In this document: positions 1 through 48,126 of the stretch, in pieces
How the letters are laid out: every line of letters starts with the position of its first letter
Numbering within the stretch: the first letter of the stretch is position 1
IMG/VR virus record: IMGVR_UViG_3300009678_000016
Location: 1 to 48,126 of that record
DNA length: 48,126 nucleotides
Source of the DNA: a virus
Lineage: Duplodnaviria; Caudoviricetes
Strand: one strand, 5' to 3'
Position numbers and translations under genes: made by a program
Notes under the pieces: generated by a model
Seen by the model: only the letters and a program-made list of their open reading frames with translations
What the model was told of the DNA's origin: nothing
Databases searched by the model: none

Positions 1-123
1 ATCCAGTCCCACCCAGGGGACTCGAGTCCCGAACTCGATCCCCACGATACCCTCCGCCGGATCCGCTATAACGGCGATCGAGAGTTCGCCTCTGTCCTCG
101 GCGCAGAGCTTGCCGCCCGGGAA
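1..123. repeat. Terminal direct repeat, copy 1 (circular overlap)
   Basis: 1-123 is identical to 48004-48126. Confidence 0.95.
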
Positions 124-159
124 TTGACCGGTGGGCCCTGGTTTCTGATGGTCCGCCAT
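1..159 (-). CDS. Hypothetical 76-aa phage protein spanning the junction (159->1, continuing 48003->47932)
   Basis: Manual translation across the join gives MADHQKPGPTGQFPGGKLCAEDRGELSIAVIADPAEGIVGIEFGTRVPWVGLDPATARSLAAYLIECAKVVEAARN; -10-like TAAGAT 6 nt before the ATG. Confidence 0.75.
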   Translation of the reverse strand, partial: MADHQKPGPTGQFPGGKLCAEDRGELSIAVIADPAEGIVGIEFGTRVPWVGLD

Positions 160-200
160 TGGCCCATCTTACCAGCACATGGATGAGCCCACCCGTGCAA

Positions 201-227
201 CCGCGCCCCACGAGTGGATGGTTCAAA
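201..227 (+). repeat. Dispersed 27-bp motif, copy 1
   Basis: CCGCGCCCCACGAGTGGATGGTTCAAA followed by an A-tract. Confidence 0.9.
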
Positions 228-244
228 GGCAAAAAGCCGTAACC

Positions 245-252
245 GGCGATAC
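245..252 (+). promoter_or_regulatory. Putative sigma28-type -10 box (GGCGATAC) for the capsid operon
   Basis: Matches the GGCGATA motif seen before many late genes; intergenic, upstream of 384. Confidence 0.55.
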
Positions 253-383
253 ACACTCAGCAACGCGAAGCAGGCGCTTCTAAGTAATTGTTCCGCAAGG
301 ACACCCGGAAGCGGTCCTCCTCAGACTCCCAAGGTCTTCGCTCCAAAAGAGGAAACAGATTTCTCATTCAGGAGTGAACGACT

Positions 384-935
384 ATGGCCAACCGGGATAA
401 TCCCCACGGCTTCCGACCTTTGATGCGCTCGCTATCCGGCGGACCAGGCGCGGCGACAATGGGCGCGCACAAGCTGGTGGGCTACGGCACCGCGCTTTTC
501 ATCCACGACTGCATTACGCGCGTGGCCAGCGGCCTGAAGTACACGCAGGCGATTTCCGCGGCCATCACACCGGGCACAACCGTGATTGCCGGTGTGAACC
601 TGATCCACGGCGCGGCCTCGACCGCCACCGACCATATCATCGTGCCGGCGGCCGGCTACCAGGTCTTTGAAGCGCAGGACAACAAGGACACCGACGGCAT
701 CGGGGTCGCCGACGTGAACAAGAACTTCAATGTGGAGCTCAACGCCGGCAGCGCTATCACCAAGATTTCGGGCCACGAGATCGACGAATCGACCCTGAAC
801 ACCACCAACACACTGGACGCCAAGCTGGTGGGCATTTTCCGCTCCCCGGACAACCTGATCGATGCCAGTGGCTGGGTACGCGGCGAGTGCATCTTCAACC
901 GCGTGCAGTTCAGCGATCAGACCACGGCGGTCTAA
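384..935 (+). CDS. Capsid-associated (decoration/auxiliary) protein
   Basis: SD AGGAG; MANRDNPHGFRP N-terminus typical of genes directly before this MCP type; position. Confidence 0.65.
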   Translation: MANRDNPHGFRPLMRSLSGGPGAATMGAHKLVGYGTALFIHDCITRVASGLKYTQAISAAITPGTTVIAGVNLIHGAASTATDHIIVPAAGYQVFEAQDNKDTDGIGVADVNKNFNVELNAGSAITKISGHEIDESTLNTTNTLDAKLVGIFRSPDNLIDASGWVRGECIFNRVQFSDQTTAV

Positions 936-944
936 GGAGCCATC

Positions 945-1865
945 ATGCAAATCACAGGATCTTTCACTAACTTCTTCGACACCACGATGCTCCCCGCGAT
1001 CACCGGGAGCGTGTGGGAAGCGTTCGACGCCAAGCCCAAACAGGGGCTGATGCTGCTGGGCAACGAGAGCACGCAAAAGAAAATCATCCAGAAGGCCGGA
1101 GTGACCGGCGTCGGACTGCCCGCCCTGGTGCAGGAAGGCGCGGACACCGACACCGATACCTTCGTGCAGCTTCCGACCAAGACCTACCGCATCGCCAAAT
1201 ACGGCCTGGGTATCGGAGCTTCGCGCGAGCTTGTGGCCGACGATGAGCACGGCATCATCACCCAGCGCTCCGAAATGCTGGGCGAATCCATCGCCGAGTC
1301 GATCGAGATTCAGGCGTTCAGCGTCCTGAACAACGGTTTCGACGAGACCAACTTCCCCGGCCCGGACGGAAAAGCGCTTTTCTCGCTAACCCACCCGGCG
1401 TACAAAGCCGGCGGCGTGCGGATCAACCTGCTTTCTTCGGCCGCCGATCTGGACGTGGCGTCTCTCGAGCTGGCGCTGATCGACTACGAAAACATGGTCG
1501 ACCATCGCGGCTTCTTCCAGCGGCTGCCCACCCCGCGGCTTCTGGTCTCTCCCACTAACCGGTTCAACGCCTACGAAATCACCAAGAGCAATCAGCGGTC
1601 GGACACGGCGAACAATGCCGTGAACGCCTTCAAGTACGGCGAGAACGGCAACATCGAGCCCATGGTTTCGGCTTACATCACCGATCCGGATTCGTGGTTC
1701 CTGGTGGCTCCGAAGAAAAACGGAATGCTGTGGGTCTGGAGAGAGCGGCCTTACACCGCCAAGGACTATTTCGAGAAATCGGAAACCGGCGTGGTGTATC
1801 TCCGGTACCGCGCGGACTTCGGTTTCCACTCCGACCGCGGCGTCTACGGGACTCCAGGAGCCTAA
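945..1865 (+). CDS. Major capsid protein (Mu gpT-like family)
   Basis: SD AAGGAG; DGKALFSLTHP, DLDVASLELAL, YITDPDSWFL and terminal RGVYGTPGA motifs; 306 aa. Confidence 0.85.
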   Translation: MQITGSFTNFFDTTMLPAITGSVWEAFDAKPKQGLMLLGNESTQKKIIQKAGVTGVGLPALVQEGADTDTDTFVQLPTKTYRIAKYGLGIGASRELVADDEHGIITQRSEMLGESIAESIEIQAFSVLNNGFDETNFPGPDGKALFSLTHPAYKAGGVRINLLSSAADLDVASLELALIDYENMVDHRGFFQRLPTPRLLVSPTNRFNAYEITKSNQRSDTANNAVNAFKYGENGNIEPMVSAYITDPDSWFLVAPKKNGMLWVWRERPYTAKDYFEKSETGVVYLRYRADFGFHSDRGVYGTPGA

Positions 1866-1868
1866 CCC

Positions 1869-2444
1869 ATGGCGCGCAATCAGACCAAGCTATCGCGTCT
1901 CGTGCTGAACGCGAACCGGACGGACGCCAATGCCATCGCAACCGTGCCGCTGATCGTGAAGGCGGTAGCCGGGCAGACCGGGGACCTTCAGCAGTGGCAG
2001 GATTCGGCCGGCGCCATCTGGCAGCGCGTCGGACCCTCCACCAGCGCCTTCGGCATCGGGCTGCAGTTCCGGGTGGCCCGCGCGAAATACGACTTCTCCG
2101 TTGACGGCGGCGGCGCGCCCGGCCTGATCTCCCTCGCTACCACGGCGGTGATCCCGGATGACGCCATCGCCATCGGCGGCTGCATCAACTCGATTGTGGC
2201 CGGCGCGGGCGTAAACGCCACCATCGCATTCGGCACCTCGGCGGGTTCGGCCGCGAATTCGCTGAAGGCGGCTACGGCCGTGGCTTCCTTTACTACCGAC
2301 GCCCTTCTCGCGGTGGTTCCTCTGGCGGCGGCGAGCTTTTTCAAGATGACGGCCGCCGGCGAGATCACCATGACCACGGCAACCACGGCTCTGACCGCCG
2401 GACTCTTCGAAATCACGGTCTGGTACATCGTGGCGGCGGGGTAA
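1869..2444 (+). CDS. Virion structural protein, hypothetical
   Basis: Ala/Gly/Thr-rich ORF directly after the MCP. Confidence 0.65.
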   Translation: MARNQTKLSRLVLNANRTDANAIATVPLIVKAVAGQTGDLQQWQDSAGAIWQRVGPSTSAFGIGLQFRVARAKYDFSVDGGGAPGLISLATTAVIPDDAIAIGGCINSIVAGAGVNATIAFGTSAGSAANSLKAATAVASFTTDALLAVVPLAAASFFKMTAAGEITMTTATTALTAGLFEITVWYIVAAG

Positions 2445-2735
2445 ATGCCTGAGTCCATCCGGCCGACCGATGCACTGGCCAACGCGCCTCCCACTGGGGT
2501 GAGGCGCGTCGTCAATCAGCTCTATACCAATGACGGCTGCCTGATTGTGGAGCCGGTCACCGGCGCTCAGGTCGCACTGGGCGACGTGAACGGCAATGCA
2601 ATCTCGCTGGCCGGCGTGGTGCGGACGCTCGAGCTGCTGCTCGAACAGGCGAGGATCACCAATTTTCTGCTGGCTCAACTGAAAGAGCCCGGCACGATTT
2701 CAGAATTTCCATCAACGTACGGGGCAACCCAATAG
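2445..2735 (+). CDS. Hypothetical protein
   Basis: TAAATG coupling within the operon. Confidence 0.65.
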   Translation: MPESIRPTDALANAPPTGVRRVVNQLYTNDGCLIVEPVTGAQVALGDVNGNAISLAGVVRTLELLLEQARITNFLLAQLKEPGTISEFPSTYGATQ

Positions 2736-2748
2736 AGGAGTCAAAACG

Positions 2749-3354
2749 ATGTTGAGCGAAGTGCAAAAACTGTCGGGCAATGTGCCGGTTCCGGGCGGCG
2801 CCTACAACGAGATGCAGGTCTCCGACCGCATGGCCAAGTACTACAACATGGTCCGGAGCGGCAACGTGTTCTATGCGGCGACTCCGGCCGCGGTGACTAT
2901 TTCGCTGGCAGGCACCGCCGCCACCGGTTTCATTTTGTCCAATCCCAACGGCAGCGGCAAGAACCTGGTGCTCCTCGAGCTGCTGATTCACGCTGGCGCC
3001 GAACCGGCCGCGGTCGCGCCGTTCGTGCTGACCGGCAGCGCCACCGCCGTAGCCGTGACCCACACCACGCCCTTGAGCATTTTCAACGCGCTCTATACCG
3101 GCGTTGCGTCGGGCGCCAGTGTGGCCAAAGCGGACTCTTCGTCCACCATTCCGACCCCGGCGGTTCAGCGAATTGTCCCCGGCGGCGCCGCCTTCGTGGG
3201 TACCGCCGCATCCGCTCCGTGGGGTCCGATCATCCACGACAACATCGACGGGCTTCTGGTGCTCGCGCCTGGCACGGTGTGCGCGCTGCAAACCCTGACC
3301 ACGGCATTGCTCACCTCGCTGATCCAGATGACCTGGGCAGAAGAAATCGCCTAA
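2749..3354 (+). CDS. Virion structural protein, hypothetical
   Basis: SD GAGGAG; beta-rich composition. Confidence 0.7.
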   Translation: MLSEVQKLSGNVPVPGGAYNEMQVSDRMAKYYNMVRSGNVFYAATPAAVTISLAGTAATGFILSNPNGSGKNLVLLELLIHAGAEPAAVAPFVLTGSATAVAVTHTTPLSIFNALYTGVASGASVAKADSSSTIPTPAVQRIVPGGAAFVGTAASAPWGPIIHDNIDGLLVLAPGTVCALQTLTTALLTSLIQMTWAEEIA

Positions 3355-3369
3355 CCGCGGAGGTAACCG

Positions 3370-3813
3370 ATGGCTGCCGGCGCCTGGGTAATCTATCACG
3401 AGTTCAAAGCCTCGTTGGGCCAGAAGCTCATCGACATGGACAGCGACACGATCAAGATCGCGCTGTTTCTGTCCACGTCGAACGCCGGCGCCGCCTCGCT
3501 TGCAAGCGCGGTATACGCGACCCTCACCAATCAGCACGCCAACGGAAACGGCTACACCACCGGCGGGGCAACCGTCGTGTGCACGTTCAACAATTCGGGC
3601 GGTACCGTCACTTTCGATTCCGCGGACCCTTCGTGGACCATGTCGGGCGGGTCCCTGGTGGCGCGGTTCGCGGTGATCTATTCGGACACGGCGGCGAGTA
3701 AAAACCTGATCGCGTACTGCCTGCTCGACTCGGCTCCGGCGGATGTGACCGTGACCGACGGCAATACTCTGACCCTGCAAATCTCGGCAAGCGGCGTGTT
3801 CACAGCCGCGTAA
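3370..3813 (+). CDS. Virion structural protein (small tail/appendage type)
   Basis: SD GGAGG; DSDTIKIAL...GNGYTTGG...FDSADPSW pattern common in phage structural modules. Confidence 0.7.
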   Translation: MAAGAWVIYHEFKASLGQKLIDMDSDTIKIALFLSTSNAGAASLASAVYATLTNQHANGNGYTTGGATVVCTFNNSGGTVTFDSADPSWTMSGGSLVARFAVIYSDTAASKNLIAYCLLDSAPADVTVTDGNTLTLQISASGVFTAA

Positions 3814-3817
3814 CGCC

Positions 3818-5158
3818 ATGGCAAATTACTACGTCAGGAGCGCGGCGGCGGGCGCCGGGGACGGCTCGACCTGGGCGGACGCATTCACAACCATCACATT
3901 AGCCTTGAGCGGAAAGGCCGCGGGGGATGTGTTCTGGATCGCCGACGATCACGCCGAGAGCACGGCGGGCGCGGTGACCTTGACGTCGCCCGGAACGGCG
4001 GGGCTGCCCTGCCGGATTATCTGCGTCAATACCCACGCCACCGAACCGCCCACGGCCAAGGCCACCAGTGCGACGGTCACCGCTACCGGCACGGTCAACC
4101 TCTCGTTTGCCGCGGGATTCGCCTACTGCTACGGCATTACCTTCAATTGCGGCACGGGCTCATCCACGGTGGTTTTGCAGTGGTCTACCACCGCGGCGGG
4201 CTGGGAGATGGAAGCCTGCAAATTCAGCGTGCTCAGCTCCGGCGCATCCAGCCGGATCAATGTCGGCAATTCCACCGCCGGCGCGGCACAGATCCAGGTC
4301 ACCTGGAGGAATTGTACGGTGCGGTTCACTGGAGTGGCACAGGGGATCTCGCTCCGGGGAGCGCGGTTTTGCTGGTGGAACACGGCTACGGCGGTGGATG
4401 CCGCGGGAACCATTCCGACGACTCTGCTTCTACCCGGCAACCAATACGGCGGGCAGGCCGAAATTGCCGGGGTGGACCTGGTGGTGATCGACAGCGGGAA
4501 CAATCTGGTGGACGGCACGCAGGCGGTGCCTCACCGGATCCTGGTGCGCAACTGCAAGCTGGGGTCTTCCTTTACCACCATGACCGGCACGATCGTGGGA
4601 CCAGGCGGAACCGAAGTCTACGTAGAAAACTGCGACTCAGGTGACACCAATTACAAGATGGAGCACTACAAGTATCAGGGCTCCATCAAACAGGAAATCG
4701 TGATCGTGCGGACCTCCGGTGCTTCGGACGGCACCACGCCGATCAGTCACAAGATGGTCACCCTGGCCACCGGGCCGACGCTGTTCTCGCCGCTTGAAGG
4801 CCCTTGGATGGCGGCATGGTGCGATTCCACGGGCGCGAAGACAGTTACGGTCGAGATCGTGCACGACTCGGTTACCGCGCTCACCGACGCACAGGTCTGG
4901 CTAGAAGTGGAGTATCTGGGAGACGGCAGCTTCCCGCTATCGGCGTTCGCGAACGACCGGGTAGCGGATCACTTCGCGACCCCGGCGGATCAGACCGCCT
5001 CGGTAATCGCCTGGACCACAACCGGCATCACCGATGTGAACAAGCAGAAACTGGCAGTCGCCTTCACGGTGGCGGAAAAGGGACCGATTCGCGCCCGCGT
5101 TATGCTTGCGCTGGCAAGCAAGACCGTGTATGTGGATCCGCTCCTCACGGTGAGCTGA
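3818..5158 (+). CDS. Putative tail spike/appendage protein (beta-helix-like)
   Basis: N-terminal YYVRS..GAGDGSTWADAFTTI motif; 446 aa, beta-rich. Confidence 0.6.
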   Translation: MANYYVRSAAAGAGDGSTWADAFTTITLALSGKAAGDVFWIADDHAESTAGAVTLTSPGTAGLPCRIICVNTHATEPPTAKATSATVTATGTVNLSFAAGFAYCYGITFNCGTGSSTVVLQWSTTAAGWEMEACKFSVLSSGASSRINVGNSTAGAAQIQVTWRNCTVRFTGVAQGISLRGARFCWWNTATAVDAAGTIPTTLLLPGNQYGGQAEIAGVDLVVIDSGNNLVDGTQAVPHRILVRNCKLGSSFTTMTGTIVGPGGTEVYVENCDSGDTNYKMEHYKYQGSIKQEIVIVRTSGASDGTTPISHKMVTLATGPTLFSPLEGPWMAAWCDSTGAKTVTVEIVHDSVTALTDAQVWLEVEYLGDGSFPLSAFANDRVADHFATPADQTASVIAWTTTGITDVNKQKLAVAFTVAEKGPIRARVMLALASKTVYVDPLLTVS

Positions 5159-5159
5159 G

Positions 5160-5687
5160 ATGGCCCGCCAATACCTGATCGGCGGCGTTTATGTCAACGA
5201 CGCAACGGCGTACGAATACCTGATCGGCGGCGTCTTCGTTGGCGAGAGTTCGGGCGGAACAACCACCACGCTGACACCGGCGGCGGCCAGCCTCACGCTT
5301 ACCGGCTTCGCGCCAACCCTCAAATTTACGATTCCGGTGGCAGCCGGCTCGCTGGCTTTGACCGGATACGCGCCTATCCTCAAGCTCACGATTCCGGTGG
5401 CGGCTGGCAGTCTCGCGCTTACCGGGTTCGCACCCACGCTGAAGTTCACGATTCCGGTAGCGGCGGCAAGTCTGGTCCTGACCGGATACGCGCCAACGGT
5501 TCGGGTGGGGACGCTGCTGCAACCGGCCTCTGTCGCCCTGACCCTGACGGGGTTCGCGCCAACAGTGGTCAATACGACGCCGGATGTCGAATCGATTCAC
5601 AGCATCTTTCGTGCAGGACCTTCAGCCGCGGGCGGGGACGTTTTCAGGAGCGCGCAGAGTCCAGCCGGCGGGAAGATGTTCCGTTGA
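5160..5687 (+). CDS. Repeat-containing virion protein
   Basis: About five 20-aa repeats (SLxLTGFAPTLKFTIPVAA; 60-bp period) plus a duplicated YLIGGV. Confidence 0.7.
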   Translation: MARQYLIGGVYVNDATAYEYLIGGVFVGESSGGTTTTLTPAAASLTLTGFAPTLKFTIPVAAGSLALTGYAPILKLTIPVAAGSLALTGFAPTLKFTIPVAAASLVLTGYAPTVRVGTLLQPASVALTLTGFAPTVVNTTPDVESIHSIFRAGPSAAGGDVFRSAQSPAGGKMFR

Positions 5688-5956
5688 TAATGACGAAGAT
5701 ACGGCCACACCGCTCGACGGCATCCAATCCCGCCGAAATAGTAGCCTTCGCATTTCGAAAGCTCGTCCCACTGTTACTATCGCTCCCGTAAGGCCCACCC
5801 ACATACACCACTGACAGCCGCAGCTTTGGAATCGAGATCAGCTTCCCCGGTTTCCACAACAGCAGCTCCGGATCGAGGGCCGCGCCCGCGAGAAGGCCGC
5901 GGATCGAGGGCCGCGCCCGCGAGAAGGCCGAGAAGTCCGCGACGGCTGAGCTGCAT
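5644..5956 (-). pseudogene. Antisense gene frameshifted by a 31-bp tandem duplication
   Basis: Removing one repeat copy joins MQLSRRGLLGLLAGAALDP to ELLLWKPGKLISIPK...(ORF 5644-5859). Confidence 0.65.
5869..5930. repeat. Perfect 31-bp tandem duplication
   Basis: CGGATCGAGGGCCGCGCCCGCGAGAAGGCCG at 5869-5899 and 5900-5930. Confidence 0.95.
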
Positions 5957-5973
5957 GGCTCATACTACACCCT

Positions 5974-5981
5974 GGCGATAA
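5974..5981 (+). promoter_or_regulatory. Putative sigma28-type -10 box GGCGATAA
   Basis: 9 nt before ATG 5991. Confidence 0.65.
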
Positions 5982-5990
5982 CAGGGTGCG

Positions 5991-6854
5991 ATGACCTACG
6001 GCGGTCTGAAATTTCGTCTCACGAAAGCATTTCCCGGCGTCGATGCGGATCTGATCGAAGGCTGGATATCCGACCGTTACGGCGAAATCCTGGGAGTGCT
6101 TCCCTGGTCGCGTACAGCCGTCCAGTCGATCCTCCTGACCACCGCGCCCTATGCGACCGGCACAGTCGCGGTAACACTCGGCAGCGCCTCGGTGACGCTC
6201 ACATCGGGCACCTGGGTAACCGGCATGACCGGGAGGGCGTTCCGGGTGGGAACGCAGAACGAATTCTACGAGTTCACGTATGCCAGTTCAACTACCGGCA
6301 CGCTCGACCGGGTGTACGAAGAGACCACCGACGCAGCCGCGGCTTACAAGATTTTTCAATCCGTCTATCCGATGCCCACGAATTGCCGGATGCTGGAGGA
6401 CGATGCTTTCTCCACCTTCGAGCTGGGGCCGCTTGAGAGATTCAGCAGATCGCAGCTGAACGCCTCACAGCCCTACCGGAGCGAATACGGGACACCGCTC
6501 GCCTGGTCGCTGTATATGGAAGACGGAACCACCCCGCCCCGGATGCAGGTGGAGCTGTACCCGATTCCCGATGCGGCAATAGGGATCCCGTTCACTTACA
6601 CCGCCGAAGGAACGGCGCTCTCGACGAGCAGCCAAATCATTCAGGTGTGGATGCAGCCCGCGGCCTTGGTCGAAGGGACCACCGCCAAAATCAAGCGCCA
6701 TCTGAAAGATTACGCTGGCGCCCGCGAGCACGACGTTCAGGCGGCCGCCGCGCTGCAACTGATGCTTGGAGCCGAAGCGCAGGGCATGGCTCACATGCAG
6801 ATGCAGTTGAGCGATCACTACACGTCTTACCGCAGGGCCAGGACGTCGCGATAG
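5991..6854 (+). CDS. Head-tail adaptor / tail tubular A-like protein with an inserted beta domain
   Basis: GTPLAW and LYPIPDAA motifs; helical termini; position. Confidence 0.6.
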   Translation: MTYGGLKFRLTKAFPGVDADLIEGWISDRYGEILGVLPWSRTAVQSILLTTAPYATGTVAVTLGSASVTLTSGTWVTGMTGRAFRVGTQNEFYEFTYASSTTGTLDRVYEETTDAAAAYKIFQSVYPMPTNCRMLEDDAFSTFELGPLERFSRSQLNASQPYRSEYGTPLAWSLYMEDGTTPPRMQVELYPIPDAAIGIPFTYTAEGTALSTSSQIIQVWMQPAALVEGTTAKIKRHLKDYAGAREHDVQAAAALQLMLGAEAQGMAHMQMQLSDHYTSYRRARTSR

Positions 6855-7051
6855 CCGCGGCCGCGGATCGACTGAGCCGCCGAGGTCAAAGCAACCACCG
6901 CCGCGGTCGAGGCGTCCACGGATCCACCCAGCCAGTCGCCGCCGGCTATCCACTTTCCGTCGATGATCGCTTCGACGGCGCGCTCGACTTCCAAGGCGCA
7001 GGCTTCGCGTTCCGCGGCTACGGCCAGCTCCTCGGTCGTCACGGCTTCCAT
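6827..7051 (-). CDS. Small hypothetical protein with EREACA motif
   Basis: MEAVTTEELAVAAEREACALEV...SIRGRG; start placed at the ATG at 7051. Confidence 0.55.
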   Translation of the reverse strand: MEAVTTEELAVAAEREACALEVERAVEAIIDGKWIAGGDWLGGSVDASTAAVVALTSAAQSIRGRGYRDVLALR

Positions 7052-7055
7052 GATA

Positions 7056-7063
7056 GGCGATAA
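7056..7063 (+). promoter_or_regulatory. Putative sigma28-type -10 box GGCGATAA
   Basis: GGCGATAA-ACCAGC-GTG(7070), identical to the site at 12429. Confidence 0.7.
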
Positions 7064-7069
7064 ACCAGC

Positions 7070-7279
7070 GTGGATCCGAAGCGCATCTCCGGAGCAGCTC
7101 TTACCACCGCGCCCCCCGAGCAGAACGTTCAAAGCAAAAAGAAGTTCGAGGTTCAACGCTTCGAAGACCTGCAAAAAGCCGTATGGAAAGAGCGGGAAGC
7201 CTGCGCCCGCGTCGTAGAGAACTCACCCCTGGGCAGCTACATCGAAGACACGGCCGCCGAGATCCGGGCGAGGGAATAA
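7070..7279 (+). CDS. Small hypothetical protein with EREACA motif
   Basis: C-terminus EREACARVVENSPLGS..AAEIRAR is similar to the C-terminus of 28936-29367. Confidence 0.6.
   Translation: MDPKRISGAALTTAPPEQNVQSKKKFEVQRFEDLQKAVWKEREACARVVENSPLGSYIEDTAAEIRARE
7107..7133 (+). repeat. Dispersed 27-bp motif, copy 2
   Basis: CCGCGCCCCCCGAGCAGAACGTTCAAA plus A-tract; lies inside ORF 7070-7279. Confidence 0.9.
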
Positions 7280-7286
7280 CCGCCCT

Positions 7287-7294
7287 GGCGATAA
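7287..7294 (+). promoter_or_regulatory. Putative sigma28-type -10 box GGCGATAA
   Basis: 6 nt before GTG 7301. Confidence 0.7.
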
Positions 7295-7300
7295 CCGCCT

Positions 7301-8005
7301 GTGACCTGTCTCGAGATCTCCCGCCGAATTCTGGAGCGAATCGACGACGATCCGGACGACCCCTCCTCAGCCACCGAAGCCGAAGTTATCGCCGCGATCC
7401 AGGAAGGCCAGGAGCTGATGGCGCTTCTGACCTTGTGCCTTGAAACGACAGCCACCCTGACCCTGGCGGCGAGTACGCCATTCGCCTCGATGCGGGGGAC
7501 GTTCCCCAATTTCCTGGTGCCTCTCAGAATGCAAATCGGGGGAGTGCGGGTGCGGCCGGCGACCCTGGCGGATCTCGATTCGCTGAACGACGCATGGCAG
7601 TCCACGGCGGGAACCCCGACCCGCTACGGCACGGCGGGCTTCAATTTCTTCTGGGTCACTCCGCAGCCAACCGTGAGCACCGACGCCGATCTGACCTACG
7701 CAAAGTCTCCCGCGCCGATGGTGCAGGACGATTTCCCGGAAGTTCCGGTTGCCTACCACATGTCGCTCGTGCGGTACGGCGTCTACAAAGTCCGGCTGAA
7801 GGAAGGGGCGCAGGGCCTCGAGCGCGGAGTGGTCGAGCTGAACCGGTTCCTCGACGACTGCCAGCAGCTCGGGGACTTCGTGCGAGCGAAAAGCCAGGCA
7901 GCCCGGTACGACGTGTTGCCGTTCGAACTCAAGCTCTACGACCGCTCGCGGCTGATCGCAAAAGTGAAGGAGAAGGCATGGCAGCGCAATACCCCACCGC
8001 AGTAG
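7301..8005 (+). CDS. Head-tail adaptor-like protein (second)
   Basis: LDSLNDAWQSTAGTPTRY and VTPQP motifs; N-terminal helices. Confidence 0.6.
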   Translation: MTCLEISRRILERIDDDPDDPSSATEAEVIAAIQEGQELMALLTLCLETTATLTLAASTPFASMRGTFPNFLVPLRMQIGGVRVRPATLADLDSLNDAWQSTAGTPTRYGTAGFNFFWVTPQPTVSTDADLTYAKSPAPMVQDDFPEVPVAYHMSLVRYGVYKVRLKEGAQGLERGVVELNRFLDDCQQLGDFVRAKSQAARYDVLPFELKLYDRSRLIAKVKEKAWQRNTPPQ

Positions 8006-9540
8006 TCACCGACCCTAATCTCGGGATCGCGGTCAACCGCGCGCAGAGCACGCTTTCGGCCGCGCTCAATTCGAGCGACGTCGCTTGCTTCATCACTTCG
8101 GGCGCGCAGTTTCTCGTAAACACCCGGATCACGATCGACAGCGAGATCATCCGCATCTCCGCCAGCGCGGGCAACAACCCGACCATCGAGCGGGGAGTGG
8201 AAGGAACTTCACCGGCGGCGCATCTGATCGGCGCGCTGGTCTCGAATTACATCACGGCAAATTACCACACCCAGCTCGCCGACGAAGTGAAGGCCATCGA
8301 AACTTCACTGGGAGTCAACCTGAAGCGGGTGGCCACCGGGGAAGTGACCATCATCCAGGACGGCTCCGGATGGATCGTCAGAAAGCCCGATCAGACGCTG
8401 TTGACGATCGCGGGAAGCACCACGCAGGGCTTGCAGGAAGCCATTACCTACGCGGTCGAGAACGGGTTCCACATTTGCGGCCGCGGCGGCACGGCGATCA
8501 CCGGCGCGTCTTCGGTGATCAACTGCACCACGGCGATTGTGTGGCCCGCGATGCAAAACATCAAGGTTCGGCTGCACGGCCTGACCATCAATTTCACTTC
8601 CGCCCTAGGCTCGGCAACCGCCATGTCGTTCGACTCCATGCTGATGTGCAACGTGGACATGGGCGGCACTCAGATTGTGAATGCCGGGGCCGGAATCACC
8701 CTGCTGTTCAAGCCGGTGAACCCGTGTGCGGTGGACGGCAGCAGCGTCATTTCCGCTTCGACCGTGCACATTACGACGGTAGTAAACATCCACGCCACGC
8801 CCTCGGCTGTAGCCGCGGTGCCTCTGATCCAGTTCGACATTTCCGCGCTGCCGATCCTCGACACGACCTTTATTTTTGACGAGGTGAACGCCAGTGGATC
8901 CGGATTCACGGTCACCGATCCGGGCGGCTCCGGAGTCTTCCGGGGTAACTATATCCGCTCGGCGAACGTGCATCACCAGACCGGAACCACGCTTCCCGTG
9001 GTTCAGATCGGAGTCACTTCGGCTGCCGGATCCACCAACATCATCGAGAATGTCTGGGACCTGGTGAGCGTCCAGATCAACACCGCCGCCAAGCTGGGAA
9101 TTTCCACCTGGGGATCGTGGGACCAGTTCCGGGTGAACGTGTTCCAGGTAACCATTTCCGCGGGCGTGGCCTTTACGTTCCAGTCAACCGCCGACTTCAA
9201 CCAGCTGTTCGCGGGCCGGCTGAACGGCGCGGCGGGAGTCGCTACTTTGGTCGATCTCTCAGTCACCGGGACGCAGAACAATAACGCCGTCCACTGCCAG
9301 CACATCAAGAACAATCTGTCGATCACGGTGGGAGCGTCGCCGTTCGTCCACCAGAATACGGATTTCGTTCCGCAGCTGGTCACGTGCAACGCCGGCACGG
9401 TGACCGATATCTCGTTCTCGCACGATAACATCACCTATTCCTCGACCCAATCCACGGGGAACATTGTCTTCACGCTGGATCCCGGCATGTACGTCAAGGT
9501 GACCTACTCGTCGGCTCCGACCATGCGAAAGATTCTGTGA
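7978..9540 (+). CDS. Tail fibre/spike protein
   Basis: ATG 7978 after AAGGAG; N-terminal anchor (ERGVEGTSPAAH) followed by a beta-helix-like body. Confidence 0.7.
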   Translation: MAAQYPTAVVTDPNLGIAVNRAQSTLSAALNSSDVACFITSGAQFLVNTRITIDSEIIRISASAGNNPTIERGVEGTSPAAHLIGALVSNYITANYHTQLADEVKAIETSLGVNLKRVATGEVTIIQDGSGWIVRKPDQTLLTIAGSTTQGLQEAITYAVENGFHICGRGGTAITGASSVINCTTAIVWPAMQNIKVRLHGLTINFTSALGSATAMSFDSMLMCNVDMGGTQIVNAGAGITLLFKPVNPCAVDGSSVISASTVHITTVVNIHATPSAVAAVPLIQFDISALPILDTTFIFDEVNASGSGFTVTDPGGSGVFRGNYIRSANVHHQTGTTLPVVQIGVTSAAGSTNIIENVWDLVSVQINTAAKLGISTWGSWDQFRVNVFQVTISAGVAFTFQSTADFNQLFAGRLNGAAGVATLVDLSVTGTQNNNAVHCQHIKNNLSITVGASPFVHQNTDFVPQLVTCNAGTVTDISFSHDNITYSSTQSTGNIVFTLDPGMYVKVTYSSAPTMRKIL

Positions 9541-10220
9541 GCCTGCTCAACACCACGCTCTGGGGCTCGATCTTTCCCGGCGGGATCGCGGGCGAGCTGG
9601 CGGACGGCTCGATTGACGTGGCGCAGGTGATCGACGACTTACTGTACTCGCTGCACGTGGAATCGCGCGACGATCTCGAGTTCTGGAGCGAGTCGGATTT
9701 ATTGGAGTGGATCGACGAATGCCTGAAGCGCCTGGCGCGCATGTGCATGGTGTTTGTGGGACGCGATACGACCATTCTCACGGTGGACGGGCAGGCCGCC
9801 TACACCTTACCGGAGCGGTATATCTCGACCCTGCACGTCAGTCATGTGACCAATCCCCTGCGGCCGGGGAACATGGCGGAGCTCGAAGCCAGGGACACGG
9901 ACTTTAGAACGACCGAAGGAACGCCCTCGCACTGGTATCAGGACCTGCTGGGGATTTCGAGCTTCGCCGTTACGCCAGTGCCGGATACGTCGGACCAGGC
10001 GCTGCCGCTGATCTATGAAGGCTGGCCGGTGGCGGTGACCGTGGGGCAAACGCTGGTGGCCGCGCCGCCTCCGCTGAAAGGGTATCTAGCCATGTATGTG
10101 CTGAGCCAGGCGTACGGAAAAGAATCCGAGAGCGAGATGCCGGATTTGGCGAAGCACTGCTGGGCGCGGGTGCTGATGTACGAGGAAGTATTCACCAGCT
10201 ATTACGGGCCGGGGATGTAA
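9537..10220 (+). CDS. Head-tail adaptor-like protein (third)
   Basis: FWSESDLLEWIDE, GQAAYTLP, GTPSHWY and VTPVPD motifs; GTGA coupling. Confidence 0.65.
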   Translation: MSLLNTTLWGSIFPGGIAGELADGSIDVAQVIDDLLYSLHVESRDDLEFWSESDLLEWIDECLKRLARMCMVFVGRDTTILTVDGQAAYTLPERYISTLHVSHVTNPLRPGNMAELEARDTDFRTTEGTPSHWYQDLLGISSFAVTPVPDTSDQALPLIYEGWPVAVTVGQTLVAAPPPLKGYLAMYVLSQAYGKESESEMPDLAKHCWARVLMYEEVFTSYYGPGM

Positions 10221-12428
10221 ATGGCGTACGAACTCAAGGAACTGAAAGTCATTCCCGGCGGCCTGAATCTCGCGGCGCCCGGCGATCAGGTGGCGACCGG
10301 AGACTGTCTCGACCTCACCGGCTTCTGGCCGTCCGCGGTTGGAAAACTTCAGCAGACCAAGGGCTGGACACCGCGCAATTCGGGAAGCATCAACATGGTG
10401 GTGCACTCGATCTCCGAAGCCGAGCAGCGCATTTACTACGGCGGCGGCGAAAACCTCTACCAGGTGGGACGGGACGCGGGCTTCGTGCCTGCGACCATCG
10501 ACGACAACTACGACAGTTCGCCCCTGGGACTTTTAGGTTTTCAGGGGTTTATGTGGATCGCCAACCGCGCCAAGATGCGCAAGGACGATGGCACCACAAC
10601 CAGCGACTGGGGAGTAGAAGCGCCGGCGTCGGGGCCTTCGCTTGGGACCGCCACAACGGGCGAGCTGTTGGACGGAGATTACGAATACTACGTAACCTTC
10701 ATCGACCTGAACCTGGATGAAGGCAACCCGTCTCCGGTCACCAATCAGACCCTCTCGGGCGGAGACAACGGAGAAGTAACCATCACGCGGCCAAGCGCGG
10801 CCGATGCCAGCCTCATCCTGCGATGGAACGTGTATCGCAAGAGCCCGGGCACAAGCGAAATTCTGCTGTTGAACTTCGACACGATCCTGCCCTACGCGAC
10901 AACCACCCATGTGGACGCGGGAACCGCGGCGCTGCAGCAGACCGACGACGACCTGATCGGCAACGGAGAAATCCTGGAGACGGATCACGACGACCCGCCG
11001 CTCGCGCGAGTGCTCGGCAACGCGCCGTTCAACGGCCGCCTGCTTCTGGCCAGCTCCGACGAATTTCCGAACCGCCTCTGGTACACCAAATCCGATCAGC
11101 CGGGCTTCGTGCCGGCGGATAACTACATCGACATCGGCGCGGACCGGGGCGATGCGATTTTGGGCATTTCCGTCAAGAAGGGATTCTTCATCGTCTACCG
11201 GCAGAGATCCATCTGGGTCCACTTCGGCGACTTCGACGACGACAACCCGCGAGTCGAGCCATTGGTTCCGGAGATGGGGACGCTGGGAATCCGTTCCTGG
11301 TGCTCGACCTCGCAGGCGGATTACTTCGCCTGGCGGAACTCGGTTTACAAACTGACGGATTGGGCAACCGATATCGGCCAGAAGATCCAGCCGGTTTTCG
11401 AAGAGTTTGTGATTGAGAACTTCGACCTGCTGTACAAGCTGGAACAGGGTCAGTGCGCTCTCGGATTCAACAATGGGCGCCTGTGGTTCTCGTATCCCGC
11501 GGGCGATTTGAGCGAGTTTCCGACTCACACCCTGATCCTCGACCAGGCGAGCGATCGCTGGTTTGCGAGGACCTGGACCTATGGGGGCTTCGCGTGTTTC
11601 TACGTGAGCTCCGAATTCTTTCTGGCGGGCGATGCGATCGGGAATGTGCAGTCGCTCGAAGACGGGCTCACCGACGGCTACGGCGGCGGGGTGTGGCCGA
11701 TTCCGCTGGCCTATCAGTCGGCGTATGAGGACTGCGGGCTGCCGGACCGCGAGAAAACCTGGGCAGACCTGGTGATCGATCACAACACGCAGGGCGCCGA
11801 GCTGGACGTCATCATCAAAACCAACAAGCTGAGGACGGGCGGCGGCGTGGATGAGTTCACCCTCGCCACTCTGGATTCGGTCACGGCAACCCGCGAAACC
11901 ATTCCGCTGTTTTACCCGGCGGATTACGTGACGGTGGCCAAGCGGAACACTCCCATCAAGGCGCACAATCTCTCGGTGCGAATCGCAGGCGACGGGCCGG
12001 AAGCCGGCTTCTGCTCGATCGACACGCCGATCCTTTTGCACTATTACCTAGAGGCGAGATATGCCCAGACCTTCGACTCGGGACTGACGGACCTGGGGAC
12101 GAAGGACGTGAAAGCGGTGGACCAGATCGAGCTGGACATCGACACGGCGGAGCTGGTTTTAGTTCAGGTCTACAGCGATTTTCCAGGCGGAATTATGACG
12201 TACCGGGAGACCCTGATCATTCCAGCCACTTCCGGCCGGCAGGTGTTTCCGGTGCTGCTGGCCGCGGAACGGGAGGGGCGCTTGTTCCGGTTTCAGGTGG
12301 TAGCTTTCGGAGCGCAGCCGGGGTTTCAGCTGTACGGAATGCGGGTGCGGGTGTTGCCCATCGGAATCTATTTGGATGGAACGATTGCGGATGCGTGGGA
12401 CTCCGAACCGATGGCGTCAGGGGCTTAG
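10221..12428 (+). CDS. Tail tubular B / P22 gp10-like stabilisation (nozzle) protein
   Basis: GGLN N-terminus; FNGRLLLA..PNRLWYT beta-propeller-like segment; 735 aa. Confidence 0.75.
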   Translation: MAYELKELKVIPGGLNLAAPGDQVATGDCLDLTGFWPSAVGKLQQTKGWTPRNSGSINMVVHSISEAEQRIYYGGGENLYQVGRDAGFVPATIDDNYDSSPLGLLGFQGFMWIANRAKMRKDDGTTTSDWGVEAPASGPSLGTATTGELLDGDYEYYVTFIDLNLDEGNPSPVTNQTLSGGDNGEVTITRPSAADASLILRWNVYRKSPGTSEILLLNFDTILPYATTTHVDAGTAALQQTDDDLIGNGEILETDHDDPPLARVLGNAPFNGRLLLASSDEFPNRLWYTKSDQPGFVPADNYIDIGADRGDAILGISVKKGFFIVYRQRSIWVHFGDFDDDNPRVEPLVPEMGTLGIRSWCSTSQADYFAWRNSVYKLTDWATDIGQKIQPVFEEFVIENFDLLYKLEQGQCALGFNNGRLWFSYPAGDLSEFPTHTLILDQASDRWFARTWTYGGFACFYVSSEFFLAGDAIGNVQSLEDGLTDGYGGGVWPIPLAYQSAYEDCGLPDREKTWADLVIDHNTQGAELDVIIKTNKLRTGGGVDEFTLATLDSVTATRETIPLFYPADYVTVAKRNTPIKAHNLSVRIAGDGPEAGFCSIDTPILLHYYLEARYAQTFDSGLTDLGTKDVKAVDQIELDIDTAELVLVQVYSDFPGGIMTYRETLIIPATSGRQVFPVLLAAEREGRLFRFQVVAFGAQPGFQLYGMRVRVLPIGIYLDGTIADAWDSEPMASGA

Positions 12429-12436
12429 GGCGATAA
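12429..12436 (+). promoter_or_regulatory. Putative sigma28-type -10 box GGCGATAA
   Basis: 6 nt before GTG 12443. Confidence 0.7.
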
Positions 12437-12442
12437 ACCAGC

Positions 12443-12805
12443 GTGGCGATTCAGAAGGTTCAGGAATTCCTGGAATTCACGATTTTCTACCAGTCGAACG
12501 GCGCGTCGAAGATCCAGCTGGAAACCGATTTTCCCTCGGGCGCGCTGGCCATCCGTTTGCCCGTCGCTTCCCCCAGCTCGTCGGGAATCGCGCTGCCTAC
12601 CACGGCGGGCTTGCGCGGCACGTTCACGATTCCGCTGATTGGCGTCGAAGGCACCGAGTACAAATTCACCATCAGTCCGGGAGCCGCGACCCAGCTCCGC
12701 ATCTTCTCGGCCACCGTGAAATTGCGGATGATCGGCGTGTACCTCGATGGATCGCTGACTGTGCCCGAGACCTGGGTGAGCGGGCCGGTGGCGCTGGGGG
12801 CCTGA
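12443..12805 (+). CDS. Virion protein paralogous to the C-terminal domain of the nozzle protein
   Basis: TDFPSG...IGVYLDG..W.SGPVALGA versus SDFPGG...IGIYLDG..WDSEPMASGA. Confidence 0.7.
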   Translation: MAIQKVQEFLEFTIFYQSNGASKIQLETDFPSGALAIRLPVASPSSSGIALPTTAGLRGTFTIPLIGVEGTEYKFTISPGAATQLRIFSATVKLRMIGVYLDGSLTVPETWVSGPVALGA

Positions 12806-13362
12806 TGGCCTTCGAGCATATCTTCCTCCTCGGAAAACTGGAGCTGGACGTGATCGCCACGGCAGCGGGCACGATCACGATCCAAACCGATATCCCGGAC
12901 AACGCCATGACGGACCGGGGAACCGTAGCGGTGGGAATCTCAACCCGGCGCGTGGTTCAGAAGCGGCTGCCGGGCCACTTTCAGGGCCACCTGTTCCAGT
13001 TCACCTATGCACCTGGGAATGGGACGTCGCGGCTCTACGGCATGCGCCTCTGGGCCCGGGAACTGCCGAATGGCCGATGGGGCTGGCATGCGCTGCCCGT
13101 GGTTCCGACGCCGCAGGAGTGGTCTGCCGTGGCGCTTGAAATTCCACCGACGCCGGATAGCTGGGCAAGCGTCAGGCTGGAATTTGCGCCCACGCCCGAA
13201 GGCTGGTCGGGGGTGGCGCTCAGTATTCCGCCGACGCCGGAGGACTGGTCGACGGTCAGGCTGAATATTCCGCCGACGCCGGATGGCTGGTCCGAAGTGC
13301 GATTGCCGATCAAGCCCACGCCTCCGGTACCGGAGTGGTTCAGTCTGGAGGTGGACCGTTGA
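12805..13362 (+). CDS. Virion protein: nozzle C-domain paralog plus PPTPxxWS repeats
   Basis: TGATG coupling; TDIPDN and RLYGMR motifs; about six 14-aa repeats. Confidence 0.7.
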   Translation: MAFEHIFLLGKLELDVIATAAGTITIQTDIPDNAMTDRGTVAVGISTRRVVQKRLPGHFQGHLFQFTYAPGNGTSRLYGMRLWARELPNGRWGWHALPVVPTPQEWSAVALEIPPTPDSWASVRLEFAPTPEGWSGVALSIPPTPEDWSTVRLNIPPTPDGWSEVRLPIKPTPPVPEWFSLEVDR

Positions 13363-13985
13363 TTCCGGACCTTCCGCCGATTCCGGGCGTACCCGACAAA
13401 CTGATTCAGGCGATCAACGAGCGGCTGCGTAAAGTAGTCCGGGCGGTAAGCCGCGCCATAGCGGGCGCGGAGGAATCGCAGATCGCGGTGGGCAACCGCG
13501 ACGGCTCGTTGAGCTTCGACCGCTATTTCGTCTGGACCGGAACCACCAACACCGACGGCAGGCTGGGAGTAGGCACGCAAACCCCCTTCGTCGATTCCGT
13601 GGCCCACTTCCATTTCGGCTCCAACCAGAATCTGCTGATCGCCGATAAAGCGCTGCTCGCGACCGGAGTCACCCTGCGATCGGTGAACGACGCGGTAGCG
13701 GACCAGGGAGGCCTCGAGATCCGCTGTAGCCAACTGATGCTGACACATGCGGCCGACCGGGAAATCGGTTTCTTCGGGGGCACCCCGGCAGTGCAGCAGG
13801 TACTCGACGCCTACGCACCCGATGATGAAGGCTTTGCGTACCTTGGAATCGCCACCGGATTGGGCGGCACGCCGTATGCAGCCAATGCCGCGCTCGAATC
13901 GCTCAGAACGGCGTACGAGAATTTGCGGGCCGAAGTCGAGAACTTACGCGAGAAATTGCTGGCGACAACGCTGGTGGATGAGTGA
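13359..13985 (+). CDS. Tail-associated protein with C-terminal coiled coil
   Basis: TTG start after GGAGG; GRLGVGTQTP and IGFFGGTPAVQQ fibre-type motifs. Confidence 0.65.
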   Translation: MIPDLPPIPGVPDKLIQAINERLRKVVRAVSRAIAGAEESQIAVGNRDGSLSFDRYFVWTGTTNTDGRLGVGTQTPFVDSVAHFHFGSNQNLLIADKALLATGVTLRSVNDAVADQGGLEIRCSQLMLTHAADREIGFFGGTPAVQQVLDAYAPDDEGFAYLGIATGLGGTPYAANAALESLRTAYENLRAEVENLREKLLATTLVDE

Positions 13986-14010
13986 TGCAGAATGATGCAG
14001 GGTGATGCAG
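13983..14010. repeat. Three TGATGCAG direct repeats with 10-bp period
   Basis: Copies at 13983, 13993 and 14003; extra ATGCAG at 14032. Confidence 0.8.
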
Positions 14011-14042
14011 GCGTGGCTCTTGCACCACACAATGCAGGCTTT

Positions 14043-14657
14043 TCATTTCTGCTTAAGTTGTTGATTCTTCGTTCGGGCTGCTTTGGCTTTTCCCCCCTTG
14101 CTCCACCGCGCCATGGCGGGCGTCTTTAGACTCGCCTGATACAGTTCCATCGCCCGTCCCACCGTCATGCCGGGATCGCCTGCGAAGTAGCCAGCCATAT
14201 TTCGTTCCTGATGACGCATCTGGGTGAGAGTTTTCCTGTCCTTCTTCCTCTTCCCTTCCGCCCGCCGCGCATAGTCGTAGGAGTCGATTCGCACGGCCAG
14301 TTCCACGATGGCTGCCCGGTACTGTTCGAGGCTCGACCGGTTCACGTCGATCCAGGCGTCTCCGGCTTTGATCAGCTTCGGAACGTGCTCGTATTCCGGA
14401 AGGGCCAGCCATCCTTGCCGCTCGTCTGGGGCTTTCTCGACCGCCCGCCGCATGGCGCGCTGAGAGGTGGCCGCTACCGATTCGAGGGTAATTTGATCGC
14501 GGAGCGCGGCCCACTCTTCCGGGTTCTCAATGGCGAGCCCCAATGTCACCCGGCAGGCTACATCGGTTGAAGTAAACGGCGTGCCGCGTGCCGCGAGACT
14601 CCGGACCGCTTCGTCGATGGCGGCGGCCAGCTTCTTTCTGTTATTGTCGTTTTGCAT
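14043..14657 (-). CDS. Moron-like hypothetical protein, paralog of 21949 and 23071
   Basis: SD GAGG; YFAGDPGMTVGRAMEL matches YAAGNPGITFGEVQEL. Confidence 0.75.
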   Translation of the reverse strand: MQNDNNRKKLAAAIDEAVRSLAARGTPFTSTDVACRVTLGLAIENPEEWAALRDQITLESVAATSQRAMRRAVEKAPDERQGWLALPEYEHVPKLIKAGDAWIDVNRSSLEQYRAAIVELAVRIDSYDYARRAEGKRKKDRKTLTQMRHQERNMAGYFAGDPGMTVGRAMELYQASLKTPAMARWSKGGKAKAARTKNQQLKQK

Positions 14658-14801
14658 CGTTGGCCACCTCGAATGGCTTGCGTGCCGGGGTCCGCGTTTC
14701 GCGCGCGGACCTCAATAGCATACACCTCAAGGCGGGATTTGTTGCCCGGCTATTTTTCACCGCCTAACTCCAGAAGCACATTGACCGAATCCCCAAGGCA
14801 C

Positions 14802-14828
14802 CCGCGCCCCACGAGTAGAACGTTCAAA
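14802..14828 (+). repeat. Dispersed 27-bp motif, copy 3
   Basis: CCGCGCCCCACGAGTAGAACGTTCAAA. Confidence 0.9.
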
Positions 14829-14844
14829 TTATAAAAATCGGTTG

Positions 14845-14852
14845 GGCGATAA
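14845..14852 (+). promoter_or_regulatory. Putative sigma28-type -10 box GGCGATAA
   Basis: 7 nt before in-frame GTG 14860. Confidence 0.7.
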
Positions 14853-14859
14853 CTCCTCA

Positions 14860-15585
14860 GTGGAGATCTCCGTCAAATCCCCGTTCCCTTTTGAAGCCTT
14901 ACCCAGAGTCTGGAAGTGGATGGAGACATTCAGACATCTGGTAGCCGACGACTTTTCCCCGAAAGACCTTCCCGGTTTCATGGCCGGTTTGCAGCTCAAA
15001 TTCGAGCAGCCGGGATATCAGACCTGGAGCATTTCTGTAGACGGCGAGTTAGTGGGTCTGATCGCCATGGAAAAGCTGAGTCCCTGGCTGGGAACCGCGC
15101 ACTGGATTCTGAAGCCGGACTTCCACGGTAAGGGCGTAGCGCGGAAAGCCTCGATGATCGCCGTAACCGAGATGTTCGAGTCCGGCATCGGGAAACTGAG
15201 CTTCTATCCGCTGGATGGCAACTGGGCCATGTTCAGCCTGTTGAAAAGCCTGGGAGCGCAGCACGAAGGCATGTTACGAGGGCAAACCCTGTCGGACGGG
15301 AAACCTGTAGATATGCACCTGTACGGATTGATGAAAGAGGAGTTCTATGCCGTTTGCCGCGTTACTGCCGTTTCTGCCAGCGATCGCGGGCGGAGTGGGA
15401 TCGATTATCAAGGGGATCGGGGGGACCAAGGACCAGACCTCAAAGACGACCGGCACCAGCACACCGACGCTCTCCCCGGAATTACAGGCGATCATGACCA
15501 AGCTCCTGGGGTACCAGCAGGGAATGATCGACGACCCGAACCAGGGATTGGCGCCGATCCGCAGCAATGCGCTGGAGGGGATTAA
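14860..15585 (+). CDS. GNAT (RimJ/RimL-like) acetyltransferase-fold protein
   Basis: PDFHGKGVA acetyl-CoA motif; LGAQHEGMLR and GKPVDMHLYGL; usual podovirus position before the ejection genes. Confidence 0.8.
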   Translation: MEISVKSPFPFEALPRVWKWMETFRHLVADDFSPKDLPGFMAGLQLKFEQPGYQTWSISVDGELVGLIAMEKLSPWLGTAHWILKPDFHGKGVARKASMIAVTEMFESGIGKLSFYPLDGNWAMFSLLKSLGAQHEGMLRGQTLSDGKPVDMHLYGLMKEEFYAVCRVTAVSASDRGRSGIDYQGDRGDQGPDLKDDRHQHTDALPGITGDHDQAPGVPAGNDRRPEPGIGADPQQCAGGD

Positions 15586-15964
15586 CCGGCGCTACGCAGG
15601 ATCAGGGGACCGTGTGAGCACCCAGCTCGCAAAGAGAGGCTACACGGGCTCCGGTAAGCTGCCAGGGGCATTTGTGAACCTGGAGCGGTCCCGGCTTGCG
15701 GACATGAGCGGCCTCGAATCCGACTTCGCCCGGATCGCCAGCGACCGGCAGAGCGGCGCGGCGAATTCGATCCAGCAGATTCTGGCAAGTATGCGGGGAA
15801 CCAGCAACACGGGCAGCTTCACTCAGCCGGGAATGAGCGGATTGTCGGCAGCGGGCGACGTCCTGGGCAACGTGTCGAAGCTGCTCGGTTTCCTGAAGGG
15901 CGGCAACGAAAAATCGGAACAATCGGGCTACGACTCGCAAAGCGGCGAAGCATGGGGCAGGTAA
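15347..15964 (+). CDS. Small DNA ejection (internal virion) protein
   Basis: SD GAGGAG; hydrophobic Gly-rich N-terminus; LAKRGYTGSG motif. Confidence 0.7.
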   Translation: MPFAALLPFLPAIAGGVGSIIKGIGGTKDQTSKTTGTSTPTLSPELQAIMTKLLGYQQGMIDDPNQGLAPIRSNALEGINRRYAGSGDRVSTQLAKRGYTGSGKLPGAFVNLERSRLADMSGLESDFARIASDRQSGAANSIQQILASMRGTSNTGSFTQPGMSGLSAAGDVLGNVSKLLGFLKGGNEKSEQSGYDSQSGEAWGR

Positions 15965-15968
15965 CCTG

Positions 15969-17441
15969 ATGCCACAACAAGAGACCCGAAGTCCCGTTGA
16001 CCAGATGATCGAAGGCATGCTGCAAGGGCAGCAGCTTCGCCAGCAGATCAAGCACCAGAAATTACAGGAGGAAGCCTACGTCCGCCAGCAGGCGCGGGAA
16101 GACCAGGAATCGAGCATCCAGGACATCATGAACCGGATGAACCTGGAGCGGCACGCCAGGCCAATCAGGAACGGCACAATCACCGAGAACAACCCGGATA
16201 CGCAGATGCCGGGTATGGACCTCGGAAACGGAGCGGTGCTGCCAGGAATGACGCTCCCTGGCCAGGTGATGCGAAAGGCGGATTCCTCACGCACGGTGAA
16301 GTACAAGAACCGGGCGGGAGAATCGAGCGAATACGAGCTGTTCACGCCGGAGGAACAGAACCGGCGGGGCACGCGGCAAATGCAGGATGCGGAGTACAAC
16401 AAGCTCAGTGCTTCAGAATCCGCCTACCAGCAAGTGCTGCGGGAAATGGGCGTCGACGTGGACGACGACGTAGAGGACGTTCTCCAGATGCCACGCGGAT
16501 CGAAGGCGCTGCCGAGAGATTTACCGGGCCTGCGGCAGAAGGCGGCGGCGGCGAAAACGGCGGGCGAGTTCACGTTGACCGAAGGCGGGACGCGTTTCGC
16601 TGCTGGCGGCAAAGTGATCGCGACAAACCCGAAGGACGCGCCGGCACTGACGGGCGAGCGGGCGGAATTGGCGGACTTCCGCACAGTCTGGATGGGTGCG
16701 AACGACATCAACCCGTCCGACTCCAGCCCAACCGACGAACTTAGGGTGTGGGATGCGTTTCAGCAATGGAAACGCGGAGCGCTGGTGCTGCCTCCGGAAG
16801 TCGAAAAGCAGCGTATCCGAATCGCCAAACACGCCAAAGCGGACAAGGGCGGAAATCCCGGCCTCGTGGAGGCGGTGTTGGCCAACCCCAACATTTACGA
16901 CACGCTGACTGCAACGGCCAAGACCGCGATCGCGCCCGACCTGGCGGCGGCTGGGTTCAGTGGGTTCGGTAAGCAGTTAACGGAAAGCGCCATCAAAAAA
17001 ATGTCCGAGTCGCGCTCTGCCGTCAAGTCCCTGGTGGACCTTCGCGACATTCTGAAGGCGAACGAGAAGTACATTGGTCCGATCGCTGGATTCTCAGCTT
17101 TGAACCCTTATTCGCCAGCCCGTAAAGCGCAGGCAGATATCGATCGCAACAAGCAGCGCGTGGGCAAAACTCTCGAAGGCGGCGTGCTCCGCAAGGAAGA
17201 TGAGGAGAAATACAAAAAGATTCTGGCCACCCTCAGCGACACGCCGGAAACCGCGATTTACAAAGTGGATCAGATGATCGAGGACATCCAGCGGGATGCG
17301 GACATCTACATCGAAGAGCAGCGGAAAGCCGGCCGGAAAGTGGAAGGCACGACAAAGCAGGCGGCTCCGGCTGGAACCGCAGCGCCGGCCGCCACGCATC
17401 GATTCAACCCCACAACCGGCAAAATCGAGGCGATCAAATAA
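15969..17441 (+). CDS. DNA ejection (internal virion) protein
   Basis: Gln-rich helical sequence; FTLTEGGTRF..GKVIA motif; position. Confidence 0.65.
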   Translation: MPQQETRSPVDQMIEGMLQGQQLRQQIKHQKLQEEAYVRQQAREDQESSIQDIMNRMNLERHARPIRNGTITENNPDTQMPGMDLGNGAVLPGMTLPGQVMRKADSSRTVKYKNRAGESSEYELFTPEEQNRRGTRQMQDAEYNKLSASESAYQQVLREMGVDVDDDVEDVLQMPRGSKALPRDLPGLRQKAAAAKTAGEFTLTEGGTRFAAGGKVIATNPKDAPALTGERAELADFRTVWMGANDINPSDSSPTDELRVWDAFQQWKRGALVLPPEVEKQRIRIAKHAKADKGGNPGLVEAVLANPNIYDTLTATAKTAIAPDLAAAGFSGFGKQLTESAIKKMSESRSAVKSLVDLRDILKANEKYIGPIAGFSALNPYSPARKAQADIDRNKQRVGKTLEGGVLRKEDEEKYKKILATLSDTPETAIYKVDQMIEDIQRDADIYIEEQRKAGRKVEGTTKQAAPAGTAAPAATHRFNPTTGKIEAIK

Positions 17442-18926
17442 GTGCCCGAGAAAGTAGTTGAAGTTCCGGGCATGGGCAACGTCGCGTTTCCAGACACGAT
17501 GAGCGATGAGGAAATCGCCGTACAGATCCGGAAGAGCACCCCGGCTCCTGAAAAGTCAGTCGGCGGCTTCGCTGACAACCTCGGCTCTTCGGCCGTCCAG
17601 TTTGCAAAAGACGTCACCGCTCCGATTCACAGCCCTGTGAAAACGCTCGAAGGAGTAACCGGACTGTTCCAGGGGATGGCGGAGAAATCCGGCTTCAAGC
17701 CAGCCAACGATGTTTCCCATGCGCAGAATGTCGATGCCCTGATGGACTTCTACAAAGACCGCTACGGCTCAATCGAGGGTTTCAAAAAAACCCTGTACGA
17801 GGACCCGGTGGGAGTGATGGCAGACATCGCCACGCTAGCCAGTGGAATGGGAGCCGGCGCCAAAGGTGCACAACTCGCAGCCACGGCAGCCAAGGCCGGT
17901 AAGGTAGCCAGCGGCGCCGGGGCGGTTGCCAGGGGAGCAGCAGCGGTCGAGGCGGCAACCGATCCTCTGAGGCTTGGGGCGAAGGCCGCGGCGGTCCCTC
18001 TCAAACTCGCAGGCAAAGCCCTGGATGCCACGTCCATCAGCCTGACGCGCGGGGCGCTGCGCGGCGGACATACGACTGTTACCGATGCGGCCAAGGTTGG
18101 GAACGCAGCCGAGACTATGAGCGCCGGGAATATCCCGTTCAGCCAGAAGGGGCTCGACGAGATCAGCCAGACCATCGCAGACTTGCAAACCCGTAAGAAC
18201 GACCGGACGAACCGCGCAGGCGCGGCCGGAGTTACGGTGGGCAAGCAGTCCGTGATGTACGCGCTGGGGGACCTCTACGACAAATTGGAGCGGCAAGCCT
18301 TCCCGGCGGATGATCTGAAACAGATCAAAAAGGTGATGGAGGACTTTCGCGGCAGGTACGGCGATCAGATCCCGGCTGATCTAGCTGAATCGATCAAGGA
18401 AGGAACCTACGCGAACAACAGGTACGGCGGCAAACCGGCGCCAGCGCACATGTCCGCAACCGAGAGGGCGGAAAAGACCATCGCGCGTGTGCTGAAAGAA
18501 GAGCTTGAGATTCAGATTCCCGAGCTGGCCAGCTTGAACGTGGAACAGGGGAAGCTGCTGGACTTACAAGGCATCCTCAAAACCGCCGTCAACAAGCACA
18601 CCAACTCCGGCGGCTTCCGGGGAACGTTGAAGAAGGAACTATTCAGTAAAACCGGCGCGATGAAAAGCGCCGGCGTCGCAGTCGGCGCAGGCTACGCTAC
18701 GAGCAATCCGGCGCTTGGCGGCGGGCTCGCCCTCACCCAGGCCGTGCTCTCCGATCCCGCCGTGAAGCAACGGCTGGCCATCATCATCAACCAAACGCGC
18801 AAGGCTAACCCCTCAAAGTGGGGATCGCCCGGCATGCAGGCGGCGCGGGCGCGAGTCGCAGAATATGCCGCCAGTCTAGCGACTCCTCTTTCGCGCGTGC
18901 CGGCGGCGCTCGAAGAACAGCCATGA
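17442..18926 (+). CDS. DNA ejection (internal virion) protein
   Basis: VEVPGMGNVAFPDTMSDEEI N-terminus; Ala/Gly-rich helical; last late gene. Confidence 0.65.
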   Translation: MPEKVVEVPGMGNVAFPDTMSDEEIAVQIRKSTPAPEKSVGGFADNLGSSAVQFAKDVTAPIHSPVKTLEGVTGLFQGMAEKSGFKPANDVSHAQNVDALMDFYKDRYGSIEGFKKTLYEDPVGVMADIATLASGMGAGAKGAQLAATAAKAGKVASGAGAVARGAAAVEAATDPLRLGAKAAAVPLKLAGKALDATSISLTRGALRGGHTTVTDAAKVGNAAETMSAGNIPFSQKGLDEISQTIADLQTRKNDRTNRAGAAGVTVGKQSVMYALGDLYDKLERQAFPADDLKQIKKVMEDFRGRYGDQIPADLAESIKEGTYANNRYGGKPAPAHMSATERAEKTIARVLKEELEIQIPELASLNVEQGKLLDLQGILKTAVNKHTNSGGFRGTLKKELFSKTGAMKSAGVAVGAGYATSNPALGGGLALTQAVLSDPAVKQRLAIIINQTRKANPSKWGSPGMQAARARVAEYAASLATPLSRVPAALEEQP

Positions 18927-18957
18927 CGGAAGTACATGGACGAATCAGCCGGTACCA

Positions 18958-18984
18958 CCGCGCCCCACGAGCAGATTGTTCAAA
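18958..18984 (+). repeat. Dispersed 27-bp motif, copy 4
   Basis: CCGCGCCCCACGAGCAGATTGTTCAAA plus A-tract, between convergent genes. Confidence 0.9.
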
Positions 18985-19078
18985 CCAAAAAAGCTGGTAA
19001 GAAATGGGAGAATCCGAACTCTATTTCGAACCCGACGAAGCCCTCTGCTGGGATCTCAGGCTCAGATCGGCGCGCCCC

Positions 19079-19735
19079 CTAAAAGTCATACCGGAACATT
19101 CCCTCCGGAGAAACCACTCTCGTATTTACCCGGATTAGCAGCAACACATCGTTCACCCGCTCGTCTTCTTCCATCGGAGACAGCAGCCGGTCGGTGCTGA
19201 TTTTGACCTTGGTGATGAGCGCATCGTCCTGCAATAAACAGTAGAACGGGCTTTCGCTCTCTTCGGGGGCGGTTACACCCGCGCAGTCGTCGGGCATGCG
19301 GAGTCCATCGAACAAGACTTTCAGCCGGTTGTCGAGATCCCCGCCGCCCCGGACCAGACCGCCCGGATCGTCCCGGCGAAGGAACAGAATCTCCAGCTCA
19401 CACCCGAGCCCGTGCTCTTCCCGGATCAGCGGGGCGAAGCGATGGCCGCATCGGGAGAACCGGTCGGCCAGAAGCTCCACATTGGGCCGCCCCTCTGTCA
19501 CGGCATCGATCCACGAGGCTCTGAGCAAGGGATGGCGATGCCAAAGCTCCCGCAATTGCCCGTGCAACTGTTTTCGGATGGCGTGCTTCTCGCCGGCGCG
19601 GGAATTTCCTGTGCCGGCTGCCGGAAGCCGGCCTTTGTATGTGAGATGGAACTCCAAGGCTTCCCCCTTGAGCGGCGGCGGCTCAGCGTAGAAATACTCC
19701 GCGACTTGTGGTTTCCACGAATCGGTTGCCAGCAT
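19079..19735 (-). CDS. RusA-like nuclease-fold protein
   Basis: GDLDNRLKVLFDGL and LLQDDALI motifs; -10-like TAACCT 6 nt before the ATG. Confidence 0.65.
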   Translation of the reverse strand: MLATDSWKPQVAEYFYAEPPPLKGEALEFHLTYKGRLPAAGTGNSRAGEKHAIRKQLHGQLRELWHRHPLLRASWIDAVTEGRPNVELLADRFSRCGHRFAPLIREEHGLGCELEILFLRRDDPGGLVRGGGDLDNRLKVLFDGLRMPDDCAGVTAPEESESPFYCLLQDDALITKVKISTDRLLSPMEEDERVNDVLLLIRVNTRVVSPEGMFRYDF

Positions 19736-19744
19736 GATCCAAGG

Positions 19745-19918
19745 TTACCTGCCCGCCAGAATCCAGCTCAGCAGCCCCACCATCGCATCGAACGCCACGA
19801 GCGCCCAGAATCGCCGGCGCCATCGGTGAACTTCTGAGCACGGCGTCAGTCCTTCTCCATCGAGGTAGTGAAGGAATGCCCGGTGCTGGGGCTCGTGTTC
19901 TTTCGAGATCTGTCTCAC
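19745..19918 (-). CDS. Small hypothetical membrane protein (57 aa)
   Basis: Manual translation MRQISKEHEPQHRAF...FWALVAFDAMVGLLSWILAGR. Confidence 0.4.
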   Translation of the reverse strand: MRQISKEHEPQHRAFLHYLDGEGLTPCSEVHRWRRRFWALVAFDAMVGLLSWILAGR

Positions 19919-20021
19919 TTACGAGCCTTCCTGTTTGTCGTGCAAAGCAGTGGCGGGTGCTTCGGGGGTTTGAGGTTGGGCCAGCCGCCCTGGCCTTCCA
20001 TCTCAAAGGGCTTACCATTCG

Positions 20022-20402
20022 TCATGCCTGTGCACTCCCGAATCTGGCATCATAATCCGCATTCAGCCGAATTACCAGAGCTTCAAACGTTAACCCGTTC
20101 ACACTCTCGAACTCCGTTCTGCCGATCTGGTGCAGAGACCGGGGACCTACCCGATGGCATACGGCACATAACGGAATGCAGGAGCGATCGGTACTTTTCT
20201 GTTTCATCCCACCGTCACTTCCGGTGTGAGCTGCTTCGACAAATCGTGTGCACTGGCAGGCCGCGCAGGGGAGCGAGCGGACCCAGGCGCGGAACTGCCA
20301 GTCACGTAGCGGGCCGCGGTACACACGAGCCTGCCGCCGCGGAGCTTTTCTGGGATGCTCGACGATTCCGAAGACGAGATAGCGGAGGAACGAGCTGCTC
20401 AT
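20022..20402 (-). CDS. DUF968-like Zn-binding putative nuclease
   Basis: WVRSLPCAAC..EAAH..CIPLCAVCHR pattern. Confidence 0.7.
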   Translation of the reverse strand: MSSSFLRYLVFGIVEHPRKAPRRQARVYRGPLRDWQFRAWVRSLPCAACQCTRFVEAAHTGSDGGMKQKSTDRSCIPLCAVCHRVGPRSLHQIGRTEFESVNGLTFEALVIRLNADYDARFGSAQA

Positions 20403-21082
20403 TCGCATTCTCCCGGCCGCCACGTAATAAACCCTTCACGAGCTGCCTGGATGAAGCACGTGGTGGCCAGTGCCACTACGTCCCTCGAATCCACTCTGAG
20501 CGTTACTCCCTCGGCAGCCAGCTTGCTTTCGGCCTCTGAAGTCGCCCTTCCCGCCATCAGCAGAAATTCCATGAGGGCCGCTCCGTAAGTTGCCTTGATC
20601 GGCGTGGCCCGCTGCATCGGTACCGGACCGTTGGTCCCCGTTCCGCGCTGTTGCGGCTCCGTCTCGGTGGTGGCCTGCAGCCGCCGCGCCACCGCTGCCG
20701 GCATTCGCGGAGCTGCCGGGTGCTTCCCCTCCTTGATGTTTTCGAGGCTGCCGGCAATCTGCTCTTCCAGCTCCGTGGGCGGCTCTGGCGGCATCGCTTT
20801 GGCTGCCCGCATCTTCTCGGTGGCGAGGGAGAGCGCGACGTCATACCGCGCCTTCTGGCCTTTGCGCACCTGTTTGCAGATCGTCATGGACTCCCCGGCC
20901 GCTAATCCGAGGCCCATGATCCGGAGGGAACATTCCGGATCGACAAACAGCACCCGGTCATCCGCCGTGGTGTACATGACGGACGGACCATAGCCGCGAT
21001 CCTCCATCATCTTGCCGGTGCCGTACTTCAGTTGCAGGGTCTCTGGCACGTTGGGTTCGAGAGCAACTTTTTCGCGTGACAT
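20399..21082 (-). CDS. Hypothetical protein
   Basis: SD GGAGG; coupled to neighbours. Confidence 0.7.
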   Translation of the reverse strand: MSREKVALEPNVPETLQLKYGTGKMMEDRGYGPSVMYTTADDRVLFVDPECSLRIMGLGLAAGESMTICKQVRKGQKARYDVALSLATEKMRAAKAMPPEPPTELEEQIAGSLENIKEGKHPAAPRMPAAVARRLQATTETEPQQRGTGTNGPVPMQRATPIKATYGAALMEFLLMAGRATSEAESKLAAEGVTLRVDSRDVVALATTCFIQAAREGFITWRPGECE

Positions 21083-21322
21083 TTACGCCACCTCCTCGGC
21101 CTGGATTGCGGCCATGATCAGATCGGCTTCGAGCTGTTCGACTGTCGAGCCGATCGTGAGCAGGCCGGCTCCCGGCTCCAGGAGGAGACCTTCGAGCACC
21201 CACTTGCCATCGGTCCCGACAAAAACCCGGAACTGGCCATCGGGGCGCGTGAACGCCCCGGCCTGGGGATCGGTGGCGGGCAGCCAGCCGAGGGAGAGCA
21301 GGTATTGCGAGATTGGATCCAT
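21083..21322 (-). CDS. Hypothetical protein
   Basis: MDPISQYLLSLGW...; TGATG coupling. Confidence 0.6.
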   Translation of the reverse strand: MDPISQYLLSLGWLPATDPQAGAFTRPDGQFRVFVGTDGKWVLEGLLLEPGAGLLTIGSTVEQLEADLIMAAIQAEEVA

Positions 21323-21636
21323 CACGCAGCCTCTCCACAGCAGGGAACGGCCTGCGTGCCGAGCATCAGCCGGTCGGACACCACCGTCTTTTTGGTGGAT
21401 CCGCAGGCCACGCATCCGGCTTCGTGAGCCTTCAGCGCGTCCGACATTTCGCCCAGGGTCCCAGAGGCTTCCACCAGCACGCGATAGCGTACCGGGCACA
21501 TGGTGGCTTCAAGGAGGGCGTCGGCGGCGGCATACTGCTCATCGGTCCAGGGTTGTTCGTCTTCTTCGATCTCATCGGGAGCGGAGAAGGTTTCATAGCG
21601 GTTCAGGAGGGCTGAGTTGAGTGGGAAGCGTTCCAT
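21322..21636 (-). CDS. Hypothetical protein, first gene of the leftward operon
   Basis: ATG 7 nt after a sigma70-like -10. Confidence 0.65.
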   Translation of the reverse strand: MERFPLNSALLNRYETFSAPDEIEEDEQPWTDEQYAAADALLEATMCPVRYRVLVEASGTLGEMSDALKAHEAGCVACGSTKKTVVSDRLMLGTQAVPCCGEAA

Positions 21637-21700
21637 GTAAGTAAGTCTATCATGATAGATCGGCTTGCGTCAATAGGAAAGTGAGTCTATTATGTGAGGT
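21637..21700. promoter_or_regulatory. Divergent sigma70-type promoters with a palindromic operator
   Basis: Rightward TTGCGT-N17-TATTAT-N7-ATG; leftward TTGACG-N18-TAGACT-N7-ATG; perfect palindrome TCTATCATGATAGA at 21646-21659. Confidence 0.75.
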
Positions 21701-21886
21701 ATGTCGATTCCGGCGAGTATGCGGTGCACCTGCCTCCGCTGCGGGTACGAATGGGTCAAGCGGATTGAAGGACGCCCAAAGAGGTGTCCTGCCCCGAACT
21801 GCAAAGAACACGACTGGGACAAGCCAGTCGGGACGGTCAAGAAGACGGGCAGGCCACCGGGCGCGAAAAAGAAGGGCAAGAAGTAG
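21701..21886 (+). CDS. Small Zn-ribbon DNA-binding protein with AT-hook-like tail (candidate repressor)
   Basis: CLRCGYEW..PKRCPAPNC..W; KTGRPPGAKK. Confidence 0.65.
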   Translation: MSIPASMRCTCLRCGYEWVKRIEGRPKRCPAPNCKEHDWDKPVGTVKKTGRPPGAKKKGKK

Positions 21887-21948
21887 GTCTATTTACAGAG
21901 CGTTGCGGAAAAGCAACACGATGACCGACTACTAAGAGGAGTGGTGCT

Positions 21949-22425
21949 ATGCCGAAGCTGTCACCCGCAGAAGAATTGGACAGTGCAATCCGGGCAGCGG
22001 CCAGGGATGCGGACCGGAAGGCTTCCAGCCGTCAAGTTGCTGAGGAGCTGTACGCATCCGATGCAGTTCTGATCGAGCATGTTTCGCGGGAGTGGATTCT
22101 GGAAAAGCTCACCGCGGTCATCGCCAAACATCGCTTAGCCGAGCGCCGCGCCAATGACCCTCAGATGCTTCTGGATGCCAGCTTCGGATTCAAGCGCCTG
22201 CCCCGGCGTCTGGTGTACAGCGGTACATGGATGGCACGGTCCAAGGCAACAATCCGTGAGCTGCGGAAATTCCGGGCGCAAATCTGGAAGGTTCACCACC
22301 CGGCGCTGGAAGAGACGGACAAGGCTATCGAGCTGATGGAAAAGTATGCGGCAGGAAATCCGGGGATCACATTCGGCGAGGTTCAGGAACTGGAAGCCAA
22401 ATTACTGCCGGGCCGCCGAAGCTGA
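21949..22425 (+). CDS. Hypothetical protein, paralog family member
   Basis: SD GAGGAG; EELDSAIRAAAR..SSRQ..EW.LEK..FKR shared with 23071. Confidence 0.75.
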   Translation: MPKLSPAEELDSAIRAAARDADRKASSRQVAEELYASDAVLIEHVSREWILEKLTAVIAKHRLAERRANDPQMLLDASFGFKRLPRRLVYSGTWMARSKATIRELRKFRAQIWKVHHPALEETDKAIELMEKYAAGNPGITFGEVQELEAKLLPGRRS

Positions 22426-22459
22426 AAAAGAAGGCCGCGAAGAAAAAGAAGGCCGCGAA

Positions 22460-22981
22460 GTGAAGACGGCAATCGCCCTACTCTTATTCTCGACCGTCAC
22501 CCCGTTCGGGGGCGCTCACGCTCAGTCGAAGACGTTTACTCCACCGCCGCAAAACAAAAGCGCAATTGACGCTGCGATTAAGCGGATGGAGACAGCACCG
22601 GAAAAGCCGGCCGCTGCCCCCAAGGCTCCCAGCGATGAGACTCGGCAGTTCACGGCGGGCGTACGCAACGGCCGCTTCTGGACTAGTTTAGGCAGGAACG
22701 AAAAGCTCTATTATCTAGTCGGATTAAACGAGGGTGCTTCAGTAGCAAGTGTCGCCGACGGAGCCCCTTACTTCCCCGGCGGGGCGAGCTTTGGAGAAAC
22801 CGAGGATGGCATCGACCAGTTTTACGCGGAGCCGGCAAACGCCAGAATCTCGGTACTGGATGCTCTGCGGGTCTTCACCATGAAAGTGAAAGGGGCAACA
22901 CCTGCGCGCCTCGAAGCTGAGCTAGCAACCCTACGCCGGAGAATCGCAGCGGAAGACGAGCGCGAGAAGGCCAAGAAGTGA
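22460..22981 (+). CDS. Secreted/periplasmic hypothetical protein
   Basis: GTG start; signal peptide MKTAIALLLF..AHA-Q. Confidence 0.7.
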   Translation: MKTAIALLLFSTVTPFGGAHAQSKTFTPPPQNKSAIDAAIKRMETAPEKPAAAPKAPSDETRQFTAGVRNGRFWTSLGRNEKLYYLVGLNEGASVASVADGAPYFPGGASFGETEDGIDQFYAEPANARISVLDALRVFTMKVKGATPARLEAELATLRRRIAAEDEREKAKK

Positions 22982-23070
22982 CGGCTGTGAAGAAATAGGC
23001 CCCCCTTTACAGACTGTGGTCTTTTTGACTGCACAACCTCCTAGCCAGGAGGTTCAGGGAGTACGGAATC

Positions 23071-23529
23071 ATGGCGAAATTCACCGTTCTGGAAGAGTTG
23101 GACATAGCGATCAAAGCAGCCGCGAGAGCCGCCGATGCCGAAAAGATTTCGAGCCGTCAGGCCGGGGAGCGGTTCGAGGCGGATGAACCAAATTTCATTA
23201 GGGCGTTTCAGAAGGAATGGAGTATCGAGAAGGTAGCATCCCTGATCGCCAAGGAAAGGGCGGAGCGGCGGGCGGAGCGGAATGTACGGCGGCGTCTCGG
23301 GTTCAAACGCATCCGGAACAAATTCGAGCTGAGCGACGGCAAGCCCTTCGTAGACGGCGCTTCCACGCTCTGGGAACACGAGCTTCTATTGAAGCACTTG
23401 GGCACCCTGGAACACCCGTTGAGAGCAGAGATCATCAAACGACGGGATTTCCTCAGGCCCTACGCCAAACTGCAACGCGGCATCAGCTTCAACGAAGCGC
23501 TGAAAAAAGCTGGCGAGGCACTGAAATGA
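23071..23529 (+). CDS. Hypothetical protein, paralog family member
   Basis: SD GGGAG; EELDIAIKAAAR..SSRQ..EWSIEK..GFKR. Confidence 0.75.
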   Translation: MAKFTVLEELDIAIKAAARAADAEKISSRQAGERFEADEPNFIRAFQKEWSIEKVASLIAKERAERRAERNVRRRLGFKRIRNKFELSDGKPFVDGASTLWEHELLLKHLGTLEHPLRAEIIKRRDFLRPYAKLQRGISFNEALKKAGEALK

Positions 23530-23993
23530 CGTGCGGTGAAGCGGTCGATAGTTCGGAATTCACCAAGGAGCAGCGCGCATTCCTGAAAGAGACGATCGGG
23601 GAACATCCGGAAATCCGGGATATGGACCTCGACGATGGATACCACTGGGTTATAACAAAGTTGCAGGATGAGATCGACCGTGCAGACGAGCGGCTCACAG
23701 CAATCTTTCGAGAAAATGGCTATGTCGCCTTATCGGACGCCACGCTGTTTCTGGAAGTCTGGGAGCGACGGCCCAAAGACGCAACTTTGTCTGAGCTTTT
23801 TACCTACCTCCGCCTGAAGAAGAAACGCGGTTACAAGCAACAACAGGCGCTCGAAATTTGGGAACGCTATTATGCCCGCCTTCCCAACGGGGCGTATAGC
23901 TTTGCTGATGATGAAACAGCGGAGCGGCTACATCAGATTTGGAACTCCCGCGAGGAAGCGCGCGAGGCGAAGAAAGGGAAGGCTACAAAGTGA
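23526..23993 (+). CDS. Hypothetical protein
   Basis: ATGA coupling to the previous gene. Confidence 0.6.
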   Translation: MTCGEAVDSSEFTKEQRAFLKETIGEHPEIRDMDLDDGYHWVITKLQDEIDRADERLTAIFRENGYVALSDATLFLEVWERRPKDATLSELFTYLRLKKKRGYKQQQALEIWERYYARLPNGAYSFADDETAERLHQIWNSREEAREAKKGKATK

Positions 23994-24247
23994 GCGATGC
24001 AACCTGGGACTCTAAAACCTTTTTCGATTTTCTGTGGAAGGTAATGACGACGATGGCTATTGAACGCGCGGAGCGTCAGGCATTAGTGGAAGCCCTTTCC
24101 CGATCCGGCGTCCTTCCTCCCGAGCTATATCAAACAATTCGCTCGGAGAAACTTCAGGCCGCTCGCGAGACAATTCAGCGAATCGCGAAAGGAGACGAGA
24201 GTGCCTGGCTTGCTCTTCTTCGAGAGTTTCAAGGACCCGTTCAATGA
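23990..24247 (+). CDS. Hypothetical protein
   Basis: GTGA coupling. Confidence 0.6.
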   Translation: MSDATWDSKTFFDFLWKVMTTMAIERAERQALVEALSRSGVLPPELYQTIRSEKLQAARETIQRIAKGDESAWLALLREFQGPVQ

Positions 24248-24324
24248 GGAACAGCGGGTGATGGCCCATGGCTGATCTCAGTGTAGTGAAAGCCAGAAGC
24301 ACATCTCCGCTTCCCCCCGTGCAA

Positions 24325-24351
24325 CCGCGCCCCCCGAGCAGATTGTTCAAA
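24325..24351 (+). repeat. Dispersed 27-bp motif, copy 5
   Basis: CCGCGCCCCCCGAGCAGATTGTTCAAA plus A-tract, between convergent genes. Confidence 0.9.
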
Positions 24352-24362
24352 CCCAAAAAAGT

Positions 24363-24659
24363 TTAAACTGCTTGCGGCCAGCTCCAGCAACCCACAGTGG
24401 GTTTCTCCGAATAGAGCGCCTGAAACATTTCTTCTCTCACACTCTCCGGACTGAAGACCCTGATTGTGATGCTATCGGAGCCCGGTACGATCTTCGTGAT
24501 AAGACCGCTTCGCAACTCCATCTCCCCGTTCTGTAAGCGGTAGCCGAAGATCACCAGCCTTGCGATACCGGGCTGAGGCTGAGAGATCTGCTCGCGTGCG
24601 GCGCCCGAACCGGTTCCACCGCCTGAGATACCTTCCTGTGTGTCGATCATAGGGACCAA
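24363..24659 (-). CDS. Hypothetical protein
   Basis: P..GR.V and terminal GCWSWP pattern seen in small phage proteins; start uncertain. Confidence 0.6.
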   Translation of the reverse strand: MVPMIDTQEGISGGGTGSGAAREQISQPQPGIARLVIFGYRLQNGEMELRSGLITKIVPGSDSITIRVFSPESVREEMFQALYSEKPTVGCWSWPQAV

Positions 24660-24762
24660 ATTCTCCTTGGACGCAAGAGTAGCAGGAAGAACAGCTGGTG
24701 TCGCCCTTTGGAATCGAAGGCCGGAGCAGAGGATGTGGACGGTATCCAGGATCGGGAATCAG

Positions 24763-25098
24763 CTATTGAATCGTGGTGCGGGCATCGGGCCGTCCCTCTG
24801 CGATTTCCGCGGCGATGAACATTTGACGCGCAAACTCCCTTGCCGCGACTGCCGGCAGGGGAACGTGCAGCCGGTCCGGTCCCGGGCCTTCCACAATCAG
24901 AGTCACCGTCCCGCTGTGCGGATCGGTGGAGAGCCCCAGCATCATTTCGGTAATGCTCGCTTCCAGCGGCCGCCGGGGAAGCCACTTCCCGAACCAGCGC
25001 CGTCCCCGTCCGGTCAGGAAGTAGCGGACCAGCAGGGAGCCGAGCACGCCTCCTATCAAGGCGAGCAGGAAGAGAGCGGATAGGTATGTAAGAGTCAT
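24763..25098 (-). CDS. Hypothetical membrane-anchored protein
   Basis: MTLTYLSALFLLALIGG hydrophobic start; ATGA coupling. Confidence 0.55.
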   Translation of the reverse strand: MTLTYLSALFLLALIGGVLGSLLVRYFLTGRGRRWFGKWLPRRPLEASITEMMLGLSTDPHSGTVTLIVEGPGPDRLHVPLPAVAAREFARQMFIAAEIAEGRPDARTTIQ

Positions 25099-25316
25099 CC
25101 AGGGCAGCCTCGATAAGTGGACGCCGACGAATCGCCTACCACCATGGCAAAGTGAGCGCAGCAAACGTACTGGGTCAAGTTGTGGCCAGCCCGTCCAGGA
25201 AAGTCGGGAGGAATCTCTTCCCCCAGTTTGTGTGTCGCTGGAACCTTCGACCCTGTTTGGCGAGCGCACGGTCCGCAGTATTCGCCCCCGCACGTCGCCG
25301 ATACAAAGTGCGTCAT
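25095..25316 (-). CDS. Small Cys-rich hypothetical protein
   Basis: Coupled ORF; ATHKLGEEI..HNLTQYVCCAHF. Confidence 0.6.
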   Translation of the reverse strand: MTHFVSATCGGEYCGPCARQTGSKVPATHKLGEEIPPDFPGRAGHNLTQYVCCAHFAMVVGDSSASTYRGCPG

Positions 25317-25615
25317 CGGTCGAACTCCGGATGATTCCCCATCTCCATCAGCTCCGCGTGCGCCGGCAATCCCGACTCTTTCATCCGCTCGATAATCCCG
25401 GCAATGAACCGGTGGGCAATTTGGGCCGATGGTCCAACCATGTTCGGATGTCTCAGGGCGAGCTGGAGGGTTCCGACCAGGCTAAGACAGCAGGATAGGT
25501 CCAGGTACACCGGCAGATTGAAGTTCTCGCCTGCCGCCTCATGTTCGGCATGGATCCGTTTGAGCAGGTCCTGCTCGTAGCCGGGCGCGGGTTTCATTTT
25601 GACGACGTCGCTCAT
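25313..25615 (-). CDS. Hypothetical protein
   Basis: MSDVVKMK..LQLALRHP; coupled. Confidence 0.6.
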   Translation of the reverse strand: MSDVVKMKPAPGYEQDLLKRIHAEHEAAGENFNLPVYLDLSCCLSLVGTLQLALRHPNMVGPSAQIAHRFIAGIIERMKESGLPAHAELMEMGNHPEFDR

Positions 25616-25917
25616 TTCATTTCCTCGTGGAACTGGTGACAGTTGCCGCAGTAGCGATTCTTCACGTCGTTGGGGTTGTAGGACGTCACTCCGCATTGCG
25701 GGCATTTGATTGAGAATGGCTGGAATCCCAGGCTCTCGACTTCCGCGCCCTTTAACCCGTGGAGCGCGATGTAATGCCGAGACACGAGCCAGGTGCGGTG
25801 GTCAATGGTGACCTTCACCGAAGGCCCCAGGCGCGAAATCAGGTTCTCCACACTCTGCCGGATATCGGGGTCGCTGTAGTGCAGCGGCAGCCCGCAGTGG
25901 CACAGTTCCTCGGTCAC
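25612..25917 (-). CDS. Zn-finger hypothetical protein
   Basis: CPQCGVTSYNPNDVKNRYCGNCHQFH. Confidence 0.65.
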   Translation of the reverse strand: MTEELCHCGLPLHYSDPDIRQSVENLISRLGPSVKVTIDHRTWLVSRHYIALHGLKGAEVESLGFQPFSIKCPQCGVTSYNPNDVKNRYCGNCHQFHEEMK

Positions 25918-26666
25918 AAATCCCTCTTATCCACGCGCCACGAGATCAGAAAATTCAACCAGCGCTTCCGCACCGGGTCGAAGATGCGGCCGAGAATCAC
26001 CGGATCTTTCCGCGCCTTCGCCGGATAGATTGCGATATCGTCGAACACCAGCTCCACCATCGCCCGGTTGGTGGCCTCGATGCATTGCGATCGCGCCATC
26101 ACCAGCGGGAAGTCGGGAGCGTTGAGTTTGGTGATGGGGTACCAGACTTGCTGTTCGAAGGTGCCACGATCCCCCTGCGTTTTTTCAATCTCGCCGCGCT
26201 GCCAATGCACGTTCGGGCTCACGTACGAGCCTTCACCGGCTGGCAGCACGTCCGCCCCCTGAACGCCCTCCGCGCGGTTGTTGATCCACGTCAGGGTTCG
26301 CTCGAACCCGTGCAAGCCGCTCTCGCTGCGGATCGCCAGCACTTCGATGTTGCGGCCTTCGATGGGCGGGAAGAGCATATAACCGGCTTCGAGCACCGAT
26401 AGCACCTTGGCGTAAAACTCGTCCGACTCGGCGAGCTTGCCCAGCGCGGTTTGCATCGACCGTGTTTTGAATCCGCCCTTTTTCGCTTCCGCGATGGCGG
26501 TCCGCATGGTCTCCCATCGCCGGGTGGCTTCTTCTTTTTTCTCCCTGCACCACTCGACCAGCTGGCGCTGGATGGCCTGTAAGTTGGCTGGACTGGTGGC
26601 CACGTCTGTAATTGCGGCGGAGGTGACCGCCGATGACTCTTCAAGTTTCGCTACTTCTTTCGACAT
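25914..26666 (-). CDS. Hypothetical protein
   Basis: SD AAGGAGAG before MSKEV; about 250 aa. Confidence 0.7.
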   Translation of the reverse strand: MSKEVAKLEESSAVTSAAITDVATSPANLQAIQRQLVEWCREKKEEATRRWETMRTAIAEAKKGGFKTRSMQTALGKLAESDEFYAKVLSVLEAGYMLFPPIEGRNIEVLAIRSESGLHGFERTLTWINNRAEGVQGADVLPAGEGSYVSPNVHWQRGEIEKTQGDRGTFEQQVWYPITKLNAPDFPLVMARSQCIEATNRAMVELVFDDIAIYPAKARKDPVILGRIFDPVRKRWLNFLISWRVDKRDL

Positions 26667-26708
26667 TCGAGTTCTCTCCTTTTTTTTCCTACGCTGGCCC
26701 AACTTCAA

Positions 26709-26903
26709 CTAACCCTCAGGCGCTTCGGTTTCAGGGGAAGAGGTTGGGCCGGGTGCCCAAGCCTTCCCGTTCAAAATACGAAATAGGTTCGCCCCGCAGC
26801 CATCGCAAAGATCGTAATGGAACGCTCCGCTAACCTCCACGGTCTCGCCGATCTCTGGGTCCTTGATCGTATTGCCGCACGCATCGCAGTATCGAATTGT
26901 CAT
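26709..26903 (-). CDS. Small Zn-finger protein
   Basis: YCDACG..DLCDGC. Confidence 0.55.
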   Translation of the reverse strand: MTIRYCDACGNTIKDPEIGETVEVSGAFHYDLCDGCGANLFRILNGKAWAPGPTSSPETEAPEG

Positions 26904-27148
26904 TCGATAACTCTCCCCATGTGCTCGCAGACAAGTGTTCCCGGATCGCGCAGCTCCGTGAATAGCTCCGTGACCACCTCCTGAGCTGATGGATTCGCTT
27001 GGTAATAGATCCCTCCGCATGGGCACCGTAGGCTTGTGGCTGGCCATTGAACCCAGACCGGGAAGGGAAACCTATCGGGATATTTCTGAGGCAGAGTAGC
27101 CCATTTGGGTGCCGCTGCCGCACATGGATGCTCCACCAGAAACTGCAC
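26900..27148 (-). CDS. Hypothetical protein (start uncertain)
   Basis: Fills the operon gap; ATGA coupling at its 3' end. Confidence 0.35.
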   Translation of the reverse strand: MQFLVEHPCAAAAPKWATLPQKYPDRFPFPVWVQWPATSLRCPCGGIYYQANPSAQEVVTELFTELRDPGTLVCEHMGRVIE

Positions 27149-27212
27149 TTCCCGCGCTGGCCCAACCGAAGAATCCCCGGAGCCTCGCGACTGCTTTGCA
27201 CGAACAACAGAC

Positions 27213-27476
27213 TCAGCACGGTCTGCCAATAGACACCTCCTCTTCTCCCGTAGCACAGGCCCAATGCACCGGAAGAGCTACAGCGTCATAACATCGTCCA
27301 TTCCGTGCTTTCCGGCGTTCTTCCGGATCCGGACTTGGTCCGATCGGCACCAGCGTATAAAAGTCTCCAAGGACAAGGTACTCTCCACACGCCGGGCATT
27401 GCGCTGCCGGGAGCTGATGCAGCAGCGGATTATTCGCAGTCACGCGAAACTGGCGGAGGTTGGGATGGAGCGGCAT
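27213..27476 (-). CDS. Hypothetical Zn-binding protein
   Basis: CPACG..VHWAC; coupled. Confidence 0.6.
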   Translation of the reverse strand: MPLHPNLRQFRVTANNPLLHQLPAAQCPACGEYLVLGDFYTLVPIGPSPDPEERRKARNGRCYDAVALPVHWACATGEEEVSIGRPC

Positions 27477-27701
27477 TTACAAACTCCCGGCTTCCAGCAC
27501 GCCCGCCGGAATTTCGTATGGGGTGAAGTTCGGGTTCGTCGCGTTGAGATCGTTTATGAACTGAAGCCACCTGTAGAACATTTTTCGATCATCGGTCCGG
27601 AGGCATTGCCCTAACGCGAAGCCCATCATTATAGTCAGTCGAGCGAATTGATCGCGGGTCATTTCGAGGGTCACGCGCTCGCCTTGCAACGTGTACGTCA
27701 T
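27477..27701 (-). CDS. Hypothetical protein
   Basis: SD AGGAGAG; NPNFTPYEIP. Confidence 0.6.
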   Translation of the reverse strand: MTYTLQGERVTLEMTRDQFARLTIMMGFALGQCLRTDDRKMFYRWLQFINDLNATNPNFTPYEIPAGVLEAGSL

Positions 27702-27927
27702 GCGACACTCTCCTATTTCAAAGGGCGCGGTTGGTACAAGCTCTGAGCACTCGTAACCAGCGTTGTGCCGCGCCCCCTATCGAAGGGAAGCCGTGTCGCG
27801 CACACGGCGGCGTTTCCGCCCATAGCGGAATCGATGACGGATCCAGGCCAGCGGCCCTTCCAAGCGTGATTTACACCATCGCCGCTTTTCCCCACCGCTG
27901 GTTTGGATTTGGATCCGCCAAACTGTT

Positions 27928-28326
27928 TCACCGGAAATCTCCGGCGAGGGATCGAAGTACGGCGCGGAGGTCGGCGACGTCGACCAGGAGAAACCCGTAG
28001 CGGGAGTTCTTCATCCGGTCGATCACGGCCGTGGGGGATTCCACCCACTGAAGGCTTTTGCCGATCTCCACCACCAGGAACGGACCCGCGAATTCCATCA
28101 GCTTCAGTCGGCGCCGCCGGAGGAATGGCAACGGAATGCCTTTGACTCGGAGCTCCCGGACGATCAGGGCGTGCAGTACGTCGGACGATTCCCAGATGCG
28201 GGAGTGTCCCACCTTCCGGATCCGCAACGCTCGATGGTCGTCCCACCACTGCAATTCGCGGAGCGTGCAGCCGGTGATCTCGGCTACCTCGCGCGTGGAG
28301 TAGGTTCTCTTTTGAGAAGGACTCAT
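27928..28326 (-). CDS. MerR-type HTH DNA-binding protein
   Basis: YSTREVAEITGCTLRELQWWD..R.W...V..LR.KGIPL. Confidence 0.75.
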   Translation of the reverse strand: MSPSQKRTYSTREVAEITGCTLRELQWWDDHRALRIRKVGHSRIWESSDVLHALIVRELRVKGIPLPFLRRRRLKLMEFAGPFLVVEIGKSLQWVESPTAVIDRMKNSRYGFLLVDVADLRAVLRSLAGDFR

Positions 28327-28514
28327 GAGCAGCCTGCCTTTTCGCGCACAGCCGGCGCGGGTGCTTCGGGGGCTTTCGATTGGGCCGGGGTGGATGTGCC
28401 GGCGAGCGGGTGAAACAGCTTGAACTCGAGAACGGTATGCCGGCGTTTGTATTCGCAGGCGGGACAGCCTGGGGCCGGGGTGCGGTTGATGGTGAGATCG
28501 TTGACGGGGTTCAT
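28323..28514 (-). CDS. Small hypothetical protein
   Basis: MNPVNDL..CPAC..HPLAG; coupled. Confidence 0.5.
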   Translation of the reverse strand: MNPVNDLTINRTPAPGCPACEYKRRHTVLEFKLFHPLAGTSTPAQSKAPEAPAPAVREKAGCS

Positions 28515-28816
28515 TGAATGGTCTCCGGTTTTTGAAATTGCTCCAGCTTGCGCTCGGGCAGAGCGTGGCCGCGGGGATCGGGATCGCCGGTTTGGACGCG
28601 CCGCTGGATTTCGCGGCCGATTTCGCAAAGACAGAAATCGGTAACGCCGATCAGCCCGGTACCGTTGCAACCCGCGCACCTCCCCCACCGGTTTTTCATG
28701 CCGGGTTCCGGCGCCGCCGGCACACTCTCCGGCCGGTCACGCTTCTCAATCGCTGCACGCAGAGATTCGGCGAGCGCTACAGCTCTGGCGTAAGCGTCAT
28801 CGAGAGGGTCGCTCAC
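28511..28816 (-). CDS. Hypothetical Zn-finger protein
   Basis: SD GGAAGGAG; CAGCNGTG..FCLC. Confidence 0.55.
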   Translation of the reverse strand: MSDPLDDAYARAVALAESLRAAIEKRDRPESVPAAPEPGMKNRWGRCAGCNGTGLIGVTDFCLCEIGREIQRRVQTGDPDPRGHALPERKLEQFQKPETIQ

Positions 28817-28935
28817 AATAGGGCTCCTTCCGTGTGATCATAGTGTCTCGCTGGGTCGCTGTCAGCGTTCGAATGCGGAGCGCGGCGGTCGCCTACATCG
28901 GCCGCCGTACCGCAGCCTATGTAGGAGGCACTTCT

Positions 28936-29367
28936 ATGGAACTCGCGTTCGGAAAGTTTAAGGGTCTTTCTGTCGATGACCCGGAAGTTAAAACGAAGTA
29001 TCTCGAATGGCTTTACGGAGAAATGATTACTACCTCTGAAGCCATCCAGGCGGAACTTGCTCGACGGGAGCAAATAGAAGCCGGAGACCTGAGCATGGCG
29101 GAGCGAATCGTTTTCTCCGGAACCCGCCAACTCGCCAAAGAATACAAGGACAAGCCCGAAATGCTGCGGCAACTCGCTGGAGCTGAGGCCGCACTCTCCG
29201 CGGTGTTGGCGAAATATTTCGGCGATCAAGCTGAAGATGAAGAAGTAGATCCAGACGTGCTCTTTGCTATTGAGCGCGAGGCTTGCGCGCAGATCGTGGA
29301 GAATTCGCCACACGGCAGCGATATCACTGCGACCGCACAGAAAATCCGAGCGCGGGGAAATCATTAG
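28936..29367 (+). CDS. Hypothetical protein with FGKFKG (DUF3820-like) N-terminus and EREACA C-terminus
   Basis: SD AGGAGG; MELAFGKFKG..YLEWL; antisense to its neighbours. Confidence 0.7.
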   Translation: MELAFGKFKGLSVDDPEVKTKYLEWLYGEMITTSEAIQAELARREQIEAGDLSMAERIVFSGTRQLAKEYKDKPEMLRQLAGAEAALSAVLAKYFGDQAEDEEVDPDVLFAIEREACAQIVENSPHGSDITATAQKIRARGNH

Positions 29368-30602
29368 CCACCGGCTCCCTTTGCGCGACGCGTTAACTCG
29401 GCGTGGAGGTTGCTCGCCATCTCTCTGACCTCTAGGGATTCGGTGATGTCGTTCATCGTCGCTTCGCAATTCTTGATGTTTTGCAAAAGCTCGATTTCCG
29501 CCCATTCCTGAACCCGCGACTCGACGGCCGCGGTATCGTGCGTTGTTTCCATCCAGGTCTCGCGGGCCTTCACGATGGTCCTCATCAGAACGGGCGTTCC
29601 TACTTTGCCCCGTTTCAGCCGGTCATCAAGGATCACAAAAAAGTGATAGAGCGGAACCTCGCCGAGTGCGGTACGGGCTTTCTCCAGATCGTCAGAATCT
29701 ACCCACACCTTGCGCGCAGTCAGGCCGACCTTCAGCGCGTCCGGCGGGCGGGCGGGCGGCTCTGGTGACCCCTTAGAGCGCCCGCCCGCCGCCTTTAAAA
29801 CTTCTATCGAAGAAGAACGAGGGAGAGACTTGTCCTTGGGTGCTGAGGCTGAGGCTGAAGCATATAAGGAAGGGGAACCCTGTACACCGTTGGATTCCGG
29901 TTCGTACGAAGTGCCGGGGGTAGTTTGTACGAAGTCGGCAACGCAACTCTGTACAAAGTCGGGCTCGGCCAGCAAGCTGAGTTGCACGTATTTGAACGCG
30001 GCCGGGCGGCGCTTCGGGAGCCGCTTTTTCGGTACCCCGATCTCCTGAAACATGGTATTCTCGACTCGTTCATCTATGGATCTGAGTACCGCTTGCCCCT
30101 CCGCGAAGAAGACTTTCCGCCAAGCTAAATATGCGTCTCTTTTGGAAATCGCGGCTTTTTTGCGGTCCGCCGGGAGCTTTTTAATGAAATCAGCAAGATA
30201 CCCGGAATTCCAACTCTGTACAGAGTTGCTCTGATCCCCTTTTGTTCGCCTCTTACAGGCGTGGGGAATGTCGGCGCAGAGCCAGATTTTCCGGTCTTTC
30301 GCTACCCGTAAAATCCCCTCGATCTGAGCCCCGTTGAGTTCATTGCGCGCGGTTTGAATCTTCCACCCCAGTTCCAGCGCCATGTTTTCGACGTAGAGGG
30401 TTTTGCCGTGTTCATCCACGCAGTAGGGAGACTCGTGGCGGTACGCCGTGGTCTTCGATTTGACCCATGCCTGCACCCGGATGCGGGCAGTTTCGCCGCG
30501 GTGCAGGTTAATTAGGTTCTGGTCTGGTGGTTCCGGATCGTAGCGGCCGGACTTCGAGCCCATCGCCTTCATGAGGGTGGTATTTCTGTCGCTTACCTTC
30601 AC
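29364..30602 (-). CDS. Putative replication initiator protein
   Basis: Largest early ORF; wHTH-like MALELGWKIQTARNELN; internal iteron-like repeats. Confidence 0.55.
   Translation of the reverse strand: MKVSDRNTTLMKAMGSKSGRYDPEPPDQNLINLHRGETARIRVQAWVKSKTTAYRHESPYCVDEHGKTLYVENMALELGWKIQTARNELNGAQIEGILRVAKDRKIWLCADIPHACKRRTKGDQSNSVQSWNSGYLADFIKKLPADRKKAAISKRDAYLAWRKVFFAEGQAVLRSIDERVENTMFQEIGVPKKRLPKRRPAAFKYVQLSLLAEPDFVQSCVADFVQTTPGTSYEPESNGVQGSPSLYASASASAPKDKSLPRSSSIEVLKAAGGRSKGSPEPPARPPDALKVGLTARKVWVDSDDLEKARTALGEVPLYHFFVILDDRLKRGKVGTPVLMRTIVKARETWMETTHDTAAVESRVQEWAEIELLQNIKNCEATMNDITESLEVREMASNLHAELTRRAKGAGG
29743..29960. other. Putative replication origin inside the Rep-like gene
   Basis: GTAC-centred repeats at 29882, 29904, 29927 and 29951; GC-rich inverted repeat at 29743-29793; related perfect palindrome at 30211-30228. 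Confidence 0.5.
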
Positions 30603-30689
30603 ACTTCACCAACTTCCTTCGCTGGCCCAACCTCCGCGGCTGGGACCGGGCGCGACTTCTTTGCACGAACAGAACGTTGTATCTTTCGG

Positions 30690-31007
30690 CTACCCACTTG
30701 GCACCGCCCGTTTCGCTATTTTTCGCCCTTCTGTGGTGATCCCATAGATACGCGGATAGTCCGTGTTGAATAATTCGATCCAGCCGCTTTCGATCAGCTT
30801 ACGAAGGGTCTTTCCAAGAATCCGGCGGCGTCCCCGGGTGAGCGTGGTATCGACCAGATTTATGTAGCCGGAATACTGGTGGATGGTCCAGTCCTGGACG
30901 TGCATTCGGTCGAGGATGAGCCATTGAACATGGGTAGGCGGACGATCTTGCGCCACGCGCATTTTGAGCGCTTCGGTGGGAGAGGAAGAGGTTGGGCCGG
31001 GGTTCAT
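30690..31007 (-). CDS. Hypothetical protein, possibly winged helix
   Basis: KTLRKLIESGWIE..YGITTEGR; ATGA coupling. Confidence 0.55.
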   Translation of the reverse strand: MNPGPTSSSPTEALKMRVAQDRPPTHVQWLILDRMHVQDWTIHQYSGYINLVDTTLTRGRRRILGKTLRKLIESGWIELFNTDYPRIYGITTEGRKIAKRAVPSG

Positions 31008-31315
31008 GAGGAAGCCTCAAGGCTCCGGCGAGCCATCTCATCCAGTTCAGCGTCGGTCAGTTCGCGGCGCGGCCGTGGCGGGGCTGAGGCTGCCTGCTGG
31101 CGGCGTTTCCGCTGTGCTTCGGCATTGTGAGCGATCACGGCATCGCGGTTGCGCTGATAGAACTGGTGTCTTGCTTTGCGGTTTCTGCAGGTCTTGCAGG
31201 CTCCGCACGAACACCCCGGTACGGGTCCCGGTTTCAAATGGCCGATCTCGCCGGCAGCCTGGAGACGCTCACGGCAATAGCGGCAGGAGATGAGACGGCA
31301 TTCGCAGCGTTTCAT
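31004..31315 (-). CDS. Cys-rich hypothetical protein
   Basis: CECRLISCRYC and CSCGACKTC. Confidence 0.55.
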   Translation of the reverse strand: MKRCECRLISCRYCRERLQAAGEIGHLKPGPVPGCSCGACKTCRNRKARHQFYQRNRDAVIAHNAEAQRKRRQQAASAPPRPRRELTDAELDEMARRSLEASS

Positions 31316-31542
31316 GACGCCACCACGGGCTTCAGCGCCGTCACCGCTCGCTGAATGATCTCCTCAATCTCGAGTAGCCGAGCCTCGGAGACGGTGTGCT
31401 TTGGCGGTACGGCGCCCTCGGTCCGCTCCATCAGGTTTTCGAGGGCCTCGGCTGCCAGGGGGTTCTGGAAGCACCAGCCGCGCTTGTGCCAGCCGTCGCG
31501 AGCGATATGCCAGCCTCGGGAGCGAAGGAAGGGGTACTTCAT
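31312..31542 (-). CDS. Hypothetical protein
   Basis: Coupled at both ends. Confidence 0.55.
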   Translation of the reverse strand: MKYPFLRSRGWHIARDGWHKRGWCFQNPLAAEALENLMERTEGAVPPKHTVSEARLLEIEEIIQRAVTALKPVVAS

Positions 31543-32177
31543 GGCTGCACCGCCGAGCCCGCTGCCCTCTTCGCCTCACCGGTGCTGAACGCTCCGTAGC
31601 AGCGCTTGCGCATTTCCTCTAGGAACAGCGCGCCTTCCCGTGGGACGTAGCCCATTCTGGTTTTGACCCAGTGGCGGAATTCCTGCATGTCGCTGGTGAG
31701 GTCCTTGACCAGCAGTGAGCCATTCTTCGCCGCCACCTTCGCTGTTTTTTTCTGAAAGAGGCGAGCGGTCGGGATGAACATCCGAAGTTCACCGCCGACT
31801 ACAATTACCGACAGATCGCCGCGGCCGTAGACGGTGGCGCGGGCCGTCGGAAACTCTGTCCGGAGTGCCAGAGAAACGTTGTCGGGTATCTCCATCGCCT
31901 TCATCCCGTACAGAAAATTCAGAAACGTCTTTGATGGATTGGCTAGCGGAGGCGTGCCGCGCCCCTCAACCGCCTGCTCGAAAGAGGCGAAGACCCCAGT
32001 GGACGCTGCAAGGTCCAGGAACTCGCGGTCATGCTTCGAGAGGCTGTCCAGCCAGTCGGTGTCCGGTTCATTTTTGGCGAAGGTGCCAAAGCTGGTTTCC
32101 AGCTTGAATCGGACGGACTCTCCACAGTGGGGGCACTGCCCAACCCAGGAGATGATGCGACGTTCGCCGCCGCTCAT
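31539..32177 (-). CDS. Hypothetical protein with N-terminal CPHCG ribbon
   Basis: SD GAGG before MSGGERR; first gene of the long leftward operon. Confidence 0.65.
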   Translation of the reverse strand: MSGGERRIISWVGQCPHCGESVRFKLETSFGTFAKNEPDTDWLDSLSKHDREFLDLAASTGVFASFEQAVEGRGTPPLANPSKTFLNFLYGMKAMEIPDNVSLALRTEFPTARATVYGRGDLSVIVVGGELRMFIPTARLFQKKTAKVAAKNGSLLVKDLTSDMQEFRHWVKTRMGYVPREGALFLEEMRKRCYGAFSTGEAKRAAGSAVQP

Positions 32178-32551
32178 AAACCCGCCTCGTGGCACACCCG
32201 TGCCGTAACACTCACCCGTATAGGAAGAATTGCGTTCATTCCGAAACCTCCATTGCTTTCTACAAGTTGAAGTTGAATGAAACGCTGGGAAGGTTTATCC
32301 TGAAAACGTCGATTCCCTGCGTCTCGTTTAGGTCGGTCACTTGGCTATTCCGGCGAAGGTTTCGGCCTCGTGATCGATGTTTTCCTGCGGCAGGGAGGCG
32401 GCCTGGCGGTGTCCGCTGTGTCGAGAATAGCCGATGGGGTACAATCCCCAAATGCAATTGTTCTCGGCTTCGGTCTAAGTGAAAAATCCTGACCGTACCG
32501 GGACTTTCTCCATAACCCCAGCTCGCGGAAGGGCGCTATGTTACGTGTCCT

Positions 32552-33496
32552 ATGGACACCTCCCCGATTGACCTTCAGACCCTGCTGAGCGAGCGCGCCA
32601 GATACCAGCGAGGGATACTGGCCGACCGCACCTTGAGAGGCTACGCCTACGACCTGGGCCATTTCCGGGCCTGGTGCACAACCATGGACCGGGCATCGAT
32701 GCCGGCGAGCGGCGACACCACCAGCCTCTATCTCACCGGGATGCTGGTCACCGGCAAAAAAGTAACCACCACCAGCCGCCACGCTTCGGCGATCGCGCAC
32801 GCGCACCGGCAGGATGGACTCGAGTCCCCGGTTACTCGAGATATCCGGCAGCTGCTGAGAAACGCCAAGCGGATCCGCTGCGAGCCGGTCCACCAGATGC
32901 GCGCCATCACGGTGGAGGAGCTGCGCCAGATGGTAGGCACGCTGGCGCTCGACGGCAGCCCGAACGCGATCCGGAATAGCTCGATGCTTACGCTGGGCTT
33001 CTTCAGCGCATTGCGCAGATCGAACATAGCGGGCCTCGAGCTGGGCGACGTGGAATTTACTTCCGAGGGAATGATTCTGCGGATACGCCACGAAAAGCAG
33101 GACCGCGAGGGCATCCCCAGACTGATCGGGATCCCGTACGGAACGTCGGAAGAAACCTGCCCGGTCAAGGGACTGCGTGTCTGGCTGGCCTATCGCGGTA
33201 CTTCGGAAGGCGCGGCCCTCTACACTCATACGGAGCCAGGCGCGCATCGCCGGGGCCTGCTGCCCGAATCCTACTGCCGGATCGTAAAGCAGAGCATGAC
33301 GCTGGCCGGCCTCGACTGCACCGACTACGGCGCTCACTCCATGCGCGCGGCCTTCGTCACCGCAGCCTTCGACGCCGGCGCCGACACCATGGTAGTCGCG
33401 GCCCACACCGGCCATCACGATCTGAGGGTGTTGCGCGATTACTACCGCAGAATCAGGCTCTTCAAATCGAACGCGTGCGACAAGATCGCCGTGTAG
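32552..33496 (+). CDS. Tyrosine recombinase, Cre-like
   Basis: Catalytic set LRRSN, HEKQD, HSMRA, HTGH, YY; SAM-like N-domain TLRGYAYDLGHFRAWC; TCPVKGLRVWL. Confidence 0.9.
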   Translation: MDTSPIDLQTLLSERARYQRGILADRTLRGYAYDLGHFRAWCTTMDRASMPASGDTTSLYLTGMLVTGKKVTTTSRHASAIAHAHRQDGLESPVTRDIRQLLRNAKRIRCEPVHQMRAITVEELRQMVGTLALDGSPNAIRNSSMLTLGFFSALRRSNIAGLELGDVEFTSEGMILRIRHEKQDREGIPRLIGIPYGTSEETCPVKGLRVWLAYRGTSEGAALYTHTEPGAHRRGLLPESYCRIVKQSMTLAGLDCTDYGAHSMRAAFVTAAFDAGADTMVVAAHTGHHDLRVLRDYYRRIRLFKSNACDKIAV

Positions 33497-33807
33497 GTTT
33501 TCTCTCTGCCGCGCGATGGCTGAATTTTCTGGAATCACATCGGCCCCAATCACGAGGCTTGCTGTGGTGGCGACCGGGTGATTGTGCCCTCGTGTGACGA
33601 GAGCCCGGCCGCCGACCACAAACTCAAACCGGGAGCTTACCCCGGCTGAAGAATCATCACACACCGGAAGAAAAATAGCTATGGGACATTTGTACCGGTT
33701 GCAAAATCGCGTGAATTTGATAACCTGATTCACGTTCTGCCTCCCGGCCCTCTTTGCATTTCAAAAGAAGTTTTTCTTGAGCGGAAAACTGCGCGGCTAA
33801 AAGGCAC

Positions 33808-33840
33808 TGGCCTGGATGCGTTCGTAGCGCGTCCAGGCCA
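33808..33840. repeat. 13-7-13 inverted repeat
   Basis: TGGCCTGGATGCG-TTCGTAG-CGCGTCCAGGCCA (one mismatch). Confidence 0.8.
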
Positions 33841-34018
33841 CTTGAAATTCCGATAATGGCGTGTTATTTTCAAAACTGTTTTCGACACTCGGGGGGTCTC
33901 CAGGAAACCTGGGCGAGGGGCCCCCTCTCCTGCCTTTCTTAAAATTCCAATGGTTACAACCTTACTCCCGCGACTGTTCGCGGTCAAACAGTGGCGCGTT
34001 TTGTTCATCCCGGAACAC

Positions 34019-34026
34019 GGCGATAT
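34019..34026 (+). promoter_or_regulatory. Putative sigma28-type -10 variant GGCGATAT
   Basis: 7 nt before GTG 34034; no obvious SD. Confidence 0.55.
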
Positions 34027-34033
34027 CTGATTT

Positions 34034-34681
34034 GTGAAGTGCGCCATCTACGCCCGCGTGTCGAAGAAACAGGGGCAGGAGACCGAGAACCAGCTGGTGG
34101 AACTGCGGCGGTATGCCAAGGCGCAAGGCTGGGAGACCATCGAGTACATCGACCGCGACACCGGCAAGCACTCGAAGCGGGACGCCTTCATGGAACTATT
34201 CGAGGGAGCCAGCCGGCGGAAGTTCGACGTGGTGCTGGTGTGGGCGCTCGACCGATTGACCCGCGAGGGTGTGCTGAAGACTTTCGCGCACATCGAGAAA
34301 CTGGCTGGATACGGCTGCCGGTTCGAGAGCTACACCGAGCCCTACTTCCGTAGCACGGGTCCCGCCGGCGAACTGCTCATGGCCGTGCTCGCGTGGGTGG
34401 CGAAGCAGGAACGCCTGCGGATCTCAGAGCGGACCAAAGCAGGGCTGGCGATCGCCCGAGCGAAGGGACGGGTTGGCGGCCGGCGCCCCAAGGTCTTCGA
34501 CCGCGACAAGGCCAGGGCACTCAGGAATCAGAACCCGCCGATGAGCTGGCGCGCGATCGCACGGGAGCTGGGCGTAGCACAGAGCTCGATCCGGGATGCC
34601 CTGGCGGTCAAGCCGCGGCGCAGTGGACCTGGGCGAGGCGGTAGCCCGCGCACTCGACGCCGCATTTCGGGCAAGGGGTAG
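34034..34681 (+). CDS. Small serine recombinase (resolvase/invertase) with C-terminal HTH
   Basis: AIYARVS, VWALDRLTR, ISERTKAGLAIARAKGRVGGR, SWRAIARELG. Confidence 0.92.
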   Translation: MKCAIYARVSKKQGQETENQLVELRRYAKAQGWETIEYIDRDTGKHSKRDAFMELFEGASRRKFDVVLVWALDRLTREGVLKTFAHIEKLAGYGCRFESYTEPYFRSTGPAGELLMAVLAWVAKQERLRISERTKAGLAIARAKGRVGGRRPKVFDRDKARALRNQNPPMSWRAIARELGVAQSSIRDALAVKPRRSGPGRGGSPRTRRRISGKG

Positions 34682-34832
34682 GTTTCTTCTTCCGCCCGGC
34701 GCCGGGGGCGCGTGTCTTGCGAGGCGGTGGGGCGGGTTTGCGTGGCATAGAATTAAACCTCGCCGGGTTGCCTACCGGCCCCACCTACCACGGTGGAGGC
34801 TCCGCTTACGCGAAGGAGCGCACGGCGGAGAG

Positions 34833-35054
34833 CTATTGGCGCGGAAGCGTATTGATGTAGGCTTGCCACTGTTTCCCGAGTGACGCGACGGCTTCCTGGG
34901 TCGAGCGGGTGGCGTCGGCCAGCGTGGCGACTACGGCAGCGTTCCTGGCGATCAGGTTGTCCGTCCTCTCGAAAGCGGCGAAGAGTGCGGCGATCTGCCG
35001 GTCATGCGCCGCAACCGTATCGGTGAGCTTTTCAAGTTTCTCTTCAACTGTCAT
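34833..35054 (-). CDS. Small coiled-coil hypothetical protein
   Basis: SD GAAGGA; own sigma70-like promoter. Confidence 0.7.
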   Translation of the reverse strand: MTVEEKLEKLTDTVAAHDRQIAALFAAFERTDNLIARNAAVVATLADATRSTQEAVASLGKQWQAYINTLPRQ

Positions 35055-35097
35055 TGTTTGGTTTTCCTTCCGCCCGTTGGTAGCGGGCTACTCTTCT

Positions 35098-35126
35098 ACA
35101 ATAGCTTATTTGCGCAAATAAGGCAA
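35098..35126 (-). promoter_or_regulatory. Sigma70-type promoter with an 18-bp palindrome in its spacer
   Basis: TTGCCT-N17-TATTGT; CTTATTTGCGCAAATAAG at 35105-35122. Confidence 0.65.
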
Positions 35127-35307
35127 GGGAAAAGAATGCCTGTTTTCAGGCCCAAAATAGGTGTGCGACAAACCCCACCCCGAAATGCGCGAAACGGCGT
35201 TGCAAATAAACCCTGACGTTTGGCTGGATGGGCTTGCCGCCATCGACCGTTAGCGCACAGCCAGGAAACCCCCGCCAACACGCGCGCCGGCTACGTTTTC
35301 CCCGGTG

Positions 35308-35799
35308 TTACGCGGATACGCGCACGGTCGCGGGGAGCGCGCGCAGCTTCGAGAAAAACTCGCGGACGCGCCCGGCGCAGGGCGGCTGCACGTCGCAGGC
35401 TTCGATGTAATGGTGCAGGGTGGATGTGCCGACGATGGCGACGAGCGGCCAGGCTACGAGCGAGATGGGCAGCAGGGACAGCATGATGATGCGACCCGGG
35501 TAGAACCACACCCTCCGGTAATTACGCAGCCCGAGCAGCGCATCGCGGCGGATCCGCGAATGGTGCTCAGTCTCCCAGAATGCTCCGGCCAGGCTGATTA
35601 GGATGTTGAGGGCGGCGAAGGGGTTGAACCACCCTTGCACTTCGAGTGTCCAAATGAGATTGGCGAACCATGCCGCCGCGCAACACCCAGCCATCACGCG
35701 GGACTGGGCAATCGAATCGATCCCGGTCACGGCGTGTACCCAATCCGCGGCCGGCTGGGACACGCGGTCGATCAGAAAGTCGTCGAGGCGCCGCAGCAT
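35308..35799 (-). CDS. Multi-pass membrane protein
   Basis: Several hydrophobic segments; CATAAT 7 nt before the ATG. Confidence 0.7.
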   Translation of the reverse strand: MLRRLDDFLIDRVSQPAADWVHAVTGIDSIAQSRVMAGCCAAAWFANLIWTLEVQGWFNPFAALNILISLAGAFWETEHHSRIRRDALLGLRNYRRVWFYPGRIIMLSLLPISLVAWPLVAIVGTSTLHHYIEACDVQPPCAGRVREFFSKLRALPATVRVSA

Positions 35800-35833
35800 A
35801 CATCCGATTATGCGCCCAAGTTCCGCTCGGCAC

Positions 35834-35860
35834 CCGCGCCCCACGAGTAGATTGTTCAAA
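35834..35860 (+). repeat. Dispersed 27-bp motif, copy 6
   Basis: CCGCGCCCCACGAGTAGATTGTTCAAA plus A-tract. Confidence 0.9.
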
Positions 35861-35872
35861 CCAAAAAAGAAC

Positions 35873-36250
35873 TTACAGCCTCTCTCTCATTTCCGCACAA
35901 TACGGAGATCCACAGGGACAATCGTCTGGATGCAGGCCTGGTGAGGTGGTGTCTCCCCTCTGCGATCCTGGATTCTGCATTGCCCATCTGGCGAGGCCTG
36001 CGCGGTTGCCTACCTCGAGCTCGCGGTACAGCCTGCTCAGGTCGTTGGCAATGCCGCGCACACCGGTACCCAGTGCGTGTGCAATGGATTTATCGCTCGC
36101 CCCCTCGCAGACAGCGCGGACGATCTGCTGCTCACGGGGACTGAGCTGTATGTCGCCGTTCGAATCATGTCTCAAGGTTTTGTGGGAGCTGGTGATTCTC
36201 CCGAAGCCAGCCCCCCACATGCACAAAACCCAACTTATCCCAGGGTACAA
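35873..36250 (-). CDS. LuxR-type HTH regulator (start uncertain)
   Basis: LSPREQQIVRAVCEGASDKSIAHALG..LYRELEVGNRAGL. Confidence 0.75.
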   Translation of the reverse strand: MYPGISWVLCMWGAGFGRITSSHKTLRHDSNGDIQLSPREQQIVRAVCEGASDKSIAHALGTGVRGIANDLSRLYRELEVGNRAGLARWAMQNPGSQRGDTTSPGLHPDDCPCGSPYCAEMRERL

Positions 36251-36312
36251 GATTGCACGGTGCAGAAATACAATCTATCGCCGGACACCCTGAGCAGCGC
36301 ATACTGCGACCA

Positions 36313-36738
36313 ATGAGCAAGCCCGTCAAGGTAGTTTCCATCGATCTCGCCAAACGCACCCAGAAAGTCGCCGAGTATCACGAGCTGAAGCGCCTGGAAG
36401 CCGTGTTCGCGCCGCATGGCGAACGCCTGACGCAGCTGCGGGAGGAAATCCAGACCTGGTACCCCGAAAAAGCGGACGATGAGCCGGTGAATGAAACCTA
36501 CGGCGACTACATCCTGCAGCTCGGTCCGCGCCAGAACGAGCGCGAAATCGTGAGCATGAGCAAGCTGTTCAATCAGCTGGGCAAAACCACATTTCTGAAG
36601 CTTTGCCGCTTCCCCCTCACCGTAATCGATCAAATCAAGATCGACCCCCAAATCCTCAAAGTCCTCGTAATCAAGCTCCGCACCGGCGCGCGCAGGGTAA
36701 CCACTGTAGCGGCCAACTCCTCATCGGAAGCGGCATGA
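36313..36738 (+). CDS. Hypothetical protein
   Basis: MSKPVKVV; first gene of the rightward operon. Confidence 0.65.
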   Translation: MSKPVKVVSIDLAKRTQKVAEYHELKRLEAVFAPHGERLTQLREEIQTWYPEKADDEPVNETYGDYILQLGPRQNEREIVSMSKLFNQLGKTTFLKLCRFPLTVIDQIKIDPQILKVLVIKLRTGARRVTTVAANSSSEAA

Positions 36739-37148
36739 TCGATCCCGGGCTGCTCGCCCTCCTCGGCACAGTAGTGAGCGTGGCGGGCGGGCAGATCTTG
36801 CAGATGATGCGCGAATCCCGGCACCGGAAGTGGGATCGCGAGGACCGGGCGCAGAAAGCGGCGGACCTGGCGGAGGCCTCGGCGGCGGACGCGGCGCGGA
36901 TCGCGAGAGAATTGGCTGCCACGGTGGCCCAATCGGCGACGAGTGTAGCGGCGACGGTTGCAAGAACCGCGGCGCAGAGCGATGCCGTGGCTAAGTCCCG
37001 AGCTGGCCAAGTCCTCCAAAAAATCGCCGAGAATACCGAGATCTCGGCGAAGGCGTTCCACGAAGCGAACCAGGCCAATTTGAAATTCATCCAGATCCAC
37101 GAACGGATGGACGCAAAGGACGAGCGGATGGACGCAAAGGAAACCTAA
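36735..37148 (+). CDS. Membrane-anchored coiled-coil protein (holin-like candidate)
   Basis: ATGA coupling; N-terminal TM segment then helical. Confidence 0.55.
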   Translation: MIDPGLLALLGTVVSVAGGQILQMMRESRHRKWDREDRAQKAADLAEASAADAARIARELAATVAQSATSVAATVARTAAQSDAVAKSRAGQVLQKIAENTEISAKAFHEANQANLKFIQIHERMDAKDERMDAKET

Positions 37149-37297
37149 TGCATGCAGCGCCCGGCAGACAAGGCCCGGTCGATGCGGGAACTGAGAAAGC
37201 GGAGAGGCGCGCCGTTCATACGACATCTGCCGATGCAGACGCGGAATGTGCTGCCCCGCAAGGATTCGGACGCGGATAGTTTTCGATGGAGGGAATT

Positions 37298-37786
37298 ATG
37301 GACGATTCAACATGTATTGGGCGGACCGGCTGGCAACCTTCAGTCGTCGCTCTCGGACTTCTACTTGCATTGGCTGTTGGATGTGGACTGAGGCGGCTGC
37401 ACGCCCAGACCCAGGTGCCCAGCGCCTCGATCAGCTACCCGGCCGTCCAGTTCGTCGTGATTCAAATCCTGACGCCGGCCGGCATCCTGCAGGTCCAGCT
37501 GCATCCGTCCATCGTGCTCGACACATCGGGTGCGGTACCCGTATTGCGCGTCGTGAGCGCGCCCACGCTACCTCCCAGACGCACGGAAGTATTCGGTCCG
37601 GGAGCCGCCTATACTACAGTCACTATGTCGCTCCCCCCCGACAGCCGAGAGATTCGCGTCTATCGCAACGGCCTGTTGATGGCCCCCACCATCGACTATT
37701 CGATAGCCGCGCAAGTTGTAACGTTTACGGTGCAGCCGACGCTCGCAGCCGATATCGTGCAGGTATCCTACGGGCCGCTCCCATGA
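37298..37786 (+). CDS. Secreted/membrane hypothetical protein
   Basis: SD GGAGG; signal-like segment; VYRNGLLMAPTIDY repeat-domain motif. Confidence 0.6.
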   Translation: MDDSTCIGRTGWQPSVVALGLLLALAVGCGLRRLHAQTQVPSASISYPAVQFVVIQILTPAGILQVQLHPSIVLDTSGAVPVLRVVSAPTLPPRRTEVFGPGAAYTTVTMSLPPDSREIRVYRNGLLMAPTIDYSIAAQVVTFTVQPTLAADIVQVSYGPLP

Positions 37787-38007
37787 TCCGGGTAGCGGAC
37801 GGCGCCACGCTCATCGTGTTCGCAGCCGAGGCGCACGGCGACACCGAATTCTCGCTGCCAATTGAAATCTTTCTGCTGCTGGCGAAAGAGGCGCGGACCA
37901 TCACCGAGTTCCGCACCATGTTTATTTTGGAATCGCGGATGGGCTGCACGCCCGGGAAGTTGCAAGCCAAGCGCCTCGCCCAAACGGCGAAAGCGGCGGC
38001 GGGGTAA
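37783..38007 (+). CDS. Hypothetical protein
   Basis: ATGA and TAATG coupling. Confidence 0.5.
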   Translation: MIRVADGATLIVFAAEAHGDTEFSLPIEIFLLLAKEARTITEFRTMFILESRMGCTPGKLQAKRLAQTAKAAAG

Positions 38008-38447
38008 TGGCCAAGCGCCCCCAGCCCTGCAAAAATCCCACGGTGCGCAAGCAGACCCGGCGCGCGATCGCGAAGAAGCTGGTTCAGAGGAAAGGCCCGA
38101 AGCAGATCGGCAAAGAACTGGGCATGTCGCGCCAGAATGTCAATTTTCATATCCGGGCGCCAGAGACGCAGGCATTCATCCGCGCAGCCCTGGACCCGTA
38201 CCTGGATGAGATCGCAGGACTGGTTCGCCCGGCGCTCAAAGTGGTACGGATCGCGCTCACCGGCAAGCGCGTGGCTACAGCGGACAAGCTCAGAGCCGTT
38301 AAAACGCTGGGCTATCTCATGGAGTTGGCAGAAGGGAGAAAAACCGATGGCGACGCTTCAGATTTGCCCCCGCGCTGGCACGGCACGCTCGAACAGCTCC
38401 TCATCCTGCACCACACCACGATCCACGTCCAGTCTCAGGCAGCGTGA
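38007..38447 (+). CDS. HTH protein, candidate terminase small subunit
   Basis: PKQIGKELGMSRQNVNFH HTH followed by helical DKLRAVKTL; 2.3 kb upstream of terL. Confidence 0.5.
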   Translation: MAKRPQPCKNPTVRKQTRRAIAKKLVQRKGPKQIGKELGMSRQNVNFHIRAPETQAFIRAALDPYLDEIAGLVRPALKVVRIALTGKRVATADKLRAVKTLGYLMELAEGRKTDGDASDLPPRWHGTLEQLLILHHTTIHVQSQAA

Positions 38448-38931
38448 CGCGCTGATCGAGCAGCACATCGGCTGGGCCCGTGACATCGCGGTCAAGGTGG
38501 CTGCCCATCTTCCGACGTGGTTTCATGCGGATGATCTGATGGGGCTCGCCGCGATCGCACTTCTGAACGCGGCGGCGAAGTACGATGCGGGCCGCGGCGT
38601 CCCCTTTCGAGCGTACGCGAGATTGGCGGTCGAAGGGGCATGTTATTCGGCAGCACGAAGGAACGAATACCGGGAGCGGGCACACGCAGAACTGCCCGAA
38701 GAGGCGGCGAGGGAAGAAAGCCCGAAAGCCAGAAATCGTGCTTTACCGGCAGCCGTGTGGGACCTTCCTCCCGATCAATACCGCGTGATCGAACTCTGTT
38801 ACCTGCACGACCTGACCGTCGAAGCAGCAGCGGCACGGATGCGGATTTCACCGAGTAAGGCGAGTCAGTTTCACCGGGCGGCGCTCCAATCGCTGAAGCG
38901 GGCGCTGGGTGAATCGAGAATGGCGGCATGA
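38347..38931 (+). CDS. RNA polymerase sigma-70 family factor, FliA/WhiG (sigma28)-like
   Basis: Region 2 DDLMGLA..AAAKYDAGRGVPFRAYARL.VEGA; region 4 LPPDQYRVIELCYLHDLTVEAAAARMRISPSKASQFHRAALQSLK; start placed at ATG 38347 after GGGAG. Confidence 0.85.
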   Translation: MATLQICPRAGTARSNSSSSCTTPRSTSSLRQRDALIEQHIGWARDIAVKVAAHLPTWFHADDLMGLAAIALLNAAAKYDAGRGVPFRAYARLAVEGACYSAARRNEYRERAHAELPEEAAREESPKARNRALPAAVWDLPPDQYRVIELCYLHDLTVEAAAARMRISPSKASQFHRAALQSLKRALGESRMAA

Positions 38932-39023
38932 AGGACTGGTTGCCGCTGCTGTTCGTTACCCTTGTGTGGTTCCTCTTCGGCTTTTTGGTGGGCTTTGCGC
39001 TGAACGGCGGATTGAAAAAGTGA
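38928..39023 (+). CDS. 31-aa single-TM peptide
   Basis: MKDWLPLLFVTLVWFLFGFLVGFALNGGLKK; coupled at both ends. Confidence 0.5.
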   Translation: MKDWLPLLFVTLVWFLFGFLVGFALNGGLKK

Positions 39024-39475
39024 CTCCAGGTCCCAGCCTCGATCAGTTGACCCGCGAAATCTTCCACTTCGAAGATCAGGCCATCGAGCACGCCGAGAGC
39101 GCGGTGAAATTCAAAGCGGAGATCGGCAAGCGTTTGATCGCGGCCAAGGAGCTGCTACCGCACGGCCACTTCATGCCCTGGGCAGAAAAACAATTCGGTT
39201 GGAGTCACCGGCACGTGACCAATCACATGGAGCTGGCGCGAAAGTGGAAGCGCGTTTCTACTTTGCCGGAGGGGGCAAGCCTCAGAATGGCTCTCTCGGC
39301 GGTCGCGGGATCGAACGATTCCCCCGCTCCCAAGGTCGAACATAATAAATTTGTTATACCGCTGCTCTCCGGCGAAGAGGCGGTAGTCGAGCTGAGAACC
39401 GGCGACCCCGAGCAGCTCTGCGCCACGTTCGACGCGCGAAGCCTCACGTTTCGCCGGCTGCGAAAAGCAGCGTAA
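39020..39475 (+). CDS. DUF3102-like protein
   Basis: EIGKRLIAAKELLPHGHFMPW..FGWSHR...HMELA. Confidence 0.75.
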   Translation: MTPGPSLDQLTREIFHFEDQAIEHAESAVKFKAEIGKRLIAAKELLPHGHFMPWAEKQFGWSHRHVTNHMELARKWKRVSTLPEGASLRMALSAVAGSNDSPAPKVEHNKFVIPLLSGEEAVVELRTGDPEQLCATFDARSLTFRRLRKAA

Positions 39476-39483
39476 GGCGATAA
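39476..39483 (+). promoter_or_regulatory. Putative sigma28-type -10 box GGCGATAA (lysis/terminase operon)
   Basis: Intergenic; followed by a short leader with AGAGG and ATG 39503. Confidence 0.65.
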
Positions 39484-39502
39484 CCCCGGCAGAGGTTTTA
39501 GA

Positions 39503-39691
39503 ATGCCGCTGCTGAACGTCATCATCGTGCTGATCGTTGTGGGTCTGTGCCTTTACCTTGTCCAGACATACATCCCGATGGCGGCGCCCATCAAAACCGT
39601 GATCACCGTGGTAGTCGTGCTGGTGCTCTGCATCTGGCTGCTGCAAGTCTTCGGCATTACGGACGGCTCAGTCGGACCCAGGCTCCGCTGA
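39503..39691 (+). CDS. Two-TM small membrane protein (Thivi_2564-like; possible holin)
   Basis: IVLIVVGLCLYLV.TYIPMAAPIK..VVVLV..WLL; lies before the endolysin. Confidence 0.7.
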   Translation: MPLLNVIIVLIVVGLCLYLVQTYIPMAAPIKTVITVVVVLVLCIWLLQVFGITDGSVGPRLR

Positions 39692-39794
39692 AGATGGTAA
39701 TCGGAAGCGGTTGGTACGGCGGCTTCTACTGGGTCATCGTGGACCGGGGCATGCGCGCGCGGCATGTGGTCTACTGCTGGCCGGACTGAATTCG

Positions 39795-40109
39795 ATGGCG
39801 GAAACCCTGCGTCAAAAGCAATCGCGATTCGTGAGACTGCTCCCGGAGCTGATTCACTTTGCGGACGATCACGGGTATGAACTGACGCTGGGCGAAGCCT
39901 ACCGGCCACCGGCACAATCCCGCAAGGGCGGCTCCCTGCATTCGAGCAGGCTGGCCATCGATCTGAACTTATTCCGCGACGGCGTGTGGCTCAAGAAAAC
40001 CGAAGATCACCGTGAGCTGGGCGAGTTCTGGGAGTCCATCGGTGGCACCTGGGGCGGTCGGTTTGGCGACGGGAATCACTACTCAATTTCCCATGCTGGC
40101 CTGAAGTGA
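39795..40109 (+). CDS. M15-family metallopeptidase endolysin
   Basis: GEAYR, SLHSSRLAIDLN, WGGRF.DGNHYS. Confidence 0.85.
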   Translation: MAETLRQKQSRFVRLLPELIHFADDHGYELTLGEAYRPPAQSRKGGSLHSSRLAIDLNLFRDGVWLKKTEDHRELGEFWESIGGTWGGRFGDGNHYSISHAGLK

Positions 40110-40441
40110 GCGAGCCTACTTACGTCGCAACCCCACGCAACTGCTTCCGTTGCGGCGACGAATTCACAGCCACCGATAGCGCGCGAATCTGCCCGAAGTG
40201 CCGGAAGCCGGTCACCCACGAGAGGCACGCGCTACCCTTCAAGCCCCCGAGCTTCCGCGAAAATCAGGTGATCGAGCGCGTGGCGCTGGGCCTGGCGAAC
40301 AAAGAAATTGCCGCGCAGCTACACCTGGCGGAGGGGACCATCAAGGAGTATCTGAACCGGATCTTTCGCAAGCTGAAGGTCACGAACCGAACCGAGCTTG
40401 CGATATGGGCAATCGCTCACAGGGGCGATACGCCAGCATGA
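40106..40441 (+). CDS. Zn-ribbon plus LuxR-type HTH regulator
   Basis: CFRC..CPKC; GLANKEIAAQLHLAEGTIKEYLNRIFRKL. Confidence 0.85.
   Translation: MSEPTYVATPRNCFRCGDEFTATDSARICPKCRKPVTHERHALPFKPPSFRENQVIERVALGLANKEIAAQLHLAEGTIKEYLNRIFRKLKVTNRTELAIWAIAHRGDTPA
40424..40431 (+). promoter_or_regulatory. Putative sigma28-type -10 variant GGCGATAC
   Basis: GGCGATAC-GCCAGC-ATG(40438). Confidence 0.6.
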
Positions 40442-40641
40442 AAACTCTTCTCCTTTTTCTGGTTCTCGCTTGCGCGGCGCAGGCCGGAGTGCTGCGCGTC
40501 GTGTCGTATCCGTTTCGAGTGTCGCCGGTGAAACTGGTGCTGCCGGGTTTGAAGGTGCTCACCTATCCCGTGGTGCATCCGGTGAAGACTCTGAAGCCGC
40601 TGGTGTTTCCCATCGTGCACCCGAAGCGCTTCTGGGTATGA
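40438..40641 (+). CDS. Small secreted cationic repeat peptide
   Basis: Signal peptide MKTLLLFLVLACAAQA; YP..SPVK / YPVVHPVK / FPIVHPKR repeats. Confidence 0.65.
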   Translation: MKTLLLFLVLACAAQAGVLRVVSYPFRVSPVKLVLPGLKVLTYPVVHPVKTLKPLVFPIVHPKRFWV

Positions 40642-40673
40642 ACCGGAAGCATGTGAATCAGACTTCTCGGCAC

Positions 40674-40700
40674 CCGCGCCCCACGAGCAGAACGTTCAAA
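40674..40700 (+). repeat. Dispersed 27-bp motif, copy 7
   Basis: CCGCGCCCCACGAGCAGAACGTTCAAA, 2 nt before the terL ATG. Confidence 0.9.
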
Positions 40701-40702
40701 AT

Positions 40703-42427
40703 ATGAACAGCCAGCTCACCCCCGCCGAGCAAGCCGCACTCATCCGAGGCTTCGGCTGCCACGATAAATTCGCGGCTGAATCCTTGCGCATCCAAACCAA
40801 GACCGGCGGCATGGTGCCGATGATCCTCCAGCCCGCTCAAATCAAATTGATGAAGGCCATCAACAGGCAGAGAGCCGCAAGAGTGCCGGTTCGAATCTGC
40901 TATCTGAAGGCGGGCCAGGTCATGGTGAGCAGCGGCACGGCGGCACAGAATTTCCACTTAGTCCCATTCATGCCGGGCCGGCATTGTCTGGCAGTCGCCG
41001 ATTCCGAAGACCACAGCAAAATGGTCTTTCGCTACTACAAGGATTTCCAGAGCGAGTATCAGCCCTTCACCGCGGGGATCCCCGGCGCTGGCGTCTGCCT
41101 TCCCGAGCTGATCAACGACAAGGACGATACGCTGCACTGGGCGAACGGCTCATTCATCCGCTGTGTAACCGGGGCCAACGTTCACGCGGGCAGGTCGCAG
41201 CCGTGGCATGCTCTGCAAATCTCCGAGTTCGGCTTCATGCCGCATGGCCAGATCTTTCTCGACGGAACGCTGCCCCGCGTCCCAAATCTTGCGGAGACGC
41301 TGGTGGTGATCGAGTCCACCGGCTTCGGCGAGGGCGGACCATTCTACGAACTCTGCCAGCGGTGCCAGGATCCAACGCGGGCGGGCGGTTGGCTATTTCT
41401 CTTCTTCGCGTGGTGGGAACATCCGGAATATCAGATCGATGTGGCGGATCCGCATTACCTGCAGAAAGACTTGAGCCCGGAAGAGAAAGACGAGATCGTC
41501 CAATACAAACTGACGCTGAGACAGATCGCATGGAGGCGCGATGCGCTCGCGAACAAGTGCAGCCACAAGGTCGATATCTTCCGCCAGGAGTTCCCAGCGA
41601 ACCCGCGCGAAGCCTTCCAGGGATCGAGCCGCACCTATCTGGATTTGGGAGCAGTCGAGCGGTGCTGTCAGATCGAGGAGCCGATGCGTGGCGAGCTCGA
41701 GATCGTGCAGCTTGGACCCGAGCGAAAAGTGCAATTTCAGCAGAAGGAATACGGCGCCTTCTCGATCTATCGAAAGCCGCGCAAGGGCGGGCGCTACGTG
41801 ATCGGCGCGGATTCGGCGCAAGGCAAAGATCCCGAGGCGAAGAAGGGCGGCAGGTCGGATCCGGATTACGCGGCCGCTTCGGTGCGAGATGCCGATACGG
41901 GCGAACAGGTGGCGGTGTTTCACGATCGTGTGACCGAAAGCTACTTCGGGAAGCAGGTGTACGCACTGGGCTGGTATTACTCGTGGGCCTATATCGTGCC
42001 TGAAACCGTGGGAGCCGGCAGGGCCTTCCTGCAGGCGCTGCTCGAAAACGGCTATCCGCAGGACCGCATCTATCGCAAGCAGCGGCCCGCTGGCGACATG
42101 CGGCCGGTGACCTTCAACGAGCTGGGTTACCAGACGGACACTGTAACGCGGCCGGTGCTGCTGAGTTCGCTCGATACGGCGTTCCTCGAAGGGTCAATCA
42201 CTGTTCACCACGGGCAAACGGCGCAGGAGTGCCGTACGTTGGTGAGAGATCCGGAAGGCAAGGTAGCGGCCAAATTCGGCCAGCATGACGATCTGGTTTT
42301 CGCCGAGGCGCTGAGCGTAATCGGGCTGCGCTATGTTCCGATTAAGCCAATGCAAACGGAAGAGGAGCGGCGGAACAACTGGCGGCCGGTGAAGTACGGG
42401 CAGAGAGGACGTGACGACGATGACTAG
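40703..42427 (+). CDS. terL: Terminase large subunit
   Basis: QPAQ adenine-binding motif, YLKAGQ Walker A-like, LQISE Walker B, IEST coupling motif, QEFP, YVIGADSAQG and HDDLVFA nuclease motifs. Confidence 0.92.
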   Translation: MNSQLTPAEQAALIRGFGCHDKFAAESLRIQTKTGGMVPMILQPAQIKLMKAINRQRAARVPVRICYLKAGQVMVSSGTAAQNFHLVPFMPGRHCLAVADSEDHSKMVFRYYKDFQSEYQPFTAGIPGAGVCLPELINDKDDTLHWANGSFIRCVTGANVHAGRSQPWHALQISEFGFMPHGQIFLDGTLPRVPNLAETLVVIESTGFGEGGPFYELCQRCQDPTRAGGWLFLFFAWWEHPEYQIDVADPHYLQKDLSPEEKDEIVQYKLTLRQIAWRRDALANKCSHKVDIFRQEFPANPREAFQGSSRTYLDLGAVERCCQIEEPMRGELEIVQLGPERKVQFQQKEYGAFSIYRKPRKGGRYVIGADSAQGKDPEAKKGGRSDPDYAAASVRDADTGEQVAVFHDRVTESYFGKQVYALGWYYSWAYIVPETVGAGRAFLQALLENGYPQDRIYRKQRPAGDMRPVTFNELGYQTDTVTRPVLLSSLDTAFLEGSITVHHGQTAQECRTLVRDPEGKVAAKFGQHDDLVFAEALSVIGLRYVPIKPMQTEEERRNNWRPVKYGQRGRDDDD

Positions 42428-42605
42428 CCTGCTGGTGGCGATCCTTCTTACGGCGCTGTGGATCTGGGTGGCTGTTTGCCTGGTGTGCTTTCTGGTCTAT
42501 GCATTCCGGGGCAAGCTGGTGCCCTACCCGGTTTCCTTCACGATGATTGCGGTGAGCGTGTTCCTGGGCTTTCGGCTGGCCCGAAGTATCTGGTTAATTT
42601 CATGA
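42420..42605 (+). CDS. Small two-TM membrane protein
   Basis: Hydrophobic; coupled. Confidence 0.55.
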   Translation: MTSLLVAILLTALWIWVAVCLVCFLVYAFRGKLVPYPVSFTMIAVSVFLGFRLARSIWLIS

Positions 42606-42802
42606 CTGACCTCGAAGCCAACGAGCGCTGTGTGACCTGCCGGTTCTACGAAGGGCATGAACGATACGGCCACTGTCGAAGGAATCCGCCAGTCGTGTTG
42701 TATGCAGGCGACGAAGGACGTTTCACCGTGTTCCCTGAAGTTCTGGCGTCGTGGTGGTGTGGAGAGTTCCAGCGAGGAGCCGATGTCGGACCTGCAAAGT
42801 AG
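42602..42802 (+). CDS. Small Cys-rich protein
   Basis: CVTCRFY..GHCRRNPP..WCGEF. Confidence 0.65.
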   Translation: MTDLEANERCVTCRFYEGHERYGHCRRNPPVVLYAGDEGRFTVFPEVLASWWCGEFQRGADVGPAK

Positions 42803-42989
42803 ACCTTACCGTCCCGACCCCGCGCAATGCTGCGAGGCGTGCGTATTCGGATCGGGCGAGCATAAGGAATGGTGCAAGCGGCAACCCGCGCTGTCCTGTC
42901 CGGAATGCGGAGCCGAGGCAGGGTGCGCTGCACTCCTGGAAGGTCATCGGTGGTGGCAGCACGGCGTGATTCTCCCGGCATCGTTGTAG
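42783..42989 (+). CDS. Small Cys-rich protein
   Basis: SD GAGGAG; CCEACVFGSGEHKEWC. Confidence 0.55.
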   Translation: MSDLQSRPYRPDPAQCCEACVFGSGEHKEWCKRQPALSCPECGAEAGCAALLEGHRWWQHGVILPASL

Positions 42990-42996
42990 TTCCACT

Positions 42997-43004
42997 GGCG
43001 ATAA
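42997..43004 (+). promoter_or_regulatory. Putative sigma28-type -10 box GGCGATAA
   Basis: 8 nt before GTG 43013; no obvious SD. Confidence 0.65.
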
Positions 43005-43012
43005 GCCGGTGA

Positions 43013-45199
43013 GTGCCCAAGTCCTTCCAGATCCGCCTGCCTGAAGACGAACGCCGCAAGCTGATCGACCGCATTGAAACCGATTTCTCCGACGCCTCAA
43101 GCGCCACTACGCGGCATCGCGACCGCTGCCGATCCTGGATGCAAAAGTGGGAGAACCGGGTGTCGGCGGCGAACGCAGGCGACGAGTCGAAGCCCAACCA
43201 CACCGTCCCGCTGATCCAGTGGCAGTGCTTCAACAAGCTCGCCCGCGACATGCAGAGCTTGCTGGGCGACGATGCCGAAATCACCGGCAGAGCGGTGGGA
43301 CCCTCGGACGCCGGGAAGGTGCGCAAGGTCGGAAGGTACATGACCTCGCGGGTGTTCGATCAGATGGAAATCACCAATCCGCTGATCGTCTTCGAGTTCC
43401 GAAGAATCTTATTTGGCCACGCGGTGGCGCACCGGCCCTGGTACCGCAGGGAGTTCGACACCCTGGAACGCGGCAGGATCAAGCGCGTCTGCGATTACGA
43501 AGGCCCCGGCTTCTTCCCGTTAGAGCCCGACGACATTGTGACGCCGGGAGAGCGCGGGGTTACCTGCCTCCAGCAGTTCAGTTTCATCGGCCATCGGCGC
43601 AGAGTGACGGTCGACGAATTACAGCGCGGCGACGGAACGCTGTACCAGGGCACCTCGGATAAAGCCTTCGTACAGCGGGCGATTCAGTGGGCAAAGACGT
43701 CCGGCACAACCTCCGATTGGCAGCTTTTGAATCAGAACCAAGTACGCGACGAGCGCGAACGCTCCGAAGGAATCGACTACGACAACCCCCAGCAGGGATC
43801 GCGCGGACTGTGGATCTGGGATTGGTACGGAGCCTGGCGGCCGCTGAAGAAAGCAAAACGGGACGCGGAGATCGACGACCTGGAAAAGCGCCTGCCCTTT
43901 GAGGCGGACTGGTGCATCAGCTTCCTCCCCGGCATGCGCGAGATTGTAGGCTGCCGCGACCTGCTGGACCTGTACCCGAAGATGCGGCGCCGCCGGCCGT
44001 TCGTCGAATCGACGCTGATCAAGGACGGCACCTATCGGCCCAAGGGCTTCGGCGCGCTGCTCGAAGATCTGGAAGACGACGCGACGGCCAACAGCAGACT
44101 GTTTGCCGCGGCGGGCGAGCTGAGCGTGTGGCCCATCGTATTCTTCGAGCCCGGCTCAGGGTTTCAGCCCAAGGCGTTCAAAGTCGAACCGGGGCAGGCG
44201 ATTCCAACCACCAACGCGGCGGGCGTCAAAGTCGTGACCATCAATCCGAATCTCCAGTTCGGGCAAGTGCGGCAGCAGGAGATCATCACCAACTCGGAGC
44301 GGGTCACCGGCATCACGGATCAGAGTATGGGCAGGGCCTTGTCCCAGCCCAACGCGCCGCGAACCGCTACCGGCCAGATCGCGCTGATCGAGCAGGGGAA
44401 CGTGCGGGCGTGGCTCGATTCGACGGTGCTCAAAGAGGACATGGAGCGGGTAATCGGCGATTTCTGGGAGATGGAATGCGACCTGGGCGCGAAGAGCGGG
44501 CCCGGGCAATTCTTCCGCGTCACCGAGGAGCAATCGGGCGGCCTCTTCGACACGAAGCAGGGCGGCGCGTTCATGACCCCCAAGGAATTCGGCGGGCGCA
44601 TGGACTTCAAGCTGAAATTCGCCACCAGCGTATGGGCGCGGGAAGCCAAGAAGGCTCAATTCCTGGCCTTCTATCAGGTGGCCAGCGCGTCGCCGCTGGT
44701 AATGAGCAACCCGACCGCTCTATGGAGCTTACTCGACCGGCTGGCGCACGAATTCGGCATCGACGACTTCGAAAGCATCGTTCCGCGGCCGCCGGAGCTG
44801 GATCGGCCGAAGACTCCGGATCAGGAATGGACCCTCATGCTCGAAGGGGAAGAAGTCGAATGCAACCCGCAGGACCACGACGACCTGCACATTGCCCAGC
44901 ATTCGAAGCAGATCGACCTGGAGCGCCAGAACCCGGACCGCGACGACCAGGCCATCGGCTTCGGCATCCGCCATCTGATGAAGCACAAAGAACAGCAGCG
45001 GGTAAAGATGCTGATGCAGGCGCAGGTAACCGAAATCGTGAAGGGCATGCAGGACCCCGAGAACCCGCTGGGCCAGCAGATGGCCCAGCAGCTCGAACAG
45101 ATGGACATGGAGCAGCAGCAGGGCGGCGTACCCGGCGGCGATATGCAGCCAGGGCAGCAGATGCCGCCTGGAATGCCGCAGATGCCGGGAATGATGTAA
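43013..45199 (+). CDS. Portal protein (podovirus type)
   Basis: 728 aa after terL; ERVTGITDQSMG..RTATG motif; QDHDDLHI; Q/G/M/P-rich tail. Confidence 0.85.
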   Translation: MPKSFQIRLPEDERRKLIDRIETDFSDASSATTRHRDRCRSWMQKWENRVSAANAGDESKPNHTVPLIQWQCFNKLARDMQSLLGDDAEITGRAVGPSDAGKVRKVGRYMTSRVFDQMEITNPLIVFEFRRILFGHAVAHRPWYRREFDTLERGRIKRVCDYEGPGFFPLEPDDIVTPGERGVTCLQQFSFIGHRRRVTVDELQRGDGTLYQGTSDKAFVQRAIQWAKTSGTTSDWQLLNQNQVRDERERSEGIDYDNPQQGSRGLWIWDWYGAWRPLKKAKRDAEIDDLEKRLPFEADWCISFLPGMREIVGCRDLLDLYPKMRRRRPFVESTLIKDGTYRPKGFGALLEDLEDDATANSRLFAAAGELSVWPIVFFEPGSGFQPKAFKVEPGQAIPTTNAAGVKVVTINPNLQFGQVRQQEIITNSERVTGITDQSMGRALSQPNAPRTATGQIALIEQGNVRAWLDSTVLKEDMERVIGDFWEMECDLGAKSGPGQFFRVTEEQSGGLFDTKQGGAFMTPKEFGGRMDFKLKFATSVWAREAKKAQFLAFYQVASASPLVMSNPTALWSLLDRLAHEFGIDDFESIVPRPPELDRPKTPDQEWTLMLEGEEVECNPQDHDDLHIAQHSKQIDLERQNPDRDDQAIGFGIRHLMKHKEQQRVKMLMQAQVTEIVKGMQDPENPLGQQMAQQLEQMDMEQQQGGVPGGDMQPGQQMPPGMPQMPGMM

Positions 45200-45454
45200 A
45201 TGGAGCACGTACTCGATTCAGGCGACCTGGACAATATCCGCGAGACCCGCGCCACCCTCGGCCACGCGCTGATCTTCCTGCGCATCTCGGATGAAATCCG
45301 GCGGTGTCAGGAAAAACTGGAACAGCCACTGACCGAGCAGCAGACCAATTCCCTGCGCGGGCAGATCGCCGGTTTGCGGACGGCCCGCGAACTTCCGCAG
45401 ATCATCGAGACCGAAGCCGAGAACAATACCAAGGGGAAGACACATGCCGCGTAA
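45200..45454 (+). CDS. Small post-portal protein
   Basis: LRGQIAGLR..LP motif typical of this position. Confidence 0.7.
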   Translation: MEHVLDSGDLDNIRETRATLGHALIFLRISDEIRRCQEKLEQPLTEQQTNSLRGQIAGLRTARELPQIIETEAENNTKGKTHAA

Positions 45455-45674
45455 GAAGAAGGCCGCGCCGGTGGTTGACACAAAGCCCGTTGTGACAAGC
45501 AAAGAGCCGGAAGAGTTGACGGAACCCGAAACCACGCTGGCCCAACCGGAGCCCCCCGAAGCCGAAGCGCCCGCTGTGCACGAAGAACCGAAACGCCGTC
45601 TGACGGGCTATGAATTACAAGCCGGACTCCGCGAAGAGCGCCGCGTCAAACGCCTGAAACAGAGAGGTTACTAA
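45444..45674 (+). CDS. Hypothetical protein
   Basis: SD-like GGGGA; overlaps the previous gene. Confidence 0.55.
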   Translation: MPRKKKAAPVVDTKPVVTSKEPEELTEPETTLAQPEPPEAEAPAVHEEPKRRLTGYELQAGLREERRVKRLKQRGY

Positions 45675-45678
45675 GACC

Positions 45679-45849
45679 ATGTCGCAAAACGAAGAGTTGG
45701 AACAGTTGACCCTCGAAGCGAACCGGAAACAGATCGAGCAACAGGCGCGGGGCGCGGATACCAAGTCGAGGCTGCGCGAGCTACGCCGCGCGATCGCGAA
45801 CGCACGGGTAGCGCGGCAACTGGCCGGCCAGCCCGATCCCCACCGCTAA
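45679..45849 (+). CDS. Hypothetical 56-aa protein
   Basis: Manual translation MSQNEELEQLTLEANRKQ...; SD GAGG. Confidence 0.45.
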   Translation: MSQNEELEQLTLEANRKQIEQQARGADTKSRLRELRRAIANARVARQLAGQPDPHR

Positions 45850-45852
45850 TTT

Positions 45853-46212
45853 GTGAGTCCATCGCCTCTCATCACCGAGAGCTGTCCCTACTGCGCGCAC
45901 GCCCGCAGCCTCAACGACATCATGCCGTTTGCTGGCACCAAGATATGCCAGCAATGTTACCGGGCACACCGCGCAGCGCTCGAAGCTCTCTCCAATTCCC
46001 AGCCTCCGAAAGAGTGCAGCGAGTGCCACCTCACCTACCAGCAATTGCGCGACAGAGCAAGACTTGACGATAACCAGCCAGCCAGCATGGACTGTCACAA
46101 CGAGGCTGGAATCTACCGTTTCCTGTGCCGCAAGTGCAGCCGGGAGTACGTGAGAAAACGCTCCGAACTCTACGCCGATACCGAATTCGGCCACCAATTG
46201 AGGTTGAAATAA
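45853..46212 (+). CDS. Multi-CxxC Zn-binding protein
   Basis: Four CxxC pairs. Confidence 0.6.
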   Translation: MSPSPLITESCPYCAHARSLNDIMPFAGTKICQQCYRAHRAALEALSNSQPPKECSECHLTYQQLRDRARLDDNQPASMDCHNEAGIYRFLCRKCSREYVRKRSELYADTEFGHQLRLK

Positions 46213-46397
46213 TGCCGCACGACGCAGCCGGAAATCTGATTCAGAAGGGCGACCTGGTGAAAGTGACCTTCGTCGTCAAAGACGTTTACGCGAGCGATGA
46301 GTACTGTAACTGCTCGCTGGAAACGGTCGCACCGATGTATCCGGGCGAGCACAAAACAGCGCTCACGGTCAACACCAAGCAGGTTGTGAAGGAGTAA
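46212..46397 (+). CDS. Small hypothetical protein
   Basis: MPHDAAGNLIQKGD..YCNC; TAATG coupling. Confidence 0.6.
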   Translation: MPHDAAGNLIQKGDLVKVTFVVKDVYASDEYCNCSLETVAPMYPGEHKTALTVNTKQVVKE

Positions 46398-46399
46398 AT

Positions 46400-47251
46400 G
46401 TGTCAGTAGAAGCGGATGTCATCGAACGCGATGCGCCAGCCGGGCAGGTCCCTGAAGAAGGGCAGCCAGGCGACAAAGGCAAGGGTAAAGGCAAAGAGCC
46501 GGAGACCGTAACGCTCTCGAAGTCCGAAGTGGAATCCCTTCGGCGTGAACGCGACGAAGCACGCGAGTCCGAGCGCTACTGGTCCGACCGTGCGCGCGGC
46601 GCGGCAGAACCGGAAGAACCGAAAGAACCGGCCGATCCCGACGACGACGACCCCGACCCGGCCCAGGAAACCCTGGTGGACGATTTCAGCAGCACCGGCA
46701 TTGCTGCCCTGGTCAAGCGCGGCCTGGTCACCAAGAAAGACGCCAAGGCCCTGATCGAGAAAATCTCCGAGCGTGTAGCCACCAAGGTGGCGCGCCAGGT
46801 GGTTGGCCAGGCGCAGGCAAAAGCCACGGCGGACACCACCATCATGAGCGAGTTCGGAGATCTCAAAGACGAAAACTCCGAGCTGTTCAAACAAACGAAA
46901 CTCGAACTTGCGCGTCTCGGCAAGCTGCACCCCGGGCAGGCGCACACGGCGAAGGACCTGTACTCCGCCGCCTCCATCGCACAGACCAAGATCGACGCAA
47001 AGAAGCCGAAGGATCAGGGGCGCAACGGCAACGACGGCGAACGCTACGACTACCAGGACACCGAAGGCGAGGAAATCCGCAGGCTCCGGGTGGACAGCCA
47101 GGGCGGGGCCCGGGGACGCACGGCCCGGCAGGATATCGACGACGACATTCTGCCGCCGCAGACCAAGCAGGTGCTCGCCGGCATGTTCCCCGATAAGACG
47201 CCCGAAGAGCGCGAGAAAATCTTCCGGCGGGGACAGGGGAGGAGCAAGTAG
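46400..47251 (+). CDS. Putative capsid scaffolding protein
   Basis: SD AAGGAG; acidic, helical; between portal and MCP. Confidence 0.65.
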   Translation: MSVEADVIERDAPAGQVPEEGQPGDKGKGKGKEPETVTLSKSEVESLRRERDEARESERYWSDRARGAAEPEEPKEPADPDDDDPDPAQETLVDDFSSTGIAALVKRGLVTKKDAKALIEKISERVATKVARQVVGQAQAKATADTTIMSEFGDLKDENSELFKQTKLELARLGKLHPGQAHTAKDLYSAASIAQTKIDAKKPKDQGRNGNDGERYDYQDTEGEEIRRLRVDSQGGARGRTARQDIDDDILPPQTKQVLAGMFPDKTPEEREKIFRRGQGRSK

Positions 47252-47845
47252 ATGCCACGCAAGAAAATCCAGACCGGCTACACCGCCAGCGCTGCGCTAC
47301 CCGAATCCAAAATCTTTGGCGGCTCACCGGAAACCGACGAAGCCTTCAATGCGCGGCCCATCATGGACTGCCACGTCGGAGGCGTCCTCGTTCGCGATAT
47401 GCCCTTACTCACCCAGCGGCTGATTCACATGGACCAGACGGACGAAGGCTTTGTTGCGAAAAACGAAGGCCGCACGGGAGTAGGCGCCACGGTATCCGCC
47501 GAGCCTGCGGACAAGGCCGTCCAGGAGCGCCGCGACGACCTGCGCGCGCAGAAAGACCCACGTATGGCCCGCAACCCGATGAAGGACATCGAAACCAAAT
47601 ACACGCCTGTGGGCATGAAGGGCAAGTTCCTGCGATCGGGCGGCGAGACTAATCCCGACTATGAGCTGGTGAAGGACGCCAACGGCGCGCAGGTGAAGTA
47701 CAAAAATATGCCGTTCGGAATCCGGCCCATCGAAGACGTGAAAGACCGCACCGCCGAGATGCGAGAGCGCACCGCGAGCCGGTTGAAGGGTCTGACCAGG
47801 GAATTCAAAGAGAGCGATCCGGGCGTACCGGCGGCGGGCCAGTAA
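47252..47845 (+). CDS. Hypothetical head-region protein
   Basis: Coupled to the scaffold gene; precedes the capsid genes on the circle. Confidence 0.65.
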   Translation: MPRKKIQTGYTASAALPESKIFGGSPETDEAFNARPIMDCHVGGVLVRDMPLLTQRLIHMDQTDEGFVAKNEGRTGVGATVSAEPADKAVQERRDDLRAQKDPRMARNPMKDIETKYTPVGMKGKFLRSGGETNPDYELVKDANGAQVKYKNMPFGIRPIEDVKDRTAEMRERTASRLKGLTREFKESDPGVPAAGQ

Positions 47846-47850
47846 AAATC

Positions 47851-47889
47851 CCGGAGCGGAGTCTGTGAGTGCCCGCCCCGGTTTGTTGT
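47851..47889 (+). terminator. Possible intrinsic terminator
   Basis: CCGGAGCGG...CCGCCCCGG imperfect stem followed by TTTGTTGT, between convergent genes. Confidence 0.35.
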
Positions 47890-48003
47890 AGTGGTAAAGC
47901 CTCAATGTAGGCACCGCTAGCGTAGCAGGCTTCAGTTGCGCGCCGCCTCGACAACCTTCGCGCATTCGATGAGATATGCCGCGAGACTGCGCGCGGTGGC
48001 CGG

Positions 48004-48126
48004 ATCCAGTCCCACCCAGGGGACTCGAGTCCCGAACTCGATCCCCACGATACCCTCCGCCGGATCCGCTATAACGGCGATCGAGAGTTCGCCTCTGTCC
48101 TCGGCGCAGAGCTTGCCGCCCGGGAA
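48004..48126. repeat. Terminal direct repeat, copy 2
   Basis: Identical to 1-123. Confidence 0.95.

Follow-up and report, generated by a model that had tools for sequence, protein, structure and literature searches.

Seven co-oriented, evenly spaced copies of a 27-bp motif in a podophage genome, and their possible role as polar sites acting on rightward transcription

To our knowledge, sites that are distributed genome-wide and locked to one strand have been described in few phages. Programmed nick sites are, as far as we know, the best-studied strand-locked class, and they are still without a known function. In mycobacteriophage L5, a single site type serves both operators and stoperators, including the early lytic promoter. 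Repressors of the L5 type recognize more than 20 asymmetric sites, located at promoters and in short intergenic spaces and used in one orientation only, according to the sections of the stoperator study considered here (PMC9283540). Nick motifs, as presented in the portion of the literature we draw on, are conserved among 61 phages whose DNA has little in common, are unevenly spread, and are 88% coding (PMC11780129). PeSLs are promoter/stem-loop cassettes of T4-like phages, as outlined in excerpts from two reports (PMC4122927; PMC2839356), and solitary repeat units are defined, in the part of the source used here, by a match to a CRISPR repeat with identity and coverage of 90% or more (PMC10651486).

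Here, we describe an element that is strictly polar and evenly spaced, has a long footprint, and sits at transcription borders, in a probably temperate phage whose likely host phylum has received little study. The window, which is the whole 48,126-nucleotide stretch analyzed (IMGVR_UViG_3300009678_000016), is the genome of a complete podophage, a 48,003-bp circle once the 123-bp terminal overlap is removed. Prophages akin to this phage were found within genomes of Acidobacteria, which are its likely hosts.

The core motif and its accessory boxes

Seven copies of the 27-bp core, all on the + strand and each without a mismatch to the degenerate consensus of the original prediction, lie at 201..227, 7107..7133, 14802..14828, 18958..18984, 24325..24351, 35834..35860, and 40674..40700. 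The prediction had placed all copies on one strand, and a scan of both strands of the genome agreed, with no copy on the - strand and no further site within 7 mismatches; the nearest non-copy sites, of which there are three across both strands, have 8 mismatches. The probability that all seven copies share a strand is 0.016. Twenty-two of the 27 columns are invariant, pairs of copies are identical at 22 to 26 of 27 positions, and an order-3 Markov model gives 3e-8 expected occurrences of the 22 invariant columns per genome. The variable columns are mosaic (four-gamete pairs), and all seven 27-mers are distinct, as expected by chance (P = 0.29). The flanks are about 50 to 70% conserved, and the frame that is open at 7107 contains in-frame stop codons in two of the seven copies; the conservation of the core relative to the flanks, together with these stops, argues for purifying selection on a DNA-level site. 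The view that the 27-mer is a polar, phage-specific DNA signal is supported.

The full element is larger than first reported, spanning about 64 bp that comprise an upstream box (GAAGYRCAT), the core, and an A-tract. The box occupies exactly positions -29 to -21, ending 20 bp before the core, with a 9/9 match at four copies (7078..7086, 14773..14781, 18929..18937, and 24296..24304, all +) and a 7/9 match at a fifth (172..180, +, before the copy at 201). It is degenerate and shifted by one base before the copy at 40674 (40646..40653, +), which also lacks the A-tract, and it is absent at 35834. Further invariant flank bases are a C at -3 and an A at +33/+34.

The dyad GAGY-N5-GTTC that had been proposed within the motif proved weak and gives no folding advantage. 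Neither RNA nor DNA parameters, applied to either strand, revealed a hairpin advantage over shuffled flanks (P = 0.39 to 0.85), and copy-specific covariation was absent (P = 0.54 to 0.95). The left flank holds a degenerate inverted copy of motif positions 10 to 20 that forms 6.0 of 11 Watson-Crick pairs, compared with 4.4 to 4.5 in random and shuffled flanks (0 of 5,000 as high), in a register that was picked by eye before the test.

Spacing, gene borders, and late promoters

The circular gaps between copies are those given originally (6906, 7695, 4156, 5367, 11509, 4840, and 7530 bp). The copies are spaced more evenly than expected at random (P about 0.006; gap CV of 0.33; smallest gap of 4.2 kb), and this evenness holds against uniform, junction, and intergenic-gap placements (P = 0.004 to 0.007). 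The largest gap (11.5 kb) covers a region that is already leftward.

By our gene calls, six of the seven copies are intergenic, as had been stated, the exception being the copy at 7107, inside a small + ORF (7070-7279). The gene contexts are divergent (three), convergent (two), rightward tandem (one), and leftward tandem (one). The copy at 201 lies in the gap from which a small leftward gene (start at 159) and the head operon diverge, with a late-sigma box (GGCGATA) at 245; the copy at 7107 is 51 bp downstream of a late-sigma box at 7056, and a small leftward gene starts at 7051; the copy at 14802 occupies the divergent gap between a leftward gene (14043-14657) and the GNAT/ejection operon, with GGCGATAA at 14845. 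Convergent gaps hold the copy at 18958, 32 bp past the last late gene (stop at 18926, 2 bp before the upstream box starts), and the copy at 24325, between a rightward block (21701-24247) and a leftward block ending at 24363. The copy at 35834 falls in a leftward tandem gap between a LuxR-type helix-turn-helix (HTH) gene (stop at 35873) and a gene start at 35799, and the copy at 40674 falls in a rightward tandem gap, ending 2 bp before the ATG of the terminase large subunit gene, terL (40703).

Strand-switch junctions hold five of the seven copies (P = 0.0007 versus all 78 junctions; P = 0.05 versus gaps of at least 55 bp), in statistics that are post hoc and use our own gene calls. Four copies are at late promoters or gene starts. 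One copy stands to the right of each of the six rightward-to-leftward switches, and the seventh precedes terL; in four of the seven cases, a leftward gene separates the site from the end of the rightward block.

A late-sigma box occurs at a similar offset from the motif start in two copies (+44 at 201 and +43 at 14802). The phage encodes a FliA/WhiG-like sigma factor outside the element (38137..38931, +, with the true start further downstream), and GGCGATAA occurs at 0.78 per 10 kb in the 7 relatives that bear the sigma gene and at 0.13 in the 13 that lack it (P = 0.002). This sigma factor is likely to read GGCGATAA rather than the 27-mer. We rejected the 27-mer as its promoter because GGCGATAA, the -10 box whose frequency goes with the presence of the sigma gene, lies outside the 27-mer. 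The original argument that the motif is neither a simple promoter nor a terminator was supported as regards a sigma-70 promoter and an intrinsic terminator (a GC-rich hairpin with a U-tract after it): at the three copies scanned, no sigma-70 match overlapped the motif and no terminator-like call was made, and none of the seven copies showed a folding advantage. Like PeSLs, the element is dispersed, intergenic, and adjacent to variable small genes; unlike PeSLs, as far as the excerpted accounts go, it is genome-wide, including core gene borders, with no sigma-70 match, no stem-loop, and no exchange seen (PMC4122927; PMC2839356). A PeSL cassette was rejected because the sigma-70 promoter match and the stem-loop are both absent.

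Occurrence outside this phage

Scans of sequence collections found the motif in this phage only. A PWM scan recovered it in 0 of 21 relatives, where the best score was 14.5 bits, and the best score in 71 portal/terminase loci was 17.0 bits, compared with 40 to 46 bits for the copies. It is absent before terL in the closest relative, and the relatives have no comparable genome-wide asymmetric family of their own at a stringency of 19 of 22. There were no exact matches across 185,579 species genomes. A common host repeat had been named as a finding that would overturn the original prediction; matches at 3 mismatches in 3 of 401 host-class genomes equal the background (3 control matches). An interspersed host repeat of the REP or MITE kind was rejected because many chromosomal copies were not found, although the true host may be unsampled. 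The motif system appears to have arisen in a single phage lineage.

Candidate functions of the sites

We tentatively propose, as the best of the readings considered but one that is possible rather than probable, that the seven sites are polar, stoperator-like operators or roadblocks directed against rightward (late-strand) transcription, at which a candidate phage protein would dock. The site is asymmetric, carries accessory boxes at fixed distances, lies at transcription-unit borders, and has no RNA or single-strand fold. A protein bound at 201 and 14802 would cover the region just upstream of the late-sigma -10 box, 43 to 44 bp away from where the motif starts; bound at 7107, it would lie immediately downstream of such a box, and at 40674 it would cover the terL start region. 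The sites at 18958, 24325, and 35834 could stop rightward read-through from going antisense into leftward early genes. Under this brake proposal, the spacing would be even because there is one site per rightward gene block. A fast-evolving regulator would account for the lack of the motif in 21 relatives more readily than would a core signal for packaging or nicking. By annotation, candidate cognate proteins are two LuxR-type HTH proteins (35873-36250 and 40106-40441), a MerR-type HTH protein (27928-28326), and several small unannotated proteins. Among the ORFs scanned with PHROGs, Pfam, and NCBIfam, many of which remain without annotation, none matched the stoperator-repressor family (HTH plus stoperator domain).

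The element resembles the stoperators of cluster A mycobacteriophages (L5 and TipsytheTRex), as characterized in the sections of that work used here, in being asymmetric, dispersed, and mostly in short intergenic spaces or near promoters, in a phage that is temperate (here likely) and with an orientation that apparently matters (PMC9283540). It differs in size and number, with 27 bp plus accessory boxes and 7 copies versus 13 bp and more than 20 copies, and its sites never flip strand, are evenly spaced, and are absent from the likely immunity region (PMC9283540). The original prediction had argued against a stoperator role on the grounds that orientation follows the DNA strand and not transcription; this argument is not supported, as either orientation suits one neighbor in a divergent or convergent gap. 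The one copy at odds with a rightward block is that at 35834, in its leftward tandem gap; 1.2 kb upstream of it is a gene that runs rightward and has a late-sigma box (34019/34034). Counting against a brake on rightward transcription, the divergent gap at 21636-21701, whose role as immunity region is likely, has no copy and holds a different 14-bp palindrome, whereas L5 shares one site between operators and stoperators. The even spacing also survives draws from intergenic gaps and is not a reported stoperator trait, and the lack of an equivalent family in relatives leaves the system without a replicate. If the brake proposal is correct, stoperator logic extends beyond actinobacteriophages, and the element would be an orientation-specific insulator part; the case is built on the sequence of a single phage.

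The intervening leftward genes in four of seven cases suit a leftward promoter at least as well. It is conceivable, though we think it unlikely, that the copies are leftward promoters or activator sites that yield antisense RNA over the rightward late blocks and drive the adjoining small leftward genes. A copy lies 35 to 145 bp to the right of the start of each of the three isolated leftward genes in the late region, and likewise of the gene with its start at 35799; the 11.5-kb gap in the already leftward region fits, and the minus strand reads as a T-tract followed by TTTGAAC, resembling an UP element before a -35 box; at 35834, a TATAAT-like hexamer stands in place of the upstream box. However, a -10 box 16 to 18 bp from TTGAAC would land in the GC block, no sigma-70 match was found at the three copies scanned, the TAnnnT-like hexamers before leftward genes stand about 21, 29, and 78 bp away, which amounts to no fixed geometry, and a promoter has no need of the invariant spacer. 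With similarly low probability, the copies could be sites, all set in one orientation, at which a DNA-tracking machine that travels several kilobases would load or restart (terminase re-initiation, DNA internalization, priming, or fork restart), that is, way-stations every 4 to 8 kb for a phage machine that tracks in one direction, newly acquired by this lineage; that machine may serve packaging re-initiation, DNA entry, or the spreading of a silencing or protective protein. The even gaps, strict polarity, footprint with its A-tract, and copy within an ORF are consistent with loading, as are the adjacency of one copy to terL and the putative terS (38007-38447), for which only 4 of 20 relatives have a homologue (35% identity at best). 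Yet a core replication, ejection, or packaging signal would be expected in relatives whose portals are 57 to 81% identical, where the motif is absent; no primase, helicase, RNA polymerase, or HUH protein was recognized among the ORFs scanned, and module sizes alone could yield the even spacing. Programmed single-strand nicks in virion DNA, as in T5, phiKMV-like, and tf/LUZ24-like phages, seem to us an improbable explanation. Nicks are the only documented class with strand-following polarity across convergent units, in a podovirus of similar size, and published motifs, as far as the passages used go, share with this element the use of one strand whatever the gene direction, a similar genome size, and a similar copy number (PMC3517423, PMC11780129). 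The bipartite layout recalls the phiKMV consensus, described in part of its source as bipartite with a free middle (PMC3517423). On the minus strand, the invariant GC block matches the T5 consensus R/GCGCRGG exactly in three of seven copies and with one mismatch in four, but this 8-mer is found 34 times in the window, with 25 occurrences on the opposite strand, and the match therefore carries little weight. The nick-site candidate, listed in the original prediction, is weakened in that the element is absent from 21 relatives, evenly spaced, and six-sevenths intergenic, unlike nick motifs as summarized in the source sections at hand (PMC11780129). The element is also longer than nick motifs and belongs to a likely temperate phage. 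No lineage-specific nickase was found, and an HNH-like DUF968 gene also occurs in 9 of 20 motif-less relatives. Should a nick or loading site be correct, the phage offers a compact system for pairing a site with its protein.

Recombination or module exchange, whether PeSL-like or through Cre-like or serine recombinase targets, is a poor candidate in our judgment. The copies are all different and mosaic, and copy-bearing gaps vary in length among relatives (about 440 bp here versus 3 to 13 bp in G003, G010, G014, and G016 at the 7107 position); but distinct variants are expected by chance, there are no conserved inverted arms (the inverted copy in the flank is degenerate, at a distance of 13 bp), and Cre-like (9/20) and serine (14/20) recombinase genes occur in relatives that lack the motif. 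Contigs of one run and a second assembly, at low depth and possibly themselves the source data, span the copies with no alternative joints, and neither the proposed module exchange nor site-specific recombination finds support. A lox-type site, with two inverted arms about a 6- to 8-bp spacer, was rejected because no copy is among the inverted repeats with 13-bp arms and at least 11 matches; an inverted repeat of 13-7-13 layout, distinct from the copies, is located 310 bp beyond the Cre-like gene (33808). Least plausible to us is a degenerate mimic of a host type I-C CRISPR repeat, acting as decoy DNA or repeat-antisense RNA. In 4 of 301 host-class genomes, type I-C arrays have an exact 11-bp stretch in common with five of seven copies (P = 0.001 to 0.003 per copy for the 11-mer versus dinucleotide shuffles), with a weaker 3' match, although this comparison was chosen after many other motifs had been considered and the copies do not count as independent. 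The exact block covers 11 of the repeat's 33 bases, its hairpin arm is missing, no Rfam CRISPR family matched, the variable flanks matched nothing as spacers, and the four array-bearing genomes held no spacers against 38 of the 48 kb. Solitary repeat units and RNA anti-CRISPRs, as covered in the available part of the source, are likewise intergenic phage elements, and the 11-bp stretch belongs to the type I-C repeat of the likely host class; here, seven co-oriented copies lack the repeat hairpin, and identity and coverage are far under the 90% cutoff (PMC10651486). We rejected a solitary repeat unit (Racr) for its values below the cutoffs, its missing hairpin arm, and the lack of an Rfam match.

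Extent and nature of the repeated site

The seven copies of the co-oriented 27-bp motif, which start at 201, 7107, 14802, 18958, 24325, 35834 and 40674, were all recovered on the + strand with 0 mismatches to the consensus, as had been predicted, and a scan of both strands of the window detected no further site within 7 mismatches, the - strand included. The 22 invariant columns have an expectation of 3e-8 per genome, and the probability that all seven copies fall on one strand is 0.016. The original prediction treated the motif as a 27-bp unit; that core is present, but the element extends beyond it on both sides. Four copies have the box GAAGYRCAT at a distance of exactly 20 bp before the core, and two others have a degenerate version of it; copy 35834 has none. 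The A-tract that was said usually to follow the core occurs at six copies, and positions +33 and +34 are invariably A.

In the variable left flank, motif positions 10 to 20 recur as a degenerate inverted copy (6.0 of 11 pairs, compared with 4.4 to 4.5 in controls). These flanks pair with their own core no better than with the core of another copy, and folding energy on either strand showed no gain over shuffled flanks. The lack of copy-specific pairing and of a folding gain therefore points to a double-stranded protein-binding site as the predicted nature of the core, and an RNA or single-strand hairpin is disfavored. Inspection by eye suggested a minus-strand hairpin whose loop would hold the GC block, but the energy and swap tests rejected it. 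A protein-coding repeat was also rejected (stops in two of the seven copies; wobble positions invariant).

Our searches identified no cognate protein. Three paralogues of an unnamed family of 150 to 200 aa, encoded at 14043-14657 (-), 21949-22425 (+) and 23071-23529 (+), were tested as candidates and showed no link to the motif. This family has 111 homologues or representatives and no match to a known family; its structure model is confident (pLDDT 93), and a fold search gave no match above Z 5.9, an absence that is not evidence. G106, a related phage contig, carries a homologue of the paralogues and lacks the motif. Atlas and PDB searches with 23526-23993 and 31539-32195 returned no usable match, nor did a defence-system search with 24 proteins return any match. 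Other candidates are the two LuxR-type HTH proteins, a MerR-type protein (27928-28326), the products of 30690-31007 and 21701-21886, and a putative TerS.

The phage, its host and the distribution of the motif

With its 48,126 bases, the window represents a complete virus record; because its ends overlap by 123 bp, the genome circle measures 48,003 bp (G+C 60.5%). Its products include a terminase, major head protein, SU10-type adaptor, internal virion proteins and endolysin, together with a Cre-like tyrosine recombinase, a serine recombinase, a FliA/WhiG-like sigma factor and two LuxR-type HTH proteins. We infer that this is a temperate podophage, since recombinases are encoded and one relative is integrated. 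Portal alignment led to 68 viral loci and to two bacterial genomes, whose titles name Acidobacteria and Terriglobia; an acidobacterium is therefore the likely host. The single sequencing run found to contain window DNA is labeled groundwater metagenome and may be its source; no RNA data set was listed as containing this DNA.

The motif does not behave as a host repeat: no exact match turned up among 185,579 species genomes, a collection that could lack the true host, and at up to 3 mismatches the motif occurred in 3 of 401 host-class genomes, compared with 3 control matches. In exact scans, its only carriers were the window phage and fragments that match the window at 99.98% identity or more. 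The PWM scores the copies at 40 to 46 bits, compared with maxima of 17.0 bits in 71 related loci and 14.5 bits in 21 relatives of 20 to 80 kb, two pairs of which look near-duplicate. No motif precedes the terminase large subunit gene (terL) in the closest relative that covers a motif position (terL 78% identical), and looser viral scans gave 10 and 7 extra single matches, with no second copy and no PWM score above 17 bits. Relatives were gathered by pattern-based scans only, and closer ones may therefore have been missed. Neither the motif sequence nor its pattern was found in searches of an open-license library. The seven-copy motif is real, unusual and testable, but confined to one phage; we tentatively place it among the dispersed asymmetric control sites of phages, as a new form.

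A strict de novo repeat search recovered the window family; none of 23 other sequences yielded an asymmetric family spread over the whole genome. That search returned a near-palindromic 16-mer with 3 clear copies in one of these sequences (G011) and a host hairpin repeat plus a sigma-box-like repeat in another (G020). A third (G009) carries a dispersed 17- to 19-bp palindrome in four copies (about 1821, 23403, 34027 and 34358 in contig coordinates), likely an ordinary operator. The 47.8-kb contig G106:C306 (L158, L153, L154; portal 42%), binned in a host-class genome, is a distant relative of the window phage and looks like a whole phage genome.

Placement of the copies and candidate roles

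The gaps between copies have a CV of 0.33, the smallest being 4,156 bp, and spacing this even is unlikely by chance (P 0.004 to 0.007) against uniform placement, 78 gene junctions or 25 gaps of at least 55 bp; the spacing and placement tests used a gene list that we curated ourselves. Copies 201, 7107 and 14802 lie in divergent gene contexts, 18958 and 24325 in convergent ones and 35834 in a leftward tandem, while 40674 lies in a rightward tandem, its core ending 2 bp upstream of the terL start (ATG 40703). Strand switches host five of the seven copies (P 0.0007 against all junctions and 0.05 against long gaps, post hoc). A rightward block gives way to leftward genes at six points, and one copy follows each, directly or past one to three small leftward genes.

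Our leading, though tentative, proposal is that the seven copies may be oriented operator or roadblock sites directed against rightward transcription. It draws on the asymmetry of the copies, their conservation at the DNA level, the accessory boxes at fixed distances, the position at unit borders and two late-sigma boxes, 44 bp (copy 201) and 43 bp (copy 14802) from the core start. A phage protein would bind the copies; once bound, it could cover a late promoter or the start of terL at four of them and halt read-through at three. Counted against this proposal are the leftward genes that lie between block end and copy in four cases and the even spacing, which persists under the intergenic-gap control. 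A comparable system, as outlined in PMC9283540, is the L5-type repressor of mycobacteriophages, which binds more than 20 asymmetric sites that are active in one orientation only. The motif is not a member of that stoperator family, because the likely immunity gap of the window phage has no copy and bears a different palindrome, the core is twice as long as an L5-type site, and no L5-type repressor was recognized among the window ORFs scanned.

Programmed nick sites in virion DNA provide the best precedent for strand-locked polarity (PMC3517423), but we regard them as unlikely here: nick motifs are shared by 61 phages, with an uneven spread and 88% of sites in coding sequence (PMC11780129), and the 27-bp motif fails on all three counts. 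The match to the T5 consensus carries no information, since the 8-mer is present 34 times. Contigs of X1, a sequencing run that matches the window, show no break or joint at the six copies from 7107 to 40674, and contigs are blind to nicks. About equally doubtful are leftward antisense promoters, which would account for four leftward genes that start 35 to 145 bp from a copy but for which no -10 box occurs at a constant distance. Loading sites for a directional machine, no more probable than these, would best account for the spacing, although such sites would be expected to be conserved.

Module exchange at the copies is improbable, with no inverted arms and no joints between copies. Least probable of all is mimicry of a type I-C CRISPR repeat: an 11-bp match to arrays was found in 4 of 301 host-class genomes, but this comparison was picked after many others, and the repeat hairpin (PMC10651486) is missing from the motif. 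A small remaining share of the probability is assigned to none of these readings.

Other promoter, repeat and recombination elements

The target of the phage sigma factor appears to be GGCGATAA and not the 27-bp motif. Many late start codons have this box upstream, and its density in 7 relatives that carry the sigma gene is six times that in 13 relatives without the gene (P 0.002). In the form GGCGATA(A/C/T) it was found on the + strand at 245, 5974, 7056, 7287, 12429, 14845, 34019, 39476, 40424 and 42997. Many late genes have it 6 to 9 bases before their ATG or GTG, and among relatives its enrichment is limited to those with a FliA-like sigma; it is likely a phage-sigma -10 box that yields leaderless late mRNAs. 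The three copies within 14000-33900 are free of overlapping sigma-70 promoter and terminator calls. Rfam gave no match at gathering score in the window and none at the copies up to E 10, and the window contains no tRNA.

As presumed look-alikes of the core, dif, F-type oriT, IS91 ends, REP halves, sigma-54 and ECF promoters and the Acidobacteria LexA box were compared by eye only and set aside, since the dyad, spacing or second half that defines them was missing. A lox-type site was rejected, the core not being lox-like. A 13-7-13 inverted repeat, matched at 12 of 13 positions, lies at 33808-33840 between the Cre-like and serine recombinase genes and is a candidate recombination site.

A second repeat family of about 45 bp starts with GGCCCAAY, often followed by CCGAAGCRC, and occurs in both orientations (19982-, 26696+, 26750-, 27159+, 28386-, 30624+, 30998- and 45539+). 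In the early region its copies make up three inverted pairs. The family is not enriched in relatives; no inversion joints at this family were seen in contigs. The divergent gap at 21636-21701, likely the immunity switch, holds a sigma-70-like leftward promoter and a perfect 14-bp palindrome, which precedes a 61-aa zinc-finger gene common to 6 of 20 relatives. Two small back-to-back ORFs at 6827-7051 (-) and 7070-7279 (+) have a common EREAC peptide motif, and the pair is an insertion between two virion genes that several relatives have side by side.
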